Source: a virus. Taken from it: DNA of 64,000 nucleotides. The stretch's first letter is position 1; the number at the start of each line of letters is the position of its first letter. The notes beneath the pieces were generated by a model that saw only the letters and a list, made by a program, of their open reading frames with translations, did no database searches and was not told the origin of the DNA. A program made the position numbers and the translations under genes. Below are positions 1 through 64,000 of the stretch, one piece after another. Location of the stretch: IMG/VR virus record IMGVR_UViG_3300045988_132810, positions 1 to 64,000 of that record. One strand, 5' to 3'.

Positions 1-107
1 AAGGAACTGATAGGTATAGCAAAGCAGAAGAATGCTGTGAACAGCTTGAAGAATGTATTGATTTGCTTAGTGAAGTGATTGACATCATGGAGGAGGTCGT
101 AACGTAA

Positions 108-590
108 ATGAATAATGGCGTCATGTGTGATTATTTTGAATATAATGGCATTAGATACTATACTGGTTCAAAATTTAAATGTAACAATTTTGTAAAGACA
201 AACGTTCAACTTTTTCCAGAAATTGAAGTCACATTTGTCAAGTACAATAAGAAGTCTAATATTTGCCGCATTCGCAGTAATGTTGCTATGTGTGAATTTG
301 AGTTCGCGCTTAGTACTTTTACAGACAATATTATTTGCGTCACTTGTCCTAAGACAAAAGAAGTTGTAAATAAAACAAATGAAAAATATGAAAATGACAA
401 ACAATACTATCACTGGATTGAAGACGGAGAAGACTGCTATAAGGCAAAGCCAGATGGCCTTGCTATTGGCTGGATGTGGTATATTTTTTTGATGGCAATT
501 GCAGCGATCTTTAATGGAGTTCTTGGACTCTGGGCGTTGATTACGTTTGGTTTTGTAAAATGGAGAAAAAAGAAAATTAAGGAGGGATAA
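108..590 (+). CDS. hypothetical protein with C-terminal membrane anchor
   Basis: 160-aa ORF; hydrophobic run LAIGWMWYIFLMAIAAIFNGVLGLWALITFGF followed by KWRKKK; abuts next gene. Confidence 0.5.
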   Translation: MNNGVMCDYFEYNGIRYYTGSKFKCNNFVKTNVQLFPEIEVTFVKYNKKSNICRIRSNVAMCEFEFALSTFTDNIICVTCPKTKEVVNKTNEKYENDKQYYHWIEDGEDCYKAKPDGLAIGWMWYIFLMAIAAIFNGVLGLWALITFGFVKWRKKKIKEG

Positions 591-592
591 AA

Positions 593-1567
593 ATGACAGG
601 CAGAACTGAAAAGGAAATTGCATCTACGAAGAAAATGCAAGAAAAATTGAAAGAGCTCCCTAAAATCTTTTCTGAATTTTATTATTATATGTGTTCGACA
701 AAATCTTATACAACAGTCGAAAGATATGTTGCATATGTAAGGGAATTCGCAGAATTTTTGAACGACGGGGACATTCCAAACAATTTTTACAAGAGAGTTG
801 CTCCGCTAGATATCAATAAATATTTCGCCGCAATGAAGAATAAAGAAAGCGCACATGGGCATTATAATACAAGTGACAGTATTCGTGCGACAAAATGGTC
901 TGCGTTGAATACTTTCTTTGGATTTCTTAAGAGTAATAACTATATTGCAAATAATCCAATGGAGAGAACGGAGCGTCCAAAAGTTCAAGATAGACCAGAC
1001 GTTGCTTACTTGACAGAAGAAGAAATTCAGGCAATGCTGGACAATGTTAACAAACTTGCAAGCACAAAAATGAAAAACAGAGATCTGGCGATTATTATGC
1101 TTGGACTTACAACTGGACTTCGTGTATCAGCACTTACGCAAATTGATATTAGTGATATTGATTTTGAGAATAATACTATTAAGGTAATTGAAAAAAGAGG
1201 AAAAACATGTAACATTCTTATTGGCGACAAGGTAAAAGAACAGATTGAATTGTGGCTCCAAGATAGAAAAAAATATTTTAGTATGACAGATTCCGATGCA
1301 CTATTTATTTCTAGTTTTAAGAAAAGAATTACTAGAGATGGGATCAGAGTAATTCTAGAAAAGTATAGCAAAGGTGTTATAAATAAGCATGTTACTCCAC
1401 ATGTGCTAAGGCATTCTTGTGCAACAAATCTGTATGAAAAAACAGGAGATATTTATCTTTGTGCAACAGTGCTAAATCATAAAAATATTGCTACTACTAT
1501 GAGATATGCAAATATGTCTAAAGACAAAAAACAGCAAGCTGCAAACATTTTGGATGATATGATTTAA
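593..1567 (+). CDS. tyrosine recombinase (XerC/XerD-like integrase family)
   Basis: 324-aa ORF after GGAGGG RBS; catalytic signature visible: TGLRVSAL (Arg), HVLRHSCAT (His-x-x-Arg), TTMRY (Tyr). Confidence 0.85.
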   Translation: MTGRTEKEIASTKKMQEKLKELPKIFSEFYYYMCSTKSYTTVERYVAYVREFAEFLNDGDIPNNFYKRVAPLDINKYFAAMKNKESAHGHYNTSDSIRATKWSALNTFFGFLKSNNYIANNPMERTERPKVQDRPDVAYLTEEEIQAMLDNVNKLASTKMKNRDLAIIMLGLTTGLRVSALTQIDISDIDFENNTIKVIEKRGKTCNILIGDKVKEQIELWLQDRKKYFSMTDSDALFISSFKKRITRDGIRVILEKYSKGVINKHVTPHVLRHSCATNLYEKTGDIYLCATVLNHKNIATTMRYANMSKDKKQQAANILDDMI

Positions 1568-1573
1568 TAAGAT

Positions 1574-1602
1574 TTGACAGTTATAATTTTGTACTGTACA
1601 AT
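1574..1602 (+). promoter_or_regulatory. sigma-70-type promoter
   Basis: TTGACA-17 nt-TACAAT; spacer holds the window-wide motif in reverse orientation (TATAATTTTGTACTG). Confidence 0.6.
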
Positions 1603-1635
1603 AAAAGAAACGAGAAATTCACAAGGGGTGATCAT

Positions 1636-2556
1636 GTGTTTTACAATGAGGAGGTAAAGATACAATTTATAAACGATTATAAAAGAAGTAGAATTGTAGC
1701 AGAGACTTCATTAACAGGAATGTTTAACAAAACATATAAATACGAACAACAAAAAGGGAAAGATTGTAATAGCTTTTCAAGAAAAGAAATATTAGCGATG
1801 TATAAAGAATTTGATGCAAAATCTGTGCATGTGCTTGAAAATTACAATGTATATTTGAAAAGCTATTCTATTTTCTGTATGCATCATGGTTTTTGTAAGA
1901 AAAATAATTATGCAGATATAAATAAAGCTATGCTGCTTCAATGCCTTGATACAGAAACATTGAATCAAAAATTCTTAACAAGGGAACAGCTTGATGATAT
2001 AGAAGATGAGTTATATAACTATACAGATAAAGCGCTTTTAGAATTGCTATGGGAAGGCATTAGCGGCAAAAGTATGGAAGATATTGTTGCTCTTAATAGA
2101 AGTATGATTAGCGAAGATAAAAAATATATATGTTTTAATGATGGACGAAAAGTTAAATTATCATCAAAATTATATAATTATTTAGACAAGGCATTTTCAG
2201 AAAAAGAATATATGTGTTATGGAACAACTATTAGGGTTAAAAAATTAATTGGAGATGACTGTCTCTATAAAGAAATGGATAATGCATATACAGTAGACTC
2301 AGACGATAAATTTTTCCGCTGGGTATATAGAAGAGTTCAAACATATAGAAAACATGTAGATATGCCATTGCTGACAATGAAGGCACTTGCTGCATCTGGG
2401 CTATTGTATAAAATTAAAAATGCAATGGAAAAAAACAATCTTGGATTAAGAGAATTTTTATATACAGAAGAAGGCAAAGCATTGGCGCAACAATATGGAT
2501 ATAAGTTAAATTCATATGTTGATGTTATTGCTAATAAATTTATAGATTTTGTATAG
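1636..2556 (+). CDS. hypothetical protein downstream of recombinase
   Basis: 306-aa ORF, GTG start 7 nt after AAGGGG RBS; family not recognised by eye. Confidence 0.6.
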   Translation: MFYNEEVKIQFINDYKRSRIVAETSLTGMFNKTYKYEQQKGKDCNSFSRKEILAMYKEFDAKSVHVLENYNVYLKSYSIFCMHHGFCKKNNYADINKAMLLQCLDTETLNQKFLTREQLDDIEDELYNYTDKALLELLWEGISGKSMEDIVALNRSMISEDKKYICFNDGRKVKLSSKLYNYLDKAFSEKEYMCYGTTIRVKKLIGDDCLYKEMDNAYTVDSDDKFFRWVYRRVQTYRKHVDMPLLTMKALAASGLLYKIKNAMEKNNLGLREFLYTEEGKALAQQYGYKLNSYVDVIANKFIDFV

Positions 2557-2588
2557 GCCGTAATGGTGCGGTCTATAATCTTAATTAA

Positions 2589-2603
2589 CAATACAAAATT
2601 ATA
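2589..2603 (+). promoter_or_regulatory. conserved intergenic motif copy (CAATACAAAATTATA)
   Basis: exact core ACAAAATTAT; lies 15 nt upstream of the -35 of the 2618 promoter. Confidence 0.6.
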
Positions 2604-2617
2604 ATTGCAAAAAATAG

Positions 2618-2646
2618 TTGCCGAACATATGTTTTTATTGTATAAT
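2618..2646 (+). promoter_or_regulatory. sigma-70-type promoter
   Basis: TTGCCG-17 nt-TATAAT upstream of ORF 2709. Confidence 0.5.
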
Positions 2647-2708
2647 TTTTGTATAAGAGAGAAGCAAAGGTAAATTATTTTACATTACAAAAGGGGAGAC
2701 ATAATTTT

Positions 2709-2960
2709 ATGGAAAAGAAAATTGTAAATGACTTACATAATCTAAATGGTAAGAATGGGGAAATAACAATACATCATGATTGGTATGGAAATCAAAAAAT
2801 TAGGGGAATTTTCCATATTATTGATGATGGAGAAAGGATTGGTGTTAAATTGAAAGATAATGAAATCTTTTTATGGAACAATGAAATTACAAACATTGAG
2901 GTAAGTGGAAATTACGCAATGATCAAAGGAGAGTCCATGCAAATTAAAATCGAAATATAA
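2709..2960 (+). CDS. hypothetical protein
   Basis: ATG 2709 (MEKKIVNDL) preceded by AAAGGGGAG RBS; the ORF-track start at 2649 lacks an RBS. Confidence 0.5.
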   Translation: MEKKIVNDLHNLNGKNGEITIHHDWYGNQKIRGIFHIIDDGERIGVKLKDNEIFLWNNEITNIEVSGNYAMIKGESMQIKIEI

Positions 2961-2986
2961 AATTTTTCGCTCTCTGATAAAAAAGC

Positions 2987-3015
2987 TTGACAAGACACAA
3001 TTATTATGGTATAAT
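2987..3015 (+). promoter_or_regulatory. sigma-70-type promoter (consensus)
   Basis: TTGACA-17 nt-TATAAT. Confidence 0.7.
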
Positions 3016-3032
3016 GCAATCGTAATGAGATG

Positions 3033-3048
3033 TAATACAAAATTATAG
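3033..3048 (+). promoter_or_regulatory. conserved intergenic motif copy (TAATACAAAATTATAG)
   Basis: 18 nt downstream of the -10 at 3010-3015 and 36 nt upstream of ATG 3085. Confidence 0.6.
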
Positions 3049-3084
3049 TCTTTTCAATTGTTAAGAAAGGGGGATGAATAATGA

Positions 3085-3294
3085 ATGAAATCAGAGAGCG
3101 TCAATGTTCAATGCCAGAAATGTGGAACAATTTTTCAGGTTGATGAACGAAATAATTATATTGAGTATTTATATATACAAGCGAAATGTCCATGCTGTGA
3201 GCACGAAAATGATATGTTGAATATAGGGAAAGACATTTTAGATAAATACACATATTATAATGTGGTCATGGATGAAAGATATTATAGGTATTAA
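3085..3294 (+). CDS. small zinc-ribbon protein, function unknown
   Basis: 69 aa with two CxxC pairs (CQKCG, CPCCE); GGGGGA RBS. Confidence 0.5.
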   Translation: MKSESVNVQCQKCGTIFQVDERNNYIEYLYIQAKCPCCEHENDMLNIGKDILDKYTYYNVVMDERYYRY

Positions 3295-3310
3295 TTTTTA
3301 TTTTATTAAA

Positions 3311-3326
3311 CAATACAAAATTATAG
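3311..3326 (+). promoter_or_regulatory. conserved intergenic motif copy (CAATACAAAATTATAG)
   Basis: 20 nt upstream of ATG 3347, directly before AAGGAG RBS; no -35/-10 pair nearby. Confidence 0.6.
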
Positions 3327-3346
3327 AAAAAGGAGACTAATAAGAT

Positions 3347-4420
3347 ATGGCAAACAAACTTTTTGAACTTCCACAAACCAAGGGAACCTTTCAGGTTAGA
3401 GGAATTGTAAGCGGAGTAGAGAAGGATAACTTCTATACAGAAAAGAAGACCAAGACAGGCAAGGATTTCCGTATGGTTAACTTTGGCGTAGAATATGAGG
3501 ACAAGAAGACAATTTATCCTTCGCTTAATGGTATGCCGCGCGATAAGGTATATTTTAGTAAGAAGGATGAAGATGGCAAGACAGAAGTAAAGGCAATTGC
3601 TTGGAAGGATAGAATTAAGAATGCACCAGAGGGATATCGTATGATTGGTGTACTGACTGGGCTTAAGAAAGTTCCGGGAGATAATGGCAAGCTCAAGAAT
3701 GACAATCATTATAGAACAGAATATGATGCATGTGAATATATTAATGAAAATCTTAATGATGGTGATTCTGTTTTTGTTAAAGGAAATCTAGAATTTGGCA
3801 GTTATACTAACAAAGATGGAGAAGTCTCTCGTACCACAAAGTTTGTCCCAACACAAGTTTCTCTATGTCAGAAGGATGTTGACTTTGAGGCGGAGGATTA
3901 TGCTCCCGCTCATGATTTTACGCAGACAATTGTTTTTGTTGGTATTGATCAGGAAAGAGAAAACGACAAACCAACCGGTCGATTCGTAGTTGATGCAAAG
4001 ATTGTAAATTATAACTCTATTGAGTCTGCTGAATTTATTATTGAAGATGCAAAGCTCGCAAAGCAGATGCGCAGTGGGCTAAAGCCTTATAATTCCATTC
4101 AGGTTCATGGGCACATCAATGTTGTTAATAATGTTGAAGACATGAATGATGAGGAAGATGATGATTGCTGGGGCGAATCTAATGATATGGACAATAAGAG
4201 AGTTTTTGCACCGACTCATCGAGAACTTATTATTACAGGTGCAAAGCCATCAACTATTGACAAAGACACATATACTGAAAAGGCAATTGATGAGGCAATT
4301 AAGAAGGTAAATGCATCAAAGAAAGCAGAACAGGATTTCACTGGTAAGGCAGAGTCAACATTCAATGTAGATGATGATTGGGGCGACGATACATCTGACG
4401 ATGAAGATGTGCCATGGTGA
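3347..4420 (+). CDS. putative single-stranded DNA-binding protein
   Basis: 357 aa; acidic C-terminal tail DDDWGDDTSDDEDVPW resembles SSB C-terminal tips; located in replication module. Confidence 0.5.
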   Translation: MANKLFELPQTKGTFQVRGIVSGVEKDNFYTEKKTKTGKDFRMVNFGVEYEDKKTIYPSLNGMPRDKVYFSKKDEDGKTEVKAIAWKDRIKNAPEGYRMIGVLTGLKKVPGDNGKLKNDNHYRTEYDACEYINENLNDGDSVFVKGNLEFGSYTNKDGEVSRTTKFVPTQVSLCQKDVDFEAEDYAPAHDFTQTIVFVGIDQERENDKPTGRFVVDAKIVNYNSIESAEFIIEDAKLAKQMRSGLKPYNSIQVHGHINVVNNVEDMNDEEDDDCWGESNDMDNKRVFAPTHRELIITGAKPSTIDKDTYTEKAIDEAIKKVNASKKAEQDFTGKAESTFNVDDDWGDDTSDDEDVPW

Positions 4421-4432
4421 GAATCCATAAGT

Positions 4433-4458
4433 CTAGGGAAGAATTAAAGCTTCCCTAG
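4433..4458 (+). terminator. stem-loop after SSB-like gene (weak terminator or attenuator)
   Basis: CTAGGGAAG / CTTCCCTAG 9-bp stem; no clear T-run follows. Confidence 0.35.
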
Positions 4459-4459
4459 A

Positions 4460-4475
4460 CAATACTAAATTATAG
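4460..4475 (+). promoter_or_regulatory. conserved intergenic motif copy, variant (CAATACTAAATTATAG)
   Basis: one mismatch to consensus; 18 nt upstream of ATG 4494. Confidence 0.5.
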
Positions 4476-4493
4476 ACAGCGAAGTGATAATAG

Positions 4494-5504
4494 ATGGAAG
4501 AATTAAAAGAAATGAATTCTTCCGTTGATGGGCTACAAGATACAACATATGCGGAAGTAAAAGATCCATATGGATTTATTTATATCACAACGAATTTGAT
4601 TGATGGCAAAAGATATTTAGGCCAAAGAAAATTCTATGGAAATTGGCAAGAATATCTTGGTAGTGGTGCAGCATTTAAACAAGCAATTGACAAATATGGA
4701 AAAGAAAATTTTGTAAGAAATGTAATTGATATTGCTTATTCTGCAGAAGAATTAAATGAAAAGGAATATAATTATAGTGTTTTCTTTAATGCTGTTGAAT
4801 CTAACAATTGGTATAATCTTGTTTATGGTGGAGGAACAACGCAAGGATGAACTCCAAGTAAAGAAACAAGAAAAAAGATATCAAAAGCTGCAAAAGAAAG
4901 ACTTTCAGATCCAAATAATCATCCAATGTATGGAAGAGTAGGATTAGTAGGCGAGAATAATCCCCAGTTTAAAGTTTCTCCAAAAGAACGCATGGATGAA
5001 GAAACATATAAACAATGGTATGAAAAACATAAATTATATTGGGCAAATCCAACAACTAAAGGCAAACATATATGGATAGAAAAACAACATCCCAGTTTAG
5101 GTAAAAAAATGTCAGATGAACAAAAATTAAATCTATCAGAAAAAGCAAAAGAAAGATTTATAAATCCAAGCAATCATCCAATGTATGGGAAACATCACAC
5201 AGAAGAAGCAAAGAAAAAGATGAGTGATTCTCGTAAAGGTAGTAATTGGTGGAAATGTAGAAGAATATATTGTATAGAATTAAATCAAATTTTTTGGGGA
5301 GCAAAAGAAGTACAAAATTTATATGGATTTGATCCAAGCTCTATTACAAAGTGCTGTAGAGGTAAACAAAATTATACGTATAAACATCCACAAACAGGCG
5401 AGGCATTGCATTGGTTGTATGCGGAAGATGCAATTGAAAAAGGATATATCACACAAGAAGAGTTAGATAGATATATAAATAGTTTAAAAGGTAAAGGAGA
5501 CTGA
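4494..5504 (+). pseudogene. GIY-YIG homing endonuclease with NUMOD3-like repeats, interrupted by one in-frame TGA (4848-4850)
   Basis: N-terminal GFIYITTN..KRYLGQ (GIY-YIG); ORFs 4494-4850 and 4926-5504 are in the same frame. Reading through the TGA gives GGGTTQG*TPSKETRKKISKAAKERLSDPNNHPMYGR, continuous with three NHPMYG(K/R) repeats. Confidence 0.75.
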
Positions 5505-5511
5505 TATTATT

Positions 5512-6588
5512 ATGGCTTTATGGAAGAAAAATGAGGTAACAGTAGATATTACTAACTATCGCCACTATTGGAGAGCACCAAAAAAATGGGGCAAAACTAC
5601 ATTGTTTGCAAATTTAATTAAAGAACTATATGGCGACATGAGTCATGGCCTATTGATTAGCTGTGGAAATGAGAGAGGTTATCTTGCTCTTGACAATCTA
5701 ATGGTTGCTGATTGCCCAGATTGGTCTACACTAATGGAAGTCGTTGACGAACTAGTAGAAAATAAGGACGAAAATTCGTTTTCTATTATTGCATTTGATA
5801 CCGTTGACGAATGGATTTCTATGGCTCAAAAGGAAATTGTGCGTCTTGACTATAAGAAGTCTGGCACCAAGCATGAATTTAATGCGTGTTTTGGAGGTTA
5901 TGGAGCTGGGCGTAGAAAAGTGGATGAGCTAATTAATTCCGTTATTACCAGACTAGAATCTAGTGGGTACTGTCTAGTGTTTATTGGGCACACTAAGATT
6001 AAGGATATTAAAGAGAAAAATGGCGATGAATACCAGATGCTTACATCTAATCTTTCAACAGATTATGATTCGATTTTTGCTAATAAGGCAGATATTTGTA
6101 TGATGGGTGTTATTGAAAGAGAAATTACTGATGGGCATGTAGATGGTGTTAGCAGATGGATGTACTTTCGTGGAAATGGATATATTGATGCAGGTGGTAG
6201 ATTTGAAGATATTGCTGACAGAGTAGAAGTTTCTGCAAAGAATTATATTGATACTGTCAAGGATGCAATTAAGAACTCTATTAAGTCTCATGACGCAACA
6301 GACGAATATATTGAGAGCAAATCAAAGCAGGAGAAAAAAGAAAAGGAAGACTATTATAATTCACATAAAGAGGATCTAATGGAAACAGACGAGTTGGATG
6401 TGGAAATTAGAAAAGACGAAGAATGCAAGAACCTTAAGGCAGAAATTAAGGGAGTTCTGTCATCTCTTTCTCCTGAAGACAAGAAAGCCAAACGTGCTGC
6501 CATAAAGGAAGCAGGACTTCCAGACCAGTTCGCCAAGGTTACAGATATTGCTATTCTAAACCAGATTCTTGAAGTAGTTTCACAGTAA
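5512..6588 (+). CDS. AAA/RecA-like ATPase (Sak4-like recombination/annealing protein)
   Basis: 358 aa; P-loop-like APKKWGKTT, FDTVDE Walker-B-like, FIGHTK; typical phage AAA_24 layout, judged by eye. Confidence 0.6.
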   Translation: MALWKKNEVTVDITNYRHYWRAPKKWGKTTLFANLIKELYGDMSHGLLISCGNERGYLALDNLMVADCPDWSTLMEVVDELVENKDENSFSIIAFDTVDEWISMAQKEIVRLDYKKSGTKHEFNACFGGYGAGRRKVDELINSVITRLESSGYCLVFIGHTKIKDIKEKNGDEYQMLTSNLSTDYDSIFANKADICMMGVIEREITDGHVDGVSRWMYFRGNGYIDAGGRFEDIADRVEVSAKNYIDTVKDAIKNSIKSHDATDEYIESKSKQEKKEKEDYYNSHKEDLMETDELDVEIRKDEECKNLKAEIKGVLSSLSPEDKKAKRAAIKEAGLPDQFAKVTDIAILNQILEVVSQ

Positions 6589-6601
6589 GGAGATACAACA
6601 A

Positions 6602-7267
6602 ATGAGCGCCACTTTAATTAGAAAATGCGCGTTCTGTGGGGAAGATATTGTTTTGACAAAGAATGATATGCATATGGTTTCTTACAAACAGAAAAGCTAT
6701 CATACTGAATGTTTTAAAACAATGTGTAATGGGCGAGTACTAAAAAACAACAGGTACTCGTCCATTTATTCAGATGCCTTACAGAATTTAGATCAACTAG
6801 AATCAGAAGCAAAAAAGAAATTAATGCATCGTTTTGTGCAAGACGAATTCAATGAGTATTTGATTGTACATTATGATGTTGGGGCATTAAGTCGTCGTTT
6901 TTGGTCAATTATTGCAGATATTCAATCTGGAAAATATAATGGAAGACGGTGCAAGCCAATTGAATTAGAAACCTTGTTTGATATGTGGAAGGACTATCAG
7001 AAAGAACTAGACAAAACAAATGCATGGAACAAGCGTCATGGCAAGGTGATTGACGGAGAGGTAAGAGTTAACTATGATCTTGCTATTTTAATGAGTAATT
7101 ATGTAAAATATTCAAAAGCCAAGGAAAAAGCAAAGAAAGAAGCAGAAGAGAAAGAGAAACAAAGTCGCGTTAAAAAGAGTGTAAACATTGATTATAGCAA
7201 AATTAAAGCAGTTGAACAGAATGATGGATTAGGGGATATTAGCGATCTTTTGGAAGACTTAATTTGA
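6602..7267 (+). CDS. hypothetical zinc-finger protein
   Basis: 221 aa; CAFCGE...YHTECF motif; K/E-rich C-terminus. Confidence 0.5.
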   Translation: MSATLIRKCAFCGEDIVLTKNDMHMVSYKQKSYHTECFKTMCNGRVLKNNRYSSIYSDALQNLDQLESEAKKKLMHRFVQDEFNEYLIVHYDVGALSRRFWSIIADIQSGKYNGRRCKPIELETLFDMWKDYQKELDKTNAWNKRHGKVIDGEVRVNYDLAILMSNYVKYSKAKEKAKKEAEEKEKQSRVKKSVNIDYSKIKAVEQNDGLGDISDLLEDLI

Positions 7268-7281
7268 TAGGAAGTGAAAAT

Positions 7282-8811
7282 ATGGAACTTGAATTAACTA
7301 ATAGCCAGTCCGAAATGCTGGTAGTTGGATCATTTTATAAAGAGCCAACATTATATCTAACATATGGAACCTCAATTGTCCCAAAATATGATTTTTCGGA
7401 CAAGGCATGTGAGTTTTTTTATCAGTTATTTTCTGATTATTATGTTTCATATTCTGAAGATTTTACCGAATTGAAAATTAATACGTTCTGCAGCATGTCT
7501 AAAGAGCGTTTTAAACAATATAGACAGTATGGTGGATATAAGACAATTAAAGAATTAATGGCAATGAGCGACCCTCATGATATTAAGAATTATCTTTCAA
7601 TATTTAAGAAGTTTTCATTGCTAAGAGCTTTTAATGAGACTGGATATGATGTATCAAAAATTTTGGCAATTAAGAATTTCAATGCATTAACGCCAGATGA
7701 TATTTGTAGAATTGTTCGTGGCAGAATTGATAAGGTAGCTAATAAAGTACAAGCAATTGATGAACCTGTTGTTCTTACAGAAAACGCAGTTGCATGTATT
7801 GATCAATTCCTATGCATGCCATCTATGGGCGTTGCTGGGCCATGGCCATATCTTCAGAAGTATTATAGAGGATTGCTTCCCGGAAACGTTTTGATGACAG
7901 GAGCTTTGAGCAATAGCGGTAAGGGTAGAAATCTCGTTTATCTTATTGCGTATCTAGTCCTTGTTCAAAAGCAAAAAATTCTATTGCTTGCAAACGAAAT
8001 GTCGGCAGAGAGCATTAAATTGAATTTCTTAGTTACATGCATTAATTCTCCAGAGATTCAAGAGCTACATGGAATTAAAGATATTTATAAACCAGAAAGA
8101 GAAATTGCACTCGGATCATATAAAGATGATAACGGAAAGTACATTTATAGACAGATGGATGATAATGGCGTGTATACAGAAGATGAAGAGTCTTATAAAA
8201 AGAGAATTTATGAAACATCTTCTGAATATCGGAAGGTGCAACGAATTATGCAATGGGTTGAATCTGAAAGTAGTGGAAAATTCTTGTTTAAGAATATCGG
8301 CTCTTGCTATGAAGATGAAGTACTTGAAATGGAAATTAAAAAAGCCAATACAATTTATAAGTGTGATGGTGTAGCATATGATACGCTAAAATGCTCTGGC
8401 CTTGAGGATTTTGCAAAGCTCGCAGCAACAGCGACAAAAATCACAGAATGGATTCATGAAACAAAAATGTATTGCATTTGTACTTTTCAGCTAACAGATT
8501 CAGCGCATGACATTTCAATTGAAAATCTAAACTCGCAAGAGATTGCAAGTTCTAAGAGAATTATGCATGTTACTGACCAAATGCAAATGTGGAAGCATTT
8601 ATCAGCAGATGATAAGCAAAACTATGTATATGTCTGTGAAGATGATACTTGGGGAGAACCAATAGAACATGATTTAAGATATGATAAAAATTATGTTGGA
8701 TTAAGAATTGTAAAGAACAGAGTTGGTTCTAAGAATGATTTGATCTGCTTTGAAGTAGATATGGACGGAAATGTTTGGAAAGAAATTGGTGTGCTTAAGA
8801 AGAAAATGTAA
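7282..8811 (+). CDS. DnaB-like replicative DNA helicase
   Basis: ATG 7282 after GGAAG RBS; N-terminal DnaB-like region, P-loop GALSNSGKGRN, C-terminal RecA-like fold motifs. Confidence 0.55.
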   Translation: MELELTNSQSEMLVVGSFYKEPTLYLTYGTSIVPKYDFSDKACEFFYQLFSDYYVSYSEDFTELKINTFCSMSKERFKQYRQYGGYKTIKELMAMSDPHDIKNYLSIFKKFSLLRAFNETGYDVSKILAIKNFNALTPDDICRIVRGRIDKVANKVQAIDEPVVLTENAVACIDQFLCMPSMGVAGPWPYLQKYYRGLLPGNVLMTGALSNSGKGRNLVYLIAYLVLVQKQKILLLANEMSAESIKLNFLVTCINSPEIQELHGIKDIYKPEREIALGSYKDDNGKYIYRQMDDNGVYTEDEESYKKRIYETSSEYRKVQRIMQWVESESSGKFLFKNIGSCYEDEVLEMEIKKANTIYKCDGVAYDTLKCSGLEDFAKLAATATKITEWIHETKMYCICTFQLTDSAHDISIENLNSQEIASSKRIMHVTDQMQMWKHLSADDKQNYVYVCEDDTWGEPIEHDLRYDKNYVGLRIVKNRVGSKNDLICFEVDMDGNVWKEIGVLKKKM

Positions 8812-8902
8812 AGCCAACAAAGGTGAAATTCTTAGATATAGTCTTAAGATTGATAGTATTAATTAAATAATATTTAGCAATGTATTGATTTAATTATACG
8901 AA

Positions 8903-8936
8903 AACTCCCACTTATATAGTGGGAGTTATTTTTTTA
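8903..8936 (+). terminator. rho-independent terminator
   Basis: ACTCCCAC/GTGGGAGT stem followed by TTATTTTTTT. Confidence 0.8.
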
Positions 8937-8983
8937 TACAAAAGTAGCAAAATATAAACTACAGTTTTGTACAACTTGCTATA

Positions 8984-9011
8984 TTGACAAACCGCAGAAA
9001 TGTGATATACT
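8984..9011 (+). promoter_or_regulatory. sigma-70-type promoter with TGn extension
   Basis: TTGACA-16 nt-TATACT preceded by TGTGA. Confidence 0.6.
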
Positions 9012-9016
9012 GGCTA

Positions 9017-9032
9017 TAGTACAAAATTATAG
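9017..9032 (+). promoter_or_regulatory. conserved intergenic motif copy (TAGTACAAAATTATAG)
   Basis: 6 nt after the -10 and 39 nt upstream of ATG 9072. Confidence 0.6.
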
Positions 9033-9071
9033 TACATCAAGGCGACAAATTTATAAAGGAGCAATCAACAA

Positions 9072-9416
9072 ATGTCAAATGAATATAAGGATTGGCTCAA
9101 TGATCAAAAAGAGCAAAATGAAGTAATTTTTAATCAGCTTCGAAATGGAAAACATCCATTTATTAGTTTGGAAGAACTAGAATTTTTTATCCATTGTATT
9201 AACGATTTTGGTATAAATGGGTTGATTATTCAGCAAAGCTATGTTAATAATGGATTCTATCTTGGTGTGGATGACGCAACTATTAATAAGTGGATGGAAA
9301 AAGATTCGATGAATATTAGAGATTGCCACAAATGTGTCTATGAGGTTGGATGCAATGGCAATCCAGCAGGATGCACATCTTATAAGAGAGATGCGCCAGA
9401 TGGAGGATGTTATTAA
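9072..9416 (+). CDS. hypothetical protein
   Basis: 114-aa ORF after AAGGAG RBS. Confidence 0.55.
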   Translation: MSNEYKDWLNDQKEQNEVIFNQLRNGKHPFISLEELEFFIHCINDFGINGLIIQQSYVNNGFYLGVDDATINKWMEKDSMNIRDCHKCVYEVGCNGNPAGCTSYKRDAPDGGCY

Positions 9417-9417
9417 A

Positions 9418-9585
9418 ATGAATTTTGATAATCGGGTTGTGATTGTAAGTAATTATGCAACTGAAGCACTTAATAATGAACTGAGCTATTGGGGCGATCG
9501 TGGATTTAGGCTAGTCTCTACTGAAATGGCAGCGAATACATGTGGCGTTACAGTTATGTATCTATTTTTTACAAAAGAGGCGTAA
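9418..9585 (+). CDS. hypothetical small protein
   Basis: ATG 9418 (MNFDNRVV) 1 nt after the upstream stop; internal Met of ORF-track 9334..9585. Confidence 0.45.
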   Translation: MNFDNRVVIVSNYATEALNNELSYWGDRGFRLVSTEMAANTCGVTVMYLFFTKEA

Positions 9586-9590
9586 AATCA

Positions 9591-9791
9591 ATGGATCAAT
9601 GCGGGACATGCAAGCATTATATTGGTTGTGGAGATTGGAATTTATGTTGTGATATTCCACATCCGACTCCTAAAGAAAAAGAAATGGGGATTACTTTTAT
9701 ATTTGGGCATTTGTGTTATGAGGACACAGGTGCTTGTGACATGTACGAGCCGAAAGGAGCAAACTATGTTAATGAAAATTGCACATCATAA
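9591..9791 (+). CDS. hypothetical Cys-rich protein
   Basis: ATG 9591 (MDQCGTCKHY...); multiple CxxC-like pairs. Confidence 0.45.
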   Translation: MDQCGTCKHYIGCGDWNLCCDIPHPTPKEKEMGITFIFGHLCYEDTGACDMYEPKGANYVNENCTS

Positions 9792-10035
9792 TGATGGAAA
9801 GGAAAAGTTTCAATCACATACTTGTTATTTATTTAATGATTCTGATAGATATCATAATTTTGACTTAACAAATATTTATGGATATGGCGAAACAAAAGAA
9901 GAAGCTATAGAAAACCTAAAGAAAAAACTTGCATATTATTTTGACGAGCTTCATGCGCTAGAAGAGATGCTTTATGAAACAGATGTGCTCGACAACGATA
10001 TTGTTGAAGTTGATTGTTTAGGAAGAAAGATTTAG
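9766..10035 (+). CDS. hypothetical protein
   Basis: ATG 9766 (MLMKIAHH) 6 nt after AAGGAG RBS; overlaps the upstream gene end. Confidence 0.45.
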   Translation: MLMKIAHHNDGKEKFQSHTCYLFNDSDRYHNFDLTNIYGYGETKEEAIENLKKKLAYYFDELHALEEMLYETDVLDNDIVEVDCLGRKI

Positions 10036-10130
10036 TGTATGTGGTGGCAAGATGGAGATTGTATTTGTAACACGGTAGTAAAATTACTTGGATTACTTGC
10101 GAATAGTATGGCATATTTAAAAAGTGCCAC

Positions 10131-10159
10131 TTGACAAACAGAAATTGTTGTGATATAAT
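10131..10159 (+). promoter_or_regulatory. sigma-70-type promoter (consensus, TGn-extended)
   Basis: TTGACA-17 nt-TATAAT with TGTGA immediately upstream of the -10. Confidence 0.7.
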
Positions 10160-10212
10160 CAAAGCATAGTTGAAAGAAGCCAATATGTGATTCAAAAAAA
10201 CGAAAAAAGCTA

Positions 10213-10241
10213 TTGACAAACAGAAAAACATATGGTATAAT
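10213..10241 (+). promoter_or_regulatory. sigma-70-type promoter (consensus)
   Basis: TTGACA-17 nt-TATAAT. Confidence 0.7.
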
Positions 10242-10260
10242 TCAAGCATAAGTCAAAAGA

Positions 10261-10276
10261 CAATACAAAATTATTT
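10261..10276 (+). promoter_or_regulatory. conserved intergenic motif copy (CAATACAAAATTATTT)
   Basis: 20 nt after the -10 and 24 nt upstream of ATG 10301. Confidence 0.55.
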
Positions 10277-10300
10277 AAAAAAGAAAGGACAAAAGAAAAA

Positions 10301-10645
10301 ATGGCTATTCAGTATTATAGCAACCCAAACACGAAGGAAACGTTCGCCGTTCTAAGAGGAACTGAGCTTGATGCAATTAATAAGATTGATAAGTTTCTCA
10401 ATGAGTTTGACTGTTATATGATTCGTGAGAAGTACATGATGCCTAAGCAGTTTAAGGTTAAGGTCAAGCTTGCGAAAGGTGATGTGTACGACGAGGAGAA
10501 GGGCAAGATGCTTGCAAAGGAAAAGCTTATGAAGAAGTATTATAGTGCTTTTGATAAGCGAATTGATATGTTTAGAGCAGATCTGATTGCACTAAACAGT
10601 CGTGTATTTGAAACTCCAGTAGAAATTCTTGAAAATATCACTTGA
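10301..10645 (+). CDS. hypothetical protein
   Basis: 114-aa ORF after AAAGGA RBS; stop codon overlaps the next -35 box. Confidence 0.55.
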   Translation: MAIQYYSNPNTKETFAVLRGTELDAINKIDKFLNEFDCYMIREKYMMPKQFKVKVKLAKGDVYDEEKGKMLAKEKLMKKYYSAFDKRIDMFRADLIALNSRVFETPVEILENIT

Positions 10646-10670
10646 CAATGCGAAATTATTGTGGTATAAT
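10642..10670 (+). promoter_or_regulatory. sigma-70-type promoter embedding a motif variant
   Basis: TTGACA-ATGCGAAATTATTGTGG-TATAAT. Confidence 0.7.
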
Positions 10671-10748
10671 TCAGAATGTAGTCAAGAGAGAGCCAACTTG
10701 ATTGATTGAGCCGCTTGAATACATAAGAAGAAAGACTATAAGATGCAC

Positions 10749-10777
10749 TTGACATGTGACAAGTAATGTGGTAATAT
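10749..10777 (+). promoter_or_regulatory. sigma-70-type promoter
   Basis: TTGACA-17 nt-TAATAT. Confidence 0.55.
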
Positions 10778-10791
10778 GTAAGCACGCTAGA

Positions 10792-10807
10792 CAGTACAAA
10801 ATTATAG
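10792..10807 (+). promoter_or_regulatory. conserved intergenic motif copy (CAGTACAAAATTATAG)
   Basis: 13 nt upstream of ATG 10821. Confidence 0.6.
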
Positions 10808-10820
10808 TCAAGGTGATAAG

Positions 10821-11558
10821 ATGAGCCAACTGATTGATATGACTAATTGGATTATGGCAGAGCATGGAGTGCCTGATAGTAAAATCACGGTACTTAAAAG
10901 AGTTGAAAACAACAAACATGGATCTACACGCTGGTTGTGTGAGTGCTCTTGTAGTGAACATAACAAATTTATTGCAATTGGTCAAGACATTAGGAATGGT
11001 AAAGTTAGATCTTGTGGATGTTTGCAAAAAGAAGCCACAAAAAAGATGGGGCAAAGCAGGCCAACAGAAAACAAACGAGATTTGTCTGGAAAGTTTGGAA
11101 TACTTTGGACAACAAACACTAATGATGAAGTGTATTTTGACCTAGAAGATTCAGAAGAAATTTTAAAACACAGTTGGTATTTGAGTGTAAAAGGTTATCC
11201 TACTTCACAGATTAATGGAAAACCAGTTAGGTTGCACCAATTTATTGGGTGTTATAACCACGACCATAAAAATAGGAATAAATTAGACAACCGAAAATCC
11301 AATTTAAGACCTTGTACTCAACAGGAAAACACAAGGAATAGAAGCAAGAACAAAAACAATAAATCTGGATTTACTGGAGTGTATTGGGATAAGCAATATT
11401 GTAAATGGGGCGCTCAAATTAAAGTCAAACAAAAGACAATTAAATTAGGAACATTTGATGATAAAATCGAAGCGCTTATCGCAAGATTAAAGGCCGAAAA
11501 AGAAATTTACAAAGAGTTTGCTCCACAAAGAGATTTGTTTGATGAATATAATATTTGA
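10821..11558 (+). CDS. free-standing HNH endonuclease with C-terminal AP2-type DNA-binding domain
   Basis: 245 aa; HQF..HDHKNRNKLDNRKSNLR..TQQEN (HNH_3-like) followed by SGFTGVYWDKQYCKWGAQIKVKQKTIKLGTF (AP2-like). Confidence 0.7.
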   Translation: MSQLIDMTNWIMAEHGVPDSKITVLKRVENNKHGSTRWLCECSCSEHNKFIAIGQDIRNGKVRSCGCLQKEATKKMGQSRPTENKRDLSGKFGILWTTNTNDEVYFDLEDSEEILKHSWYLSVKGYPTSQINGKPVRLHQFIGCYNHDHKNRNKLDNRKSNLRPCTQQENTRNRSKNKNNKSGFTGVYWDKQYCKWGAQIKVKQKTIKLGTFDDKIEALIARLKAEKEIYKEFAPQRDLFDEYNI

Positions 11559-11578
11559 TTTATAAGGAGATTGAGACT

Positions 11579-12232
11579 ATGACAAAAGAAACTTTGACTG
11601 TACATCGTGCTCTTGCAGAACTTAAGGTTATTGATTCACGCATCAATAATGCGATTTGTTCTGGTACGTTTGTGGTTGCGAATAAGCATTCTAATGAGAA
11701 GATTCATGGAGTGACCATTAATGAGTTTAAGAACAGCATGAAGTCAGATTTCCAGAAAGTGTCTGATCTGATTGCAAGACGTAATGCAATCAAGAAGGCG
11801 GTTGTTGCATCTAATGCAGTAACGAAGGTTAAGGTTGGTGACAACGAATACACAGTTGCTACCGCAATTGAGATGAAGAATCATGGGATGGAGTTCAAGA
11901 ACACATTCAAGAAGTGTCTTGAAGCTCAGTATGCTGTAGCAAAGAATGAGCTTGATAAGAACAGTGGTGATCCTCTTGAGAAGAGAGCAGAGAATTATGT
12001 TCTTAGTGTCATTCAGGCACAGCCGAAGGACTCTAAAATGGCTGTTGATTCGGAAGCGATGAAGAATCTTCGTGCTCAGTACATCAAGGATAACACTTAT
12101 GACATCATTGATCCTATTGGTGTCAAGGATGCCATTGAGCAGCTTGACAATGAGATTTCTAGTTTTATTACTGAAGTTGATGCGGCACTTTCGGTTAGTA
12201 ACGCACTAACTGTGCTTGATATCGAGTATTAA
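11579..12232 (+). CDS. hypothetical protein
   Basis: ATG 11579 (MTKETLTV) 10 nt after AAGGAG; 217 aa, predicted helical. Confidence 0.55.
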   Translation: MTKETLTVHRALAELKVIDSRINNAICSGTFVVANKHSNEKIHGVTINEFKNSMKSDFQKVSDLIARRNAIKKAVVASNAVTKVKVGDNEYTVATAIEMKNHGMEFKNTFKKCLEAQYAVAKNELDKNSGDPLEKRAENYVLSVIQAQPKDSKMAVDSEAMKNLRAQYIKDNTYDIIDPIGVKDAIEQLDNEISSFITEVDAALSVSNALTVLDIEY

Positions 12233-12445
12233 GCAACTAACTTGCTGCCATTCGAAAACCTAGAACGGACTTGCTTCGATGGTTTTGACCGATACATTGA
12301 TGTGAAATAATAAAAAAATTGGTCTTCAACAATATTTTTACTAATGCTAATAATACAGTAAAAGGTCTAATATATGGATTGACTTAAAATTGATTAAAAT
12401 TAAGACGTACATATATTTTCTAACTGTAAAGCTTAAAGTTTAAAT

Positions 12446-12473
12446 ATCAATGCTCAGAGATCAATGCTCAAAG
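12446..12473. repeat. tandem 14-bp direct repeat inside a 490-bp AT-rich non-coding region
   Basis: ATCAATGCTCAGAG / ATCAATGCTCAAAG back to back; flanked by several TAAAGTT-like repeats. Confidence 0.8.
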
Positions 12474-12757
12474 ATTATTTTTCGTCAAAGTTTAAGTCTT
12501 AAAGTTGTAAAGAGGGCTTTTAGATAATTATTAATTAAAATTGTGTGCCCACAAAGTTTTACAAAATCCTTGAGCAATGGTTTGGTTTCAAGTTCAATGG
12601 CCATAGGTTATCCACAAGGCTGAATGGTAGCAATCCTTGTGTGAAAATAGGTTAATGTGTGAAATATATAGAATTTCGAGTACTAGCAGAGCTGGGCATC
12701 TCTGAAAACTGCCCATTGATATGGCGGAGTGATGGAAGCAGTAGACATAGCAGACTT

Positions 12758-13525
12758 TTTCAGAAAGTAATTCTTTTTAAGAGATTCATACAAAGTGCTT
12801 AAGAATTACCTAATTTAAAATGTTAGGTGGATTGTATGAAAAAATGGGAAAGATTTACTCGGCAAGAGATTGAACAATTTGTAAAAGATAGTTTTAGTTA
12901 TGCTCAATTAGCAAAAAAGTGTGGATATAAAGGCGGGAGTAGTTTACAACAAATAAAGCAAATGGTAGAACAGTTTGAGCTAGACGTATCACATTTTACT
13001 GGGCAAGGGTGGCTTGCAGGAAGAACATACGAAAGTAAAAAATATATTCAGTTTAACGAATATATAAAAAGCAAATATGTCCAGACTAATAAACTTCGAA
13101 AAAAATTATTAAAAGAAGGACTTAAAGAGCATGTATGTGAATGTTGTTTAAATTCTATGTGGAATGGAGTGCCAATACCACTTGAAGTTCATCATATAGA
13201 CGGTGATAAAAACAACAATGATTTGGAAAATCTTCAATTATTGTGTCCAAATTGTCATGCATTAACTGATACTTATCGAGGAAGAAATACGAGAAGACAC
13301 AAGGAGAAAACATCAAATTGAAATCTCTTGTAGGAGCACCAAGTCAGGAAACTACTTGCGTGAATGACCCCTAAACGGCGAACAGTTCTGAGAACGCCGT
13401 ACCAATCCAACACTTGTTGGAAGTGCGTAGAGACTATACAGGGTCAACCTAAGTCGAAAGATATGGTTAAGACATAGTCCAGCCCACAACGTAGAAATAC
13501 GGCCATGGTGACATGGAGTGGGATG
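12758..13525 (+). mobile_element. group I intron (768 nt) in the tRNA-Leu(UAA) anticodon loop, carrying an HNH ORF
   Basis: Follows exon U34 and ends in G. Core-like elements are GTGCGTAGAGACTATACA (13423-13440, R-like) and AAGACATAGTCC (13469-13480, S-like). The ORF sits in the 5' part. Confidence 0.75.
12836..13321 (+). CDS. intron-encoded HNH homing endonuclease
   Basis: ATG 12836 after AGGTGG RBS; EVHHIDGDKNNNDLENLQLLCPNCH motif. Confidence 0.85.
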   Translation: MKKWERFTRQEIEQFVKDSFSYAQLAKKCGYKGGSSLQQIKQMVEQFELDVSHFTGQGWLAGRTYESKKYIQFNEYIKSKYVQTNKLRKKLLKEGLKEHVCECCLNSMWNGVPIPLEVHHIDGDKNNNDLENLQLLCPNCHALTDTYRGRNTRRHKEKTSN

Positions 13526-13635
13526 AAAATCTGCTGGTAGTAATACCGTGCGGGAGCAAAGCCCGTCTCCGCTACCACGCGAACAAATGGAATGCGTTAA
13601 GTAATGTGTGGCTGACTGACCTAAGAGTCAAATAT

Positions 13636-13709
13636 GCAAGCGTAACTCAGTTGGATAGAGTGCCTCGCTACGAACGAGGAAGACATGGGTTCAAATCCTA
13701 TCGTTTGCA
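13636..13709 (+). tRNA. tRNA-Arg(ACG): tRNA-Arg(ACG)
   Basis: Acceptor GCAAGCG/CGTTTGC, D arm ACTC..GAGT, anticodon arm CCTCG-CTACGAA-CGAGG, T arm ATGGG-TTCAAAT-CCTAT. Confidence 0.85.
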
Positions 13710-13720
13710 TTCTTTAATAT

Positions 13721-13805
13721 GCCCGAATGATGGAATTGGTAGACATGCAGCTCTCAAAAAGCTGTGCCGCAAGGCGTGTGAGATCGTGGCTCACTTCGGG
13801 TACCA
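13721..13805 (+). tRNA. tRNA-Leu(CAA): tRNA-Leu(CAA), CCA encoded
   Basis: Acceptor GCCCGAA/TTCGGGT, anticodon arm CAGCT-CTCAAAA-AGCTG, long variable arm, T arm GTGAG-ATCGTGG-CTCAC (atypical T-loop), A-CCA. Confidence 0.8.
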
Positions 13806-13971
13806 AATGGTAGTAAGTAGTGCAAATTTTATATCAGATAACCAGTAAGGATAAAATCCGTTGCAGGATTTGCTCCCTGTATCGAGAAAGATTAAATTTG
13901 AACTCGCTGAAAGTAGCTGGTGAATGGGTATAAAATGGAGTCATGCACGGCTCCGCTTGCTATCATTACCA
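13806..13971 (+). ncRNA. structured RNA X1 (unknown family): 12-bp terminal helix, NCCA 3' end, starts directly after the tRNA-Leu CCA
   Basis: Terminal helix AATGGTAGTAAG (13806-17) pairs with CTTGCTATCATT (13956-67), then A-CCA. Inner helices are GTGCA/TGCAC (13820-24/13944-48) and ATTTTATA/TATAAAAT (13826-33/13929-36). Homologous to X2 with compensatory changes. Confidence 0.6.
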
Positions 13972-14024
13972 CAGGTCTTTGTGGCAACTGTACGACCTTA
14001 TAAACTACTAAAGTTGCAACATAT

Positions 14025-14099
14025 TGCTGGCGGGAGGTTGGCATCTCAAGCGGCCTCATAAATCGTTTTAATCTGGTTCAATTCCAGAGTCAGCAACCA
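14025..14099 (+). tRNA. tRNA-(CAU): tRNA with CAU anticodon (Met or Ile2 type), weak anticodon stem
   Basis: Acceptor TGCTGGC/GTCAGCA, T arm TCTGG-TTCAATT-CCAGA, A-CCA; loop CTCATAA. The anticodon stem GCGGC/ATCGT has two G-U pairs and one mismatch. Confidence 0.6.
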
Positions 14100-14108
14100 A
14101 ATAAATAT

Positions 14109-14191
14109 GGGCAGGTAGCGAATCGGCAAACGCGGCGGACTGTAAATCCGTTCCTTCGGGGTAGTGGGCTCGACACCCACCCTGCCCACCA
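14109..14191 (+). tRNA. tRNA-Tyr(GUA): tRNA-Tyr(GUA), copy 1
   Basis: Acceptor GGGCAGG/CCTGCCC, anticodon arm GCGGA-CTGTAAA-TCCGT, long variable arm, T arm GTGGG-CTCGACA-CCCAC (atypical loop), A-CCA. Confidence 0.8.
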
Positions 14192-14294
14192 AATGATGGT
14201 GAGTAGCGTACAATGTCAGATTTTAGTGAAGGTAGAACCAGCAACTTTTAAATCTGTTAGGGGTCATACGCGGCCTCGCTTGCTATCATTGCCA
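14192..14294 (+). ncRNA. structured RNA X2 (same family as X1), starts directly after the tRNA-Tyr CCA
   Basis: Terminal helix AATGATGGTGAG (14192-203) pairs with CTTGCTATCATT (14279-90), then G-CCA. Inner helices are GCGTA/TACGC (14206-10/14267-71) and CAGATTT/AAATCTG (14217-23/14250-56). Confidence 0.6.
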
Positions 14295-14374
14295 AGGGAT
14301 AAGTTGCTTAAACTGTTCGAACGAACCCTACAAATCGGCAGAAACGGTGACAGCTCGGAAAGACGGCAAAACAT

Positions 14375-14450
14375 GGGGCGGTCATACAGCGGTCTAGTAT
14401 GTCGGACTTATAATCCGTTCACGAGTGTTCAAATCACTCTCGTCCCACCA
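14375..14450 (+). tRNA. tRNA-Ile(UAU): tRNA-Ile(UAU), CCA encoded
   Basis: 76-nt cloverleaf: acceptor GGGGCGG/TCGTCCC, D arm ATAC..GTAT, anticodon loop CT-TAT-AA, T arm GAGTG-TTCAAAT-CACTC. Confidence 0.8.
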
Positions 14451-14459
14451 AATTACATA

Positions 14460-14475
14460 TAATACAAAATTATAG
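14460..14475 (+). promoter_or_regulatory. conserved intergenic motif copy (TAATACAAAATTATAG)
   Basis: Between tRNA-Ile and ORF 14504, inside the tRNA array. Confidence 0.6.
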
Positions 14476-14503
14476 CTTTCAACACATGGAAGGACGACAA
14501 AGA

Positions 14504-15250
14504 ATGAATGACAAAATTGACGATATTGGAATTTATACTGATATACATGAAAGTGGTAAAAGAAATAAGGATGGTAATAAAATGTATTATGCCACCTGTA
14601 AAGTGTGTGGAACAATAGTAGAAAAGAAATTGGCCAATATCAAGCGAAGTAATAAAATTTGTTGTCACAAAACACAAAAAAACAATTTAAATAAGATTAA
14701 TGACATGCCAGTTGGCTGGATCAATAAATCAGATTTAAATAAAAAAATTTATGATACGTGGAAAGGAATGTGGAATAGAACAACTGAAAAATGTTGGGGG
14801 AAATACCCTACTTACATAGGGACAACAGTTGATGATTCATGGAGATTGCTTAGTAATTTTGTAAATGATATCAAAGAATTGCCCGGATATGAAGAGTGGG
14901 CAAATTCTAAAAAAAGAATGATGATGCTAGATAAAGACACATTGGTTGATGGGAATAAACACTATAGCAAAGAAACTTGTTGTTTTATCACAGCTTTAGA
15001 ATCGAGCAAAGACGTGAATAAAAGGCATCCTGATAATACTTTGAAAGCAAATGCAGCTAGTGTTAAGAAGTGTTCTATCCCAGTAAAAATAATGAATAAG
15101 CAAACTTTCGAAGAAAAGATTTTCCCTTCACTTCGAGAAGCGTGTAGAGTAATGGGATGGAATGAAGGTAATGCTTGGAAGGTAGTAAGTGATAAGTATC
15201 CATATAACAGTTCTGTAGAAGGATGGACAATAGAACAACTAAATGAATAA
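14504..15250 (+). CDS. putative free-standing homing-endonuclease-like DNA-binding protein
   Basis: ATG 14504 after GAAGGA RBS. N-terminal zinc-finger-like CKVCGT..CCHK resembles the N-terminus of the 10821 HNH-AP2 protein. C-terminal FPSLREACRVMGWNEGNAWKVV looks like a nuclease-associated HTH module; no clear catalytic motif seen. Confidence 0.4.
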   Translation: MNDKIDDIGIYTDIHESGKRNKDGNKMYYATCKVCGTIVEKKLANIKRSNKICCHKTQKNNLNKINDMPVGWINKSDLNKKIYDTWKGMWNRTTEKCWGKYPTYIGTTVDDSWRLLSNFVNDIKELPGYEEWANSKKRMMMLDKDTLVDGNKHYSKETCCFITALESSKDVNKRHPDNTLKANAASVKKCSIPVKIMNKQTFEEKIFPSLREACRVMGWNEGNAWKVVSDKYPYNSSVEGWTIEQLNE

Positions 15251-15282
15251 ACGCAATAAAGAAAATGTTGAAACATAAATGA

Positions 15283-15361
15283 AACACTGAGGTCGGAAAG
15301 GCTCCCGACGCTCCTCTTATAGGGAATCTGAGATGCAGGATACGCCGCCCTGCCAGTGTTT
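15283..15361 (+). ncRNA. degenerate tRNA-like cloverleaf (loop CT-TAT-AG), probable tRNA pseudogene
   Basis: Acceptor-like AACACTG/CAGTGTT, arm GTCGG..CCGAC, arm GCAGG-ATACGCCGC-CCTGC; poor anticodon stem, no CCA, no T-loop consensus. Confidence 0.4.
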
Positions 15362-15371
15362 AAAATTATAT

Positions 15372-15442
15372 TATCGTATAGCTTAATGGGAAAGCGCCCT
15401 CACTATCAGAGGGAGATACTTGTTCGATTCAAGTTGCGTTAG
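15372..15442 (+). tRNA. tRNA with non-canonical anticodon loop ACTATCA (formally UAU, Ile-like)
   Basis: Acceptor TATCGTA/TGCGTTA (one U-U mismatch), D arm GCTT..AAGC, anticodon stem CCCTC/GAGGG, T arm ACTTG-TTCGATT-CAAGT; C33 and C37 are unusual. Confidence 0.55.
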
Positions 15443-15520
15443 AAAAATGTGGATGCTATGCACGTCGCGCGCCGCCACCAAACAAAGCATAGCTGGCGCT
15501 GTGGAAAGACACAGAGATCT

Positions 15521-15605
15521 GCAGGAGTCCCATAGTGGTCGATTGGAGCGGTTTTGTAAGCCGCCAGCTTTGCTCACGTCGGTTCGAATCCGACCTCCTG
15601 CTCCA
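15521..15605 (+). tRNA. tRNA-Tyr(GUA): tRNA-Tyr(GUA), copy 2, CCA encoded
   Basis: Acceptor GCAGGAG/CTCCTGC, anticodon arm GCGGT-TTGTAAG-GCCGC, variable arm AGC-TTT-GCT, T arm GTCGG-TTCGAAT-CCGAC, T-CCA. Confidence 0.75.
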
Positions 15606-15613
15606 CATTATAT

Positions 15614-15729
15614 GCAAGTAAGGAAGAATTGGTCTTCTCTCATTTAACAAAGCTGAGATACAAAAAGATCGCTACTTTGGAAACGTTCGCTTTGGGGAAA
15701 TGTGTGTTCGAATCACACTACTTGCTCCA
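15614..15729 (+). ncRNA. 116-nt tRNA-like gene with expanded anticodon/variable region
   Basis: Canonical acceptor GCAAGTA/TACTTGC plus T-CCA, D arm GAAG-AATTGGT-CTTC, T arm GTGTG-TTCGAAT-CACAC. The middle part is TCTCA-(11-nt loop TTTAACAAAGC)-TGAGA followed by a 43-nt insert. Confidence 0.5.
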
Positions 15730-15853
15730 GCGAGGTAACGTCACTTCCATCACGTAGCACAGCGGATAGCAAATAGTGAAAGAGATATGTGCACCTAGGC
15801 TCTTGTTTGAACTATTTGGTTATGATAAAGAAGGATTGGAAACCTCGCTTTAT

Positions 15854-15943
15854 GAGAGCGTAACTCAGTTGGTAGAGTTTTATAGCGTGAAGGGATATGC
15901 TATTGAATACCCTTAGTCGCCAGTTCGAGTCTGGCCGCTCTCA
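15854..15943 (+). ncRNA. 90-nt tRNA-like gene with the anticodon arm replaced by a possible pseudoknot
   Basis: Canonical acceptor GAGAGCG/CGCTCTC, D arm ACTC-AGTTGGTA-GAGT, T arm GCCAG-TTCGAGT-CTGGC. The 38-nt centre has interleaved pairings ATAGC/GCTAT and AAGGG/CCCTT. Confidence 0.5.
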
Positions 15944-15970
15944 TTAAAATATATATTAGGAGAAATAGTT

Positions 15971-16225
15971 ATGGCAATTAAAATAATTAGTCAAGGAAAA
16001 GATTTTGATAATCCTATATTTACCCAGCGATGCCCTAAATGCGATTGCGTATTTACCTATCAGAATGAAGATGTTCATAGAGAGCCTACTGGTAGATATT
16101 ATAGAGATTTTGAAGAGTATTTTATTAAAATGGACGATTGCGACAGACAAGAAATTGCAGTATCTATTGAATGTCCTTGGTGCCATAAAAAGATTCATGT
16201 AAAAGATGAATATAAAAAAATATGA
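15971..16225 (+). CDS. small zinc-ribbon protein inside the tRNA array
   Basis: 84 aa after AGGAG RBS; CPKCDC...CPWCH. Confidence 0.55.
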   Translation: MAIKIISQGKDFDNPIFTQRCPKCDCVFTYQNEDVHREPTGRYYRDFEEYFIKMDDCDRQEIAVSIECPWCHKKIHVKDEYKKI

Positions 16226-16349
16226 AAGATGTAATTGCTCAATTTTAATGGAGTATTGCATGCAATAGAATTTATGGATGAATGTTATCGTCCGACAAGT
16301 TAATTGGTTCTTGTCGAAGTCAAAAACCATTATTTTATATAACTAGTAT

Positions 16350-16424
16350 GGGCCTGTAATTCAATAGTAGAATATACGCCTTTTAAGCGTACTACGGACG
16401 GAGCGTAACCGCCCAGACCCACCA
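16350..16424 (+). tRNA. tRNA-Lys(UUU): tRNA-Lys(UUU), CCA encoded
   Basis: Acceptor GGGCCTG/CAGACCC (one C-A mismatch), D arm ATTC..GAAT, anticodon arm TACGC-CTTTTAA-GCGTA, T arm GG(A)CGG-AGCGTAA-CCGCC (atypical). Confidence 0.7.
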
Positions 16425-16520
16425 TTTATTCTCTGTAATTTAGTCCACTTGACTCCGGTACAATCTTCTGCTCTGTTCCCTGTTTATGCAGGTTAGATGA
16501 ATAAAGACAGAGCTATTTAT

Positions 16521-16596
16521 GGCTGGCGGGAGGTTGGCATCTCAACTTGGCTCATAACCAAGCTCAATTCAGTTCGATTCTGAAGCTCAGCAACCA
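16521..16596 (+). tRNA. tRNA-(CAU): second CAU-anticodon tRNA, paralogue of 14025..14099, imperfect acceptor
   Basis: 5' half is identical to the first copy (GCTGGCGGGAGGTTGGCATCTCAA). Good anticodon arm CTTGG-CTCATAA-CCAAG and T arm TTCAG-TTCGATT-CTGAA. The acceptor has a 1-72 mismatch and a bulged C. Confidence 0.55.
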
Positions 16597-16599
16597 AAT

Positions 16600-16673
16600 A
16601 GCGGATTAGTGTAATAGTAGCACGACAGACTTTGGATCTGTAGGTAGGGGAGCATAGCCTCTATCCGCTGCCA
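16600..16673 (+). tRNA. tRNA-Gln(UUG): tRNA-Gln(UUG), CCA encoded
   Basis: Acceptor AGCGGAT/ATCCGCT, anticodon arm ACAGA-CTTTGGA-TCTGT, T arm AGGGG-AGCATAG-CCTCT (atypical loop), G-CCA. Confidence 0.75.
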
Positions 16674-16704
16674 TGTAAATATTAATTTTTAGGAGGAATA
16701 TATT

Positions 16705-16830
16705 ATGAACACAAGAACTGCACTACATTATGAGAATCGTATTGCGAAGCTAAAGGCCAAGAGTGAAGTTGTAAATGCAAACCTGATTAATAAAGCACAG
16801 AGGGAGCTTAACAAGCTGACACAAAAGTAA
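16705..16830 (+). CDS. 41-aa hypothetical protein between tRNA genes
   Basis: ATG 16705 8 nt after AGGAGG; MNTRTALHYENRIAKLKAKSEVVNANLINKAQRELNKLTQK; below the ORF-track length cutoff. Confidence 0.45.
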   Translation: MNTRTALHYENRIAKLKAKSEVVNANLINKAQRELNKLTQK

Positions 16831-16836
16831 GAATAT

Positions 16837-16911
16837 GCGGTAGTAGCTCAATGGTAGAGCATCAGATTTCCAATCTGATTGTTGCGAGATCGTGCCTCGT
16901 CTACCGCTCCA
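16837..16911 (+). tRNA. tRNA-Gly(UCC): tRNA-Gly(UCC), CCA encoded
   Basis: Acceptor GCGGTAG/CTACCGC, D arm GCTC..GAGC, anticodon arm TCAGA-TTTCCAA-TCTGA, T arm GCGAG-ATCGTGC-CTCGT (atypical loop). Confidence 0.8.
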
Positions 16912-16942
16912 TTGGCGTTGACCATTATTGGCAGCGACCATA

Positions 16943-16977
16943 GGGGGCCTAGAGCTTTCTAGGCTCCCATTTTTTTG
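16943..16977 (+). terminator. rho-independent terminator closing the tRNA array
   Basis: GGGGGCCTAGA..TCTAGGCTCCC hairpin followed by TTTTTTT. Confidence 0.8.
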
Positions 16978-16991
16978 TGCAATTTGCACAA

Positions 16992-17020
16992 TTGACAAAA
17001 CGAAAATATATGATATGATA
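16992..17020 (+). promoter_or_regulatory. sigma-70-type promoter
   Basis: TTGACA-16/17 nt-TATGAT/ATGATA. Confidence 0.5.
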
Positions 17021-17033
17021 ACGATAGATTGAA

Positions 17034-17049
17034 CAATACAAAATTATTG
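17034..17049 (+). promoter_or_regulatory. conserved intergenic motif copy (CAATACAAAATTATTG)
   Basis: 11 nt upstream of ATG 17061. Confidence 0.6.
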
Positions 17050-17060
17050 CGAGGTAAAAA

Positions 17061-17696
17061 ATGAATAAGATTAAAAAACTACTTATCATTGTTGGTCTTA
17101 TTATTTTAATTTTATTTTCAATTTCGATTAATGATGGTAAGAATATGAACAGCAAACAACCTTTGAAAGAAATGCCCATAGAATGTACAGCGACACCGGC
17201 ACTAGAAGAAATGCCTGTCATGGATCCAGAGGATGAACTTATTACATATGAAGAAGTTGCAGAAGTGGTTGCTGAAGATCAACCAGATATGTTTTCCGCA
17301 CCACAGACACAATATTCTGAAAGTGACTTAATGCTTTTAGCAAAAGTAATATATGCAGAGGCAGGAAGTGATTTTCTGTCAGATGAGTGGAAGATGTGTG
17401 TTGGCGAGGTCGTGTTAAATCGTGTTGCATCTCCTGAGTTTCCTAATACGATTACTGATGTTGTTTATCAGCCCGGACAATATCATAGAGCACGAAGTGG
17501 ATATATTGCCAGTTTAATTCCGAGTGAGCGATGCATTGATGTTGCACAAAGGCTATTGAATGGAGAGCGAATTATGGAGCCTTCGGTTGTTTTCCAAGCG
17601 AATTTTAAGCAGGGTAGTGGAGTTTATAAGGCGCTATATGATAGCCATCTTGGATGGACATATTTCTGTTATTCTAGTAATATGAGTTTGTATTAA
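17061..17696 (+). CDS. SleB/CwlJ-type cell wall hydrolase with N-terminal signal-anchor
   Basis: N-terminal LLIIVGLIILILFSISI; LLAKVIYAEAGSDFLSDEWKMCVGEVVLNRVASPEFPNTITDVVYQPGQY matches the Hydrolase_2 pattern. Confidence 0.7.
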   Translation: MNKIKKLLIIVGLIILILFSISINDGKNMNSKQPLKEMPIECTATPALEEMPVMDPEDELITYEEVAEVVAEDQPDMFSAPQTQYSESDLMLLAKVIYAEAGSDFLSDEWKMCVGEVVLNRVASPEFPNTITDVVYQPGQYHRARSGYIASLIPSERCIDVAQRLLNGERIMEPSVVFQANFKQGSGVYKALYDSHLGWTYFCYSSNMSLY

Positions 17697-17708
17697 GGGG
17701 AAGGTTAA

Positions 17709-17882
17709 ATGAGATACATAAAAATGAGTGTATTAGCTAATAAGCTGAATGCACGTGGCGGAGAACAAATTAGCAAAAATCTAGTTAATTACTGGTTTAG
17801 CACACTAGGGTATGATGTTAATCCAGAGCAAGCAGAAGATAACAAAAATACAAATAACAACAAAGGAGAAGAAAAACAATGA
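17709..17882 (+). CDS. 57-aa hypothetical protein
   Basis: ATG 17709 after GGGGAAGG; stop overlaps the next start (ATGA). Confidence 0.4.
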   Translation: MRYIKMSVLANKLNARGGEQISKNLVNYWFSTLGYDVNPEQAEDNKNTNNNKGEEKQ

Positions 17883-18298
17883 ACAACAATGACATGTCAA
17901 CAGCGCTGCGCAATCAGATTGAAACTATTCGCCGCAAGAGATGGTGCTCTGAAAATGAGTGTAGAAAATGCAAGAATTCTTTTTGGTGCAATATGTGTCG
18001 GCTACTAGCTTCTGCGGCAAACTATATTGATGATATGAATGAGCAGCTTCGTGCACAGGAGAAAATGGCAAAGGATACTTGTGATCTACTTACACGTCAG
18101 CTACTGGAGGCGACAAACGCGGCAGATGCCATGCGAGAAGACGTTGTTGACCTTGCTAATGATCTTCAGCTCGGACATGTTTGCGAGACTTGTAGCAGAA
18201 GAGAAAATTGTCTCAAGAATAAGACGGGTTGGCTGTCAAACAAGCAGTGCGTTGATTGGGAATATAAGAAGTTTGTTACTGATGTGGTGGACAATTGA
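17879..18298 (+). CDS. hypothetical Cys-rich coiled-coil protein
   Basis: 139-aa ORF after AAAGGAG RBS. Confidence 0.55.
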   Translation: MNNNDMSTALRNQIETIRRKRWCSENECRKCKNSFWCNMCRLLASAANYIDDMNEQLRAQEKMAKDTCDLLTRQLLEATNAADAMREDVVDLANDLQLGHVCETCSRRENCLKNKTGWLSNKQCVDWEYKKFVTDVVDN

Positions 18299-18299
18299 G

Positions 18300-18464
18300 A
18301 TGGATGAGCTAAAACCCTGTCCTTTTTGTGGGAATGCGCCCAATATGCGAATTACTGGATATGGAGCAGTATATGTGAGATGTCCTAACTGCGGAGTTGA
18401 AACACCTTATTATCAGAATGTTGAACTCGCAACACTTAAATGGAATATGAGAATTGAGTGTTGA
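18300..18464 (+). CDS. Lar-family-like small zinc-ribbon protein (possible restriction alleviation)
   Basis: ATG 18300; MDELKPCPFCGN...RCPNCG matches the LKPCPFCG-type N-terminus of the Lar family. Confidence 0.5.
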   Translation: MDELKPCPFCGNAPNMRITGYGAVYVRCPNCGVETPYYQNVELATLKWNMRIEC

Positions 18465-18489
18465 CAATACGAAATTATAGTGTTACAAT
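18461..18489 (+). promoter_or_regulatory. sigma-70-type promoter embedding a motif variant
   Basis: TTGACA-ATACGAAATTATAGTGT-TACAAT. Confidence 0.65.
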
Positions 18490-18524
18490 TGCTTATGATA
18501 AAACAAGTAAGGAGTTGTAACACT

Positions 18525-18686
18525 ATGAAAATGAAAAAATACATAATTATATACAAGGATAGAGGAAAACACAAATGGGCTGAATCAGACAGCTTAGAGA
18601 TACTACAAAGCATTTTTAGTAAATGTAGTTGGATTAAAGAATACAAAATTATTGACACATCAAATTTTAAGGAGGTAATGGATTAA
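18525..18686 (+). CDS. hypothetical small protein
   Basis: ATG 18525 after AAGGAG; contains an in-coding copy of the motif (18640-18654). Confidence 0.45.
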   Translation: MKMKKYIIIYKDRGKHKWAESDSLEILQSIFSKCSWIKEYKIIDTSNFKEVMD

Positions 18687-18688
18687 AA

Positions 18689-18907
18689 ATGGATTACAAT
18701 AATCTAGACAAGCAGTCCTATGAAAAGGGCTATAACGATGGTAAGCAAGATGCAGCATATGAGATTATCACTAAGATGAGATATCTTAATTATAATATTA
18801 TTGGCTCACTTGGATATGAAAATGTAGAGGATTATCCTGATTATTTGATGGTGTTTCTTGAAGGCATTGCAAAAGAATATGATGTAGAAGAAGACGAGGT
18901 GCATTAA
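18689..18907 (+). CDS. hypothetical protein
   Basis: 72-aa ORF after AAGGAGG RBS. Confidence 0.55.
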   Translation: MDYNNLDKQSYEKGYNDGKQDAAYEIITKMRYLNYNIIGSLGYENVEDYPDYLMVFLEGIAKEYDVEEDEVH

Positions 18908-18909
18908 TT

Positions 18910-20013
18910 ATGATTTACCTAGATAACGCTGCTACATCTCCAATTTGTGAAGCCGCAAAGAATATTATCCTTGACAATCTTGACGAATATTACAATCCAA
19001 ACAGTTCATATGAGGATGCTCGTGGAGTAAAGATTAAGGTCGAGGAAGCACGTGAAAAGATTGCGGCACTAATTGGAGCACAACCTGACGAGATTTACTT
19101 TACTTCTGGTGGATCTGAAGCAAATTCATGGGTTTCAAATCATGATTTTACACTAGCATCTAACATTGAGCATCATTCTATTGATCCAGACTATAAATTC
19201 AAGGTCGATTATAGAGGAATGGTTGATATAGAGAAATTTGAAAAAAGAGTAAATGAATTGCAGAATAATTATTTCGGTATTAGTCCGGGTATTGCTTCAT
19301 GTATGATGGTAAATAATGAACTTGGAGTTATTGAGCCAATTGAAGAACTAGCAAAGATTGCTCATGATAATCATATGTTGTTCCATACAGATGCAGTTCA
19401 GGCATTCCCTCATATGAAAATTAATGTAGAAGAGCTTGGCGTAGATATGTTGTCATGCTCTGCTCATAAGTTTGGTGGGATTAAAGGATGCGGATTCCTT
19501 TATATCAAAGATGGAATTCATATTCATCCTTTAATTAATGGTGGAAGCCAAGAAAGAGGAATCAGAGGTGGCACAACTAATGTCCTTGGTGTCTTGGCTA
19601 TGGCTGCTGCGCTAGAAGATACGACAACCCATATGAATGGAAATAATGCAAAAATTGCACGTTTATCCAAGAAGATTAAGGATAATTTATTGAATGTAAA
19701 AGGTGTCACAATTAATGGGGCAACAGATAAAAAGCAGTATTTAGACAGTATTTTGAACTTTAGAATTGATGGTGTACATGGTTCAGATGTTGTTGCGATG
19801 GCTGACGAATTTGGGATTGCTATTAGTGCTGGTTCAGCTTGCAATGAAGGTGATGCCATTCCATCTCATGTGCTAAAAGCAATTGGTTTGTCTGACGAAG
19901 AGGCACTAAGTAGCATTCGTGTATCTCTTGGAAGATATAATACAGAAGAAGAAATTGATTATGCTTGTGTGATTCTTCCAAAGGTCATTGAAAGATTGAG
20001 ATCACTTAATTGA
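18910..20013 (+). CDS. cysteine desulfurase (class V aminotransferase, NifS/IscS-like)
   Basis: IYLDNAATSP N-terminus; PLP-lysine context SAHKFGGIKGCGFLYIK; 367 aa. Confidence 0.85.
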   Translation: MIYLDNAATSPICEAAKNIILDNLDEYYNPNSSYEDARGVKIKVEEAREKIAALIGAQPDEIYFTSGGSEANSWVSNHDFTLASNIEHHSIDPDYKFKVDYRGMVDIEKFEKRVNELQNNYFGISPGIASCMMVNNELGVIEPIEELAKIAHDNHMLFHTDAVQAFPHMKINVEELGVDMLSCSAHKFGGIKGCGFLYIKDGIHIHPLINGGSQERGIRGGTTNVLGVLAMAAALEDTTTHMNGNNAKIARLSKKIKDNLLNVKGVTINGATDKKQYLDSILNFRIDGVHGSDVVAMADEFGIAISAGSACNEGDAIPSHVLKAIGLSDEEALSSIRVSLGRYNTEEEIDYACVILPKVIERLRSLN

Positions 20014-20029
20014 TAGTACAAAATTATAG
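20014..20029 (+). promoter_or_regulatory. conserved intergenic motif copy (TAGTACAAAATTATAG)
   Basis: Starts 1 nt after the desulfurase stop codon; 14 nt upstream of ATG 20044. Confidence 0.6.
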
Positions 20030-20043
20030 AAAGGATTTAATAA

Positions 20044-21207
20044 ATGATTATCAATAATAAAAGAGCGCTTGCATACATCCAGCATGTAACCAACATTCGT
20101 CCTATTGATGGTGCAGATAATATTGAACAGTGTAATGTACTTGGATGGAATCTCATTTGTAAGAAGGGTGAATTCCATGAAGGCGATCCTTGTGTTTATA
20201 TTGAGATTGACTCAAAAGTCCCTGAGAGAGAGGAATTTGAATTCCTTCGTGCAAAAGGTTTTAAGGTCAAGACAATGAAGCTTGGTAAGTTTAATTGTAT
20301 CAGTCAGGGCCTTGCCATGCCACAGTCTGCATTTAAAGAGTTGGCAGGGCTTTCAGAGGGGACGGATGTAACCGACATTCTTGGAATTAAGTATTCCGTA
20401 CAAGAGGACAATGCTCGTAAGAGCAATGGCGATCCTAATGCAAAATATAAATCTATGGCCGCTCGTCACCAGAAAATCTTTAAAAAGAAGTGGGCACGTT
20501 GGATGATGCGTCGTTCTTGGGGGCGTAAGGTTATGTTTTTCTTCTTCGGCAAGAAGAAGGATAACCCTCGTGGTTTTCCTTCATTTGTTTCAAAGACAGA
20601 TGAAGAGCGTGTAGAAAATCAGCCTTGGCGTATTAGTGATGGCAAGACTTATATTGCTACAGAAAAGCTAGATGGCACTTCTTGTACTTATGCACTTGAA
20701 CGAAAAGGGCGTAATAAGTTTGAATTTTATGTTTGTTCTCGTAATGTAAGACAGCAGGACGAGAAGCAAGAGTGTTACCATGACCATAACATCTATTGGG
20801 ATTTGGCGTTCAAGTACAATATCGAACAGCATTTGAAGGATATCCTGAATCAATTTCCTAAGCTTAAATGGGTATGCATTCAAGGCGAGGGCGTAGGCTC
20901 TGTTCAGGGCAATCCACTGAAGCTCAAGGAAGATGATTTATATGTTTTTAACTTTAAAGATTCTGAAAGGGGAAGATATAATTCTATTATTGGTAGAGCT
21001 ATTATTGAAAAGATGGGCATGAAATGGGTTCCCATTCTTGGAAAAGTTCAAATGCCAAACACTATGGAGGAACTTAAGGCGCTTGCAACTGGCAAGTCCA
21101 AGGTGAATCCAGATGTAATGCGTGAAGGTATTGTGTACCGTTCTTTGGATGGTAGTGATAGTTTCAAAAATGTCAGCCGCGAGTATTTGCTAAAACATAA
21201 TAATTAA
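20044..21207 (+). CDS. RNA ligase, DRB0094 (Rnl5)-like: N-terminal OB-like domain plus nucleotidyltransferase domain
   Basis: Adenylylation motif I ATEKLDGTS; N-terminal IDGADNIE..VLGW..GEF..GD..VYIEID pattern typical of this family. Confidence 0.75.
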   Translation: MIINNKRALAYIQHVTNIRPIDGADNIEQCNVLGWNLICKKGEFHEGDPCVYIEIDSKVPEREEFEFLRAKGFKVKTMKLGKFNCISQGLAMPQSAFKELAGLSEGTDVTDILGIKYSVQEDNARKSNGDPNAKYKSMAARHQKIFKKKWARWMMRRSWGRKVMFFFFGKKKDNPRGFPSFVSKTDEERVENQPWRISDGKTYIATEKLDGTSCTYALERKGRNKFEFYVCSRNVRQQDEKQECYHDHNIYWDLAFKYNIEQHLKDILNQFPKLKWVCIQGEGVGSVQGNPLKLKEDDLYVFNFKDSERGRYNSIIGRAIIEKMGMKWVPILGKVQMPNTMEELKALATGKSKVNPDVMREGIVYRSLDGSDSFKNVSREYLLKHNN

Positions 21208-21218
21208 AGGAGAATGAG

Positions 21219-21461
21219 ATGAAAGATTGTATTGAATTAATTGTTGGATTTATCATCTGGTGCATTATTAAACCTATCATTATTTTCGGTGCTGGTTGGT
21301 TTGGCGGTTGGATCCTGATGAATATTGTTGGTGGCGCAGTTGCAACTGGACTGAATACTTTGTTTGAAACTACTAGATTTATGCCAGACATAATTCCTGT
21401 TGTGTGCGGTACATTAGCGGTTATTGGAAATTTTTTTAAGACGACTGTAAGTAAAGAGTGA
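21219..21461 (+). CDS. small integral membrane protein
   Basis: 80 aa, three hydrophobic segments; AAGGAG RBS. Confidence 0.55.
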   Translation: MKDCIELIVGFIIWCIIKPIIIFGAGWFGGWILMNIVGGAVATGLNTLFETTRFMPDIIPVVCGTLAVIGNFFKTTVSKE

Positions 21462-21468
21462 GAATATA

Positions 21469-22284
21469 ATGAACTATCATTCAGATAATTGGATAATGGA
21501 CGGTGTTCGAGAGCATTATAACGAAGCTCTCGAATACTTTCCAGAAGATAGAATTGTGGGAATCTTCTATCAAGGTAGTGGTAATTATGGACTTGATTAT
21601 GAAGAGTCAGATGTTGATACTAAACTTATTGTAGCGCCGACATTTAAGGATATTGCAATGAACAAAAATCCCGTTAGTACAACTCATATTCGAACCAATG
21701 ATGAGCATACAGATTGGAAGGATATTAGACTTTATATCCAGACATTTAGGAAGCAAAATTTAAACTTCTTAGAAATCTTGTTCACTCCTTATAAAATCAT
21801 CAATCCCATGTATGAAAATCAATGGAATAGACTTATTAATGCCAGAGAAGATATTGCACATTATTCTCCAGTTCAAGCAATTAAGTCTATGCGAGGTATT
21901 GCTAAAGAAAAGTATTTTGCAATGGAGCATCATTATCCATCTCGTATGAAATTGATTAATAAGTTTGGATATGATCCGAAACAACTACATCATCTATTGC
22001 GAGTAGAGGAGTATATTGCAAGATATATCAATCATGTGCCATATGAAAAATGTTTGATTTCTGAAAGTCCAGAATATTTAGTAGAGGTCAAGAAAGGCTT
22101 ATATAATCTAGAAGACGCACGAGCACACGCTAATGACGCGATCGACCATATTGATTTACTATGTAATGATTTCTTAAAAAATGAATACACAGTGGATGCA
22201 AAAATTGATGAGCTGTTAAATAGCGTACAGTACGAGATTATGAAGATTGCAATTAAGAAAGAGATCGGTGATGAAAATGAATAG
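21469..22284 (+). CDS. Pol-beta superfamily nucleotidyltransferase (RNA-ligase-associated type)
   Basis: GSGNYGLDYEESDVDTK (G-S...D-x-D NTase motif); position next to the RNA ligase and kinase-HD genes. Confidence 0.65.
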   Translation: MNYHSDNWIMDGVREHYNEALEYFPEDRIVGIFYQGSGNYGLDYEESDVDTKLIVAPTFKDIAMNKNPVSTTHIRTNDEHTDWKDIRLYIQTFRKQNLNFLEILFTPYKIINPMYENQWNRLINAREDIAHYSPVQAIKSMRGIAKEKYFAMEHHYPSRMKLINKFGYDPKQLHHLLRVEEYIARYINHVPYEKCLISESPEYLVEVKKGLYNLEDARAHANDAIDHIDLLCNDFLKNEYTVDAKIDELLNSVQYEIMKIAIKKEIGDENE

Positions 22285-23158
22285 ACCAACTTTGATATTA
22301 CTTGTCGGGCCACCCGGCGCAGGAAAGACTACATATGCTGAAAAATATATCTCACAGCATGATAATACAGTTTATTTAAGCTCAGATGAAATCCGCAAAG
22401 AAATGTGGGGAAATGAAGCTATTCAGGGCGATAACAGTGAAATATTTAGTAGAATGCAGGCTAGGGCAGTTGATGGTTTGAATTTCGGCTATGATGTCAT
22501 TTATGACGCAACAAATATGACACGCAAGGATAGAGCAGGAATCATTTCAGTTTGTCCAAAGGTTGCTAAGATCGAATGTCATATTATCTGGGCCACAATT
22601 GAAACTTGTATTGAAAGAGATACTGCAAGAAAGCGTACAGTTGGTAAAGAAGTTATTGACAGAATGCTAAAGCGTTTTCACGCTCCTTATTATGATGAGG
22701 GGATTGACGAGATTAAGGTGATTGTGCCAAACAATTTTAATCATCAAAAATACATAGACGATTCTATGAATGCAATGAAGATCTCACATGACAATCCACA
22801 TCATACTTTAGACATTTACAATCATTGTGAGTCGGCATATAAGTATACTGTAAGTAACGATATGTGTGATAATACTATTGCACTTGCAGCATCCTTTCAC
22901 GATATTGGTAAACCATATGTCAAAACATTCATTGATGCAAAAGGTGAACCGAGTGATACTGCACACTACTATGGTCATCAATGCGTTGGAGCATGGATGG
23001 TATATGGTCTTGTTGTAGATAACATTAGAGTAGATATTGCTTGGCTTGTAAGCACTCATATGGCACCATTTCTTAATGAAAAGTATTATAGGAATTTGCC
23101 ATCATATTTAAAAACGTCTGTAGCTTTGCTTCATGAGGCAGACGTAGCGGCGCATTGA
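22271..23158 (+). CDS. P-loop polynucleotide-kinase-like domain fused to HD phosphohydrolase domain
   Basis: ATG 22271 overlaps the upstream gene by 14 nt; LVGPPGAGKTT Walker A; C-terminal FHDIGKP...HEAD HD signature. Confidence 0.7.
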   Translation: MKMNRPTLILLVGPPGAGKTTYAEKYISQHDNTVYLSSDEIRKEMWGNEAIQGDNSEIFSRMQARAVDGLNFGYDVIYDATNMTRKDRAGIISVCPKVAKIECHIIWATIETCIERDTARKRTVGKEVIDRMLKRFHAPYYDEGIDEIKVIVPNNFNHQKYIDDSMNAMKISHDNPHHTLDIYNHCESAYKYTVSNDMCDNTIALAASFHDIGKPYVKTFIDAKGEPSDTAHYYGHQCVGAWMVYGLVVDNIRVDIAWLVSTHMAPFLNEKYYRNLPSYLKTSVALLHEADVAAH

Positions 23159-23178
23159 TAAAATATTAAATTAACCTC

Positions 23179-23207
23179 TTGACAATACAAAATTATTGAC
23201 ATATAAT
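23179..23207 (+). promoter_or_regulatory. sigma-70-type promoter embedding the motif
   Basis: TTGACA-ATACAAAATTATTGACA-TATAAT. Confidence 0.75.
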
Positions 23208-23235
23208 GTCCACATAGAAAGGAGAGTGAATATTT

Positions 23236-24264
23236 GTGGATGTACAATCTTTAAAAGAATATATATTAGACAATGAAAAATTGCTAGAGATTCTTCAGGA
23301 GATTGGATGCCACAGTATTCACGATCATGGTGGATATATTACATGCGGAAACAAAACTGGAGATAACAAATCAGCAATTGTTATTTATTTAAATGAAAAT
23401 TTAACTGTTGTAAATTACACTCGTACAATGACGAGCAGCAAAAGAACAACAGATATCTTTGATTTGATTTGTTATAACGAAGACTATTCTTTTCCTGAAG
23501 CTCTTAAGTTCTGTTGCAATTTATTTGGGCTAGATTATTATCAAGAGCCAGAAGAAGTTCCAGAATCTCTTCAAATCCTTAAAATGTTACAGCAAATGGC
23601 GACAGAAGAAGATGACTTTGATGACACTCCGCTAAAGCCTATTCCAGAAAAAATTCTATCTTATTATCTCCCTTACGGTAATAAGCAGTTTGAACAAGAT
23701 GGAATTAGTCTAAGCACTCAAAGATTATTTGAAGTATCTTTTGACCCAATGACAAACTCAATTGCGATTCCAATTAGAGATGAAATTGGGACATTGGTTG
23801 GGATTAAAGCAAGAAGAATGGAATATGACCCGGATAGTGGAATGTCTAAATATTTTTTTCTCGAACCATGTGCAAAGTCAAGAATCTTGTATGGTCTATT
23901 TCAAAATATAAAATTAATTCAACATACAGGGATAGTATGGGTTGGTGAAAGTGAAAAATTTGTGCAGCAATTGTACGATATGGGGTATTATGGTGTAAGT
24001 ACTGGTGGCACAAAAATTTCAAAAATTCAAGTTGAGATGCTAACAAGATTAAATGCCAAGATTGTTTTTTGTTATGATGAAGATGTTGATGAAGAACAAT
24101 TAAAAAACATTTCGAATATGTTCCTAAATGGGATTCCAGTATATGCAATTATTGATAAAGATCATATTCTTGACAATAAAGAATCTCCTAGCGACAATCC
24201 TGAAAAATTTAAACATCTAATTAAAAATAATATATATAGTTTGCGTGAGGATAATGACGAATAA
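23236..24264 (+). CDS. DNA primase (Toprim domain)
   Basis: GTG start after AAGGAGAG; VWVGESEKFVQQLYDMGYYGVSTGG and CYDEDVDE Toprim-like motifs. Confidence 0.65.
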   Translation: MDVQSLKEYILDNEKLLEILQEIGCHSIHDHGGYITCGNKTGDNKSAIVIYLNENLTVVNYTRTMTSSKRTTDIFDLICYNEDYSFPEALKFCCNLFGLDYYQEPEEVPESLQILKMLQQMATEEDDFDDTPLKPIPEKILSYYLPYGNKQFEQDGISLSTQRLFEVSFDPMTNSIAIPIRDEIGTLVGIKARRMEYDPDSGMSKYFFLEPCAKSRILYGLFQNIKLIQHTGIVWVGESEKFVQQLYDMGYYGVSTGGTKISKIQVEMLTRLNAKIVFCYDEDVDEEQLKNISNMFLNGIPVYAIIDKDHILDNKESPSDNPEKFKHLIKNNIYSLREDNDE

Positions 24265-24688
24265 ACAGAGAAAATTTTTTAAACATGCAAAGGCCGCTTC
24301 TGAAATGAGCAGTTTCCCAAGAGTACATATTGGTGCAATTGTTACATGTGGCAATAAAGTTGTAGGTGTAGGTTTCAATAGCAGAAAGAGTTCACCGATT
24401 CAAAAGAAATATAATAAATATAGAAATTTTGATTGTTCTGCAACCAATACAGAGCCTCTTCATTTGACACATGCAGAAGTGGCCGCACTTGGGCAGTTGA
24501 AATATATGGACATTGATGTTAGCAAATGTGAAGTATGGACATATAGAGAAAATCTAAATCATGAGCTTTCTCCATCTCGTCCATGCGCTGCATGTATGAA
24601 TTATCTCAAAGACCTTGGTATTAAAAAAATACATTATACAACTGATGGCGGATACGCCGACGAAGAAATTGTGATTAAGGAGAGTTAA
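24254..24688 (+). CDS. dCMP deaminase
   Basis: HAEVAAL ... PCAACMNYL zinc-binding deaminase signature. Confidence 0.8.
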   Translation: MTNKQRKFFKHAKAASEMSSFPRVHIGAIVTCGNKVVGVGFNSRKSSPIQKKYNKYRNFDCSATNTEPLHLTHAEVAALGQLKYMDIDVSKCEVWTYRENLNHELSPSRPCAACMNYLKDLGIKKIHYTTDGGYADEEIVIKES

Positions 24689-24690
24689 AA

Positions 24691-24870
24691 GTGTATAAGA
24701 GAAATTGTGTTGAAGTTAGTGAGGATCTATGTAAAAAATGTTTTATTAAGATCGCCAAGCCAAGCAAGAAAGAGATTAAGCATATTGTACTAACAGACTA
24801 TAATGCGACATGTGACAATTGCGGGCGAAAGGGGCCAATTGTTGATTATATTAATGATGAAGATTATTAA
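24691..24870 (+). CDS. 59-aa zinc-ribbon-like protein
   Basis: GTG 24691 after AAGGAGAG; CKKC...CDNCG. Confidence 0.4.
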   Translation: MYKRNCVEVSEDLCKKCFIKIAKPSKKEIKHIVLTDYNATCDNCGRKGPIVDYINDEDY

Positions 24871-24888
24871 TTTGGAGGAAATAAAATA

Positions 24889-25659
24889 ATGACAAATGAT
24901 CAGAAAGAATTGGTTCAGCCGATTTTAAATACGATTACGAACTCAGATATTAAAGAATTTGCAATGGTACTACTTGAAGATATGCCAGATTACATATGGC
25001 ACATTGGTGCTTCAAGTACCGGGAAATATCATCCCGCTTATAGTCTTGGAGAAGGCGGGCTTATGCGTCATCAAATGGCGGTTGTAAGATTCTTAAATTT
25101 CTTTTTTGAACTTGAGCAGTACAACAGTAAGCTTACCACGAGGCAGATGGATTTAATGCGTGTAGCGGGGTTGTTGCACGATGGTCGCAAAAGTGGTTCT
25201 CAGCAAGATTATGAAACTTCTAAATATACAAGATTTAATCATCCACTACTGATGGCAGATGAAATTAGAAAATATGATGGGAAATATTTAGATCATGAGG
25301 AAATTGAATTTATCGCTGATGTAGTCTCTAAGCACATGGGGCAGTGGTCAGAGGATAGGAAAAGCAATGTTGTTCTTCCAAAACCTAGCGATAGATTCTC
25401 TAGGATGCTACATGTTGCCGATTACCTTGCAAGTCGCAAATGCCTTACAATGGATTTTACAGGATATATTGAACCAAAAAGTACAACTATTAACCCAGAA
25501 GAATATGTGTTACCATTCGGCAAATATAGTGGGCAGAAGCTCATAGACATCTATAAAGCGCATCCTGATTATTGTGATTGGATGGAAAATAATATTCATA
25601 AGCGTGATGTTCTAGCTGTTTTAAAAATGGTAAAGGAGAAATGTAAAAATGAAGATTGA
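24889..25659 (+). CDS. HD-domain phosphohydrolase with DUF3820-like C-terminus
   Basis: KYHP...LLHDGRKSG...HVADYL HD pattern; C-terminal PFGKYSGQKLIDIYKAHPDYCDWM. Confidence 0.6.
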   Translation: MTNDQKELVQPILNTITNSDIKEFAMVLLEDMPDYIWHIGASSTGKYHPAYSLGEGGLMRHQMAVVRFLNFFFELEQYNSKLTTRQMDLMRVAGLLHDGRKSGSQQDYETSKYTRFNHPLLMADEIRKYDGKYLDHEEIEFIADVVSKHMGQWSEDRKSNVVLPKPSDRFSRMLHVADYLASRKCLTMDFTGYIEPKSTTINPEEYVLPFGKYSGQKLIDIYKAHPDYCDWMENNIHKRDVLAVLKMVKEKCKNED

Positions 25660-26059
25660 GATCCTTGCTGGTGGTAATATTGAAAAAGCATTTAAAGAAC
25701 TTAATGTAGATTTTGTTACAACATATTCTGGCGATCAATATAAAGTATGTGAAATTGATAAGAAAGACATGAAGCGCATGGAAGATTATGAAGGAGAATG
25801 GCCTGACGATTGGGGCTGGTGGAGCTTTACTAAAGGATCAAACATGGGAACTCCTTATAATTTTGTTAAGATTAATGGCCGTGATATTATTTGTTGGGAG
25901 GGCGATGGCCATTGTAACGATGAATACAATACTCTTCTAGACTATATGAGTAAAGCAATTGGGGCGTCACAGCCAAGAAATGTATGTGCTCTGGCGGTTG
26001 ATCTTGCTCGTGCGAATGGCATGTCTATGTCAGAACTGTTTAAAATCTATCAAAGATAA
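25649..26059 (+). CDS. hypothetical protein
   Basis: 136-aa ORF overlapping the upstream stop; AAGGAG RBS. Confidence 0.55.
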   Translation: MKIEILAGGNIEKAFKELNVDFVTTYSGDQYKVCEIDKKDMKRMEDYEGEWPDDWGWWSFTKGSNMGTPYNFVKINGRDIICWEGDGHCNDEYNTLLDYMSKAIGASQPRNVCALAVDLARANGMSMSELFKIYQR

Positions 26060-26099
26060 TGCATTTTATAAAAAACACAATAGTATATCAAAAAAATAT

Positions 26100-26127
26100 G
26101 GCTCCTAGGCAACTGGGAGCCTTTTTG
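26100..26127 (+). terminator. rho-independent terminator
   Basis: GGCTCC..GGAGCC hairpin followed by TTTTTGTT. Confidence 0.75.
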
Positions 26128-26131
26128 TTAC

Positions 26132-26160
26132 TTGACAATACAAAATTATTGTGATATAGT
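26132..26160 (+). promoter_or_regulatory. sigma-70-type promoter embedding the motif
   Basis: TTGACA-ATACAAAATTATTGTGA-TATAGT. Confidence 0.7.
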
Positions 26161-26181
26161 GGTATCACAAAGAAAGGGTGC

Positions 26182-27897
26182 ATGCATTTGAAATATAAAT
26201 TAACAGGCAATAATGATACTACAAATATTTTAAAAACAGTATTAAATAATAGAGGAATTGAAAATTATAATAAATACCTAGCGTTGTGTGACAATTGTTC
26301 CGACAATTGGGATAATTTAAATTCTATAGATGAAGCAGTAAATTGTTTTGATTGTCATTTTTATAATAAGCATAAAATGGCAATTTTGTCTGACACTGAT
26401 GTTGATGGAATCACAAGTGCAACAATGATGTATCAATATATTAAACTCATGGACGCAGACTATCCAGTATCAATTATTGTGCATAAGAAGAACAAGTCAC
26501 ACGGTCTAGCATCTTGGGACTTTGATATTCCAGACAATACAAAGTTATTGATTATTCCAGATGCAGGGAGTAATGATGTGGATGAATGTAAAAAGTTAAT
26601 AAACGATGGTATTGAAGTAATTGTTCTTGATCACCATCAAGTGTCTACAGACAAATTAAATCCTGCTATTGTAGTAAACAACCAAGCATCTAATAGGTAT
26701 CCAAATAAGGAAGCATGTGGCGCTCATGTTACATATAATTTCCTGCAAGCATTAGATGAGTGTTATTGGAATGATATTTGTGAAGATCATTTTACTGACC
26801 TAGTGGCATTAGCAGATATTTCAGATGTGATGTCAATGAGATCATTTAATACTCGTGCGATGGTTAACTATGGAATAAATCATATTAACAATAAAATGTT
26901 TCAAGAGATCCTTAAGGCGCAGGATTTTTCTACAAAAGGGATTGTATCTCCATTTACAATTGCATTCTACGTTACTCCTTTGATTAATGCGTTTCTACGT
27001 AGTGCTTCATTTGAGGAGCGAGAGTTGCTGGTTAATGCTTTTTGTGAATGTGAAGAAAAAACTTTTGAATATATAAAACGTGGAGAAAATTTTCCTATTG
27101 AAGAAAATATTTATCAACATTGCGTTAGGATTGCAAAATCATATAAATCGAAGCAAGATCGCGCTAGAGACAAAGCATACAAGGCATTAATGGCTTCTAA
27201 TGATTATTCTAATGATAAAGTTGCTATTGTAGATGCGACAGGTGAATTAAATTCAGCATATACAGGGCTTGTTGCAATTAAGATGTCTGAGGTGCTGAAT
27301 AAACCTGTACTTCTTGTTATAGAAACAGATAATGGATTTGCTGGAAGCGGTAGAGTTTTTGATTATTGCCCAATTGAAGACTTCAGAGAACTTGTCGATG
27401 AGTGCCCGGAATCTACTATGTCACAGGGCCATGCACAAGCATTCGGTCTTTGTTTGACTGACATTAATAAGGCACGAGAATGGTTTAATGAAAATCTTAA
27501 AGACGTATCTTTTGAAAAAATATATGTAGTAGATTTCATTGTTGATGCAGAAGATGTATCAATTTCGTGGTGCCAAGAACTTGATAAATATAAATCAACT
27601 TTTGCACATGGAGTAGACGAACCATTGTGGTTGATTAAAGATTTATATATATCTAATGATAATGCCAAAATTGTCGGCAAGAACGATGATACAATTCAAA
27701 TTTATGACGAGGATACGAATATCAAATATGTTATGTTCAAATGCGATGAATCAAATGAAGTGTTTGATTGGATAAATAATAACTTTGCAGGAGAAGAGAC
27801 GTATATTAATGTAATTGGTACATTAGGCATTAACGTATATAATGGACAAGTTTCTCCACAAGTATTAATTAAAGAATGTGAGATTAGAAAGGATTAA
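26182..27897 (+). CDS. RecJ-like DHH/DHHA1 single-strand exonuclease
   Basis: DTDVDGITS, IPDAGSND, VLDHHQ motifs in order. Confidence 0.75.
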   Translation: MHLKYKLTGNNDTTNILKTVLNNRGIENYNKYLALCDNCSDNWDNLNSIDEAVNCFDCHFYNKHKMAILSDTDVDGITSATMMYQYIKLMDADYPVSIIVHKKNKSHGLASWDFDIPDNTKLLIIPDAGSNDVDECKKLINDGIEVIVLDHHQVSTDKLNPAIVVNNQASNRYPNKEACGAHVTYNFLQALDECYWNDICEDHFTDLVALADISDVMSMRSFNTRAMVNYGINHINNKMFQEILKAQDFSTKGIVSPFTIAFYVTPLINAFLRSASFEERELLVNAFCECEEKTFEYIKRGENFPIEENIYQHCVRIAKSYKSKQDRARDKAYKALMASNDYSNDKVAIVDATGELNSAYTGLVAIKMSEVLNKPVLLVIETDNGFAGSGRVFDYCPIEDFRELVDECPESTMSQGHAQAFGLCLTDINKAREWFNENLKDVSFEKIYVVDFIVDAEDVSISWCQELDKYKSTFAHGVDEPLWLIKDLYISNDNAKIVGKNDDTIQIYDEDTNIKYVMFKCDESNEVFDWINNNFAGEETYINVIGTLGINVYNGQVSPQVLIKECEIRKD

Positions 27898-27902
27898 TCG
27901 CA

Positions 27903-28121
27903 ATGGGATGGAATAGTACAAAAGATAAACTTCCTCCAGACATGGTAGATGTTCTTGGCTATACAGATGCAGATAAATTCAAAGTCGTATCCATTAAGAA
28001 TGGAGTTTGGAACACTTATATGAATGTACTTTATTGGATGTGGCTTCCTGATAAACCAGATATTAAGTCAGAAGAGCCAACAAAAAGACGTGGTAGAAAG
28101 AAGGCGACAGATAAAACATGA
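27903..28121 (+). CDS. hypothetical protein (DUF551-like)
   Basis: 72 aa; W..KDKLPP N-terminus. Confidence 0.45.
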   Translation: MGWNSTKDKLPPDMVDVLGYTDADKFKVVSIKNGVWNTYMNVLYWMWLPDKPDIKSEEPTKRRGRKKATDKT

Positions 28122-28405
28122 CAAAAATTGATCAATATAAATGTGATTATTGTGGAGAAGTTTTCAATGATTATGACAAGTGCCTTGCACATGAATATGA
28201 GCATCAGAATGATGATGTGTCTAGAGCAAAATATTTAATCAAATATAATTTAAGAAAAGATCTTTGTGACTATTGTGAGCATAGCTACTTTGTATATGGG
28301 TGCGAGATTGATTGCCAGTTTAAGAAAAACTGCAATTACAAAAACAATTATGAATTATTTGCGCCAGTGAAACCATTCCATGATAAAAGCATTAAAGGTT
28401 ATTAA
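28118..28405 (+). CDS. hypothetical zinc-finger protein
   Basis: 95 aa; CDYCGE..CLAHEYEH. Confidence 0.5.
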   Translation: MTKIDQYKCDYCGEVFNDYDKCLAHEYEHQNDDVSRAKYLIKYNLRKDLCDYCEHSYFVYGCEIDCQFKKNCNYKNNYELFAPVKPFHDKSIKGY

Positions 28406-28419
28406 GAAAGGATAATTAA

Positions 28420-29157
28420 ATGAGCTATTGGGACTATGAAGAACCTATGTGGGAACCATCTGAAGCAGACGAACTATTTGATGAAATAAAATCAAAGCTT
28501 ATTGATGCAGCTAAAGATTCTTTGAAGAGTGACATGGAATCACTTAAAAGACGCAATGAGTATCTTGAGAAGCGCAATAAAGAGCTTGAGGACAAATCAC
28601 TAGAAGTATCAAGAAAAGAAAGTGATCTGGAATATAAATCACGAAATCTTCGTAGAGAAGTAGAAAAAGAATTTTATAAGACTGCTATTGACGATATCTT
28701 TAAGGATGCGCTTGAAAAATCTCAGCTTTGGATTGCATATAATAAACCACATGAAAAGCCTAAGTGCGACAAATGCGACGAAAATAGGAAGTGGGTTTTG
28801 ACTTGGCCTGATGGGACAACCACGAGCAAGAGTTGCACATGTTCACAGCCAGATTATTGGTATGAGCCAGAAGAGACATGGATTGAGTCATTGAGATATA
28901 GAGTTAATGACGCATATTATCCATCGGAAAGATATTATCGCCTCGATAAAAGTTATCAGTGCACTGGTGACAGCAGATGGAATGATTATTCTTATAAAGA
29001 TTTTGGGATCCAGTTTGTATATGATAAGTTCTGTGATGATGTTATTGAAAAGCGAGATCAACTCACATATGGTAAAAATATTGGATTTACATCAAAAGAA
29101 GAATGTCAAAAGTATTGTGATTGGTTGAATAAACGGAGTTTGAGAAATAAGCAATAG
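28420..29157 (+). CDS. hypothetical coiled-coil protein
   Basis: 245-aa ORF. Confidence 0.55.
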   Translation: MSYWDYEEPMWEPSEADELFDEIKSKLIDAAKDSLKSDMESLKRRNEYLEKRNKELEDKSLEVSRKESDLEYKSRNLRREVEKEFYKTAIDDIFKDALEKSQLWIAYNKPHEKPKCDKCDENRKWVLTWPDGTTTSKSCTCSQPDYWYEPEETWIESLRYRVNDAYYPSERYYRLDKSYQCTGDSRWNDYSYKDFGIQFVYDKFCDDVIEKRDQLTYGKNIGFTSKEECQKYCDWLNKRSLRNKQ

Positions 29158-29180
29158 AAATAAAGATTTGAGGTGTGTAT

Positions 29181-29381
29181 ATGAATTGGAGAGAGCAGAT
29201 TATTCAAAATATTAAAGATTGCGGACAGTCCCTTATGGATAACGCCGAGAACATTGTGGATGGTTACAAGTACGCAAGGGTATTTACTATTACTTGCTAT
29301 GTAGACGGAAATGGAGAACCCCCGTATGTCAGTGTCAACACTGATTTTTATCCTGAGAAGTTTATTGAAAGGCATATGTAA
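29181..29381 (+). CDS. hypothetical protein
   Basis: ATG 29181 after GAGGTG. Confidence 0.45.
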   Translation: MNWREQIIQNIKDCGQSLMDNAENIVDGYKYARVFTITCYVDGNGEPPYVSVNTDFYPEKFIERHM

Positions 29382-29396
29382 AAGGAGGACAAAACA

Positions 29397-29738
29397 ATGA
29401 ATAGTAATGTAATTATTGATAACCATATTACTCCCACTGACGTAAAGATTTATGTTGAAAATGGCACTCCTTATCTTGATTATACAGGTGTATGCTATGC
29501 GAGTAACGGTGACAAAATTAAAGTTCATTTTCCAAAAATTGATCTTACACTTACTAATATAACACAAGAAAAAGAATATGAAGAGTGGAAATATCAGTTT
29601 GGCTCCAGAAAAATACTTACAAAATTTAATGTTTGCGCGTCAAATGACAAATGGGCTACATTTGAAGTTATTGAACGAGAAGTGTCAAAGGAACAGCTTG
29701 AGAAGGAGCTCGGTTATAAGTTGAATATTAAGGAGTAA
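29397..29738 (+). CDS. hypothetical protein
   Basis: 113-aa ORF after AAGGAGG. Confidence 0.55.
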   Translation: MNSNVIIDNHITPTDVKIYVENGTPYLDYTGVCYASNGDKIKVHFPKIDLTLTNITQEKEYEEWKYQFGSRKILTKFNVCASNDKWATFEVIEREVSKEQLEKELGYKLNIKE

Positions 29739-29741
29739 TTT

Positions 29742-30026
29742 ATGGAAACTTATCCTCTTACAATACGTCCGAGATGCGACACAGAAGATGAATGGATTAA
29801 ATATAATCCTGTATTAAAATACAAAGAGTTTGTAGTGTCTGTTGATAAAAATGGTGCAAGATATAAAATTGGAGATGGAGCATCTAAGTATGATAAACTG
29901 CAATTTGTACCACTGGAAATGGCGATAACAAATGGAATGATATACTGCACTGGTGGCCTATATAGCTATGTAAAGATTGAACTAATAAATCCAAAAAAAA
30001 TTGAGGAGGCAAATCATGATCTCTAA
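29742..30026 (+). CDS. hypothetical protein
   Basis: 94-aa ORF after AAGGAG. Confidence 0.5.
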   Translation: METYPLTIRPRCDTEDEWIKYNPVLKYKEFVVSVDKNGARYKIGDGASKYDKLQFVPLEMAITNGMIYCTGGLYSYVKIELINPKKIEEANHDL

Positions 30027-30351
30027 GGAAGCTTTTATTAATACTATGAAGCATCTTGAAAATCTGGACACGAAAATGGCAAGAGTTGATAGTGCTCTAA
30101 AGGATCTTTGCGAAGACTTTTGTGGATTTTATATTACAGACATTTTTGATATTGTTATTAATTTGCTCGAAGAAGTGTTCCATGACCAAGAGGAATGGAT
30201 GGGTTACTTTGTGTTTGAGGAGGATTGGTTGCATGGATTTAAAATTGGAGATGTAATTGTTAACAATGTACCGGTTATTATTGATGATTGGGGAGATGTT
30301 TATGATTTTTTGATTGTCAACATGGAGGAAGAAAATGAAAAAACAATTTAA
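30016..30351 (+). CDS. hypothetical acidic protein
   Basis: ATG 30016 after GAGGAGG. Confidence 0.5.
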   Translation: MISKEAFINTMKHLENLDTKMARVDSALKDLCEDFCGFYITDIFDIVINLLEEVFHDQEEWMGYFVFEEDWLHGFKIGDVIVNNVPVIIDDWGDVYDFLIVNMEEENEKTI

Positions 30352-30634
30352 AACAGTTATTTGCCTTGTTGCTTTGACGATCTCTCTTCTATGTCTAGCA
30401 GGATGTGCCTCAACTGGTTCTAAGGATTATATAAAGAATACTAATGGTCGTTTGAGACCAACAGCTATGCAAGACCTATATTATGATACGAATACCAAAA
30501 TCGTGTATATACTTTTCAATGAATACGCGGGACATTCTGGATACGGCTATATGTCTCCTTATTATGCGCCGAATGGAATGCCTTATACTTATGATGCGTC
30601 AACTAACACTTTGAAAGAAATTGAAAGGAATTAA
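30335..30634 (+). CDS. lipoprotein
   Basis: MKKQFKTVICLVALTISLLCLAGCAS: signal peptide with LAGC lipobox. Confidence 0.65.
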   Translation: MKKQFKTVICLVALTISLLCLAGCASTGSKDYIKNTNGRLRPTAMQDLYYDTNTKIVYILFNEYAGHSGYGYMSPYYAPNGMPYTYDASTNTLKEIERN

Positions 30635-30637
30635 CTT

Positions 30638-31477
30638 ATGGACAAGACTACACTTGGTGATAGAATGAAAAACAACTACGAGAATATTAGCAGATATTAT
30701 CTAACTCGTAGAATGCCAATAATTACCCGCATTGACGGAAAGAGCTTCCACACTTTTACAAGAGGTTTTAAAAAGCCTTTTGATGACATTCTTGTAAAGA
30801 CTATGCAAGAGACTATGAAGTATCTTTGTGAAAATATTCAAGGCTGTGTTCTTGGTTATACACAAAGTGACGAAATTTCTCTTGTATTAGTAGATTATGC
30901 AGAGCTTACCACAGATGCTTGGTTTGGGAACAATCTACAGAAGATGTGTAGCGTTTCTGCAAGCATGGCTACTCTCGCGTTTAATAAAGCTTTTACTCGT
31001 AATATTTCAAAACAATCTAAACGACTTTATACAGAACACCTTGAGGAAAAAGATGCTTCTTATATTGAAACTCTTGAAATTGCAATGAATAAAGGTGCAA
31101 TGTTTGATTCTCGTGTCTTTACAATTCCAAAAGAAGAGGTTTGCAATTATATGCTATGGCGGCAACAAGACGCTACTCGCAATTCAATCCTGTCTGTAGG
31201 TCAGGCCAACTTTAGTCATAAGGATCTTCATGGTAAGTCTTGCAACAACATTCAGGATATGCTTATGACCAAGAAGGGCATTAATTGGAACGATTATGCT
31301 ACAACTTTAAAGCGTGGTAGTTGCTGCATTAAGGTTGATGATGGTCTTGCCCAGTACGATGAAGCAGGAAATATTTGTGGTTATACACAGAGAAGCCAGT
31401 GGATAATTGATAATGAAATTCCTATCTTCTCACAGGACAGAAATTATATTGAAAGACTTATTAATGTAGGAGGTTAA
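30638..31477 (+). CDS. Thg1-like protein (tRNA-His guanylyltransferase family, 3'-5' nucleotide addition)
   Basis: RIDGKSFHTFTRGFKKPFDD and GYTQSDEISLVL match Thg1/TLP catalytic-region patterns. Confidence 0.75.
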   Translation: MDKTTLGDRMKNNYENISRYYLTRRMPIITRIDGKSFHTFTRGFKKPFDDILVKTMQETMKYLCENIQGCVLGYTQSDEISLVLVDYAELTTDAWFGNNLQKMCSVSASMATLAFNKAFTRNISKQSKRLYTEHLEEKDASYIETLEIAMNKGAMFDSRVFTIPKEEVCNYMLWRQQDATRNSILSVGQANFSHKDLHGKSCNNIQDMLMTKKGINWNDYATTLKRGSCCIKVDDGLAQYDEAGNICGYTQRSQWIIDNEIPIFSQDRNYIERLINVGG

Positions 31478-31481
31478 AAAA

Positions 31482-31622
31482 ATGATTAACGATCTAATTA
31501 ATAGACTACAGAAGTGCCCTGAGTATTCGTGCTCTAGATGCACTTATTATGGAACTCCTGCTTGTGCAATCAAGGAAGCAATTGTTGAACTACGCCATTA
31601 TGAGCAGGTTATTTCTAAGTAA
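31482..31622 (+). CDS. 46-aa Cys-rich hypothetical protein
   Basis: ATG 31482 after GGAGG; below the ORF-track cutoff. Confidence 0.4.
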   Translation: MINDLINRLQKCPEYSCSRCTYYGTPACAIKEAIVELRHYEQVISK

Positions 31623-31635
31623 CGAGGGATAGCTT

Positions 31636-31842
31636 ATGAAAATTCTAGTAGATGAGATGCCATCGCGCCCAATGGATTGCCCACATTCAGAACTGAGTGG
31701 AAATATAGAATATCAATGGTGGCATTGTAATTATGGAGGTTGTGGATGTCAAAACACAAATAGCTGTCCATTCTTTATTAGCTTTGAAGACTATAAAAAT
31801 CGAACATATGAACGTACTCGTTTTACACCAATCATGGACTAG
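31636..31842 (+). CDS. hypothetical Cys-rich protein
   Basis: 68-aa ORF. Confidence 0.5.
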   Translation: MKILVDEMPSRPMDCPHSELSGNIEYQWWHCNYGGCGCQNTNSCPFFISFEDYKNRTYERTRFTPIMD

Positions 31843-31930
31843 AAGTATAAAAGCATGTTATTGCTTCTGTATTGACCATTATTGTATTATATCTGCTGTA
31901 GAAATAAAACAAAATTTTAGGAGGAATATT

Positions 31931-32161
31931 ATGATCCAATGTTGCGAATATGCTTGTCCATATAGAAATTCGTCTTCTGGATATTGTAGTCTAACTGCTT
32001 GTTATAAGCAACCAATTGTACCAAAGCATGAAAATATGTTAATTTTCCCTCATACTATAGGTAATATTACATATTACAACAAAGAAGAATTGATTAAATG
32101 GGTTGAAGACCAGCAGAAATTTAATAAAGATACCACTTATGGAGTAGGAAATTGGTGTTAA
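31931..32161 (+). CDS. hypothetical Cys-rich protein
   Basis: ATG 31931 after AGGAGG; upstream part of ORF-track 31733..32161 overlaps the previous gene. Confidence 0.5.
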   Translation: MIQCCEYACPYRNSSSGYCSLTACYKQPIVPKHENMLIFPHTIGNITYYNKEELIKWVEDQQKFNKDTTYGVGNWC

Positions 32162-32195
32162 ATAACAAATAAAAATATATTTTTAAGGTGAATGT

Positions 32196-32510
32196 ATGGA
32201 ATTGTTTAAAAAAGCATTTAGAAAGAATATGGTGACTCTTCAAAAGTTTAAGCCTATTTTTACTACTGTAGACGGTCATAGGCATACTGGTTTTGAATAT
32301 AATTATGGAATTGTAGAAAAATTGCTGTGTAGTGTTCCAGAATATATGATGATTGATATTAAAAGTGATGGTTACTTAGAAGATAATTGTGGGGTAATGT
32401 ACCCGCTGGCAAATATTGTGTCGATTGATTGGCAACTGGTAGACGAAAAAAAAGTAGAGGATAAATTTGGAGAATATCAAATTTTCGTAACAACAAAAGA
32501 TGTAGAATAA
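32196..32510 (+). CDS. hypothetical protein
   Basis: 104-aa ORF after AAGGTG. Confidence 0.5.
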   Translation: MELFKKAFRKNMVTLQKFKPIFTTVDGHRHTGFEYNYGIVEKLLCSVPEYMMIDIKSDGYLEDNCGVMYPLANIVSIDWQLVDEKKVEDKFGEYQIFVTTKDVE

Positions 32511-32535
32511 ATATGTTAAATATATGGGGGAGTAT

Positions 32536-32757
32536 ATGAAAAATATAACTTTCGAAGAAATGTTAAATATGGAAGTGCAAGACTTGTTACATGGTTATCC
32601 GTCAGGCGGTTATACATATTATTATAAAGATGGTGATGGCGGGTATCATGAAATTGTTGAATTGGATCTGTTGCGTGGTAGATTTGTGACGGATGACGGT
32701 GACTTCTCAGAGTTTGAATGGGAGCTTAAAGAGAGTCATATTTACATAGATGAATGA
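32536..32757 (+). CDS. hypothetical protein
   Basis: ATG 32536 after GGGGGAG. Confidence 0.5.
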   Translation: MKNITFEEMLNMEVQDLLHGYPSGGYTYYYKDGDGGYHEIVELDLLRGRFVTDDGDFSEFEWELKESHIYIDE

Positions 32758-32792
32758 TAAAAATTACATTTTAATATAAGGAGTTAAGGTAT

Positions 32793-32936
32793 ATGAATAA
32801 GAGTGCATGGTGGGCATGGGCAATCAGAAATAGCGTATGTGTAATTTGCTGGACTACTCTTGCGATTGTTTTAACAAGTGGTGGATATGTCTTTTCTCCA
32901 TGCTATTTCTTTGTTCTCTCCAGACTAACACTGTAA
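32793..32936 (+). CDS. 47-aa hydrophobic peptide
   Basis: ATG 32793 after AAGGAG; AWWAWAIRNSVCVICWTTLAIVL; overlaps the next ORF in another frame. Confidence 0.4.
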   Translation: MNKSAWWAWAIRNSVCVICWTTLAIVLTSGGYVFSPCYFFVLSRLTL

Positions 32937-33094
32937 AGGAATATTGTAGAATTTGCGACAAATGCGGCAAGCATAGTGAATATGCAGATAGCTACGATGC
33001 AGCATTAGACAAGGCGAAGAAAGCAGGATGGATTCATTATGCAGATGGCAATAAAGATTATTGCCCAGAATGTAAGGACAAATTAGACGAATAA
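32900..33094 (+). CDS. zinc-ribbon protein, start uncertain
   Basis: CRICDKCG...YCPECK; no RBS before either candidate ATG (32837 or 32900). Confidence 0.4.
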   Translation: MLFLCSLQTNTVKEYCRICDKCGKHSEYADSYDAALDKAKKAGWIHYADGNKDYCPECKDKLDE

Positions 33095-33104
33095 GGAGTA
33101 ACTC

Positions 33105-33293
33105 ATGGATCTTGAAAATTATTTTGTGAAAGCGGTTGAAGAGTGTAATATGACCAAGCCTTTAGAAATTCTTAATTGGTATCGTAATCTTTATTATAAA
33201 GAAGAAGTACATACCGAGCACAGAATCATGGCAGAGGCCATCAATAATTTGTTTATGGAATATAAGGACGTATTTTGCGACGATGAGGAGTAA
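33105..33293 (+). CDS. hypothetical protein
   Basis: 62-aa ORF after AAGGAG. Confidence 0.5.
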   Translation: MDLENYFVKAVEECNMTKPLEILNWYRNLYYKEEVHTEHRIMAEAINNLFMEYKDVFCDDEE

Positions 33294-33297
33294 AGTT

Positions 33298-33465
33298 ATG
33301 ACAGACAATAAAGAATTTGCAACATGTAGCTGTTGTGGAAAAACTGTTCAACAAGGTGATATGTATTTCGAGGCAGGGTTTTTTGACAGATATGAAATTG
33401 TAGATGGCGAATATGTATATAAAGGATACGCGGTTTGTGAAGATTGCCATAATAACGGCAAGTAA
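33298..33465 (+). CDS. hypothetical zinc-ribbon protein
   Basis: ATG 33298 after GAGGAG; CSCCG...CEDCH. Confidence 0.5.
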   Translation: MTDNKEFATCSCCGKTVQQGDMYFEAGFFDRYEIVDGEYVYKGYAVCEDCHNNGK

Positions 33466-33493
33466 AAAATAGAATTTATGGAGAAAAAATTGT

Positions 33494-33838
33494 ATGGATT
33501 ATGAATTTCATGTAGGAGATTATGTTGAAACAAAGGATGGCACCATTGGTTATATCAGCTCTGTACGTGCCACTGGTGATGTATTGTGGATGTGTACTAG
33601 CGATGGCCATGGTTATCATGCAGGTCAAGAATATGGGATTATGCATAATGTTGATTTTCCTTATTTCTATAACCGTATTGGCCAGTACACTTTTACATAC
33701 CAAGACAAAAAGCTTAAAAAGTTGACAAGTTATGGTTGGAATATGGGCGTATCTGGCGATGATCTTATTTTAAAAATCAACGAACTTATAGATGCTGTAA
33801 ATGAATTGAGGGATAAAAATGACAGGCAAGCAAAATAA
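33494..33838 (+). CDS. hypothetical protein
   Basis: 114-aa ORF. Confidence 0.5.
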   Translation: MDYEFHVGDYVETKDGTIGYISSVRATGDVLWMCTSDGHGYHAGQEYGIMHNVDFPYFYNRIGQYTFTYQDKKLKKLTSYGWNMGVSGDDLILKINELIDAVNELRDKNDRQAK

Positions 33839-33849
33839 GTTTAATAGAT

Positions 33850-34041
33850 ATGCACTTATATACTGTCGAATACGCGCCAAGCATCCAAATTGGAGCCATG
33901 GACAGATTAAATATTGTACTATATATGCTTGGAGAAGGACACAACATGACAAGAAGTGAATATGATCAGCTTCATAAACTGTTGCACACATTGCAGACAG
34001 AGGCTCCTTGTCATAATAGATCTTGTAAATGCTGTAAATAA
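33850..34041 (+). CDS. hypothetical protein
   Basis: 63-aa ORF. Confidence 0.4.
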   Translation: MHLYTVEYAPSIQIGAMDRLNIVLYMLGEGHNMTRSEYDQLHKLLHTLQTEAPCHNRSCKCCK

Positions 34042-34056
34042 ATGGAGGAATAAATA

Positions 34057-34248
34057 ATGGGTATTTATTATTTTGCAAGACCTAATCAGATGGTTGGGCA
34101 TAAGTTTACTGATGATGTTGCAGTTGTATATGCAATGAGCAAGGGATCTGCAATTAAGAAGTTCTCTGTATTATATAAAGATGTGCAGGATAATGAAGTC
34201 AAGAAGATTAGTTTCTGGAATAGAGCCATAGTCTTAACAGACTACTAA
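34057..34248 (+). CDS. hypothetical protein
   Basis: 63-aa ORF after GGAGGA. Confidence 0.5.
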   Translation: MGIYYFARPNQMVGHKFTDDVAVVYAMSKGSAIKKFSVLYKDVQDNEVKKISFWNRAIVLTDY

Positions 34249-34280
34249 AATAAACAAAAAAATAAGCTAGGAGATAAAAT

Positions 34281-34517
34281 ATGGAATCAGTATGCAGAAA
34301 TTGTGATTTAGGATTAAAGCGTTCAGAATGTACTGACAAAGAACATACTGAATGTGAATGTCGTAAATGGATAATTAAAGAAATTAATCAAACTACTTTA
34401 TTAGGTTTGATGCATCTTTTAGATGAAGTTCTTGAAACAGTTTCTGAGAACAAAAATGATTTACGAAACAATAAAGCTAGAATGATCGAATTTCTGAGTA
34501 GAGGGATGATTGAGTGA
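34281..34517 (+). CDS. hypothetical protein
   Basis: 78-aa ORF after AGGAG. Confidence 0.5.
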   Translation: MESVCRNCDLGLKRSECTDKEHTECECRKWIIKEINQTTLLGLMHLLDEVLETVSENKNDLRNNKARMIEFLSRGMIE

Positions 34518-36451
34518 ATAAAATTGAAACTATTAAAAATCTGACAGCCAAACTGCTGCAGTATTGCGATGAATATTATAATTTAGACCGTCCGACTATC
34601 TCTGACGCAGAATATGATAAGAAGTTTGACGAACTTAAATCACTTGAGGATGAAACAGGATTTTGGCTTGCCAATTCTCCTACTCGTAAGGTACAGGGGC
34701 AAGCGCTTGATTGTTTTACGAAAGTTAAGCATAGTAAACCAATGCTTTCTGCAGCAAAGACTAAAGATGCGAATGAAATTAAAAAATTTATTGGCAATCA
34801 GCCATTTTATTGTAGCTACAAGTTAGATGGGCTTACACTCGTGGTTCGCTACGAAAATGGAGAATTTATTCAGGCTGTAACTCGTGGCAATGGTGAAATT
34901 GGTGAAGATGTGACCGCTCAAGCAAGAATGATTTCAAATCTTCCAATGCATATTGATTACAACGATAAACTTGAACTTCGCGGCGAATGTGTGATTTCTT
35001 GGAAGAATTTTCACAAGATTAATGAGTCTCTTGATGAGCCTTATAGTCATCCTCGCAACTTAGCAGCGGGGAGCCTCCGTCAGCTTGATACAAATATTAC
35101 AAAGCAGCGCAATCTTTCTTATGTGGTTTTTGAGTGTGTATCAAATCTATATGATAACAATACACTATTTGATTCTAAATTAGACGAACTTGGATATCTA
35201 GATTGCCTTGGATTTGAAACTGTTGGGCGATGTATTGGAAATGTTGATGATTGTATCGAAGGTATGCAACCAGATTGGTATCAATATCCTTGTGATGGAT
35301 TAATCTTTGAAATGTGCATGAAGTCATATTCCAAGACACTACCAGTTACCGCACATCATGAGGGATGTCGTATGGCTCTTAAGTGGGCTGATGAAATGTA
35401 TGAGACAACTCTTCGAGATGTAGAGTGGAATCCAACAAGAAGCGGATTAATCGCACCTGTCGCAATCTTTGATGAAATAGATTTAGATGGGGCATTAACT
35501 ACAAGAGCAACACTCCATAATCTTTCTATCATTGAGCAGCTTGAACTTGGGATTGGTGATACTATTACGGTATACCGCAGCAATATGGTGATTCCTAAAG
35601 TTTATGACAATCTAACTCGTAGCAATACACTAACAATTCCAACTACGTGTCCTTGTTGTGGAGAGCCTACTGAGATTAAATATACTGATAATAGTAAAGT
35701 TCTCATGTGTACTAATCCAAATTGCGCAGCAAAGAAATTGGCACAGTTTACGCATTTTGTAAGTCGTAAAGCAATGAGCATTGATGGTCTATCAGAGAAG
35801 ACACTTGAGCTGCTAATTTCCCATGGATTTTTGCATAATTATAAGGACATTTATCGTTTGAAAGAACATAAGAATGAAATTACACAACTGCCGGGGATGG
35901 GGGTAAAATCTGTAGATAAACTGCTAGATTCTATTGAAAAATCAAGGACAGTAACGCTTGATAGATTTATTACTGCGCTTGGTATTCCTAATATTGGCTC
36001 TTCTGCGGCAAAAGCTATTAGTAAGCAATTTAATGGAGACCATTATGATTTTGTACAAGCATTAGCTAATGGATATGATTTTTCGCAAATTGATGATTTC
36101 GGAGAAATTACAAATAAGTCAATTCATGATTGGTGGAATAGCAAAGATCCAATGGTTGAATTGCTTCCTGTTGAGATGAACTTTATCGTTGAGAATGATG
36201 TGGGTTCTAGTTCCAATCTTGATGGTAAAAGCTTCTGCATTACAGGAAGTTTAACTCATTACCCAAATAGGGATGCACTTGTTAAAGCCATTGAAGACAA
36301 TGGCGGCAAATATGTATCTGGAGTGAGCAAGAAGACTGACTATCTTATTAATAATGATACCACAAGCACAAGCGGCAAGAATAAGAAGGCTATTGAATTA
36401 AATATTCCAATTATTAGCGAGGAGGATTTTCTTAAAATGCTATCAGAATAA
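34514..36451 (+). CDS. ligA: NAD-dependent DNA ligase
   Basis: 645 aa; YYNLDRPTISDAEYD N-terminus, adenylation motif SYKLDGL, four-Cys zinc finger CPCCGE..CTNPNC, C-terminal BRCT-like FCITGSL. Confidence 0.9.
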   Translation: MNKIETIKNLTAKLLQYCDEYYNLDRPTISDAEYDKKFDELKSLEDETGFWLANSPTRKVQGQALDCFTKVKHSKPMLSAAKTKDANEIKKFIGNQPFYCSYKLDGLTLVVRYENGEFIQAVTRGNGEIGEDVTAQARMISNLPMHIDYNDKLELRGECVISWKNFHKINESLDEPYSHPRNLAAGSLRQLDTNITKQRNLSYVVFECVSNLYDNNTLFDSKLDELGYLDCLGFETVGRCIGNVDDCIEGMQPDWYQYPCDGLIFEMCMKSYSKTLPVTAHHEGCRMALKWADEMYETTLRDVEWNPTRSGLIAPVAIFDEIDLDGALTTRATLHNLSIIEQLELGIGDTITVYRSNMVIPKVYDNLTRSNTLTIPTTCPCCGEPTEIKYTDNSKVLMCTNPNCAAKKLAQFTHFVSRKAMSIDGLSEKTLELLISHGFLHNYKDIYRLKEHKNEITQLPGMGVKSVDKLLDSIEKSRTVTLDRFITALGIPNIGSSAAKAISKQFNGDHYDFVQALANGYDFSQIDDFGEITNKSIHDWWNSKDPMVELLPVEMNFIVENDVGSSSNLDGKSFCITGSLTHYPNRDALVKAIEDNGGKYVSGVSKKTDYLINNDTTSTSGKNKKAIELNIPIISEEDFLKMLSE

Positions 36452-36457
36452 AATTTA

Positions 36458-36485
36458 GGGGAGAACTTATCTCCCCATTTTTTAT
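36458..36485 (+). terminator. rho-independent terminator
   Basis: GGGGAGA/TCTCCCC hairpin followed by ATTTTTTAT. Confidence 0.8.
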
Positions 36486-36497
36486 GCATTTAACTAC

Positions 36498-36526
36498 TTG
36501 ACAAATCAAAATTTTGTGATATTATA
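36498..36526 (+). promoter_or_regulatory. sigma-70-type promoter
   Basis: TTGACA-16/17 nt-TATTAT/ATTATA preceded by TGTGA. Confidence 0.6.
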
Positions 36527-36538
36527 TGTATAGTTGAA

Positions 36539-36554
36539 CAATACAAAATTATAG
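36539..36554 (+). promoter_or_regulatory. conserved intergenic motif copy (CAATACAAAATTATAG)
   Basis: 13 nt after the -10 and 11 nt upstream of ATG 36566. Confidence 0.6.
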
Positions 36555-36565
36555 TTAAGGAGTTG

Positions 36566-36742
36566 ATGCATGATATGATTGAATATAATAATTGCTGTGT
36601 CGCATGTGGTGAAATTATTCCTGAAGGAAGACAGGTTTGCTCACAGTGTGAGAGAAAATATGAAGCAAAAGATGATGCGACTGATAATATTCAGAAAAAA
36701 CAAAACACATTTATAAATTACATTAAAAAATATTTTATTTAA
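36566..36742 (+). CDS. 58-aa zinc-ribbon protein
   Basis: CCVACGE...CSQCE; AAGGAG RBS; start is 36566 or 36575. Confidence 0.45.
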   Translation: MHDMIEYNNCCVACGEIIPEGRQVCSQCERKYEAKDDATDNIQKKQNTFINYIKKYFI

Positions 36743-36757
36743 GAAAGGATTTACATT

Positions 36758-37000
36758 ATGAAAAAGAACAACACGAACAATCAGAACGCGACGCTAATGG
36801 TTACTAGTCTAGAGGATAATGGCGACTATATTCTCTCGTATATTCCGCTGTCTATTGACATGGATCTGCTTCAGCATATTCTAGCTGAGGGCAAGAGCAC
36901 TAATAGCGAAGTCGTGCAGTACGTGCTAGATTGTGACGAAAAGACTTATTGGAAGGATATGTGGGAGAGTTTCAAGGAGGAGCCAGAGAATGACGCATAA
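36758..37000 (+). CDS. hypothetical protein
   Basis: 80-aa ORF after AAAGGA. Confidence 0.5.
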   Translation: MKKNNTNNQNATLMVTSLEDNGDYILSYIPLSIDMDLLQHILAEGKSTNSEVVQYVLDCDEKTYWKDMWESFKEEPENDA

Positions 37001-37235
37001 GCTTTATTTTTATAATAGTTATCACGAGGCACGAGAGCTTGCTACATTTGAGGATGGCCTAACTGACGAAGAAGTGCGTAAGGCTGCGTATAAAGAAATT
37101 ACAAAGTTTTGCAATGAACGTTACTTCGCAATTTATTATACGAGAATGTGGAATGCCGCAGGAGATACTATTATTGACGTAGGAAGCCATACAGAATTCT
37201 TTCACATTTCTCCTGCAGTGAGTATTGCCGAGTAA
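36990..37235 (+). CDS. hypothetical protein
   Basis: ATG 36990 after AGGAGG, overlaps the upstream stop. Confidence 0.5.
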   Translation: MTHKLYFYNSYHEARELATFEDGLTDEEVRKAAYKEITKFCNERYFAIYYTRMWNAAGDTIIDVGSHTEFFHISPAVSIAE

Positions 37236-37239
37236 TATA

Positions 37240-37255
37240 CAATACAAAATTATAT
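37240..37255 (+). promoter_or_regulatory. conserved intergenic motif copy (CAATACAAAATTATAT)
   Basis: 14 nt upstream of ATG 37270, directly before AGGAGG. Confidence 0.6.
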
Positions 37256-37269
37256 AGGAGGTTGGTTGA

Positions 37270-37455
37270 ATGAGTAAAAAGTGTACGTGCGCTTATTGTA
37301 AGTGCAAATTAAATAAAGAAGATGCGTTCGTAAAGCATGCAGGCAAGCATAATACCTATTATTGCTCGGAAGAGCACTATAAATATGCAGTAGATCGCAA
37401 GAAGAAAAGAGAGGAATTTAAGAAAAGACAGGCAATGAAAAGTGGTGAGGTTTAA
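37270..37455 (+). CDS. hypothetical Cys-rich basic protein
   Basis: 61-aa ORF. Confidence 0.5.
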   Translation: MSKKCTCAYCKCKLNKEDAFVKHAGKHNTYYCSEEHYKYAVDRKKKREEFKKRQAMKSGEV

Positions 37456-38598
37456 TTGGAGCTAACAGATGGACAGAAGAAAGGACTAGAAATTGCTTGC
37501 CAGCGGTATAAAGAGAATAAGTCATATACTGTTATTGCAGGCTTTGGCGGAACTGGTAAAAGTTTCCTAGTTTGTCATATTATCAAAGAACTAAAGTTAA
37601 AAGACAATGAAGTGGTCTTTATCGCGTTTACAGGCAAAGCCGCTCTGGTTCTTAAAGAAAAGGGCAATAAAAATACAATGACGGCGCATAAGTTGTTATA
37701 CCACTCAGAAGAGCAAGCTGATGGCACATATATTCATACTCCGAAGACCAAACTTGACCATAAATACAAGCTTATTGTCGTTGACGAGGCGAGTATGTTG
37801 CCGCAGGAAATGATTGATTTGTTGCTGTCTCATCATGTATACACCATTTTCCTTGGTGATCCAGCGCAGCTTCCACCAATCTCTGGAGAACAAACTATTT
37901 TGAACAATCCACACGTTTTTCTTGATGAAATTGTGCGACAGGCTCTTGATAATCCGATTATTAAACTTTCTATGGATGTTCGGCATGGAATGAAGCTGCA
38001 TTATACTGCAGAGGATAAACGATGCCGTGTTCTTCCTAGAAGTAAAGTGTCAGATAAAATGTTGCTTGGTGCAGATCAGATTCTTTGTGGGAAAAATAAA
38101 ACTAGGAATGAGCTTAATTACTACATGAGAAAACTAATTCTCGGAGATAACTACAGCGACGAGCCAGTAGAAGGAGATAAAGTAATTTGCCTTAAAAATA
38201 GCTGGAACAAAATTAATAACGTTGGTAACGAGCTTGTCAATGGCACTATCGGCACGTTACAGAATATCCGCATTATGGAATCAAACTTTTATGGCAAAGT
38301 GATTTATGCTACCTTTGCTTCTAATGACGGAGGAATTTATAAAGACTTGATGATTGATTATCAGTTACTTACTACTGGCAAGCCGACTGTGAATGCTGAT
38401 AATTGGAAGCAATTCGCGGGGATTGAGAAGCCACTACAGTTTGCTTTTGGGTATGTGTGCACTGTTCACAAATACCAAGGCTCAGAGGCTGACAGAGTTG
38501 TAGTTTTTGACGAAGCGTTTGGAGATGCGGACGAACAAAGAAAATGGCGATACACAGCGGTGACACGCGCCGCCAAGCAATTGGTATTAGTGGAATAA
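37456..38598 (+). CDS. RecD-like superfamily 1 DNA helicase
   Basis: TTG start; GFGGTGKSF Walker A, VVDEASML Walker B, C-terminal CTVHKYQGSEADRVVV. Confidence 0.75.
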   Translation: MELTDGQKKGLEIACQRYKENKSYTVIAGFGGTGKSFLVCHIIKELKLKDNEVVFIAFTGKAALVLKEKGNKNTMTAHKLLYHSEEQADGTYIHTPKTKLDHKYKLIVVDEASMLPQEMIDLLLSHHVYTIFLGDPAQLPPISGEQTILNNPHVFLDEIVRQALDNPIIKLSMDVRHGMKLHYTAEDKRCRVLPRSKVSDKMLLGADQILCGKNKTRNELNYYMRKLILGDNYSDEPVEGDKVICLKNSWNKINNVGNELVNGTIGTLQNIRIMESNFYGKVIYATFASNDGGIYKDLMIDYQLLTTGKPTVNADNWKQFAGIEKPLQFAFGYVCTVHKYQGSEADRVVVFDEAFGDADEQRKWRYTAVTRAAKQLVLVE

Positions 38599-38616
38599 AT
38601 AAAAAAGGAGAAAACA

Positions 38617-39003
38617 ATGAAAAAGAATAATGTAACATTTAAGTATTGCGGACTTAACAAGAAGAATAATTTTCTAGAAGCGCCAATTTGTCCATGTGGA
38701 TGTGGGAATCGTATAAGTCTCGTACTAGAGAATGATAACGATGTATTTGACTTCATGTATACTATGCTAGATGAGCATGAATGCAATCATTGCGCTATCT
38801 TTGCACTGAAGAACGATGGACATATTCTCATAGCGTTGAAGTTTTCGCCTGATGAGATTCAGTGCTATGTAGTCAGAAATAATAATGTTCGAGCAAGTAG
38901 ATGGCGCAATGTATTTGCTGGTCTTCAGAGTGAGTGCGAGTTCCATTGCTATGGACTGCTTGAGCAGGTCGATAACGAACATTATAAAATTGTAATGGAT
39001 TGA
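38617..39003 (+). CDS. hypothetical protein
   Basis: 128-aa ORF after AAGGAG. Confidence 0.5.
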   Translation: MKKNNVTFKYCGLNKKNNFLEAPICPCGCGNRISLVLENDNDVFDFMYTMLDEHECNHCAIFALKNDGHILIALKFSPDEIQCYVVRNNNVRASRWRNVFAGLQSECEFHCYGLLEQVDNEHYKIVMD

Positions 39004-39009
39004 TAGTGG

Positions 39010-39025
39010 GAATACAAAATTATTG
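39010..39025 (+). promoter_or_regulatory. conserved intergenic motif copy (GAATACAAAATTATTG)
   Basis: 14 nt upstream of ATG 39040. Confidence 0.6.
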
Positions 39026-39039
39026 TTGGGGGTGAGAAG

Positions 39040-40017
39040 ATGGGGAAAGTGACTTGGACTAAAGAACAGGAAGAGTATCTAGAAAAATTATATTCACAAT
39101 ACCTTCCATTAAAAGATATTGTTGAGAAAATAAATGATTTTTCTGGGATTGCCCGTACATATACGGCAGTCTCTAATAAAGCAGGAAGTATGGGGTTAAC
39201 TAAAAAATATATAAAGCAAAATAATGCTCATTTTGAAGCGATTTATCAAAATTACAATTGGTATTATGACATGTTCGTTGAAAGAGGATTGAATCATGAC
39301 GAAATGGCAAAAATCGCGAGCTGTACAAAACGAGTAATAGAGAAATGGGGACAAGAAAAGCACCATATAGACACATACACTAGGATGAAAAATAAACAAA
39401 TAAATGCACAACAGCATGATTTAATTATTGGTTCATTGCTAGGAGATGGACACATTGATAAAAGAGAAGATTTCCCATTGTTTATTGTAAGTCATGCAAA
39501 AAATCAAAAAGATTATCTGTATTATAAATATGAAATTATGAAAGATTTGTGTGAGATGACTCCAACGGAGTACAATGGGAAAAAAGAATATTCTATAATG
39601 GGCAGTGTATGTAATTGTCAAGATTTTTATAGATTCAATACTAGGACATACTATTCGTTAAAGCCGTTTCGAGATATGACAAAAATAGACTTAATTCGTT
39701 GTCTTAATGAATATTCATTCTCTATTTGGATGTTAGACGATGCGCATTGTAATATAAAAGGATATTGGGAGTTGTGCGCTCCATTGGAAACAGAGTCTGA
39801 AAGAAAAGAGCTGATATCATCCCTTCAAAACAAATTTGGCCTATCAACAGTTCAGAAAAAAGACAATAGATATTTTCGATTTCATTCAGAAGATTCTTTA
39901 AAAATTACAAAAATAATATTAAACAACATCCCCCACAATTTAGATATTGTGCAAGATAAGATATTGTCTAAAAATAAATATCGTGCATTAGGAGGTGAAA
40001 AAAATGAGTTTCGTTAA
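39040..40017 (+). CDS. free-standing LAGLIDADG homing endonuclease with N-terminal HTH-like region
   Basis: LIIGSLLGDGHIDK and SIWMLDDAHC (two LAGLIDADG-type motifs); 3' end overlaps the dnaE start. Confidence 0.75.
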   Translation: MGKVTWTKEQEEYLEKLYSQYLPLKDIVEKINDFSGIARTYTAVSNKAGSMGLTKKYIKQNNAHFEAIYQNYNWYYDMFVERGLNHDEMAKIASCTKRVIEKWGQEKHHIDTYTRMKNKQINAQQHDLIIGSLLGDGHIDKREDFPLFIVSHAKNQKDYLYYKYEIMKDLCEMTPTEYNGKKEYSIMGSVCNCQDFYRFNTRTYYSLKPFRDMTKIDLIRCLNEYSFSIWMLDDAHCNIKGYWELCAPLETESERKELISSLQNKFGLSTVQKKDNRYFRFHSEDSLKITKIILNNIPHNLDIVQDKILSKNKYRALGGEKNEFR

Positions 40018-42322
40018 TCTCCACGTACATAGCGCTCAAGGCTCACTTCTTGACTCTATTCTTACTGTAAAACAAATTGCTCAGTATGCGAAAGACAATG
40101 GGCAACCAGCAATTGCTCTAAGTGACCATGGCTTTATGTATGCGTCAATGAATCACGTTATTGAATGTCAAAAGCTTGGCATCAAACCTATCACTGCATG
40201 TGAAATTTATGAATGTGATGACCATATGCTTAAAAACGATACAAAAGACAATGTGCAACCAAGATATCATTTGCTTTTAATTGTAAAAAATCAAATCGGG
40301 AAAGATAACCTTTTTAAAATAGTATCAGAAGGATGTACGAATGGCATGTATAAAAAGCCAAGAGTGTCAATTCAGTGGATCAAAGACAACAATTTAGGGG
40401 AAGGTATTATTTGTCTCACTGCATGTCAAGCTGGACGACTAGCAAAATACCTTGACACAGGAATGTATCAAGAAGCAGAAGAATTTGTTAATCTGCTTAA
40501 AGACACATTTGATTATGTTGCTTGTGAGATTCAGTCACATCCAACAGAGTCTCAGCTAAGGTCAAACACTCTTATTTGGAAATTTGCTAATCATCTTCAA
40601 ATTCCATATGTCATTACAACAGATGCTCATATGCTGAGAGCAGATCAACTAGATACACATTCAATCTTTGTAGAAATTGGAGAAGGCAGAGAAGCAGGAG
40701 AAACTTATATTGGATGCCACCTTCAAAATGAAGAAGACATTTATAAATATCTTGGAAATTGGAATCTAGACAGGGTAATTCAGCATGGTATTGATGAAAC
40801 AATTCACATTGCCAATATGGTGGATGACAATATTGATTATGAGTTAAATAAGGGTACAATAATGCCAAAGGCTCATATCCCAGACGGATATGACACAGAG
40901 TCATATTTTAGATATTTAGTATATTCTACATTTGATGAAAAGTTTGGGCATATGCCACAAGAAGAGCAGGATGCACGTAGAGAAAGAATTGAGTCTGAAA
41001 TTCCCGTCTTGAAAGAATTAGACTTTTTGAACTATCTTTTAATTCAGTATGAATTTTGTAATGAATGTGATAGGCGTGGAATCCCAAGAGGGTATAGTCG
41101 TGGTTCCGCTGCAAATTGCCTTTGCGTTTTTATGCTAAATATTACTCAAATAGATAGTGTAAAATATGATCTAGACTTTACAAGATTCGCGAATCTAGGT
41201 CGTAAAGGCTCGGCAGCAGATATTGACTTGGATATTTCAAAAGCTAGAAGACAAGAAGCAATCCAAGTCCTGTGTGATATTTTTGGACAAGATCACGTTG
41301 CACCAATGGCAACATTTAATACACTCAGCACTAAAGTAGCAATTAGTGATATTGGAAAAGTATTAAATGACAAACAGGACAGCCCATACTTTGGGCAAAT
41401 CCCATATAGTCTGAGGAACGAAGTAACAAAAATGATTCCTACAATCAAGACATTAAACGATCTTGGTGAGTCGGAAGACAAAGACATGTTGCTTAAAGAC
41501 CTTATTGGCAAGAACGAAAAACTTGATAAAATTTATAAACAATTCCCTTTATGGTTTAAATATGTTATGGAGCTTGAAGGGCTCCCAAAATCGCGGGGTC
41601 GTCATGCAAGCGGTACTCTATTAACTCCTAAACCAGTATTACATTATGCCCCATTATGTTTAGATAATGAAAAGCATGTTATGGCACAATTTGAAATGCA
41701 TATATGCCAAGATACTGATGGTGGAATGGGCCTCGTTAAGGAAGATGCACTTGGGCTTGAAACATTAGACATCCTCGATTCGGCTTTAAAAAATGCCAAT
41801 TTAACATGGAAAGACGTTGATATTAATCATTTAAATATTGATGATAAGAAAGTATTTAAAGAAATCTATGCTTCTGGCAATACTGTTGGGATCTTCCAAT
41901 TTGAAAGCGCCGAGGCAAGGAACATGAGTATTGCGGCGCATGTTGACAACATTGAGGATGTTATCGCCATAAATGCAAGTAATCGTCCCGGAACAAAAAA
42001 TAGTTTTCCTGATTATTGCAAAAATAAATTGTGCCCAGAATCCATTCAATGTATACATCCAGATTTAAAAAAACTATTTCAAAAAACATGGGGAATTCTT
42101 TTATATCAAGAAGATTCGCTCCATTTGCTTGCATATGCAGGTTTTAATGAGGTAGAACAGGACACTGGACGTAGGGCCATCGGCAAAAAAAAGAAAGATG
42201 TTATGGCCTCTTTGTATACACAATTTGCAGATGGGCTAAGAAAAAAACAATGGACAGAGCAACAAATCAAAGAAGTTTGGGCTTTACTTGAGAAACAAGC
42301 AGAATATAGCTTCAATCGTGGT
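40004..42322 (+). CDS. dnaE: DNA polymerase III alpha subunit, exon 1
   Basis: PHP-domain start FVNLHVHSAQGSLLDS; ORF ends ..AEYSFNRG then a TAA inside the intron. Confidence 0.85.
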
Positions 42323-42532
42323 TAACACAATGGCCCCTTATATTGGCGACAATATATTGAACACCGAATATGCTGGAACACCCTTAGAGCTTCACATACC
42401 AAGGCGTAATAGTTGTGGAGATTGGGCAATCAGCAGGGAGTAATGACCCTCAACGACCACCAAGGTGCTTCTCTCAGAGAAGATGGTATGGTCTAATCCC
42501 TTTTAAATACTGCGAAAGCAGGGGTATAAATG
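42323..42532 (+). mobile_element. ORF-less group I intron (210 nt) in dnaE
   Basis: Exon 1 ends in T and the intron ends in G. Joining restores FNRG-HAVAYSLLSY..YYPVEFM, colinear with the FNKSHxxAY..HYPxEFM block of DnaE. Core-like AATCAGCAGG (42428-37) and TCAACGAC (42450-57). Confidence 0.75.
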
Positions 42533-43552
42533 CATGCTGTTGCTTATAGTCTGTTATCTTATCTTACCGCATGGATGAAAGTATATTATCCAGTAGAATT
42601 TATGACCGCACTTTTGACAGCGAAGTCGGACAATACTTCAAAGCTTAGTGTTATTATTACAGATTGTCATAGAATGGGAATCAAAGTACTTCCGCCTAAG
42701 ATTAATGAGTCTGAATTTTCTTTTAAGGCTAAGCCAGAGACTAAAGAAATCCTTTTTGGTTTTGGCGCAGTAAAAGGCATTGGCGAGTCAGTAATTACTA
42801 AGATTATTGAGAACCAGCCATATAGCAGCTTTGATGATTATCTGTCAAAAATCCAAGATAAAGCGGCCACAATTGCTCTAATTAAAGCTGGTGCTTTCCC
42901 TACTTCTAATAAAATGAAGCTGATGAGAAAGTATGCTACCTTATCGTATGATAAGAAAGAATATAAACCAGTTCAATCATATGGGACAAAAGCAAAATTA
43001 TTGCTAAATTGGGATATCAACGTAGATGATTACAAGGCTGGCAAAAAAGTAGATAAAGAAGCCGTGCTGCAATTGTATAATGCAAAGCGTAAAGAAAAGT
43101 TCGACCAAGTGCAAGAGGTCAAATATAAAGCGTATATGACAGAGTTCCAACAAAAATATGCTAGAGATCAATTCCTATGGGAATACGAAAGCTTATCAAT
43201 GTTTTTGACAGAGAACCCATTGCAAGAAGGTGTAGATTTAATAAACGCTAATTGGGATGATGTCCCGAATGGAGAAAAAACAGTTGTCTTGTGTGTTATA
43301 TCAGACATAAAGCGCAAGAAAGATAAAAACAACAATCCCTTCGCATATCTAGATTTGATTACTTCTGATAGAATTATTGAAGCGACTATTTGGAGTAGAC
43401 AACTAAAAGAATATTTTGATCTTATCTCGAAGGGCAAGTGCCTTGCAATTCTTGGAAGGAAAGAAGACGATCATTTGTTCGTTGAAAAAGTTAAACCCTA
43501 CACCGTTTGGCTCGAAAAAATAAAACATACACGTGCCAAAAAGACATCTTGA
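42533..43552 (+). CDS. dnaE: DNA polymerase III alpha subunit, exon 2
   Basis: Same frame as exon 1 after intron removal; HhH-like and OB-fold-like C-terminal parts. Confidence 0.85.
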   Translation, partial: HAVAYSLLSYLTAWMKVYYPVEFMTALLTAKSDNTSKLSVIITDCHRMGIKVLPPKINESEFSFKAKPETKEILFGFGAVKGIGESVITKIIENQPYSSFDDYLSKIQDKAATIALIKAGAFPTSNKMKLMRKYATLSYDKKEYKPVQSYGTKAKLLLNWDINVDDYKAGKKVDKEAVLQLYNAKRKEKFDQVQEVKYKAYMTEFQQKYARDQFLWEYESLSMFLTENPLQEGVDLINANWDDVPNGEKTVVLCVISDIKRKKDKNNNPFAYLDLITSDRIIEATIWSRQLKEYFDLISKGKCLAILGRKEDDHLFVEKVKPYTVWLEKIKHTRAKKTS

Positions 43553-43577
43553 CAGCACAAAATTATTGTGATATAAT
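43549..43577 (+). promoter_or_regulatory. sigma-70-type promoter embedding a motif variant
   Basis: TTGACA-GCACAAAATTATTGTGA-TATAAT; the -35 overlaps the dnaE stop codon. Confidence 0.7.
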
Positions 43578-43610
43578 CGCATTACAAACTAGAAGAAGGA
43601 GTGATTCAAC

Positions 43611-43976
43611 ATGGATGAAAATGAAAACTATGAACAGCCAGAGAGCGTTGAAAGCGTAGAAGAAGCAGACGAGCAAGCACCGCCAGCATCTGAACTTGCA
43701 AACGACGAGCTCAAAGAAGCAATTACTACACAGATGAAGAAGGTACAGATGGCGGCTTTGCTCAGTGGCTCGAAAGCAATTTGTGGCGTTGTGCTTCAGT
43801 ACATCGCGGAGTTCAAGCGTCAACCGGGCAAGAAGTCGGCGAACGACTATAAGAGACTAATCAAGAAGATTGAACATTTTTGTTCAATTAGTCTGGGCAA
43901 GGACGTTAACGAGAATGGTGATATTGTTGATGTAAAGAAGGAAGAAGAAAACACTTCCGAACCAGAGCAGGATTAA
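43611..43976 (+). CDS. hypothetical acidic protein
   Basis: 121-aa ORF after AAGGAG. Confidence 0.55.
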   Translation: MDENENYEQPESVESVEEADEQAPPASELANDELKEAITTQMKKVQMAALLSGSKAICGVVLQYIAEFKRQPGKKSANDYKRLIKKIEHFCSISLGKDVNENGDIVDVKKEEENTSEPEQD

Positions 43977-43992
43977 CAATACAAAATTATTG
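43977..43992 (+). promoter_or_regulatory. conserved intergenic motif copy (CAATACAAAATTATTG)
   Basis: Starts right after the upstream stop; 9 nt upstream of ATG 44002. Confidence 0.6.
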
Positions 43993-44001
43993 GAGGCAAC
44001 T

Positions 44002-44592
44002 ATGCAGAAGTTTACTGTTGCTCTAGATTGTGATGAGGTACTTAATAATCTCATTGAGAAAACTCTAGAGCTATATAACACGAGACATGACACAGAACTA
44101 ACGACAGAGATTTTCACGCAATATGACTTTTACAAATGCCTTCCATTTGAAGTAGCTGAGGAACTAACTTCTATTTTTATGGAGAAAGAGCTGTGGGATT
44201 CACTATCCCCAGCTCCTGATTCTCAGTGGGGTGTTAAGAAGCTAATTGATAATGGGTATGATGTCTACGTTGCAACAGCAACGCATTACTCAAATTTTGC
44301 GTGGAAAGTTGATTGGTTCGCTAATAACTTCCCATTTATTGACCAGAAACATATTATCTGTATTCAAAACAAGTCGCTATTGCATGTAGATGTACTTGTT
44401 GATGATTGTGCAGAGAATTTAATGGCTACAAATTATGCGGTTGATAGAGTGCTTCTTGACAAGCCATGGAATCGAAACGTACATGATGATGTGTATGGAA
44501 TTTACAGAGCTAATAACTGGGAAGAAATTGTAGATTATGTGAATGAACTATATAAAGAAAACCAAGGGCTTTATTTGATGGAGGGATGCTAA
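44002..44592 (+). CDS. 5'(3')-deoxyribonucleotidase (HAD family)
   Basis: ATG 44002 after GGAGG; VALDCDEVLNN (DxDxV HAD motif I). Confidence 0.6.
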   Translation: MQKFTVALDCDEVLNNLIEKTLELYNTRHDTELTTEIFTQYDFYKCLPFEVAEELTSIFMEKELWDSLSPAPDSQWGVKKLIDNGYDVYVATATHYSNFAWKVDWFANNFPFIDQKHIICIQNKSLLHVDVLVDDCAENLMATNYAVDRVLLDKPWNRNVHDDVYGIYRANNWEEIVDYVNELYKENQGLYLMEGC

Positions 44593-45837
44593 TTGATTGT
44601 AACTAAGCGTGATGGACGAAAGGTAGAATTTGATAAAACAAAGATCGAGAACGCTATTTTAAAAGCACATAAAAGTATTTACCATGGAGAGAATTTTGAA
44701 GATATTCAAGATTTTGCTGCAAAAGTTGCTTTCGATATCGAGTCAAGCAATTCTGCTTCTGAACTTTCCGTTGAAGACATTCAGGATATGGTTGAACGAA
44801 AGCTAATGGCGTCTCGGTTCAAAACAACTGCCAGAGCATATGTAAATTATCGTTTCTTGCATGAAATGGCGAGAAATCAATATCAAGAGCTAATGCAGAC
44901 CGTGTCAGAAAAGCTAACAGCGAATAATATCCAAAACCAAAATGCAAATGTTGACGAAGCTTCATTTGGTGGCCGTATTGGAGAGGCGAGCGATGTTGTG
45001 ACAAGACGTTATGCTCTAGAATACCTTGTCTCACCAATGGCAAAGGCCAACCATGAGAATAATGAGGTTTACATTCATGACCTTAATGCTTATGCGGTTG
45101 GTTCTCATAACTGTCTTAGCATTCCGTTCGACGATCTGCTTGCGAATGGATTCAATACTAGACAGACGGATGTGCGTCCTGCACAAAGTATTAATACGGC
45201 ATTTCAGCTTGTTGCGGTTATCTTTCAACTTCAGAGCTTACAACAGTTTGGCGGCGTAAGTGCTACGCATTTAGACTGGACGATGGTTCCTTATGTAAGA
45301 AAGAGCTTTTATAAGCACTTTAAGGATGGGGTCAAATATTGCCTACGAGATGAATGGGACGAACATTGGGACAGCGACTTTAATGATTCTCGTCCGATTG
45401 ACTGGGATGAATATAAAAACTATCCAGAGGCATATGAGTATGCACTGGATATGACAACAAAGGAAATTTATCAGGCCGTTGAGGGAATGTACCACAATTT
45501 AAATACACTTCAAAGTCGTTCTGGAAATCAGCTCCCATTTACATCAATTAATTATGGTACTTGTACGCTTCCAGAAGGACGTATGGTAACTAAAGCACTA
45601 CTTGATGTTTCTATCAAAGGCATTGGCAAACTTCATCGCACTAGTATTTTCCCATGTGGAATCTTTCAGTGCATGAAGGGAGTAAACCGCAAGCCAGAAG
45701 ATCCGAATTATGATCTATTCCAGTTGGCTCTAAAGTCTACAAGTCTTAGACTTTATCCTAATTATGCCAATGTAGATTGGAGTAATAATGCTGGATATGA
45801 CATTAATGATCCAAGAACGTACTTCAGTACCATGGGT
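44593..45837 (+). CDS. nrdD: anaerobic ribonucleoside-triphosphate reductase, exon 1
   Basis: TTG start; ATP-cone VTKRDGRKVEFDKTKIENAI; exon ends ..YFSTMG. Confidence 0.85.
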
Positions 45838-46167
45838 AAGCGTAAACTTATAGCTCATGTAAAACCTTTTGAACCTCGCCAGAGGGTGTCTAATTTAGGC
45901 TAACGGTTAGGACTCTACGAGTTGAGACCGTGCTAAGTAATTAAGAATAGATTATTTCAGGGCAATGGATGGTGATATGTGCGACAATTTATAAAATAAC
46001 TATTCTTAATTAAAAGTGTATCGACTATCCCTGATGAATGTATGGGAGTAGGGGCAGAGATTGGCGCTGCCGTTGTTTTAGGAAACGAAGCAACTGAGAA
46101 CCGAAGCGGAAGGCTATCGAAAGATAGAAGATATAGTCAGTGCAGATGGCAACATCTGATAAACACG
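45838..46167 (+). mobile_element. ORF-less group I intron (330 nt) in nrdD
   Basis: Exon 1 ends in T (ATGGGT) and the intron ends in G (AACACG). Joining gives ..STMG-CRTANGY.. (MGCR block of class III RNRs). S-like AAGATATAGTC at 46128-46138. Confidence 0.75.
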
Positions 46168-47166
46168 TGTAGAACAGCAAATGGATATGACATTAATGGT
46201 TTTGGTCAGCTAAAAGACGGTAGAGGAAATATCTGCCCTGTGACAATCATTATGCCAACATTGGCAATGGAAGCAAAAGAAGCTGCTCTCAAAAATTCAG
46301 AGCCTTTTGAAGAAGATTTAGAAGGATTGGCCGTTGATAATTTCATGAAACTTTTGAATGAAAAAATCAATGAAGCAAAAGATATGCTTCTTGAACGTTT
46401 TGATTGGATTTGTTCTCAATCTCCAGAAGCGGCAAAGTTTATGTATGAAAATAATGTTATGGCTGGATATGTACCAGAAGAAGGTATTCGTTCTGCTTTA
46501 AAACATGGAACTTTAGCACTAGGCCAATTAGGTTTAGCCGAAACACTGCAAATTCTCATTGGTTGTGATCATACAGAGCCAGAGGGAATGAAATTGGCAA
46601 AGCACATTGAGCAACTATTCAAAGATAGATGTGCAGAGTTTAAGCAAGAATATCATCTCAACTTTGGTGTATATTATACACCTGCAGAGAATCTTTGTTA
46701 CACTGCTATGCAGAAATTTAAAATGAAGTATGGAGAAATTCCTAATGTGTCTGACAAAGACTTCTTTACTAATTCAATTCATGTTCCTGTTTGGAAAGAA
46801 GTAAATCCATTTGAGAAGATTGATATTGAATCACAGCTAACAGGATATTCAAATGCAGGATGCATTACTTATGTTGAATTAGACTCTGGAGCAAAAAACA
46901 ATGTTAAAGCTCTTGAAACAATTGTAAATTATGCGATGAATAAAGATATACCTTATTTTGCTTTGAATGTCCCAAACGACCAGTGTATGAACTGTGGATA
47001 TTGCGATGAAATGAACGATGTTTGCCCAATGTGCAACAGTAATGATATTAAAAGGTTGCGTCGTGTAACCGGATATTTGACAAATGATTACAAAACTGCA
47101 TTTAATAAGGGCAAGCAACAAGAAGTTGAAATGCGTGTTAAACACGACAAAATTATTAGTAGGTGA
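46168..47166 (+). CDS. nrdD: anaerobic ribonucleoside-triphosphate reductase, exon 2
   Basis: In frame after splicing; C-terminal zinc cluster CMNCGY..CPMC and glycyl-radical motif RRVTGYL. Confidence 0.85.
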   Translation, partial: CRTANGYDINGFGQLKDGRGNICPVTIIMPTLAMEAKEAALKNSEPFEEDLEGLAVDNFMKLLNEKINEAKDMLLERFDWICSQSPEAAKFMYENNVMAGYVPEEGIRSALKHGTLALGQLGLAETLQILIGCDHTEPEGMKLAKHIEQLFKDRCAEFKQEYHLNFGVYYTPAENLCYTAMQKFKMKYGEIPNVSDKDFFTNSIHVPVWKEVNPFEKIDIESQLTGYSNAGCITYVELDSGAKNNVKALETIVNYAMNKDIPYFALNVPNDQCMNCGYCDEMNDVCPMCNSNDIKRLRRVTGYLTNDYKTAFNKGKQQEVEMRVKHDKIISR

Positions 47167-47171
47167 TTCAT

Positions 47172-47711
47172 ATGAATTATTTAGGAATCAATAAATGCTC
47201 AATCGCAGACGGCCCCGGAGTACGAGTAGTACTCTGGGTGTCTGGATGTAATGTACATTGTAATAATTGTCAAAACCCTCAGTCATGGGATTTTAATGCG
47301 GGCGAACAATTTGATGATCTTGCGAAGCAAAAGCTGTTTGACGCATTAAATAAGCCATGGGTACAAGGTTTAACATTATCTGGTGGCCATCCTTTAGAAT
47401 ATGAAAATCTGCAAGAAGTATATTGTATCATTAATGAATTTAGAGAGAAATTTCAAGACAAAGATATCTGGCTATATACCGGATACACATTAACAATCAA
47501 TGACTTTGATACATCGGTTGATGTTTGTTTCGACAATAGTCTATTGACAAATTACATTCTTGCAATGTGCGATGTTGTAGTTGATGGCCCATATATAGAT
47601 TCTATGCGAGATATTACATTACCATTTCGTGGGAGCACAAATCAGCGTCTTATTGACGTTCATGAGACAATCAAACAACAAGAGATTGTTTTATACAATA
47701 CAAAACTATAA
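47172..47711 (+). CDS. nrdG: anaerobic RNR activating enzyme (radical SAM)
   Basis: ATG 47172; GPGVRVVLWVSGCNVHCNNCQNP (CxxxCxxC). Confidence 0.85.
   Translation: MNYLGINKCSIADGPGVRVVLWVSGCNVHCNNCQNPQSWDFNAGEQFDDLAKQKLFDALNKPWVQGLTLSGGHPLEYENLQEVYCIINEFREKFQDKDIWLYTGYTLTINDFDTSVDVCFDNSLLTNYILAMCDVVVDGPYIDSMRDITLPFRGSTNQRLIDVHETIKQQEIVLYNTKL
47696..47711 (+). promoter_or_regulatory. conserved motif copy, variant (CAATACAAAACTATAA)
   Basis: Overlaps the last codons of nrdG; 17 nt upstream of ATG 47729. Confidence 0.45.
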
Positions 47712-47728
47712 TAAAGGAGTAATGAATA

Positions 47729-48031
47729 ATGGGTGATATTACAAGAGAGAAGACAATTGAAGAACTAGAAGAGGAACTTAAGACAGCATCTGAAGAATAC
47801 AAGAGACTTAGCTCACTAGTTAAGCAGAAGAAGGATGCTGAAGAGGAAGAGAGAAATAAAAAGATCGAGGCTGCAAAGAAGAATCGTGCAGCAACTATTG
47901 AAAAAATGCTAACAGATGTAGATAATGAGATCAAGAAATATCTTGAGGATTATGGCACTTTCCGCATCAATAAGAGCTTCTATTATCTAAATTATATTTT
48001 TAACGGCAAGAGTCCAATTTGGTTTTGGTAA
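47729..48031 (+). CDS. hypothetical coiled-coil protein
   Basis: 100-aa ORF after AAGGAG. Confidence 0.55.
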   Translation: MGDITREKTIEELEEELKTASEEYKRLSSLVKQKKDAEEEERNKKIEAAKKNRAATIEKMLTDVDNEIKKYLEDYGTFRINKSFYYLNYIFNGKSPIWFW

Positions 48032-48045
48032 TGGAGGGCTTGCTT

Positions 48046-48537
48046 ATGAACGCACATATTAAGTTTGCAAAGACAAGACCAGATGCAAAGATCCCTAGTA
48101 AGCGGCAAGGGGATGGATGCTATGATCTTTATGTTTGCTTCGATGAAGAATTTGTTGTGATTCAGCCTCATACAGTCAAGCTAGTTCCAACAGGAATCTG
48201 TAGCACTTTTGATAGCAATTACCGCATTGGGTTTAGAGAACGCGGAAGTAATACAAAGTCCGCAATGTTCGTTATGGCTGGACAGATTGATTCTAACTTT
48301 ACAGGAGAGTGGTTTGTAGCGCTCTATAATGGCAATGACATTCCTATCGAAATTACCAAAAATGTTTCAGAAGTTACAAAGGAAGAAGATTTCATTCGTG
48401 TTCCATATAGCAAGGCTGTTGCACAGTTTGCTGTAGAAGAAGTGCCGCAGGTTGAGATCGAAGAAGTCGATGTAGACGATATTACCAATCTCAAGACTGA
48501 GCGCGGCGCAGGAATGCTTGGGAGTAGTAATAAGTGA
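48046..48537 (+). CDS. dut: dUTP diphosphatase
   Basis: ATG 48046; PSKRQGDGCYDL, RERGSN, GQIDSNFTGEW, and terminal ERGAGMLGSS resemble trimeric dUTPase motifs. Confidence 0.75.
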   Translation: MNAHIKFAKTRPDAKIPSKRQGDGCYDLYVCFDEEFVVIQPHTVKLVPTGICSTFDSNYRIGFRERGSNTKSAMFVMAGQIDSNFTGEWFVALYNGNDIPIEITKNVSEVTKEEDFIRVPYSKAVAQFAVEEVPQVEIEEVDVDDITNLKTERGAGMLGSSNK

Positions 48538-48578
48538 ATATTGGACAAATAATGACCGAGAAGATAAGGAGAGGTAAT

Positions 48579-49172
48579 ATGAAGAAAAAGCCACTAGGAT
48601 ATCTTGGAGGAGATATAATGAGCTTCGGCTCAAATCTTGCAAGGCAGTATGAATATGATAAGTTTCTTAAAATGGGTCTGCCTGTGGAAGTATACAGCCC
48701 TGTAATGAATAAATCTATTAATGATAAATCTAATATGACAGAAGAAGAAAACAATCACCTTGCAGAAAAGATTACAGAAGCAGATATTGACCGTCTTTGG
48801 AATAGTGATTTTGTCGTTATGTGCCCTGAACAAAGTGCAATTGGTTCAATGTGTGAGACTGGTTGCCTATTCGGTTGGAAGTATATGGCAGACAAGCTTA
48901 CAGAGATCATCACAGAATGCGAAAATAATCACGCCCCATCTGAAGGGGCACTAGCTTGTCTAAAGAGAGAAATTAATCGTATTGCCGATAAACAAAATTA
49001 TTTTCATTACTTTGATATTCGCACAAATCATCTTAATGAAAAGGATTGGCGTAGAAGTTTCAGTATTAATCAATTGCTATATGGCATGATCCTTTATGCA
49101 GCTAAAAATGGCGATTTCGAAACATTTGATGAAATATTAGAGCATTTGGAGGGATTATATGGGAACAAGTAA
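48579..49172 (+). CDS. nucleoside 2-deoxyribosyltransferase-like protein
   Basis: ATG 48579; YLGGDIMSFGSNLARQYE..L..G..VYSP resembles the N-terminal pattern of that family; weak call. Confidence 0.4.
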   Translation: MKKKPLGYLGGDIMSFGSNLARQYEYDKFLKMGLPVEVYSPVMNKSINDKSNMTEEENNHLAEKITEADIDRLWNSDFVVMCPEQSAIGSMCETGCLFGWKYMADKLTEIITECENNHAPSEGALACLKREINRIADKQNYFHYFDIRTNHLNEKDWRRSFSINQLLYGMILYAAKNGDFETFDEILEHLEGLYGNK

Positions 49173-49173
49173 T

Positions 49174-50412
49174 ATGATTTATGGAATTGGCGACAAGCCG
49201 CCGTTTGGGAAAATGATACTCTTTGGAGTACAAATGGTGTTGTCTGTGTTCGTTGCCACAGTGCTTATTGCAAACATTTGTGGAATTGCTACGTCTGGAG
49301 CACTTATAGGAGCAGCACTTTCAACTTTTATTTACATCTTTATAACTAAAGGCCAATCTCCTATGTTCCTAAGTAACAGCGGAGCCTTCGTCGCACCAGT
49401 ATTGTTTGCACTTAGTATAGGTGGTTATACTGGTATAGCAATTGGAGGTTTAACGGCATGTATTGTATATTGTATTTTGGGATTCATCTTCACTAAAATT
49501 CCATACCAATCAATTTACAAGGTGTTCCCTCCAGCTCTTATTGGCGCTGTCACAACAGTAATTGGAGTGAATCTAATGGGATTCATTTCTGGCTATGTTG
49601 GAGAAACTGGACAGTGGGGAATCGTTGTGGCACTAATTACAACATTCTCTATTGCACTTATTTCTCATTATGCTAAAGGTATTGTGAGAATACTGCCATT
49701 TTTGCTTGGTATATTAATTGGATATGCAATCGCCGTACTCCTTACAGTTACAGGAGTATGTGCCCTTGTAGACTTTTCCGTATTTAATAATCTTAAATTT
49801 GTACAAATGCCAGATTTTGCTTTTACTCATTGGGGAGCAATTGAATGGAGTACTATTATCCCTATAGCTGTTATGTTTATAGCATATACTGTGTCTGCTT
49901 GTATGGAAGCTCTTAGTGACCATGCAGCACTAGGCGGAATTATCGGAATAGATCTTTATTCAAAGCCCGGACTTGGGAGAATCTTCTTTGGTGAAGGACT
50001 AGGCAATTTAATTAGTGCATGCTTTGGCGGTCTTGGCTCATGTAGTTACGGAGAAAGTGTGGCGACGATTGGATTCAGTCGTGTAGCATCTGTATGTGTA
50101 ACAGCAACCGCAGCAGTTCTACTCGGACTACTTGGTTTTGTTGCTCCAGTTCAAGCATTTATCGCTTCAATTCCAAGCTGTGTATTTGCAGGAGCGGCTA
50201 TTATTCTTTATGGCTTTATCGCATGTTCTGGTGTTAAGATGCTACAGAAAGTAAATCTTAATGTACAGAAGAATCTGATTATAGTATCTGCAGTTTTGTC
50301 TCTTGGCATCAGTGGGCTAGTTGTTGGTGGTAAAATAATATCATTCTCTGCAACTGCACTAGCTTTGATTGTCGGCGTAATTCTTAATCTAATTCTTCGT
50401 GACAAGGAGTGA
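49174..50412 (+). CDS. nucleobase (uracil/xanthine-type, NCS2 family) permease
   Basis: About 12 hydrophobic segments; FGVQMVLSVFVATVLIA resembles the NCS2 QHxLAMFGATVLVP block. Confidence 0.6.
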   Translation: MIYGIGDKPPFGKMILFGVQMVLSVFVATVLIANICGIATSGALIGAALSTFIYIFITKGQSPMFLSNSGAFVAPVLFALSIGGYTGIAIGGLTACIVYCILGFIFTKIPYQSIYKVFPPALIGAVTTVIGVNLMGFISGYVGETGQWGIVVALITTFSIALISHYAKGIVRILPFLLGILIGYAIAVLLTVTGVCALVDFSVFNNLKFVQMPDFAFTHWGAIEWSTIIPIAVMFIAYTVSACMEALSDHAALGGIIGIDLYSKPGLGRIFFGEGLGNLISACFGGLGSCSYGESVATIGFSRVASVCVTATAAVLLGLLGFVAPVQAFIASIPSCVFAGAAIILYGFIACSGVKMLQKVNLNVQKNLIIVSAVLSLGISGLVVGGKIISFSATALALIVGVILNLILRDKE

Positions 50413-50417
50413 CAAAT

Positions 50418-50966
50418 ATGCACACAATTTTCCTAATTGTTGGCAAGAGTGGGTCTGGAAAAGACTCACTCGTTAACCAGCTATGTAAAGAACATGGATA
50501 TAGACAGCTTAAATCATATGCAACCCGCGCTCGTAGAGATGGAGAGGGAGATACTCATACATTTATTACACCAGAGGAAGTAGCTCAGTATAAAGATCAA
50601 ATGGTTGCTTATACGTGCATCTCTGGTTATGAATATTTCTCAACAAAGCAGCAATTACTAGATTCAGATTTTTATGTAATCGACTATAGAGGGATCGAGT
50701 ATATGCACAATCTCTCGCTTGATCTTTCTGATGTTCGATTCGTAACTATCTATATTCACGTACCAGATGAAGTTCGTGAAGAACGAGCCATTAATGGACG
50801 AAAAGATGATGCACTAACCTTCTATAAACGTTGTTTTAATGAAAATGAACAGTTCACAGAAATGATAATGAGAGATGATTTTGATTACGCAATTTCAAAT
50901 ATTAATTTTGATAAAGCATACAAGGTTCTTAAAACAATTGTAGAGGAGGAGCTAAAAAATGATTAA
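50418..50966 (+). CDS. P-loop nucleoside/nucleotide kinase (guanylate-kinase-like)
   Basis: ATG 50418; IVGKSGSGKDSLVNQL Walker A. Confidence 0.5.
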   Translation: MHTIFLIVGKSGSGKDSLVNQLCKEHGYRQLKSYATRARRDGEGDTHTFITPEEVAQYKDQMVAYTCISGYEYFSTKQQLLDSDFYVIDYRGIEYMHNLSLDLSDVRFVTIYIHVPDEVREERAINGRKDDALTFYKRCFNENEQFTEMIMRDDFDYAISNINFDKAYKVLKTIVEEELKND

Positions 50967-51168
50967 ACGCAATATTGTAGAAACTATTTATGAATATGAC
51001 AAAGACGGCAAGTTGACGAGAAAGTCCGTCACAGAAACGCATGAGACAGATGACGAAACGAGATATCCTCTTACCAATTCTATGCTCACAACTTTATACA
51101 ACAATTGCACCACAACGACTTCGTGTGAATGCCAAGACAAGTGTGGTTCTTGTAATGATGATTTTTGA
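50959..51168 (+). CDS. hypothetical protein
   Basis: 69-aa ORF. Confidence 0.45.
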   Translation: MIKRNIVETIYEYDKDGKLTRKSVTETHETDDETRYPLTNSMLTTLYNNCTTTTSCECQDKCGSCNDDF

Positions 51169-51207
51169 TTATAAAGTGCATATAAATATACAAAATTAAA
51201 TAACAAC

Positions 51208-51247
51208 ATGTCGGTAGTGTAATCTTGCATTACCGACATATTTATTT
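51208..51247 (+). terminator. rho-independent terminator ending the long plus-strand gene block
   Basis: ATGTCGGTA/TACCGACAT 9-bp stem followed by ATTTATTTAT. Confidence 0.65.
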
Positions 51248-51304
51248 ATCAAAAATGCAATGATATAATGTAAAATAGAGCAAATATGATAGGAGAGTGA
51301 TAAT

Positions 51305-51499
51305 ATGAAATACATAACAGTAAAACAGTTATATGAAAAATTAAACGCAGAGCATCCGGGATTAATAGGAATTAATAGTGTTTACGAACTTGTCAAACGT
51401 AAAGATTTCCCATCAGTAAGAAACGGACGAAAATTTCTTATTATTGAGGACAAAGTTGATGAATGGTTTGAAAAGAAAAGTTTAGCTTATAAAAGATAG
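51305..51499 (+). CDS. excisionase-family-like helix-turn-helix DNA-binding protein
   Basis: 64 aa; ITVKQLYEKL...SVYELVKRKDFPSVRNGRKFLI pattern; located upstream of the integrase. Confidence 0.55.
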   Translation: MKYITVKQLYEKLNAEHPGLIGINSVYELVKRKDFPSVRNGRKFLIIEDKVDEWFEKKSLAYKR

Positions 51500-51515
51500 A
51501 TAAACTATATTGAAT

Positions 51516-51826
51516 TGTGGTCAAAAGATGTGGTACAATAAAATTGTGGTAAATGATGTGGTCATTCAGCAAAAACATATCACTTAAATCTAGGAGAATC
51601 AATGACTTGAGTTGTTTTTATTTATGGACACTTATGATTCATATAGCCTGAGAAACAGCCATAAAAACATAATAGAACAGCTATTCACAAACACAAGTCT
51701 AAAGCATTGGAGCTAGAATATATGCTGGTTTAAGCTTGCTTTGGAAGAAAATTGTATTCACTCGATATCACCAATAATCTTGTACTGTTATGATAAATAA
51801 TCAAAAAATTGTGGTATTATTGTGGT
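51516..51826. repeat. two clusters of TGTGGT(A/C) direct repeats (candidate integrase arm-type sites / attP region)
   Basis: TGTGGT at 51516, 51529, 51545 and 51557, then again at 51810 and 51821 (plus TGTGAA at 51832), flanking about 250 bp. Confidence 0.5.
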
Positions 51827-51889
51827 ACGATTGTGAATAAAAATTGCCATTGACCATATTGTTTTCATCAAATATAATAATGATATGAA

Positions 51890-51905
51890 CTATAATTTTG
51901 TATTG
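51890..51905 (-). promoter_or_regulatory. conserved motif copy in reverse orientation
   Basis: CTATAATTTTGTATTG is the reverse complement of CAATACAAAATTATAG; 24 nt upstream of integrase ATG 51929. Confidence 0.5.
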
Positions 51906-51928
51906 TTAGAAAATGGAGGAATATATTT

Positions 51929-53071
51929 ATGGCAAAGAAAAGAAGTAATGGGGAAGGATCGTGGACGCAAAGAGACAATGGCACTTGGAAATTGTCTGTA
52001 GCTTATAAAGGAATAGGAAGAAAATATTTTTACGGGGACAAGCAAACTTGTTTAAAGAAAAAACGTGAATTTGAAGTATTACTTAATAAAAATATCGTTG
52101 GGAATAAGGATATATTATTTGAAGATTTTATTCATTCTTGGCTTTTCACAGTCAAACAGCCAACATTGAAACCTTCATCATTTGATAGAATGGAACGTGT
52201 ATTAAAAGAAAAACATGTGACAAGATTATATAATTTAGAAATGAAACAAATAGATGGACATTTAATTCAAACTTTTATTATTAATAAAATGAAAGACGAT
52301 GGGCTCGCATATGAAACAATTAAGAAAACATGTTCTGTATTAGGAGAAATATTCAATTATGCATTACTACGAGAAAAGATTGATAGAAACCCGATGGGGG
52401 AAGTTAGACTACCAAAAAAGTCGCTATTTGTACAAAAAGAAAGAAGATATTTGTCTCAACAAGAAAGAGAAAAATTAATACAAACATGCTATTCTAGGCA
52501 TAAAAATGGAGTGCGTATTTATAAGAATGGCGCTTTGTATGTATTTTTACTATATACTGGATGCAGAGTTGGAGAAGCTTTAGCTTTAAGGTGGAGCGAC
52601 ATTGATTTTGAAACGCGTACTGCGAAAATTTATAAAACTGTCGCTCGTATCAATGACAGAAGCAAGAGTAAAAATAAGACCATTGAAATTGTATCCAATT
52701 CTACAAAAACAGGAGTCGCAAGAACTATTTATTTGTCAGACATGGCAATTGCTGCGTTAAGAGATCTGCAAGAGCAGATTGGATGGGAGCCAAACGGATA
52801 CATTGTCCATGTGAATCATACAAAACCAATTTGTAAAGTCGCTGCACAAAACACATTTGATCGTATTATTAATAGAGCAGGAATAAAGCATTGTGGAGTC
52901 CACGCACTTAGGCACTCTTTTGTGAGCTTAATGTTACACAACAATGTCCCGATAACAATGATATCTCAAATGGTTGGGCATTTAAATATAAATATGACAA
53001 TGCAGGTCTATTCTCATTTGCTAGACGAAACTAAAATTGAGTCTATGTCAATTATAAAAAACATTAAATAA
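51929..53071 (+). CDS. site-specific tyrosine integrase
   Basis: 380 aa; YTGCRVGEALAL (Arg), HALRHSFVS (His-x-x-Arg), MQVYSH (Tyr). Confidence 0.85.
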   Translation: MAKKRSNGEGSWTQRDNGTWKLSVAYKGIGRKYFYGDKQTCLKKKREFEVLLNKNIVGNKDILFEDFIHSWLFTVKQPTLKPSSFDRMERVLKEKHVTRLYNLEMKQIDGHLIQTFIINKMKDDGLAYETIKKTCSVLGEIFNYALLREKIDRNPMGEVRLPKKSLFVQKERRYLSQQEREKLIQTCYSRHKNGVRIYKNGALYVFLLYTGCRVGEALALRWSDIDFETRTAKIYKTVARINDRSKSKNKTIEIVSNSTKTGVARTIYLSDMAIAALRDLQEQIGWEPNGYIVHVNHTKPICKVAAQNTFDRIINRAGIKHCGVHALRHSFVSLMLHNNVPITMISQMVGHLNINMTMQVYSHLLDETKIESMSIIKNIK

Positions 53072-53228
53072 CAGGATGTTCTTTATAATTGACATTAACT
53101 CCACTCCCCTACTGCCAACTTCAAAAAGGTGCCATCACTTTGTCAATTTTACCCCTAGTTTTTGCTATAAGGGTGATTGCACTTTTTAACGAAAAATGTT
53201 ATGATATTCATATAAAGGTGGTGTGAAT

Positions 53229-53390
53229 ATGACATGCAAACCGGGAACAAAATCCATTACATTTAGGCTTCCAGAAGAAGAAAAATTCCAAATAGAGCTT
53301 GCAGCTCACGCAGAGAATAGGTCAGTGAATAATTGGATACTAAATGTGATTAGAATTCATTTAAAAGCGCAGCAGGGCGCAAAAAAATAG
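53229..53390 (+). CDS. 53-aa ribbon-helix-helix (Arc/CopG-like) protein
   Basis: ATG 53229 after AAAGGTGG; KSITFRLPEEEKFQIELAAHAENRSVNNWILNVI fits a beta-strand plus two-helix RHH pattern. Confidence 0.5.
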   Translation: MTCKPGTKSITFRLPEEEKFQIELAAHAENRSVNNWILNVIRIHLKAQQGAKK

Positions 53391-53419
53391 GGACTAGAGA
53401 TTTTATTCTCTAGTCCCTA
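53391..53419. terminator. bidirectional terminator between convergent modules
   Basis: GGGACTAGAGA-TTTTAT-TCTCTAGTCCC perfect 11-bp hairpin between the plus-strand and minus-strand gene ends. Confidence 0.75.
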
Positions 53420-53427
53420 AGCGTTTA

Positions 53428-53946
53428 TTATGCTTTTAACCAATCTTGGCTCTCATAATATTTCGTAATGGTATGATATAGTTCTGACCCCATAGAATTA
53501 CAATGAAGCTCATTAATATACTTCGAATAGATTTCATCAATATGATTTTTCTCTTCTGGATAAAGTTTTATTCCACGAGCACATCTAGACACACATTCAG
53601 ACAACTCTGCCTTGATCCGATCCCGCTCATTTTCAAAGACTCTATTGTCAAGCGTACACAACTTAGAATCAACGTTATTCAGTCTCGTATCAACATCTTT
53701 TAGATGATTGATAATTTGTTCATCCGCTTTCTTGCTTTTCGTTTCTTGCTGATCAATCTTGTATTCTAAATTATTAAGCTGCTTCGTATGAGCTTTCATC
53801 GTATTAGTTAGCTCCTCGGCATTTGTTGTGTTTCTGAGCCATGTTTCTATTTTTTTTCTTATTGGTTTAATCAGAACGCCCAAGAACGCAACGATTACCA
53901 TAATCCCGCTTATTAGGCTGGATATGTTTGTAATTAAATCTATCAT
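53428..53946 (-). CDS. membrane-anchored coiled-coil protein (function unknown; last gene of the tail module)
   Basis: N-terminal ISSLISGIMVIVAFLGVLI hydrophobic segment followed by a heptad-rich region. Confidence 0.5.
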   Translation of the reverse strand: MIDLITNISSLISGIMVIVAFLGVLIKPIRKKIETWLRNTTNAEELTNTMKAHTKQLNNLEYKIDQQETKSKKADEQIINHLKDVDTRLNNVDSKLCTLDNRVFENERDRIKAELSECVSRCARGIKLYPEEKNHIDEIYSKYINELHCNSMGSELYHTITKYYESQDWLKA

Positions 53947-53973
53947 TGTTTATATCACTCCAAACAATATAAT

Positions 53974-55752
53974 TTATTCTCCTTTTAATATATCAATCTC
54001 GCGCTGAAGTTCTTGGCATTTTTTTACTAGTAACGGGATAATCTCATCATAGGCTAATGAATAATTTTTATGTTCTTTTGTACTTTCATCTTCGTCATAA
54101 TGAACAATTCCCGTTTTCTGTTTTGATTCATTTGAACTTAATAGTACTTGCTCTACATCTTGTGCGATAAATCCATAATGTATTGTATCAGAATCGTCAT
54201 TCTTTAATACATATTGAACCGGCTTTAGCTTGTCAATGATGTCAATATCAATATCGTTAATGTCGCGCTTTAAATTTCTATCAGAATCCACTTGTGGAGA
54301 CGAAGCAAAACTTGCTGCCCATTCACAGCGGAATAACCCTTTGTTGTCAGCTTGTTTTTGTGCAAAACCACCAATTGCAATTGAGCTATTGTCACCAGAA
54401 ATATTTAATGGTACATTCTTTGTCCCAACATTTGTGTAAAACATAGCGTATTGACCAACACTGTCAGAAATAACAATTTTGAAATCATATGCGGTGTCTA
54501 CAGCGAAAGAAGCATCTTTATACGTATATGTGTAGCTAGTTCTATCACTCTCGTCATCTTTCACAATAACACTATTTGATTCGGAATACGTAGCATCTGA
54601 ACGTTTTTTACTATATGCTTTAATTTTGATATTGTTATTGTCACCTAACGTATAAAACGACGCATTTAACTGGTGCGTAACATATTGCCCAGACCCATTC
54701 ATGCTACCATCTGCGTTGCTTCTAAACGAAGTTATTGAAGTAATAGTTGGGGGATTATAATCACTAACATAAATACTTTGAGTCTTAGTCGCAGTTCTAC
54801 CACGACTATCTGTTATTGTGACAGTGTATATTTTAGTTCCACAAGTTGTTAAAGTAGCACTTGTTGCCATATAAGATCTAGATGAAATTGTAGACGTATA
54901 AGACAAATTTGGGCCACTAATTACACATTTACGTATTGTTGAACCGTATATTCCAGAAGCAGATACGGCCCACTGTACAGTTGAATTATTTTTAACATAT
55001 AACCCACATCCAGAAGGCTTAGTACTTGCAATAGACGATGTAAAAGCACTTATAGAAGGTCTCACATCAGAAGGGACTTTTAAAGTAAAATTAATAGATT
55101 TTTTTCCAACCTCTGTATTCCCATTATATGTTATACATGTTAATGTTCCTGTGCCTGATTCAGAATTAGGGATTTGGGATGCTAATTGCTTAGAAAGAGG
55201 AGTCCATGTTACAGATGAATTTGAAGTTTGCGAAACAATTGTTCCATTTTCATTTCCAAAAGACCAAACTAATGTGTGAGTAAAAGAAGATTCTGCTTTT
55301 GATATTTGGATAGTTATTGTAGAATCCATTGTACTCCCACTTACACTAATACTTGAAGCTCTTGGAATTTGAGGAAGATTAATATAATAGTCATATCTCG
55401 TACTGCTGATCGCATATGTATAAAGAGCTGCCTCTGCCCATGCAGAAAATGATTGTGTCCCATTGGAATTATGAGTTAAAGTGAAGCTTCCTGAACCTAA
55501 CGGTTGGTCGACATACATTTTAAACCTGTCAGCTCGACTCACTACAGTAACTCCTGCGATACTAACAGTTATTGGGCCAGCCATAACATAGTGGCCACCA
55601 TATCCACCAGCAGATGTAACAGTCCAATATATGGTTGATGTATTATTTGCAACACTTTGAGAAGAAGACCATTCTACTCTAATTCTATTTGGGAATGCAT
55701 CACCAACATCATATACACTTGTCTCAAACGCACCACTTGATGCAGTTGCCAT
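53974..55752 (-). CDS. tail fibre / receptor-binding protein with C-terminal peptidase S74 intramolecular chaperone domain
   Basis: C-terminal DRNLKRDINDI..KLKPVQYVLKND..IHYGFIAQDVEQVL..YDEIIPLLVKKCQELQ matches the S74 auto-cleaving chaperone pattern; Ser/Thr-rich beta-type repeats upstream. Confidence 0.7.
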   Translation of the reverse strand: MATASSGAFETSVYDVGDAFPNRIRVEWSSSQSVANNTSTIYWTVTSAGGYGGHYVMAGPITVSIAGVTVVSRADRFKMYVDQPLGSGSFTLTHNSNGTQSFSAWAEAALYTYAISSTRYDYYINLPQIPRASSISVSGSTMDSTITIQISKAESSFTHTLVWSFGNENGTIVSQTSNSSVTWTPLSKQLASQIPNSESGTGTLTCITYNGNTEVGKKSINFTLKVPSDVRPSISAFTSSIASTKPSGCGLYVKNNSTVQWAVSASGIYGSTIRKCVISGPNLSYTSTISSRSYMATSATLTTCGTKIYTVTITDSRGRTATKTQSIYVSDYNPPTITSITSFRSNADGSMNGSGQYVTHQLNASFYTLGDNNNIKIKAYSKKRSDATYSESNSVIVKDDESDRTSYTYTYKDASFAVDTAYDFKIVISDSVGQYAMFYTNVGTKNVPLNISGDNSSIAIGGFAQKQADNKGLFRCEWAASFASSPQVDSDRNLKRDINDIDIDIIDKLKPVQYVLKNDDSDTIHYGFIAQDVEQVLLSSNESKQKTGIVHYDEDESTKEHKNYSLAYDEIIPLLVKKCQELQREIDILKGE

Positions 55753-55769
55753 ATAATATCACCTCCACG

Positions 55770-58700
55770 TTATTGTATTGCGACAATAGATAAGCTTCCA
55801 TTGCTTTCTATTTGAAGTTTAAAATTGCCTAAAGAAATAGATGATAGTTTCTCTTCTGTGCCAACTTTTAAACTACCATCAATTTCTGCTTGTTTCATGT
55901 ATGCAGTATCATTCGCAAAATAAGTAATTGGAATACCAAATTTAATTTCTGGATCTGCAAAATTTTCACCAATTGAACTTATCGGCTTATATTGGGCAGA
56001 CAAAAAATCTGGATTTTTATAATAGTCGTAATAAGTATCATTGTTTTCTTGGTGGATATATAAAATATAATCATAATTATTATATCTATTGCTTTGTGTT
56101 GGTTCAGACTCTACTGTTATAATTCTCGCCTTACGACAGAATTCAATTCTTTGTGCAGAAACTCTTGAGAAATATTCCCCAGAACCGTTGTTTTCACCAA
56201 CAACTAAACCATTATCGCCATCAAAACTAAAGAAAGAAAGCTTCTCGGCGGCATCGCCTTTATTCATAGTTACCGTTCCATCTTTATCAACCATAAAAGC
56301 ATAAGAACCATCTTCCTGCTCGCCAATACAAATTTGGCCACCAACTATACTACTACCTTCGACCAGTCCAGCACGAACACAGCCTGCTAGAATGCCCCAA
56401 TATTCTTCTCCATCAATAGTATAATTACCAAATACAGACTTAGTCGTCTGGAAATTGTCGTCTGAGTATAGGAATTTATTGTTTGTAATCCAGCCCTCAT
56501 GATTATCTAATACGCCATCTACAACTTTACGAAGGTGAATACCATAATTATCCCACGACACACTTTGTCCAGCAGAATTTGATTTAATTGAAGTCGTTGC
56601 GTCAATTAATCCGTTTCTAATCCTCTCATCAATAGCAGTGGCTACGTCATAGCCTTTTTGCCAATAAGAAGAACCACTAGCAACCGCTTTACCAGCGCTA
56701 ACTGCTTGAGACAACAAATCAGCATGGATATCGCCCTGATCCTTCGCAGATAATAAGTCTCCGAAAGTACATGAGAAATTACTTAAATCAGAAAAATTCA
56801 ACTGGACTTCGAGCAATCTTGCTTTCTTGATGAAGTCATCTCGCATTTTAACTTTTACAAAATTGCCAAGGCTAAACTGATTCAGAATAGGAGCAAACTC
56901 AGGCATTGCATAGATATTTCTCATAGAAGCAGAGAAAGACAATTTTGGCTGAGAAATCTTTTTTAATTCTTTTTGTCCAGCGACTAACAATTCTTTCTGC
57001 GTATTAATCTTGTCCAAGTCAGTATCAATTTCTGAAACATAGAAGCAATCATCCGAATATTCATCTTCTCTTAGGAACAAGGACAACCTATCCAAATTCT
57101 CTGGAGTAAAATTTTTGTTAACACTTATGTCCTCTGATATTAACGTGATTTCATCATTTACTTTTTGGATCTCCGCTTGAATATCTTCAACCTTTTTTTG
57201 TTTATTCTCTAGTTCTTTATTAATGGCATTAAGCTTATTAAGATTATTTATATAAGCCTTGTATTCATCACTATCTGCGTCCTTTTTGTCCCATTCAGCA
57301 GCAATTTGTACATCTTGGATTGACAAGTATATATCTTTTGTTTCTTTGAGAGAATTAATACCTTCTGCCCCAACAACTAAGTTTCTTTCATTCCAAACAT
57401 AAGTATACTTTTGTTCATCTTTGCCCGTCTGCTTGTTCTTCACAATAGACACTTTAATCTCGCATACATAATACTTAGAAGCAACTTCATTTCCATTGTT
57501 GTCTTGGTTGACTATTTTATAAACTTCACCAAGGTTATCTATACTTGCTTCTGGCAAATAAAGTCCTGCTTGTTCAAAGTTCTCTGGAGTAACAATCTTT
57601 TCTGTAATTTTATATTCGTCAGGGACAGAATTTTCTTCAGTTAACCGACTGTCTATAAGTTCGTATAGCCTTTTTAATGTTTCAGTATAGCCTTCTACCC
57701 ACACAACATAATCTCCGGCTTTTGGCTCGTAAGAATCCAGTTTTGGAGAGACATCTGTTCTTAATATTTTGCCATCTCCCGCATTAGACTCAACAACTGA
57801 CAAAGCGTTTTCGGCCTCGATAGTCTTTACAATAAGTTTATCTCCATTTTCAAGCGCGGCATACACTGTCAATGTTTTTTTAGTTTTGTCGTACAGATAT
57901 CCATCTTCACCTTCTGAAATTGTTTCAGTTAACATCGAATCAGGGGATTTCTTTTCAACGATATGCTTTGAACCAATGTCGTTTTGTAGCATAAAATGAT
58001 TATCTAAAAATTCAGCGGAAACTGTATCTCCAATTCCTAAACTAGTGGTAATAGTTAATATGCTAGAATTAAATGTGTAATCTTCAGTAATATTGTCATT
58101 AATTCTAACAGAAGTTAATGCTTTATTACTATTTGAAACAACAAATGATTTGTTAATAGTTTTAAACAAAACTATATCGTCCTGACTGAGCCTACTATCA
58201 TTAACAACTAAACTATTTTCATTTTTGTCATAAGTATAATCATTAACGTCAACAGTTAGCTCTTGTGTCTTCCCGTCATTTGAATGGCGCAAAATACACA
58301 CTGCCGCAATATTTTCATTTGCAGACAATTGTTTAACATCGAAATGAGTGTCAATAGACGCTACAACCACAGAGCTATTTATCAAAAGATTGTCCAGAGA
58401 AATAGTTAATTTTTTAATACTATAATCGTACTCATATTGTTTAACACCAATTTCTTTGCCATCAACGAGCACAGATACTATTTTGTCTTTTGGCAGAGAT
58501 AGAGAAAAAGATTTTGGAACAAATTCTATTACAATTTGTTCTCCACTAAACAATAAGTCTAAATTAGAAACTGTGACAACATTATCCGAAAAAGTGTAGT
58601 TAACTTTCTGAGAATTAATTTTGACAGATAATATTTGTTTATCGTACTGTTGGCTTTCAAACTTATTATTAACTAAATTTATAACAACTCTATCGCTTGG

Positions 58701-60875
58701 ATTTAATTCATTTATTGTTAAAATGTTTCCATCCAAATTATATCCCTGCTGCTTCTCGCCATTTACCATTACGGACACAATTTCCTTGTCGTCATCATCG
58801 GATAAATCAAACTGCGTATCAATTGATTCAACTCTAATAGTATCTCCTACGGACAAGCCATTGATAGTTAGTTGTGCCCCGTCCAGTTCATACTTAGAAA
58901 AGTCCGTGTCATTTATCTCCACGGAAACGACTTTGTCTCGAAGTTTTTTTAAAGTAAAACGATTTTGAATATATTCTACTTCAATAATGCTTCCATATTT
59001 TATTGCGTCAGTGTCATTAATAGTAATAGTTGACCCAGTAGTGTTCACAGTATATTTAACATCATTTTCATCCACTTTAACAGCAGCTATTGCATATCCG
59101 CTTGGAATAGACACCTGAACGCTTGTAAACAATGTGCCATTTGGTGTGCTGATTTTTATTTCGTCTCCAACAGATAACGAGACATTGATTGTTAAATATT
59201 TTTCATTGCCATTTGTCACATAAGAATATTCAGATGACATCAACTCACGAGCGCCATTAATAATAATCTTGCTGTCTTTTGTAATCACGCTCTCTATTAC
59301 GAACTTATTCTCACATGTGATTACTTCAACTGTATTACCAGTTGTTAACAAAGACTTATTAGTGATTTCTAATTTGTTGTTTGAATATTCATAGTTGGTG
59401 TTATCTACTTCTTTGCCTTCAATTTTTACAATGCTATTCTCATTAAAGTTAAAATCTGAGGGAAGAGTAAATATATACGAGCCATCGAAAGTGAAAGTTG
59501 CAACATCTTCTTGTGCAGTGATCGTTTCGACCTGCATATTTGGCTCATTAAAAGTTTCATTTTTGCTATTAACGGCAATCTCTTCAATCTCGCTGTTAAT
59601 TTTATATTCCTTAATAACTTTATCTATATTATATGAAACTGTATCTCCATTTACATTGAATTGTTCTTGTGCGCTTTGTACGGGGAGCTGTTGTACAACG
59701 CCAGCGACAAAATCCTCGCTCGTCGTCTTTACATCAAAATACTCTTCTGTTGATCCGCTGATATCCTTGCTATAAAACCCACTCATGTACTTAGACTGCT
59801 TGTCCATATAGTATTTATATTCTTGGTACAAGCTATCTCCCATCCACTCTGGAGTGCAATAATAATCTAAATTCATAATAGAAGGTAGTCCAAAGTTAAC
59901 ATTTCGAATATCTAAATCATCCGACCCTTTAACTGTAAGAACGGTCTTTATATCATCTGCCGAATAATTAACTTTCATATCATTTGATAAATTTTCAAAC
60001 GCAATAATAACATCAGTATCATATTTATGCTTAAATTCGTTAGAAACTTCAATAATGTCTCCTTGCGCAGGTACATTATCAAAAGACAATTCTTTTGTAG
60101 TCAAATTGTATTTATACTCTGTGACAACATGGCCATTAATTGTGATATCAGTATCTGTAGAAATATCATTTTGTAAATTGAAAATGTTCGTTTCTCCATC
60201 TCCAATAAAGCGTTCAACTTCATTTTCTGCATAAATGCTAATTGTATTATTAATTGTGTCGAACTCAACATAACATTTAAATGTTTCGCACATATCATTC
60301 ATAATGAAATCATAAATGGACTGACGATCAATTTCAAAACTACGGCTCTGTTTTGCTAATTCTTCATCAACATGTCCTACTGTCCACCCATATGCTTTTT
60401 GTAAAACAAGATGAATTAAACTATGTTCGATATCATCTGGATTATATAGAACGGCTCCATCAATACTACCAACAGTATCTCCAACGTCGCCTTCGTTGAT
60501 AATGAAATTTTCAAGATATCTTTGAGACAGAGAATACTCTAGAGAATAGGCATTGATATGTTTATACTCTTGAATACCATTTCCATCAATTTCTGGGTCT
60601 TGCAATTGGAAATAACCAAATCCCTCTAGATATACAAGCCTAAGTCCTTCAACATAATCATAGTACGGCGTTGGCTTTGTCTCTCCAGTAATAATATCGC
60701 AATAAATAGAAGGAACATCAAATGAAATTTCACTATATGCGTTAAATTTGAAAGTGCCTTCTAGATTAGTCACATTTAATTTACAAATCTTTTCTTTATT
60801 TGTCTGGCACAAAACTACATTAGGGGCACGATAAGTGTCAGACAATAAATCTTTTGGTAGTTGCATTTCTTTCAC
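55770..60875 (-). CDS. tail-associated (Tal-like) baseplate protein, 1701 aa, with a central tandem-repeat array
   Basis: Position directly after Dit; N-terminal prophage-tail-like region; about 10 tandem repeats of roughly 50 aa; coiled coil near residues 1150-1200. Confidence 0.7.
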   Translation of the reverse strand: MKEMQLPKDLLSDTYRAPNVVLCQTNKEKICKLNVTNLEGTFKFNAYSEISFDVPSIYCDIITGETKPTPYYDYVEGLRLVYLEGFGYFQLQDPEIDGNGIQEYKHINAYSLEYSLSQRYLENFIINEGDVGDTVGSIDGAVLYNPDDIEHSLIHLVLQKAYGWTVGHVDEELAKQSRSFEIDRQSIYDFIMNDMCETFKCYVEFDTINNTISIYAENEVERFIGDGETNIFNLQNDISTDTDITINGHVVTEYKYNLTTKELSFDNVPAQGDIIEVSNEFKHKYDTDVIIAFENLSNDMKVNYSADDIKTVLTVKGSDDLDIRNVNFGLPSIMNLDYYCTPEWMGDSLYQEYKYYMDKQSKYMSGFYSKDISGSTEEYFDVKTTSEDFVAGVVQQLPVQSAQEQFNVNGDTVSYNIDKVIKEYKINSEIEEIAVNSKNETFNEPNMQVETITAQEDVATFTFDGSYIFTLPSDFNFNENSIVKIEGKEVDNTNYEYSNNKLEITNKSLLTTGNTVEVITCENKFVIESVITKDSKIIINGARELMSSEYSYVTNGNEKYLTINVSLSVGDEIKISTPNGTLFTSVQVSIPSGYAIAAVKVDENDVKYTVNTTGSTITINDTDAIKYGSIIEVEYIQNRFTLKKLRDKVVSVEINDTDFSKYELDGAQLTINGLSVGDTIRVESIDTQFDLSDDDDKEIVSVMVNGEKQQGYNLDGNILTINELNPSDRVVINLVNNKFESQQYDKQILSVKINSQKVNYTFSDNVVTVSNLDLLFSGEQIVIEFVPKSFSLSLPKDKIVSVLVDGKEIGVKQYEYDYSIKKLTISLDNLLINSSVVVASIDTHFDVKQLSANENIAAVCILRHSNDGKTQELTVDVNDYTYDKNENSLVVNDSRLSQDDIVLFKTINKSFVVSNSNKALTSVRINDNITEDYTFNSSILTITTSLGIGDTVSAEFLDNHFMLQNDIGSKHIVEKKSPDSMLTETISEGEDGYLYDKTKKTLTVYAALENGDKLIVKTIEAENALSVVESNAGDGKILRTDVSPKLDSYEPKAGDYVVWVEGYTETLKRLYELIDSRLTEENSVPDEYKITEKIVTPENFEQAGLYLPEASIDNLGEVYKIVNQDNNGNEVASKYYVCEIKVSIVKNKQTGKDEQKYTYVWNERNLVVGAEGINSLKETKDIYLSIQDVQIAAEWDKKDADSDEYKAYINNLNKLNAINKELENKQKKVEDIQAEIQKVNDEITLISEDISVNKNFTPENLDRLSLFLREDEYSDDCFYVSEIDTDLDKINTQKELLVAGQKELKKISQPKLSFSASMRNIYAMPEFAPILNQFSLGNFVKVKMRDDFIKKARLLEVQLNFSDLSNFSCTFGDLLSAKDQGDIHADLLSQAVSAGKAVASGSSYWQKGYDVATAIDERIRNGLIDATTSIKSNSAGQSVSWDNYGIHLRKVVDGVLDNHEGWITNNKFLYSDDNFQTTKSVFGNYTIDGEEYWGILAGCVRAGLVEGSSIVGGQICIGEQEDGSYAFMVDKDGTVTMNKGDAAEKLSFFSFDGDNGLVVGENNGSGEYFSRVSAQRIEFCRKARIITVESEPTQSNRYNNYDYILYIHQENNDTYYDYYKNPDFLSAQYKPISSIGENFADPEIKFGIPITYFANDTAYMKQAEIDGSLKVGTEEKLSSISLGNFKLQIESNGSLSIVAIQ

Positions 60876-60884
60876 CTGCCTTTA

Positions 60885-61976
60885 TTATGAAATACTTACT
60901 TGTCGTATAGGTTTATTAATAATTAACTCTCCGTTTACGACCTCTGCATCAAATTCATTAAATGGGCATACGCTTCCATCGTCTTCAAGCGTAAGTACAC
61001 CATTGGAGACGTCCGTACCAATTTCTAGCTTCACGTCCTTGAGTTCTCCTCTTACAATCATTTTGTGTCCCTCAACTTTGATATTAGTCCAAATTGGAGG
61101 GTTCTTAGTTGTGTCGCCTTTGATTTTTAATACCTTGCCTTCTACCCAAACGGTTAAGCCATCTTTAAGGTCATAATCATTTAGCAGGCCATCTGCTACT
61201 TTCATTGGATATCTAAACTCAATTTTTAATGTTCCGGTACCATTCGCGGAAAAATAATTAGTTCCGGGGAGCAACGTTGGAAACATAAAATTGAAATCAT
61301 CGTCAAAGATTCTCTTCTCATTCGTAGAATATACAACAAAATTATTATCTATTGTAACTGTTTCGTCCTGTTGTAAATTCTTAAACTCCGTCTCATTATT
61401 CAATGATTTGTTTTTAATGAGTAAATTTCCATGAGATGAGCCATTCTGAAATGTTAACTTTGGATAAATATAAGAATAAACGTCATCACTTTGGTTGTCT
61501 ATTGCGAATTCAGTCTCTCCTGCAATTTTGATTTCTACAGGATATACTTTTGAATACGCCCACGGACTTACTGCAGTAAATGTTGCTACGATGCCAATAA
61601 CTCTTGCATCCATCTTCTGAAGCTGCACATTCGTGAATCTACCAAGATATGAGCACACAACATCACCATCTTTGTCGCAGACATCCATCCATGCGTTGCT
61701 TCTAGAACCAGTAAGCCAACGCAATGTGTTTCTAACCTTGTATGGGCCAATATCAGACCCGTCTACTTCGATAAATGTTACAGACGGAGTTGCGACAGAA
61801 TTATATTTCGCACCATAGTCTGTGCGCATTGTACCATCATAGCTATCAGTAAAAACAGGCTCCATATCTAAGTATGAATCCACTGTCCCGTTATCTGGAT
61901 TGAATGTACTTACTACAAGCTCTAAATCATAATTTGTTTGATTGCGGAAACGAATTTTAGGATGATATATCGCCAA
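60885..61976 (-). CDS. distal tail protein (Dit)
   Basis: 363 aa between the tape measure and Tal genes; typical siphovirus gene order. Confidence 0.65.
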   Translation of the reverse strand: MAIYHPKIRFRNQTNYDLELVVSTFNPDNGTVDSYLDMEPVFTDSYDGTMRTDYGAKYNSVATPSVTFIEVDGSDIGPYKVRNTLRWLTGSRSNAWMDVCDKDGDVVCSYLGRFTNVQLQKMDARVIGIVATFTAVSPWAYSKVYPVEIKIAGETEFAIDNQSDDVYSYIYPKLTFQNGSSHGNLLIKNKSLNNETEFKNLQQDETVTIDNNFVVYSTNEKRIFDDDFNFMFPTLLPGTNYFSANGTGTLKIEFRYPMKVADGLLNDYDLKDGLTVWVEGKVLKIKGDTTKNPPIWTNIKVEGHKMIVRGELKDVKLEIGTDVSNGVLTLEDDGSVCPFNEFDAEVVNGELIINKPIRQVSIS

Positions 61977-62016
61977 GATATCACACCTCCTACTAACTAC
62001 TTGAAATTATATAAAT

Positions 62017-62042
62017 AGGAGAGAGCTGTTGTGCTCTCTCCT
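62017..62042 (-). terminator. stem-loop between the tape measure and Dit genes
   Basis: AGGAGAGAGC/GCTCTCTCCT 10-bp stem; on the minus strand it directly follows a motif copy; weak T-run. Confidence 0.4.
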
Positions 62043-62055
62043 ATAATTTTGTGTT
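62041..62055 (-). promoter_or_regulatory. conserved motif copy on the minus strand (AACACAAAATTATAG)
   Basis: Reverse complement of CTATAATTTTGTGTT; same orientation as the tail genes; 64 nt upstream of the Dit start. Confidence 0.5.
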
Positions 62056-64000
62056 ATCTAACACGATTATAAAGCTTTTTATTGATATTTTTCATATAAT
62101 TGTCCATCTGGTCTTGCACCGCCTTGGTAATGTTCTGGATGGAACTATTATCTGCTCTGTCAATATGGACAACCTCTCCGACTTGGAGGTTCAACTCAAG
62201 ATTGTTGTTAATAACATGAGGCGCACTAACAACAGGTCTAGATTGCTCTAGAACACTAGATGGATCTAGTTTGCCCCATTCCATAAGTCTTTCTGTTAGG
62301 TCTGCAGGAATAATTCCTGTTCCTTTCTTAATATAAGAAAGCCTACCTGCACCGTCTGGAACAAGCTGCAACTCTTCACCAAGCTCGTCAAGGAATGCGA
62401 ACTGGTCTTTATCAATTGATTTAGCTCCACTACTGTAACCCTCTATGTCGCTCAGACGCACCCAGCCAGTGTAGCCACCATTTCTGCCAATGAGAACTTC
62501 CGAGTCGGTTGCCTGATAAACTGTAAATGTAGATCCCGGCACCCAAGACTGCATTCTTGTTCCGTTTCCACCATCTCTAGAGAAGTGAGTCGCTGAACTC
62601 TTAACAGTTACAGATGACCCCTTAGTTGGGGCTGCTGGAGTGGATGGCTCAGTAGCTGGTGATTGCTGCGGCGTCGAAGGAGTTGGCGGAGTATACTTCG
62701 CGCTCTCAGTCGAATTCTTCTTGCTATTTGTGGCCTTAATTATGCTATCTGCGGTCTTATCAGCCTCAACTTGTAAATCTACAAGCTCTTGTTTTAATGC
62801 GCGTAATTGCTCAGTAAATGCGCTCGCAGAAGTGTCTAATTGCTCCTGATAAGTACCAATGGCATCTACGCCTTCCAGCCAAGGCTTAGTTACAGAATCA
62901 GAAAGAGTGATTCCATACTTGTCGGCTATTTCAGATAGGTTTTGTGCTAATGAATCTGTATTCGCAGCGATAACAGCATAGCTATCTTGAATGACTTGGT
63001 TCTCATTCTTAAGCGATTCATCAAGCGCATCCATTTCGTCTTGCTTGTTGTCTTGATAATTCTCAAGAGACTTGTCAAGGGCTTCTTGCTGCTTTTCAAT
63101 ACTATGGTCATAATACAGGTCGTTTAACTCGTCTTGCGCTTGCTTCAGTTCGGCTTCTAATTTTTTCTTCTGCGCAATTGCGGAAGCTGAATTGTCGCCA
63201 GAAATTACTGCAAGCCTCTTCTGAATGTCTGCAATATTCTTCTGCTGCTCGGCAACTTGCTTCGCAAAGTCATTTGCATCTTTTTGGAGGCTAAGTTCCT
63301 CTTTCTTTTTATCTATAAGCTTCGAAAGAGCGTCTATCTCCGCCTGCATAGATGTTTTGACACTTTCTATACGAGTCTTATTCAGATCAATAATAGACTT
63401 CTTCGCGGATTCTTGCGCCTCAATTGCGTCCCATTGATTCTCTTTAAGCTCGGCAAGCTTTTCGTTATACTCATCTGTGCTATAAAGCCCAGCGGAATAA
63501 TCTTTCTCCAGACGTGCAATCGCTTCGCCGTATTGCTCAACTTTAAAGTTTGCAACTTCTAGCTGCTGTGCAAGTAGACCAAGAGCAGTCACGCCATCTT
63601 TAGTCCAATTGCCAAATTCGTCTACTACTTTTTCTTCGTCAGAAACCAAGTTATACAAATGAGAAAGCTCAGAATCAACATTATCAATTTTGCTAATTAA
63701 CTTGTCAAGATTATCCCAGTAAAGGTCATTAATACTATTCTGGAAGCCTTCGATATCTTTCTTACATGAAAGGATTGAGTCGTCAACGTCATAAATGGCG
63801 TTAACCATTTCGTACCAATCATCAGTTCCAACTCTAACATCTCCAGAAGCGACAGCTTGATCTAGGATACTTTGTAGTGAAGCACGCTTATTATTTAGGT
63901 CTTCAATTTGCTTCTGAGAGTCTTTCATTAATTCCTTATAGAAGTTTTCAGAAAGTCTTTCTCCCGCTTCGTCAAGAAGATCCATCTCGGCCTGAATGAG
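62054..64000 (-). CDS. tail tape measure protein, N-terminally truncated by the window edge
   Basis: Reading frame stays open to position 64000; long coiled coil, a P/T/S linker, an SH3-like insert (WVPGSTFTVYQATDSEVLIGRNGGYTGWVRLSDIEGY) and a conserved C-terminal block. Confidence 0.75.
   Translation of the reverse strand, partial: LIQAEMDLLDEAGERLSENFYKELMKDSQKQIEDLNNKRASLQSILDQAVASGDVRVGTDDWYEMVNAIYDVDDSILSCKKDIEGFQNSINDLYWDNLDKLISKIDNVDSELSHLYNLVSDEEKVVDEFGNWTKDGVTALGLLAQQLEVANFKVEQYGEAIARLEKDYSAGLYSTDEYNEKLAELKENQWDAIEAQESAKKSIIDLNKTRIESVKTSMQAEIDALSKLIDKKKEELSLQKDANDFAKQVAEQQKNIADIQKRLAVISGDNSASAIAQKKKLEAELKQAQDELNDLYYDHSIEKQQEALDKSLENYQDNKQDEMDALDESLKNENQVIQDSYAVIAANTDSLAQNLSEIADKYGITLSDSVTKPWLEGVDAIGTYQEQLDTSASAFTEQLRALKQELVDLQVEADKTADSIIKATNSKKNSTESAKYTPPTPSTPQQSPATEPSTPAAPTKGSSVTVKSSATHFSRDGGNGTRMQSWVPGSTFTVYQATDSEVLIGRNGGYTGWVRLSDIEGYSSGAKSIDKDQFAFLDELGEELQLVPDGAGRLSYIKKGTGIIPADLTERLMEWGKLDPSSVLEQSRPVVSAPHVINNNLELNLQVGEVVHIDRADNSSIQNITKAVQDQMDNYMKNINKKLYNRVR

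What the first reader, a model, noticed from the sequence alone, without database searches (positions are those of the whole stretch)
1574..62055. About 25 copies of a 16-nt motif CAATACAAAATTAT(A/T)G at gene starts, in two architectural classes
Seen, class 1: the motif fills the spacer of consensus promoters (TTGACAATACAAAATTATTGTGATATAAT and variants at 10642, 18461, 23179, 26132 and 43549; reversed at 1574). Seen, class 2: the motif ends in TATAG or TATTG with no -35/-10 pair and sits 9-40 nt upstream of a start codon, often directly against the Shine-Dalgarno sequence. Class 2 copies start at 3033, 3311, 4460, 9017, 10261, 10792, 14460, 17034, 20014, 36539, 37240, 39010, 43977 and 47696. 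Six of these lie 6-20 nt downstream of a separate sigma-70 promoter. One copy lies on the minus strand in the tail module (62041), one is reversed before the integrase (51890), and one lies inside a coding region (18640-18654). Inference: this could be an operator for a phage regulator that controls early promoters and blocks or processes transcripts. It could be a -10-like promoter for a phage-modified RNA polymerase (compare T4 late TATAAATA). It could also be a 5'-UTR RNA element for translational control or RNase processing.
Basis: partly seen in the sequence, partly recalled or inferred. Interest (0 to 1): 0.7.

Follow-up and report, generated by a model that had tools for sequence, protein, structure and literature searches.

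The report
Repressor binding boxes of an SPbeta-like phage
The repeated 16-letter motif is most likely the DNA docking site of this gut phage's own dormancy repressor, a relative of the Bacillus SPbeta repressor MrpR/SroF encoded in the same window, so it is a new example of a known control system, not a new kind of signal.

Summary
CAATACAAAATTATWG occurs 7 times exactly, 18 times at <=1 mismatch and 26 times at <=2 mismatches, against 0, 0.04 and 0.55 expected. 23 of 26 copies lie in the 12% of the window that is non-coding, and 23 of 26 point the way the local genes are read.

The window is the early region, plus the start of the tail genes, of a ~150-kb SPbeta-like temperate gut phage. ORF 1636-2556 is a homologue of MrpR/SroF (YopR), the recombinase-fold master repressor of SPbeta and phi3T. 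That repressor binds a repeated asymmetric A/T-rich box (SPBRE).

I extracted SPBRE from SPbeta. It sits in the same promoter register and also occurs beside ribosome-binding sites. The box here is about 20 bp (T-N-N-A-CAATACAAAATTATWG). It is kept in 21 close relatives. Phages whose repressor is only 46-48% identical use CAATACAAAATTAATG instead.

Best reading: an operator family for the MrpR-like repressor. What differs from SPbeta is a 4-5 fold higher density and nine promoter-less copies inside operons, which resemble mycobacteriophage L5 'stoperators'. That roadblock role is inferred, not shown. The phage-polymerase promoter and RNA-element readings are not supported.

Verdict: new member of a known kind, moderate interest.

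The parts
1636..2556 (+). Gene for the MrpR/SroF (YopR)-family repressor candidate, 306 aa, GTG start
   Evidence: Pfam MrpR_N_CB 47.7 bits (cut-off 27); MrpR_C_cat 23.6 bits, below its cut-off of 27. PDB sequence hits: 9rd5 E=2.7e-14, 8a0a MrpR E=8.8e-10. AlphaFold2 model pLDDT 88; best fold match 9rd5_H 'Phi3T SroF bound to DNA', TM 0.70. Homologues are 304-308 aa.
593..1567 (+). YopP-like tyrosine-recombinase-family gene directly upstream of the repressor gene, as yopP lies upstream of yopR in SPbeta. Alternative but less likely box binder.
   Evidence: Pfam Phage_integrase 125 bits. Same gene order in all relatives. SPbeta order yopP-yopQ-yopR.
1574..1602 (+). Promoter of the repressor gene (TTGACA-17-TACAAT) with a reversed box (1581-1596, minus strand) filling the spacer. 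Probable autoregulation.
   Evidence: The reversed box is kept in this promoter in relatives with 58-100% identical repressor.
2589..2604 (+). Box between the terminator hairpin of the repressor gene (2552-2577) and the -35 of the next promoter (2618-2646)
   Evidence: Same layout as the SPBRE copies upstream of the -35 of aimR and yonX in SPbeta.
10642..10670 (+). Class 1 promoter TTGACA-17-TATAAT; box 10646-10661 in the spacer
18461..18489 (+). Class 1 promoter TTGACA-17-TACAAT; box 18465-18480 in the spacer
23179..23207 (+). Class 1 promoter TTGACA-17-TATAAT; box 23183-23198 in the spacer
26132..26160 (+). Class 1 promoter TTGACA-17-TATAGT; box 26136-26151 in the spacer. Preceded by a terminator hairpin; drives the RecJ-like operon.
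43549..43577 (+). Class 1 promoter TTGACA-17-TATAAT; box 43553-43568 in the spacer
3033..3048 (+). Class 2a box, 17 nt after the -10 of promoter 2987-3015. That promoter's spacer holds a degenerate box at 2991-3006.
9017..9032 (+). Class 2a box, 5 nt after the -10 of promoter 8984-9011
10261..10276 (+). Class 2a box, 19 nt after the -10 of promoter 10213-10241
10792..10807 (+). Class 2a box, 14 nt after the -10 of promoter 10749-10777, 13 nt before the HNH/AP2 endonuclease gene
17034..17049 (+). Class 2a box, 14 nt after the -10 of promoter 16992-17019
36539..36554 (+). Class 2a box, 13 nt after the -10 of promoter 36498-36525
51890..51905 (-). Reversed box, 11 nt after the -10 of the integrase promoter (51850-51878) and 23 nt before the integrase start codon
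3311..3326 (+). Class 2b box with no promoter within 80 nt, 20 nt before the YorF-like gene. Kept at the orthologous place in distant relatives.
4460..4475 (+). Class 2b box directly after a conserved hairpin (4433-4459), before the GIY-YIG endonuclease gene
14460..14475 (+). Class 2b box, 10 nt after tRNA-Ile, before ORF 14486/14504-15250
18639..18654 (+). Class 2b box in the last codons of a 53-codon ORF, 34 nt before the next start codon
20014..20029 (+). Class 2b box that starts the base after a stop codon, 14 nt before the RNA-ligase gene
37240..37255 (+). Class 2b box, 14 nt before a start codon
39010..39025 (+). Class 2b box, 14 nt before the LAGLIDADG endonuclease gene
43977..43992 (+). 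Class 2b box that starts the base after a stop codon, 9 nt before the NT5C-like gene
47696..47711 (+). Class 2b box (2 mismatches) overlapping the stop codon of the NrdG-like gene, 17 nt before the next start
26535..26550 (+). Box with 1 mismatch inside the RecJ-like coding sequence
51772..51787 (-). Box (2 mismatches) on the minus strand in the attP-like region between xis and int. Role unclear.
62041..62056 (-). Only box in the tail-gene block. It is co-oriented with those genes, overlaps the stop codon of the 643-aa gene and is followed by a terminator-like hairpin. Kept in about 16 relatives.

Best explanation
The motif is the core of a roughly 20-bp asymmetric operator (T-N-N-A-CAATACAAAATTAT-W-G). 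This is the phage's own version of the 'SPbeta repeated element' (SPBRE). It would be bound by the phage's master lysogeny repressor, the MrpR/SroF (YopR)-family protein with a tyrosine-recombinase fold encoded at 1636-2556.

By analogy with phi3T SroF, one monomer clamps around each box.
- Where the box fills the spacer of a consensus host promoter (six promoters, including the repressor's own), the bound repressor keeps RNA polymerase off and blocks initiation.
- Where the box lies 5-19 nt after the -10 of a separate promoter (seven sites), it blocks promoter escape or early elongation.
- Where it lies in promoter-less gaps inside long early operons, squeezed between a stop codon and the next Shine-Dalgarno sequence (nine sites), it most likely acts as an orientation-dependent roadblock. 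This would stop read-through into lytic genes in the prophage, as L5 'stoperators' do.
- On induction an antirepressor would strip the repressor from all sites at once.

Shown here: enrichment, site classes, strand and position bias, the repressor homologue and its fold, the shared architecture with SPBRE, and conservation with one box/repressor co-change in relatives.

Inferred: that this protein binds these boxes, that binding represses, and, least certain (about 0.4-0.5), that promoter-less copies block elongation.
For: (1) ORF 1636-2556 belongs to the MrpR/SroF family. Pfam MrpR_N_CB scores 47.7 bits. PDB sequence hits are 9rd5 at E=2.7e-14 and MrpR 8a0a at E=8.8e-10. The AlphaFold2 model (pLDDT 88) best matches 'Phi3T SroF bound to DNA' with TM 0.70, followed by MrpR and YopR.

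(2) Gene context is SPbeta-like. A YopP-like recombinase lies upstream. YorF, the AAA_24 protein (YorG position), YorH, a helicase-sized ORF in the YorI position (no Pfam match), RecJ (YorK) and PolIII-alpha (YorL) lie downstream. Contigs are about 150 kb.

(3) In SPbeta, ChAP-seq, EMSA and reporters show that MrpR binds the 15-bp SPBRE at about 10 distant promoters (PMC10516654). SroF reads up to 24 bp of an asymmetric A/T-rich box as a monomer (bioRxiv 10.1101/2025.11.27.690993).

(4) I extracted SPBRE from the SPbeta sequence. It reads tAGACAAATACAAAwAATATGTATATAAT. It fills the -35/-10 spacer in the same register as class 1 here (TTGACAATACAAAATTATTGTGATATAAT). It shares GACAA, ATACAAA and the terminal TG. 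It also occurs pressed against the SD of yopV, yopM and yonX, and upstream of the -35 of aimR and yonX, like box 2589 here. All 12 exact copies are co-oriented with their genes.

(5) The repressor's own promoter carries a box. Five boxes cluster within 1.75 kb around the repressor gene.

(6) Conservation: 21 viral contigs with an 83-100% identical repressor carry 9-15 boxes per 21 kb, 236 of 258 on the gene strand. Boxes persist at orthologous gene boundaries while the flanks diverge.

(7) Co-change: loci with a 58-60% identical repressor keep TATWG. Three loci with a 46-48% identical repressor use CAATACAAAATTAATG throughout, in both classes.

(8) Promoter-less boxes are as well conserved as promoter boxes (mean 1.0 versus 1.2 mismatches). 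They lack any -10 at the class 1 register and have poor -35 hexamers. They are therefore under selection as boxes, not as promoters.

(9) Boxes are about ten times denser in the early region than in 22 kb of late genes across 34 relatives.
Against: There are no binding or expression data for this phage, so every functional step rests on homology and layout.

The repressor is only about 20-24% identical to the studied proteins, and its MrpR_C_cat Pfam score (23.6 bits) is below the cut-off.

The box/repressor co-change amounts to one evolutionary event between two clades.

A neighbouring recombinase-family protein (593-1567) could be the binder instead.

A roadblock role has not been reported for MrpR/SroF; the two papers read do not mention roadblock or elongation.

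DNA binding alone does not explain why a roadblock should so often abut the Shine-Dalgarno sequence. Genome compaction is a sufficient explanation but is unproven.

The copy inside the RecJ-like gene and the two copies near attP have no clear role.
Confidence: 0.75

Rival explanations
1. The box is a promoter for a phage-encoded or phage-modified RNA polymerase or sigma factor. It would resemble T7-type promoters that end in TATAG, or T4 late TATAAATA, with transcripts starting at or just after the 3' G.
For: The site is asymmetric, about 20 bp, co-oriented with genes and lies just upstream of gene starts. TAATAC...TATAG superficially recalls the two ends of the T7 promoter (my recollection, not tested). 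SPbeta-type phages are known to encode the single-subunit polymerase YonO (gene present in SPbeta).
Against: No RNA polymerase or sigma-factor domain was found in about 50 window ORFs scanned. In several copies the SD begins 0-2 nt after the box, so a start at the box end would remove or truncate it. Class 1 copies sit inside host promoters, and two copies are reversed relative to the gene they precede. Boxes are about ten times rarer in late-gene DNA. One box (62041) is followed at once by a terminator-like hairpin. The homologous SPBRE is bound by the repressor in vivo.
Confidence: 0.05
2. The box acts as RNA in the 5' untranslated region. It could be an A/U-rich translation enhancer, a binding site for a translational repressor (T4 RegA-like), or an RNase processing signal.
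For: There is strong strand bias. 15 of 16 class 2 copies would be transcribed in the sense orientation. The box ends 9-39 nt, often 11-14 nt, before the start codon, directly against the SD.
Against: Class 1 copies and box 2589 lie upstream of the predicted transcription start, so they are not in the RNA. The repressor-promoter and integrase copies are reversed. There is no Rfam match at any box. Predicted folding of 15 leaders is no more stable than shuffles (mean z +0.31), and the weak CAAUA/UAUUG stem is broken without compensation in the TATAG half of the copies. In SPbeta the same SD-adjacent layout occurs at sites bound as double-stranded DNA by MrpR.
Confidence: 0.07
3. The boxes are, or are also, recombination sites that mark cassette boundaries. 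They would be short shared sequences, possibly used by the neighbouring YopP-like recombinase, at which gene cassettes are exchanged between related phages.
For: Among 27 related loci, 71% of gene boundaries with a box coincide with a homology breakpoint, against 45% of boundaries without one (odds ratio 3.0). Breakpoints lie within 25 nt of a box 4 times more often than random positions. Homology to 13-14 relatives ends exactly at the 3' edge of boxes 4460 and 10792.
Against: The loci are related, so boundaries are counted repeatedly. Box-bearing gaps are longer (median 73 versus 12 nt), which alone raises the chance of a breakpoint. The clearest cases are insertions of free-standing homing endonuclease genes, which would target any roomy intergenic gap. 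There is no inverted-repeat core or paired-site layout typical of tyrosine-recombinase substrates. This reading does not explain class 1 promoter embedding or the repressor homologue.
Confidence: 0.08
4. Promoter-less copies are decaying remnants of duplicated class 1 promoters and have no function of their own.
For: The 5' flank of many class 2 copies looks like a degraded -35 hexamer (TAGA, TTAA instead of TTGA).
Against: The box core is as intact in promoter-less copies as in promoters (mean 1.0 versus 1.2 mismatches of 16), while no trace of the -10 remains. The copies are kept at orthologous positions, and they switch to the clade-specific variant, in relatives whose repressor is only 46-60% identical.
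Confidence: 0.03

Closest known systems
SPBRE (SPbeta repeated element; Phi3TRE in phi3T) bound by the master repressor MrpR / SroF (YopR) of Bacillus subtilis SPbeta-family phages
   Same: The repressor is homologous by sequence and fold. The box is a repeated asymmetric A/T-rich sequence confined to the early and regulatory part of a large temperate phage. It fills the -35/-10 spacer of host-type promoters in the same register, with partly the same sequence (GACAA..ATACAAA..TG). Further copies lie against the SD or just upstream of a -35. All copies are co-oriented with genes. A recombinase-family gene lies just upstream of the repressor gene.
   Different: The host clade differs: human-gut metagenomes, with one hit in a Faecalimonas MAG, not Bacillus. 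The repressor is only about 20-24% identical. The box sequence differs in its 3' half. Density is 26 per 64 kb here against 12 exact copies per 134 kb in SPbeta. Nine copies have no promoter at all, a class I did not find in SPbeta. The repressor gene has its own box-bearing promoter directly after the recombinase-family gene, whereas in SPbeta yopQ lies between yopP and yopR. No arbitrium genes were seen in the window or in 10 kb to its left. Integration is by a tyrosine integrase with xis, not the serine recombinase SprA.
Operator/stoperator system of cluster A mycobacteriophages (L5 gp71; TipsytheTRex repressor)
   Same: There are more than 20 copies of one asymmetric site per genome. Some lie in early promoters and most lie in short intergenic gaps. 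Orientation is tightly correlated with the direction of transcription. The repressor is monomeric and buries a large DNA surface (PMC9283540; SroF monomer). Counts and layout here match this pattern better than SPbeta does.
   Different: The repressor fold is unrelated (HTH plus 'stoperator' domain versus tyrosine-recombinase fold). The sites are 13 bp and G+C-rich versus about 20 bp and A/T-rich. Elongation block and its orientation dependence were shown experimentally for L5 and are only inferred here.
Start-associated sequences of cluster K mycobacteriophages
   Same: Both are a conserved short motif immediately upstream of many start codons (from my own knowledge, not checked here).
   Different: Those motifs include the ribosome-binding site itself and are not found inside promoters. 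Here the box stops before the SD, also sits in promoter spacers, and comes with a cognate repressor homologue.

Membership tests
SPBRE / MrpR-SroF repressor-operator system | The phage encodes an MrpR/SroF-family protein (core-binding plus catalytic-like domain, tyrosine-recombinase fold) | tested here: met
   Pfam MrpR_N_CB 47.7 bits, above the cut-off of 27; MrpR_C_cat 23.6 bits, just below 27. phmmer to 9rd5 E=2.7e-14, 8a0a E=8.8e-10. Model pLDDT 88; top Foldseek hits 9rd5, 8a0a, 8bj6, 9rgl at E<=1e-10, with true recombinases only at E>=3e-5.
SPBRE / MrpR-SroF repressor-operator system | One asymmetric A/T-rich box of 15-26 bp repeated at many distant sites of the early region | tested here: met
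   26 copies against 0.55 expected. Box of about 20 bp. 25 copies in 53 kb of early DNA and 1 in 10.6 kb of late DNA; 1-2 per 22 kb of late DNA in 34 relatives.
SPBRE / MrpR-SroF repressor-operator system | The box overlaps host-type promoters of early genes | tested here: met
   Six promoters scoring 11-12 of 12 carry the box in the spacer. The five forward copies share one register; the reversed copy in the repressor's own promoter sits 3 nt closer to the -10. Same register as SPBRE in the yonP, yorE, yorM, yorZ and yosX promoters.
SPBRE / MrpR-SroF repressor-operator system | The repressor physically binds the box and represses transcription | not testable with these tools
   Shown only for SPbeta and phi3T. 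Indirect support here: a box in the repressor's own promoter, and a box variant that changes with the repressor clade.
SPBRE / MrpR-SroF repressor-operator system | Recombinase catalytic residues are lost, so the protein is a DNA binder and not an enzyme | tested here: inconclusive
   Profile comparison with the neighbouring true recombinase-family protein gave no alignment, so residues could not be mapped. By eye the TGxR box reads GISGKS, which is an inference only.
SPBRE / MrpR-SroF repressor-operator system | SPbeta-like genome context (sro-operon neighbours, yor replication genes) | tested here: met
   The YopP-like gene is directly upstream. YorF, AAA_24 and YorH Pfam families lie downstream, followed by RecJ and PolIII-alpha. 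No AimR/AimP was seen, so arbitrium control is not established.
L5-type operator/stoperator system | Asymmetric sites lie both in promoters and in short intergenic gaps, oriented with transcription | tested here: met
   6 promoter-embedded, 7 just downstream of promoters, 9 promoter-less intercistronic. 23 of 26 co-oriented, P ~4e-5. 236 of 258 on the gene strand in relatives.
L5-type operator/stoperator system | The repressor is homologous to gp71 (HTH plus stoperator domain) | tested here: not met
   The candidate repressor has a tyrosine-recombinase fold. The resemblance is in how it may work, not in family membership.
L5-type operator/stoperator system | Bound repressor stops elongating RNA polymerase in an orientation-dependent way | not testable with these tools
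   Known for L5 (PMC9283540). Here it is only inferred from position and orientation.
Single-subunit phage RNA polymerase promoters (T7-like) or other phage-polymerase promoters | A cognate phage polymerase or sigma gene, and promoters serving middle or late genes | tested here: not met
   No such domain in the window ORFs scanned. Boxes are nearly absent from late genes. The rest of the roughly 150-kb genome was not scanned.
Structured cis-regulatory RNA (Rfam-type leader element) | Conserved secondary structure, or a match to a described RNA family | tested here: not met
   No Rfam hit at any box. Leader folding z-scores average +0.31.

The most novel reading that the evidence does not exclude
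A large family of SPbeta-like gut phages may have independently arrived at the mycobacteriophage 'stoperator' strategy with an unrelated repressor. Hundreds of repressor clusters occur in metagenomes. In this reading, a monomeric recombinase-fold clamp (MrpR/SroF type) is loaded on dozens of co-oriented, promoter-less boxes inside operons. It silences the prophage by blocking elongation as well as initiation. Because the same boxes sit at cassette junctions, they may also channel the exchange and insertion of gene cassettes and homing endonuclease genes.
Probability: 0.35. Interest if true: 0.55.

Novelty: new member of a known kind. Interest (0 to 1): 0.36.

Why it matters
The finding gives a concrete, testable regulatory map for a widespread but unstudied group of roughly 150-kb temperate phages of human-gut Firmicutes. 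The map has a candidate master repressor, its operator sequence, six repressible promoters, and about sixteen further sites.

It extends the MrpR/SroF-SPBRE system well beyond Bacillus. It also provides natural box variants (TATWG versus TAATG) paired with diverged repressors, which is useful for working out how this unusual recombinase-fold repressor reads DNA.

If the promoter-less copies prove to be roadblocks, it would be a second, independent origin of stoperator-type silencing. Otherwise this is a well-explained operator family and not a new kind of element.

Tried and rejected
- Megablast of 20 kb against 50,697 phage records found nothing.
- The closest annotated phage by PolIII-alpha is Clostridium phage Amboise (53% identity). 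It has neither the motif nor any dominant repeat, so it was no help.
- The T7-like promoter idea (TAATAC...TATAG) was dropped. No polymerase was found, the SD abuts the box, and boxes are scarce in late genes.
- The RNA hairpin and leader-structure idea was dropped.
- PHROGs gave no function for the small proteins downstream of boxes, so no antirepressor (Sar-like) candidate could be named.
- The hhalign comparison of the repressor family with the neighbouring recombinase gave no alignment, so catalytic residues could not be compared.
- Two exact-protein look-ups for the 643-aa tail gene failed. Related loci were used instead.
- The scan of species-representative genomes found only one relative, a Faecalimonas MAG contig of 162 kb. 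The host assignment is therefore weak.
- A second protein search from a distant homologue returned only the same large clade (>=66% identity), so no third box variant was obtained.
- The idea that the hairpin at 4433-4459 plus a bound repressor forms a conditional terminator was considered. It was rejected on geometry: a polymerase stalled at the box would not yet have transcribed the 3' arm.
- No intron models were found in the gaps of the split PolIII and NrdD genes.

Full report
**1. The observation**

The pattern CAATACAAAATTATWG is real and far above chance.
- 7 exact copies, 0.00 expected.
- 18 copies with at most one mismatch, 0.04 expected.
- 26 copies with at most two mismatches, 0.55 expected.
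- 37 copies with at most three mismatches, 5.2 expected.

Its core TACAAAATTAT is the commonest 11-mer of the window. Aligning the 26 copies shows that conservation extends four bases to the 5' side. A is present just before the motif in 24 of 26 copies and T three bases earlier in 18 of 26. Conservation stops abruptly after the 3' G. The unit is therefore an asymmetric box of about 20 bp.

Three copies were missed: 2589, 26535 and 51772. 23 of 26 copies lie in the 12.3% of the window that does not code for protein (P about 2e-18). 23 of 26 point in the direction in which the local genes are read (P about 4e-5).

**2. Site classes **

- Class 1. The box fills the spacer of a near-perfect host-type promoter, TTG[ACAATACAAAATTATTG]TGATATAAT. 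The five forward copies, in the promoters at 10642, 18461, 23179, 26132 and 43549, share one register. A reversed copy lies in the promoter at 1574.
- Class 2a. The box starts 5-19 nt after the -10 hexamer of a separate consensus promoter: 3033, 9017, 10261, 10792, 17034 and 36539. A reversed copy at 51890 follows the integrase promoter.
- Class 2b. No promoter lies within 80 nt. The box is squeezed between the end of one gene and the Shine-Dalgarno sequence of the next: 3311, 4460, 14460, 18639, 20014, 37240, 39010, 43977 and 47696.
- Others. 2589 lies 13 nt upstream of a -35. 26535 lies inside the RecJ-like gene. 51772 lies in the attP-like region. 62041 is the only copy among the tail genes.

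Class 2b copies have no -10 at the class 1 register and poor -35 hexamers. Their cores are nevertheless as intact as those of class 1 (mean 1.0 versus 1.2 mismatches).

**3. What the window is**

It has no close match among deposited phages. Its PolIII-alpha is 53% identical to that of Clostridium phage Amboise, which lacks the motif.

Exact-protein look-ups place the window on 148-155-kb contigs from human-gut metagenomes. The plus-strand block 1-53390 carries:
- replication and nucleotide-metabolism genes (SSB/YorF-like, AAA_24, YorH, RecJ, NAD ligase, a Pif1/UvrD-type helicase, split PolIII-alpha, split NrdD plus NrdG, dUTPase);
- a tRNA cluster;
- RNA-repair genes;
- several homing endonucleases;
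- xis and a tyrosine integrase.

The minus-strand block from 53428 carries tail genes. The gene families YorF and YorH, and the order of the replication genes, are those of Bacillus phage SPbeta.

**4. The key gene**

ORF 1636-2556 (306 aa) follows a recombinase-family gene (593-1567) and lies directly behind the promoter with the reversed box.
- It matches the Pfam domain MrpR_N_CB above threshold and MrpR_C_cat just below it.
- It matches the solved structures of phi3T SroF (9rd5, E=2.7e-14) and of SPbeta MrpR/YopR (8a0a and 8bj6, E about 1e-9).
- An AlphaFold2 model built on 40 homologues has pLDDT 88. Its best structural match is 'Phi3T SroF bound to DNA' (TM 0.70), then MrpR, YopR and the SroF-Sar complex. 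Genuine recombinases follow nine orders of magnitude behind.

MrpR/SroF is the master repressor of SPbeta-family prophages.
- ChAP-seq, EMSA and reporter assays show that it binds the 15-bp 'SPbeta repeated element' (SPBRE) at about ten distant promoters (PMC10516654).
- The phi3T protein binds a 26-bp asymmetric A/T-rich box as a monomer that nearly encircles the DNA. It is released by a small antirepressor (bioRxiv 10.1101/2025.11.27.690993).

**5. Direct comparison with SPBRE**

I extracted SPBRE from the SPbeta sequence, starting from the ten genes with ChAP-seq peaks. Twelve exact copies of A[CT]AAAWAATATGTAT exist, all co-oriented with the downstream gene.
- In the yonP, yorE, yorM, yorZ and yosX promoters the element reads tAGACAAATACAAAtAATATGTATATAAT. 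It fills the spacer from the last bases of the -35 to just before the -10, exactly as class 1 does here. It shares GACAA, ATACAAA and the terminal TG with the window box, about 14 of 20 positions with one gap (my alignment by eye).
- At yopV, yopM and the second yonX copy the element is pressed against the SD, like class 2.
- At aimR and the first yonX copy it lies just upstream of a -35, like box 2589.

Two things differ. The density is 26 per 64 kb here against 12 exact copies per 134 kb in SPbeta. Promoter-less copies are present here, and I did not find clear examples in SPbeta.

**6. Relatives**

- Twenty-one viral contigs of 87-160 kb encode a repressor 83-100% identical to the window's. 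They carry 9-15 boxes per 21 kb around it. 236 of 258 boxes are on the gene strand. The exceptions are the copy in the repressor's promoter and, in one subgroup, a copy just after the repressor gene.
- The repressor family is large: 162 and 740 clusters in two searches, nearly all from metagenomes. One relative lies on a 162-kb contig binned with a Faecalimonas MAG, which is a weak hint at the host.
- Loci whose repressor is 58-60% identical keep the same box.
- Three loci whose repressor is 46-48% identical use CAATACAAAATTAATG consistently, in both promoter-embedded and SD-adjacent copies. This is a co-change of protein clade and box, although it amounts to a single event.
- Boxes persist at orthologous gene boundaries, such as upstream and downstream of the YorF-like gene, while the surrounding intergenic sequence diverges.
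- In 22 kb of late-gene DNA from 34 relatives there are only one or two boxes.

**7. Mechanism**

The best-supported reading is that the boxes are operators of the MrpR-like repressor.
- At class 1 promoters a bound monomer would cover the -35 and spacer and block initiation. This includes negative autoregulation at 1574.
- At class 2a sites it would sit at about +1 to +35 and block escape or early elongation.
- For class 2b, the most plausible role is a roadblock against read-through in the prophage.

The roadblock reading rests on four observations. The sites are promoter-less. They are under selection as boxes. They are almost always co-oriented with transcription. The family's repressor is a clamp-like monomer with a very large DNA interface.

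This is the logic of the operator/stoperator system of mycobacteriophage L5. There, more than twenty asymmetric sites in promoters and short intergenic gaps are bound by a monomeric repressor, and they stop elongation only in one orientation (PMC9283540).

Box 2589 fits this role. It lies between the terminator of the constitutively needed repressor gene and the next lytic promoter.

The tight fit against the SD can be explained by compaction. In several cases the whole gap consists of stop codon, box, SD and start codon. Binding, repression and especially the elongation block are inferences; none was measured.

**8. Rivals**

- Phage-polymerase promoter. This is unlikely. No polymerase or sigma gene was found in the window. 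The SD often starts 0-2 nt after the box. Nothing is conserved downstream of it. Boxes occur inside host promoters and in reverse at two promoters. Boxes are rare in late DNA. One box is followed at once by a terminator-like hairpin.
- RNA element. This is unlikely. Class 1 copies and 2589 are not transcribed. Two copies are reversed. There is no Rfam match. Leader folding is no better than for shuffles, with mean z +0.31.
- Promoter decay. This does not fit the equal conservation of promoter-less cores or their retention, with the clade-specific variant, in distant relatives.
- Recombination or cassette-boundary role. This has some support. 71% of box-bearing boundaries are homology breakpoints against 45% of others. 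Breaks fall exactly at the 3' edge of boxes 4460 and 10792. However, the loci are not independent and box-bearing gaps are longer. The clearest cases are homing-endonuclease insertions. I keep it as a possible side effect, not the main function.

**9. Verdict**

The finding is real and biologically meaningful, but it is largely explained by a known system. It is the SPBRE-type operator family of an SPbeta-like phage from the human gut, with its MrpR/SroF-type repressor encoded in the same window.

The new points are the host range, the box sequence and its clade variant, the high density, and the promoter-less co-oriented copies that make the layout resemble L5 stoperators.

I rate it as a new member of a known kind, of moderate interest (0.36). 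I give a 0.35 chance that the stoperator-like reading is right, and that reading would deserve about 0.55.

Noticed in passing
window 13635-16911: Cluster of 11-12 tRNA genes (Arg, Leu, Met x2, Tyr, Ile x2, Thr, Phe, Gln, Gly, plus one found only by Rfam at 16350-16421). A 'skipping-rope' RNA (RF02924, 77.9 bits) lies at 15282-15361 in the middle of the cluster.
   Followed up: partly
window 51305-53071: Integration module. It comprises an xis-like HTH_17 ORF (51305-51499), an attP-like gap with six or seven TTGTGGTA-type direct repeats (51513-51570 and 51808-51835, probable arm-type sites) and a tyrosine integrase (51929-53071). A bidirectional terminator at 53388-53419 separates the early block from the tail block.
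   Followed up: partly
window 39995-43552 and 44593-47166: PolIII-alpha is split into two ORFs (39995-42325 and 42530-43552, gap 204 nt). NrdD is also split (44593-45903 and 46042-47166, gap 138 nt). No Rfam intron model matches either gap even at E<=1.
   Followed up: partly
window 4433-4459; L146 12776-12803; L147 12791-12811; L149 13122-13147: A strong hairpin (-12 to -22 kcal/mol) without a U-tract abuts the 5' edge of the box downstream of the YorF-like gene. The structure is kept in four lineages with quite different stem sequences. Its role is unknown; it could be an mRNA end, a processing signal or a weak terminator.
   Followed up: partly
window 4494-4850, 10821-11558, 12827-13321, 39040-40017: Four free-standing homing endonuclease genes: GIY-YIG, HNH/AP2, HNH and LAGLIDADG. 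Three sit directly downstream of a box. The GIY-YIG and HNH/AP2 genes are absent from many relatives, and homology ends exactly at the 3' edge of the box.
   Followed up: partly
window 18910-23158 and 30638-31477: An RNA-repair-like gene set next to the tRNA cluster: class-V aminotransferase (cysteine-desulfurase-like), RNA ligase, RlaP-like nucleotidyltransferase, AAA_33 kinase and a Thg1-like tRNA-His guanylyltransferase.
   Followed up: no
window 49159-50412: A xanthine/uracil permease family gene (417 aa, Pfam E=5e-50) lies inside the phage early operon, next to guanylate kinase and dUTPase. It is a possible auxiliary nucleobase-uptake gene.
   Followed up: no
window 10642-10807: Two consensus promoters lie in tandem, about 105 nt apart. 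The first (10642) has the box in its spacer and the second (10749) is followed by a box. No ORF lies between them, so a short non-coding transcript is possible.
   Followed up: no
L148, L149, L150 (relatives with 46-48% identical repressor): These phages use the box variant CAATACAAAATTAATG. In L148 and L149 there is no box in the repressor gene's own promoter, so autoregulation may differ between clades.
   Followed up: partly

Follow-up and report, generated by a model that had tools for sequence, protein, structure and literature searches.

In bacteria, the tRNA-Leu(UAA) gene can be interrupted by a group I intron (Kuhsel et al., 1990, in PMC3984707; Williams, 2020), which is inserted at the point CUU/.../AAAA, follows a U at position −1, ends in the terminal guanosine (omega-G), carries a GAG guide 5′ of P2 and has a core of approximately 200 nt. 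The intron described here was found in a 64,000-nt stretch of viral DNA (IMG/VR record IMGVR_UViG_3300045988_132810, positions 1 to 64,000; hereafter the window). It interrupts the same gene at the same point and shares all of these features, but it lies in a phage genome, holds the gene of a 161-aa HNH protein in its P1 loop and has a reduced P5. The putative kinship with the cyanobacterial and plastid intron shows only in the common insertion site and the common IC3-type architecture. The intron of Azoarcus is nearly the same as that of the window in the J6/7-P7-P3′-P8-P7′ segment (GUAGAGACUA.AC...CCUAAG...UAUGG..AAG.CAUAGUCCAG), in the GAAA tetraloop of L2, in the 11-nt receptor of P8 and in a guide abutting P2. 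However, the Azoarcus intron interrupts another tRNA, is inserted after position 36 instead of 34, has no ORF, and possesses a long P5 that bears a second receptor, both of which the window intron lacks.

An endonuclease-encoding intron is also present in a bacterial tRNA gene, as the tRNA-fMet intron of Synechocystis PCC 6803 is credited with the gene of I-Ssp6803I in the account given by PMC3984707 (Bonocora & Shub, 2001). The window intron differs from it in the host, which is a bacterium there, in the tRNA and in the position. The enzymes are different as well, since I-Ssp6803I reportedly belongs to the PD-(D/E)XK family and the protein of the window to the HNH family. Self-splicing phage introns armed with HNH proteins, as the present one is predicted to be, are known from the DNA polymerase genes of SPO1 and Bastille, from Twort-like phages and from Silviavirus (PMC3984707; PMC11878797), but these interrupt protein-coding genes, while the window intron interrupts a tRNA gene. 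The helicase-gene introns of Silviavirus have a core stretch of approximately 42 nt in common with the window. According to a review of 2014, every phage intron known by then interrupted a protein-coding gene, although phages have many tRNA genes (PMC3984707). The “enigmatic” tRNA introns of Lak megaphages are likewise phage tRNA introns, with identical sequences across phage genomes; they were predicted by tRNAscan in eukaryote mode and tested against Rfam, and the passages of the preprint that deal with them report neither a group I class nor an endonuclease (bioRxiv 10.1101/356790). The HNH and Seg proteins encoded in the tRNA clusters of T5-like phages and by segB of T4 are free-standing (PMC13096335). 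Unlike the window gene they are not intronic, and no ribozyme accompanies them. The literature searched contained no mention of a group I intron in a tRNA gene of a phage, in agreement with an earlier note on this DNA, made from its sequence, which did not recognize the arrangement as described.

Results

A tRNA-Leu(UAA) gene split in the anticodon

Joining of 12723-12757 to 13526-13577 (Table 1) resulted in an 87-nt type-II tRNA-Leu(taa) according to ARAGORN, and the minimum free energy (MFE) fold of the joined exons was a type-II cloverleaf consisting of a 7-bp acceptor stem with G1·U72, a 3-bp D stem, the anticodon stem GCAGA/UCUGC with the loop CUUAAAA, a 4-bp variable arm and a 5-bp T stem. 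The long variable arm, A73, the CCA end and the anticodon UAA, which characterize a bacterial-type tRNA-Leu, are all present. The earlier note had assigned the two halves, 768 nt apart, to a tRNA-Leu(UAA), and each of the features it listed was found in its place, with ARAGORN and the MFE fold in agreement; the close likeness it saw to the tRNA-Leu(CAA) at 13721 was overstated, as the identity is 66%.

The T-loop, AGCAAAG, is non-canonical, having A54 and G55 instead of the T54-Psi55-C56...A58 pattern. The same T-loop occurs in the uninterrupted allele L364, thus it is older than the intron. The split tRNA was not called by ARAGORN in the intron mode (-i), and the Rfam tRNA model (RF00005) was silent on the uninterrupted L364 allele, on the sibling alleles A and B, and on the tRNA-Leu(CAA) of the window. 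Since this model missed two of the three sibling alleles examined, one of them canonical-looking, its silence on the L364 allele weighs little. The hairpin-like motif abutting the tRNA is kept in L011 (a contig with a related intron, see below), in L364 and in all sibling phages up to the 5′-end of the tRNA, and it may possibly be a promoter or a processing signal.

Table 1. Features of the split tRNA-Leu(UAA) gene and its intron (positions in the window)
Feature	Position	Strand	Description
Conserved hairpin-like motif	12691-12722	+	GCUGGGCAUC..AAA.CUGCCC..GAUAU, abuts tRNA 5′-end
tRNA-Leu(UAA) exon 1	12723-12757	+	35 nt; acceptor 5′ strand, D arm, anticodon stem 5′ strand, C32 U33 U34
Group I intron (IC3, Leu.3Ug type)	12758-13525	+	768 nt; after U12757, ends with G13525
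P1 5′ strand	12755-12763	+	exon C32-U33-U34 and intron UU(U)CAG; 5′ splice site after U12757
Conserved hairpin within L1	12767-12809	+	GUAAUUCUU / AAGAAUUAC; 5′ of the HNH ribosome-binding site; read from sequence
Candidate ORF-loop closing strand	12779-12786	+	AAGAGAUU; 8-bp complementarity with 13322-13329
Shine-Dalgarno of HNH ORF	12825-12830	+	AGGUGG; 5 nt upstream of ATG 12836
HNH homing-endonuclease gene	12836-13321	+	161 aa; ATG 12836, stop 13321; inside P1 loop (L1)
Candidate partner strand	13322-13329	+	AAUCUCUU; immediately after stop codon; read from sequence
P1 3′ strand / internal guide sequence	13328-13336	+	UUGUAGGAG; pairs with 12755-12763
P2 hairpin	13337-13362	+	GAAA tetraloop L2 13348-13351; 92-98% paired, double changes in every inner pair
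P3 5′ strand	13366-13370	+	GACCC; pairs with 13441-13445; 94-96% paired, every pair covaries
P4	13376-13380 with 13395-13399	+	R1 alignment; 96.6% paired in family
Very short P5	13383-84 with 13389-90	+	within P4; ~2 bp, reduced in window clade
P6/P6a	13401-13424	+	AC/GU and UCCAA/UUGGA; RF00028 and R1 alignments; P6 92% paired
P7 5′ strand (guanosine-binding helix)	13432-13437	+	GACUAU; pairs with 13474-13479; pseudoknot with P3
P3 3′ strand	13441-13445	+	GGGUC; partner of 13366-13370
P8 with 11-nt tetraloop receptor and GAAA loop	13448-13466	+	CCUAAG...UAUGG; read from sequence; 99-100% paired in family
P7 3′ strand	13474-13479	+	AUAGUC; AUAGUCC invariant in all members
P9 domain	13483-13522	+	P9.0 13483-87 with 13518-22; P9a 13490-13501, GAAA loop; P9b 13503-13516, GUGA loop
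Omega-G	13525	+	last intron nucleotide; R1 match ends exactly there
tRNA-Leu(UAA) exon 2, start	13526-13577	+	52 nt; A35 A36, anticodon stem 3′ strand, long variable arm
tRNA-Leu(UAA) exon 2, remainder			T arm (T-loop AGCAAAG), acceptor 3′ strand, A73, encoded CCA/ACCA
Predicted ligated-exon junction			GCAGACUU/AAAAUCUGC (CUU/AAAA)

Boundaries of the insert and pairing of the guide

As had been recognized before, the insert follows a U and ends in a G. These are U12757 and G13525, which place the insertion point between U34 and A35 of the tRNA (CUU/intron/AAAA); in the L364 allele, which has no intron, CUU and AAAA adjoin directly. A G occupies the omega position in all resolved members of the family. 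The P1 pairing, missed in the inspection by eye, was found 3′ of the ORF, where the guide forms the U12757·G13334 wobble with U34 and the pairs U12756-A13335 and C12755-G13336 with U33 and C32, respectively. As the guide is located 3′ of the ORF, the HNH gene lies intact inside the P1 loop. P1 closes over a loop of approximately 565 nt and just three exon bases pair with the guide; the P1 pairing of the Anabaena intron is similar. The sequence of the P1 5′ strand is the same in L011 and L017, the guide GAG (13334-13336 in the window) immediately precedes P2 in every Leu.3Ug member, and the guide aligns to positions 1-5 of the covariance model R1 (see below). Guide and exon covary in homologous introns of other tRNAs (CAU-GUG, CCU-GGG, CUCU-GGAG), the guide of the tRNA-Met/Ile2(CAU) relatives being GUG. 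Two other guide candidates were discarded: GAG at 12781-83, because L017 has no G's there, and AAGUC at 13342-46, a perfect Watson-Crick match to GACUU with no wobble, which forms one half of P2, the 5′ one, and shows covariation with 13354-58.

Two further structures were noticed in L1. The hairpin at its 5′ side is maintained in L017 through G-C to G·U and U-A to U·G changes, and the complementarity of the two candidate strands flanking the ORF is kept only in part in L011 and L017. The latter long-range pairing would close the ORF loop and would compete in part with an extension of P1.

The ribozyme core

A covariance model (R1) made from 28 relatives, with the window, L011 and L017 left out, matched 13332-13525 end to end (model positions 1-200 of 200; 128.5 bits, E 3.2e-33), and this was its sole match in the 64 kb. 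In a sequence-only alignment 77.4% of the cells were paired versus 61.1% in shuffles, with 29-44% in slid controls, and the covariation score was 0.369 versus 0.133, a value reached by none of 500 shuffles. RNAalifold recovered P2, P3, P4, P5, P6, P8 and P9b without the window clade, with compensatory changes in 27 of 37 pairs, and in the model-guided alignment 95.7% of the cells were paired and double changes occurred in 34 of 43 pairs. P4, P6 and P9a seemed weak (27-63% paired) when the structure of the window was projected onto a MAFFT alignment, because the window clade was out of register with the majority by one column; the model-guided alignment resolved this. Many compensatory changes were seen in both P9.0 (92-98% paired) and P9b (94-96%), further ones affect P6/P6a in L011, and five of the six pairs of P7 are invariant among 49 sequences.

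The window keeps all invariant core positions of the family with every helix intact, and shows the features of compact IC3-type introns, that is, a guide abutting P2, a GNRA loop in L2 with the receptor in P8, and a small P9 domain. As in the Azoarcus intron, the P8 receptor would dock L2. P5 was flagged as non-canonical in the R1 alignment, and its length of approximately 2 bp suggests that the L9-P5 tertiary contact may be weak.

The Rfam group I model (RF00028), proposed in the earlier note as a check in which a missing match would count against an intron, gave no match in the window at the gathering threshold (50 bits), nor any with E ≤ 10 on 12600-13700, and the isolated core scored 13.2 bits (E 0.35); on this point the outcome was negative, while the family-specific R1 was positive. 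Since ORF-less homologs were matched by RF00028 over the full length with 45-50 bits and E from 1e-8 to 1e-12 (L003, 49.9 bits, E 8e-10; L012, 47.3 bits; L013, 44.9 bits), the miss on the window is a false negative of the model. The seeds of RF00028 include no bacterial sequence (Williams, 2020, bioRxiv 10.1101/2020.01.27.920355). The R-like and S-like strings pointed out earlier turned out to correspond to J6/7-P7 and J8/7-P7′ in a genuine group I core. R1, the covariation and the RF00028 matches on the ORF-less homologs show that the insert is a group I intron, and by insertion site and architecture it belongs to the known IC3 Leu.3Ug family of tRNA-Leu introns.

The HNH gene

The ORF, previously read as an intact HNH gene, scored above the Pfam thresholds, with 30.8 bits for HNH_3 (threshold 24.8) and 26.2 bits for HNH (threshold 21.4), matched phrog_10822 (1.2e-44) and encodes a complete HNH/zinc motif (CECC...EVHHIDGDKNNNDLENLQLLCPNCH). 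It is situated in L1, past the 5′ splice site and ahead of the guide, and leaves the ribozyme core intact. Homologs of 34-74% identity occupy the same intron position in at least 21 other viral contigs, and a homologous HNH gene is present in at least 23 long introns from viruses and MAGs. A homolog in LR756511.1 is placed in the P6 loop. PDB and NCBIfam yielded no informative close relative of the protein.

Homologs of 35-40% identity are also found free-standing beside or among the tRNA genes of T5-like phages, S-CRM01, cr126_1 and GodonK. The HNH genes of S-CRM01 and cr126_1 are annotated as overlapping a tRNA-Leu; they are in fact free-standing beside intact tRNAs and have no ribozyme. No ribozyme was found in Dulem virus 42 either.

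Relatives of the intron

Split tRNA-Leu genes with homologous introns at the same site were found in at least 61 viral contigs, or 62 counting the window. Among the matches listed, 28 of the 61 viral contigs (29 of 62 with the window) had introns of at least 600 nt versus 3 of 66 examples from bacterial genomes. The Leu.3Ug type accounted for 66 of the 105 tRNA-assignable cores of genome contigs sharing the same core pattern, a pattern that selects Azoarcus-like cores. Two independently assembled contigs, L011 and L017, have the same architecture as the window in different tRNA bodies: their ribozyme cores are 94% and 89% identical to that of the window, respectively, whereas the exons are just 60-74% identical. 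Searches of GenBank phages by megablast and blastn revealed no related tRNA-Leu intron in any cultured phage. The element is no one-off. It belongs to a large family so far overlooked in phages, and tRNA-Leu genes split by such an intron are common in uncultured phages.

Sibling phages and a probable signature of homing

Sibling phages were collected through the upstream gene (n = 21). Their flanks are 92-99% identical to those of the window, and all 21 have an uninterrupted tRNA-Leu(UAA) at the same spot, without intron and HNH gene, thus the carriers in this phage group amount to 1 of 22. One of them, the intron-less L364, has the same tRNA allele as the window and differs from it mainly in the anticodon stem. 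The outer parts of the window tRNA match the L364 allele, while its anticodon stem is of the donor type seen in L011 and is still perfectly paired. Co-conversion tracts of approximately 6 nt and 9 nt were inferred at the window. The same anticodon stem-loop occurred uninterrupted in 90 viral contigs, none of which was a sibling phage. This chimera of L364 and L011 in the exons is most probably the co-conversion mark of homing. Presence and absence among the siblings, together with this signature, bear out the mobility that the earlier note ascribed to the element.

It is improbable, though conceivable, that the intron self-splices but its HNH protein no longer drives homing, and that the intron arrived when relatives exchanged a complete tRNA cassette through ordinary recombination; the protein could then be inactive, have another target or chiefly assist splicing. 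Between the identical flanks of the siblings, the tRNA-Leu(UAA) bodies are of at least four very different kinds, consequently replacement of the whole tRNA does occur here without any intron. The free-standing homologs beside the intact tRNA genes of S-CRM01 and cr126_1, and the lack of an intact ORF in 7 of the 31 long Leu.3Ug introns among the matches listed, are also in line with such a history. A chimeric tRNA in which only the anticodon stem resembles the donor L011, however, fits short co-conversion tracts and not the swapping of cassettes, and both the intact ORF with its complete HNH/zinc motif and good ribosome-binding site and the better conservation of the intron than of its exons count against this reading.

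We regard it as very unlikely that the tRNA gene is dead, that is, disrupted by a mobile element with an inefficient ribozyme in a phage relying on the tRNA-Leu(UAA) of its host. The invariant core positions and all helices are preserved in the window, L011 and L017 maintain the architecture in different tRNA bodies, and the co-converted anticodon stem has kept its pairing. The reduced P5 and the very long L1 could be read as signs of decay, as could the rarity of the intron among the siblings and the non-canonical T-loop with the silence of RF00005 on this allele, but the T-loop is shared with the uninterrupted L364 and predates the intron. An assembly chimera or a chance resemblance, for which nothing but the metagenomic origin of all related sequences could be brought up, can practically be dismissed in view of the architecture common to three independent contigs, the covariance-model E of 3e-33 and the boundaries coinciding exactly with the tRNA anticodon, the U at −1 and the omega-G.

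Discussion

The core claim of the earlier note, a tRNA-Leu(UAA) gene split by a group I intron with an intact HNH gene, is upheld by ARAGORN, R1 and Pfam. Taken together with the sibling phages, we consider it very probable that the element is a mobile IC3 Leu.3Ug group I intron in a phage tRNA-Leu gene, armed with an HNH homing endonuclease in the P1 loop. For catalysis in vivo, the target of the endonuclease and the interplay of translation and splicing, we infer the following course of events. The tRNA cluster would be transcribed first, and in the precursor C32-U33-U34 and the first U's of the intron would pair with the guide AGGAG (13332-13336), located approximately 575 nt downstream of its exon partner and just past the HNH stop, to form P1 with the U34·G13334 wobble at the splice site. 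The compact core (13337-13525) would fold into P2-P9 with the P3/P7 pseudoknot, the GAAA tetraloop of L2 and the 11-nt receptor of P8. Free guanosine is predicted to attack after U12757, then omega-G13525 would enter the P7 site and the exons, held together by the anticodon stem, would be ligated into the 87-nt tRNA-Leu with the anticodon loop CUUAAAA. The HNH protein may be made from its own ribosome-binding site, either in the precursor or in the excised intron, and would cut the intron-less tRNA-Leu(UAA) alleles of co-infecting phages, and through repair the cut alleles would gain the intron along with a few neighbouring bases of the exons.

The element and its many relatives overturn the view that phage group I introns occur only in protein-coding genes. 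That generalization reflects the limits of detection; ARAGORN and the Rfam tRNA and group I models all miss the element. Whether IC3 introns, often armed with HNH genes, are widespread and unrecognized in phage tRNA genes is a finer balance, in which we lean slightly toward the affirmative: they may be found mostly in tRNA-Leu(UAA), and also in Met/Ile2(CAU), Arg and Thr tRNAs and in the amber-suppressor (CUA) tRNAs of crAss-like phages.

The compact IC3 ribozymes, which tolerate a P1 insert of 0.5 kb, may be of interest for the design of circular RNA and trans-splicing tools. The locus also offers a clean natural system of homing, in which the window phage has 21 nearly identical siblings without the intron, there are several target alleles, and a co-conversion tract can be seen, and it could show how a free-standing HNH endonuclease of tRNA clusters turned into an intron-borne one. 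The annotation of phages is affected as well, as there may be systematic gaps in tRNA inventories, in arguments built on codon usage and in the search for suppressor tRNAs of recoded phages. If the wider occurrence proves true, tRNAs, including the suppressors needed for recoding, would be hidden from standard annotation, and the rapid turnover of alleles seen at the tRNA loci of phages may also be driven by homing with its short co-conversion tracts.

Structure of the split tRNA gene

The exons of a tRNA-Leu(UAA) gene, their 768-nt spacing, and the U before and G at the end of the intervening sequence, as the earlier note had described them, were all present in the sequence. Joining of the exons gave an 87-nt tRNA-Leu(taa) with ARAGORN, and the type-II cloverleaf was the minimum-free-energy fold of the joined exons, with a noncanonical T-loop (AGCAAAG). 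The split locus was called neither by ARAGORN on the intact window nor by the Rfam tRNA model RF00005, which also gave no match to the uninterrupted form of this allele and missed two of three alleles of the sibling phages. The close likeness claimed to the tRNA-Leu(CAA) at 13721 had to be abandoned since their identity is just 66%. The ORF in the intervening sequence is an HNH gene as proposed, scoring above the Pfam cut-offs for HNH and HNH_3 and matching phrog_10822 at 1e-44.

Features of the split tRNA-Leu(UAA) gene in window coordinates
Feature	Position	Remarks
tRNA-Leu(UAA) exon 1	12723–12757	
Intervening sequence, 768 nt	12758–13525, between the exons	preceded by U12757; last nucleotide G13525
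Conserved hairpin	12767–12809	inside the P1 loop
HNH ORF	12836–13321	ATG 12836 to stop 13321; upstream AGGUGG as ribosome-binding site
tRNA-Leu(UAA) exon 2	13526–13577	

RF00005 was blind to several phage type-II tRNA-Leu genes called by ARAGORN (window 13721–13805; siblings L346 and L348, ~7135–7230), and one tRNA-Leu that it missed has a fully canonical T-loop. Covariance-model-based tRNA counts will be too low in these phages.

Identification of the ribozyme core

The Rfam group I intron model RF00028 found nothing on the window at its gathering threshold and nothing at E ≤ 10 over 12600–13700, while the isolated core 3′ of the ORF scored 13.2 bits (E = 0.35). A 17-mer of the putative core retrieved 18 viral contigs, including ORF-less introns of ~205 nt that interrupt the anticodon of tRNA-Leu(UAA) at the same place (L003, L013, and L015) and two close relatives bearing HNH (L011 and L017/L018). 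The ORF-less relatives matched RF00028 over the full length (45–50 bits, E 1e-8 to 1e-12). R1, a covariance model built from 28 relatives with the window, L011, and L017 left out, matched the window at 13332–13525 over positions 1–200 of its 200 (128.5 bits, E 3.2e-33), beginning at the guide sequence and stopping on the predicted omega-G, the last intron nucleotide. This match was the sole one in 64 kb, and no second Leu-type IC3 core was found in the window by R1. The earlier note had regarded the lack of a group I model hit as fatal to its proposal, and the Rfam match is indeed lacking, but the group I assignment stands on the R1 match. Because the ORF-less relatives match RF00028 and R1 matches the window, the RF00028 miss is, by these sequence comparisons, a false negative.

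Guide sequence and P1 pairing

Its position 3′ of the ORF is why the guide escaped the first inspection. GAG stands immediately 5′ of P2 in every member of Leu.3Ug, the IC3 intron type at U34|A35 of tRNA-Leu(UAA), with the window context UUGUAGGAG|CAC. P1 consists of the G13334–U34 wobble, A13335–U33, and G13336–C32, and is extendable into the intron by pairing of 12758–12763 with 13328–13333. The guide tracks the exon in homologous introns of other tRNAs, as CAU/GUG (Met/Ile2), CCU/GGG (Arg-CCU), CUCU/GGAG (CUA tRNA), and CUU/GAG (Leu, Thr). Two alternative guide candidates were weighed and both were rejected.

Since the guide is 3′ of the ORF, the P1 loop encloses the HNH gene together with its ribosome-binding site and the conserved hairpin. 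The HNH stop codon is located 12 nt 5′ of the guide; P1 would probably be kept from forming while a ribosome occupies the ORF, so that a given transcript would probably be either translated or spliced. On the model of the Anabaena intron (Zaug et al., 1993, as cited in PMC3984707), the anticodon stem probably brings the exons into line without a long P10 helix.

Conservation of the ribozyme structure

For the covariation test, the window helices were projected onto a sequence-only MAFFT alignment of 49 cores, where 77.4% of the cells were paired, compared with 61.1% in shuffles and 29–44% with partners slid, and the covariation score was 0.369 versus 0.133 (0 of 500 shuffles reached 0.369). 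The outer part of P2, P3, P8, P9.0, and P9b were 88–100% paired with many double changes and P7 was invariant. The low pairing of P4, P6, and P9a in this alignment arises because the window clade is out of register with the majority by one column. RNAalifold, applied to the alignment without the window clade, recovered P2, P3, P4, P5, P6, P8, and P9b, with compensatory changes in 27 of 37 pairs. A model-guided alignment, which is biased towards structure, had 95.7% of cells paired and both-side changes in 34 of 43 pairs. As read from the sequence, L2 is GAAA, P8 carries the 11-nt receptor motif CCUAAG...UAUGG, and the P9 domain has three helices; P5 is unusually short in the window core and L1 is long. 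We take this layout to be of the IC3 type, as in the Azoarcus tRNA-Ile intron.

Mobility of the intron

The ribozyme core is 94% identical to that of L011 and 89% to that of L017, whereas the surrounding tRNA exons are just 60–74% identical. Siblings fetched via the upstream gene (11555–12229) comprised 21 phage contigs, mostly of 130–160 kb, with identities of 96–98% in the upstream-gene protein and 92–97% in the upstream flank for 20 of them (81% and 77%, respectively, for L364). The downstream flank, common to most siblings, was up to 99% identical, and both flanks were conserved right to the tRNA borders. All 21 have an uninterrupted tRNA-Leu(UAA) at the identical spot, and neither the ribozyme nor the HNH gene was found in any of them. 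L364 carries the tRNA allele of the window, odd T-loop and variable arm included, with CTTAAAA contiguous; the main difference is the anticodon stem, CAGGT/ACCTG versus GCAGA/TCTGC in the window, the latter being identical to the intron-flanking stem of L011. Homing with short co-conversion tracts is expected to leave just such a recipient-type tRNA, in which a few bases on each side of the insertion site are of donor type. The L011-type stem in an L364-type tRNA, together with the intron-free siblings, sustains the mobility claimed for the intron. We concluded that the tRNA-Leu(UAA) gene of this phage contains a real and well-formed group I intron, which is mobile and probably active.

At this fixed locus (~7130–7230 in the siblings L346–L366), at least four tRNA-Leu(UAA) bodies, 67–73% identical to that of the window, occur among the 21 contigs. 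Most siblings have the upstream flank in common down to the last base, and alleles A and B the downstream flank as well. The replacement is exact to the whole tRNA. Either homing-driven conversion or an arms race with defences that target tRNAs may underlie this allele swapping.

Genomic context

The window belongs to a large tailed phage (~35% G+C) encoding DnaB, RecJ, an NAD-dependent ligase, DNA polymerase, NrdD, Dit, a tape-measure protein, and tail proteins. The DNA polymerase ORF (39995–43552) spans just 39–793 of 1190 PHROG profile positions and the NrdD ORF (43990–45903) just 4–401 of 718; both genes may be interrupted by introns or inteins. A 254-aa ORF (14486–15250) flanked by two tRNA-Ile(UAU) copies weakly matched, below threshold, the GIY-YIG "group I intron endonuclease" family TIGR01453 (E 0.003) and may be a free-standing homing endonuclease of the tRNA cluster. 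Just upstream of the tRNA region, a 245-aa ORF (10821–11558) with sub-threshold Pfam HNH_3 and AP2 matches may be a further homing-endonuclease-like gene. A skipping-rope RNA (RF02924; 15282–15361, 77.9 bits against a gathering threshold of 36.7) sits within the tRNA cluster, directly 5′ of tRNA-Ile(UAU) 15371–15443. The intergenic stretch 3′ of the tRNA-Leu genes (13806–14024; GUAGUAAGUAGUGCAAAUUU ... AAAUGGAGUCAUGCACGGCUCCGCUUGCUAUCAUUACC) is conserved in L011 at ~5830–5975 in reverse-complement orientation; nothing in Rfam matched it, and it may be a small RNA of a class not yet described.

Relation to published introns

All phage introns known at the time of one review were in protein-coding genes, despite the many phage tRNA genes (Hausner, Hafez and Edgell, 2014), and the group I introns of crAss-like and recoded phages were likewise reported in protein-coding genes only (Yutin et al.; Borges et al.). 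The huge-phage paper never mentions introns. "Enigmatic" introns were noted in Lak megaphage tRNAs by Devoto et al., who called phage tRNA introns previously unreported; the text consulted gives neither a group I assignment nor an endonuclease for them. In bacterial genomes, 5,292 introns of this kind were mapped and the classical type was named Leu.3Ug in a survey covering bacterial and archaeal genomes only (Williams, 2020). No related tRNA-Leu intron was found by blastn in cultured GenBank phages. The literature searched, mostly outside subscription journals, did not describe a group I intron in any phage tRNA gene, in line with the claim that the element is undescribed, and an earlier report is possible. 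Both the ribozyme and the endonuclease are of known types; as far as searched, the combination, the phage tRNA setting, and the family size are new.

Distribution of the intron family and its HNH gene

A degenerate core pattern was searched over viral contigs and bacterial and archaeal genomes (at least 120 matches in each), and exons were joined by brute force, checked by ARAGORN, and scored for U at −1 and G at omega. By this heuristic calling, tRNA-Leu(UAA) was split at U34|A35 in at least 61 viral contigs (62 with the window), with introns of ≥600 nt in at least 28 (29 with the window); IMG/VR contigs may hold some non-phage sequence, and many carriers are of 100–190 kb with tRNA arrays. 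The corresponding numbers for genome contigs were at least 66 and at least 3, the latter all on Bacteroidales MAG contigs among the matches listed, a picture that agrees with Williams (2020). Also among the matches listed, smaller groups of viral contigs had related introns in Met(CAU), Arg(UCU), Thr(UGU), and CUA-anticodon tRNAs, and 23 of 31 long introns, viral and MAG-derived with the window excluded, encoded a homolog of the window HNH (34–74% identical, E 1e-23 to 1e-96), situated 5′ of the guide in the 21 viral-contig cases.

In L077 (GenBank NC_055898.1, crAss-like cr115_1), L081, and L123, a 228-nt group I intron interrupts a CUA (amber-suppressor) anticodon tRNA after position 35; the intron guide GGAG fits the exon CUCU, and the region is without GenBank annotation. 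Hidden suppressor tRNAs of this sort could account for the cases, reported for crAss-like phages, in which recoding and the suppressors detected do not agree. In L004, a 132-kb viral contig, a group I core (~9120–9490) has a tRNA-like cloverleaf inserted in P8, which recalls the "tRNA within a tRNA intron" of Lak megaphages.

In the 595-kb huge phage LR756511.1, deposited unannotated, a 700-nt intron interrupts, at U34|A35, a tRNA-Leu(UAA) gene (~1321–2107 of L370, the reverse complement of 407820–411275). This intron is of the same type and encodes an HNH homolog of 41% identity, located not in P1 but in the P6 loop, which suggests more than one endonuclease invasion. Free-standing HNH homologs adjoin intact tRNA genes in T5-like phages, S-CRM01 (L368), cr126_1 (L367), and GodonK, and their position beside tRNAs in cultured phages is consistent with the intron-borne gene having arisen from resident endonucleases of tRNA clusters.
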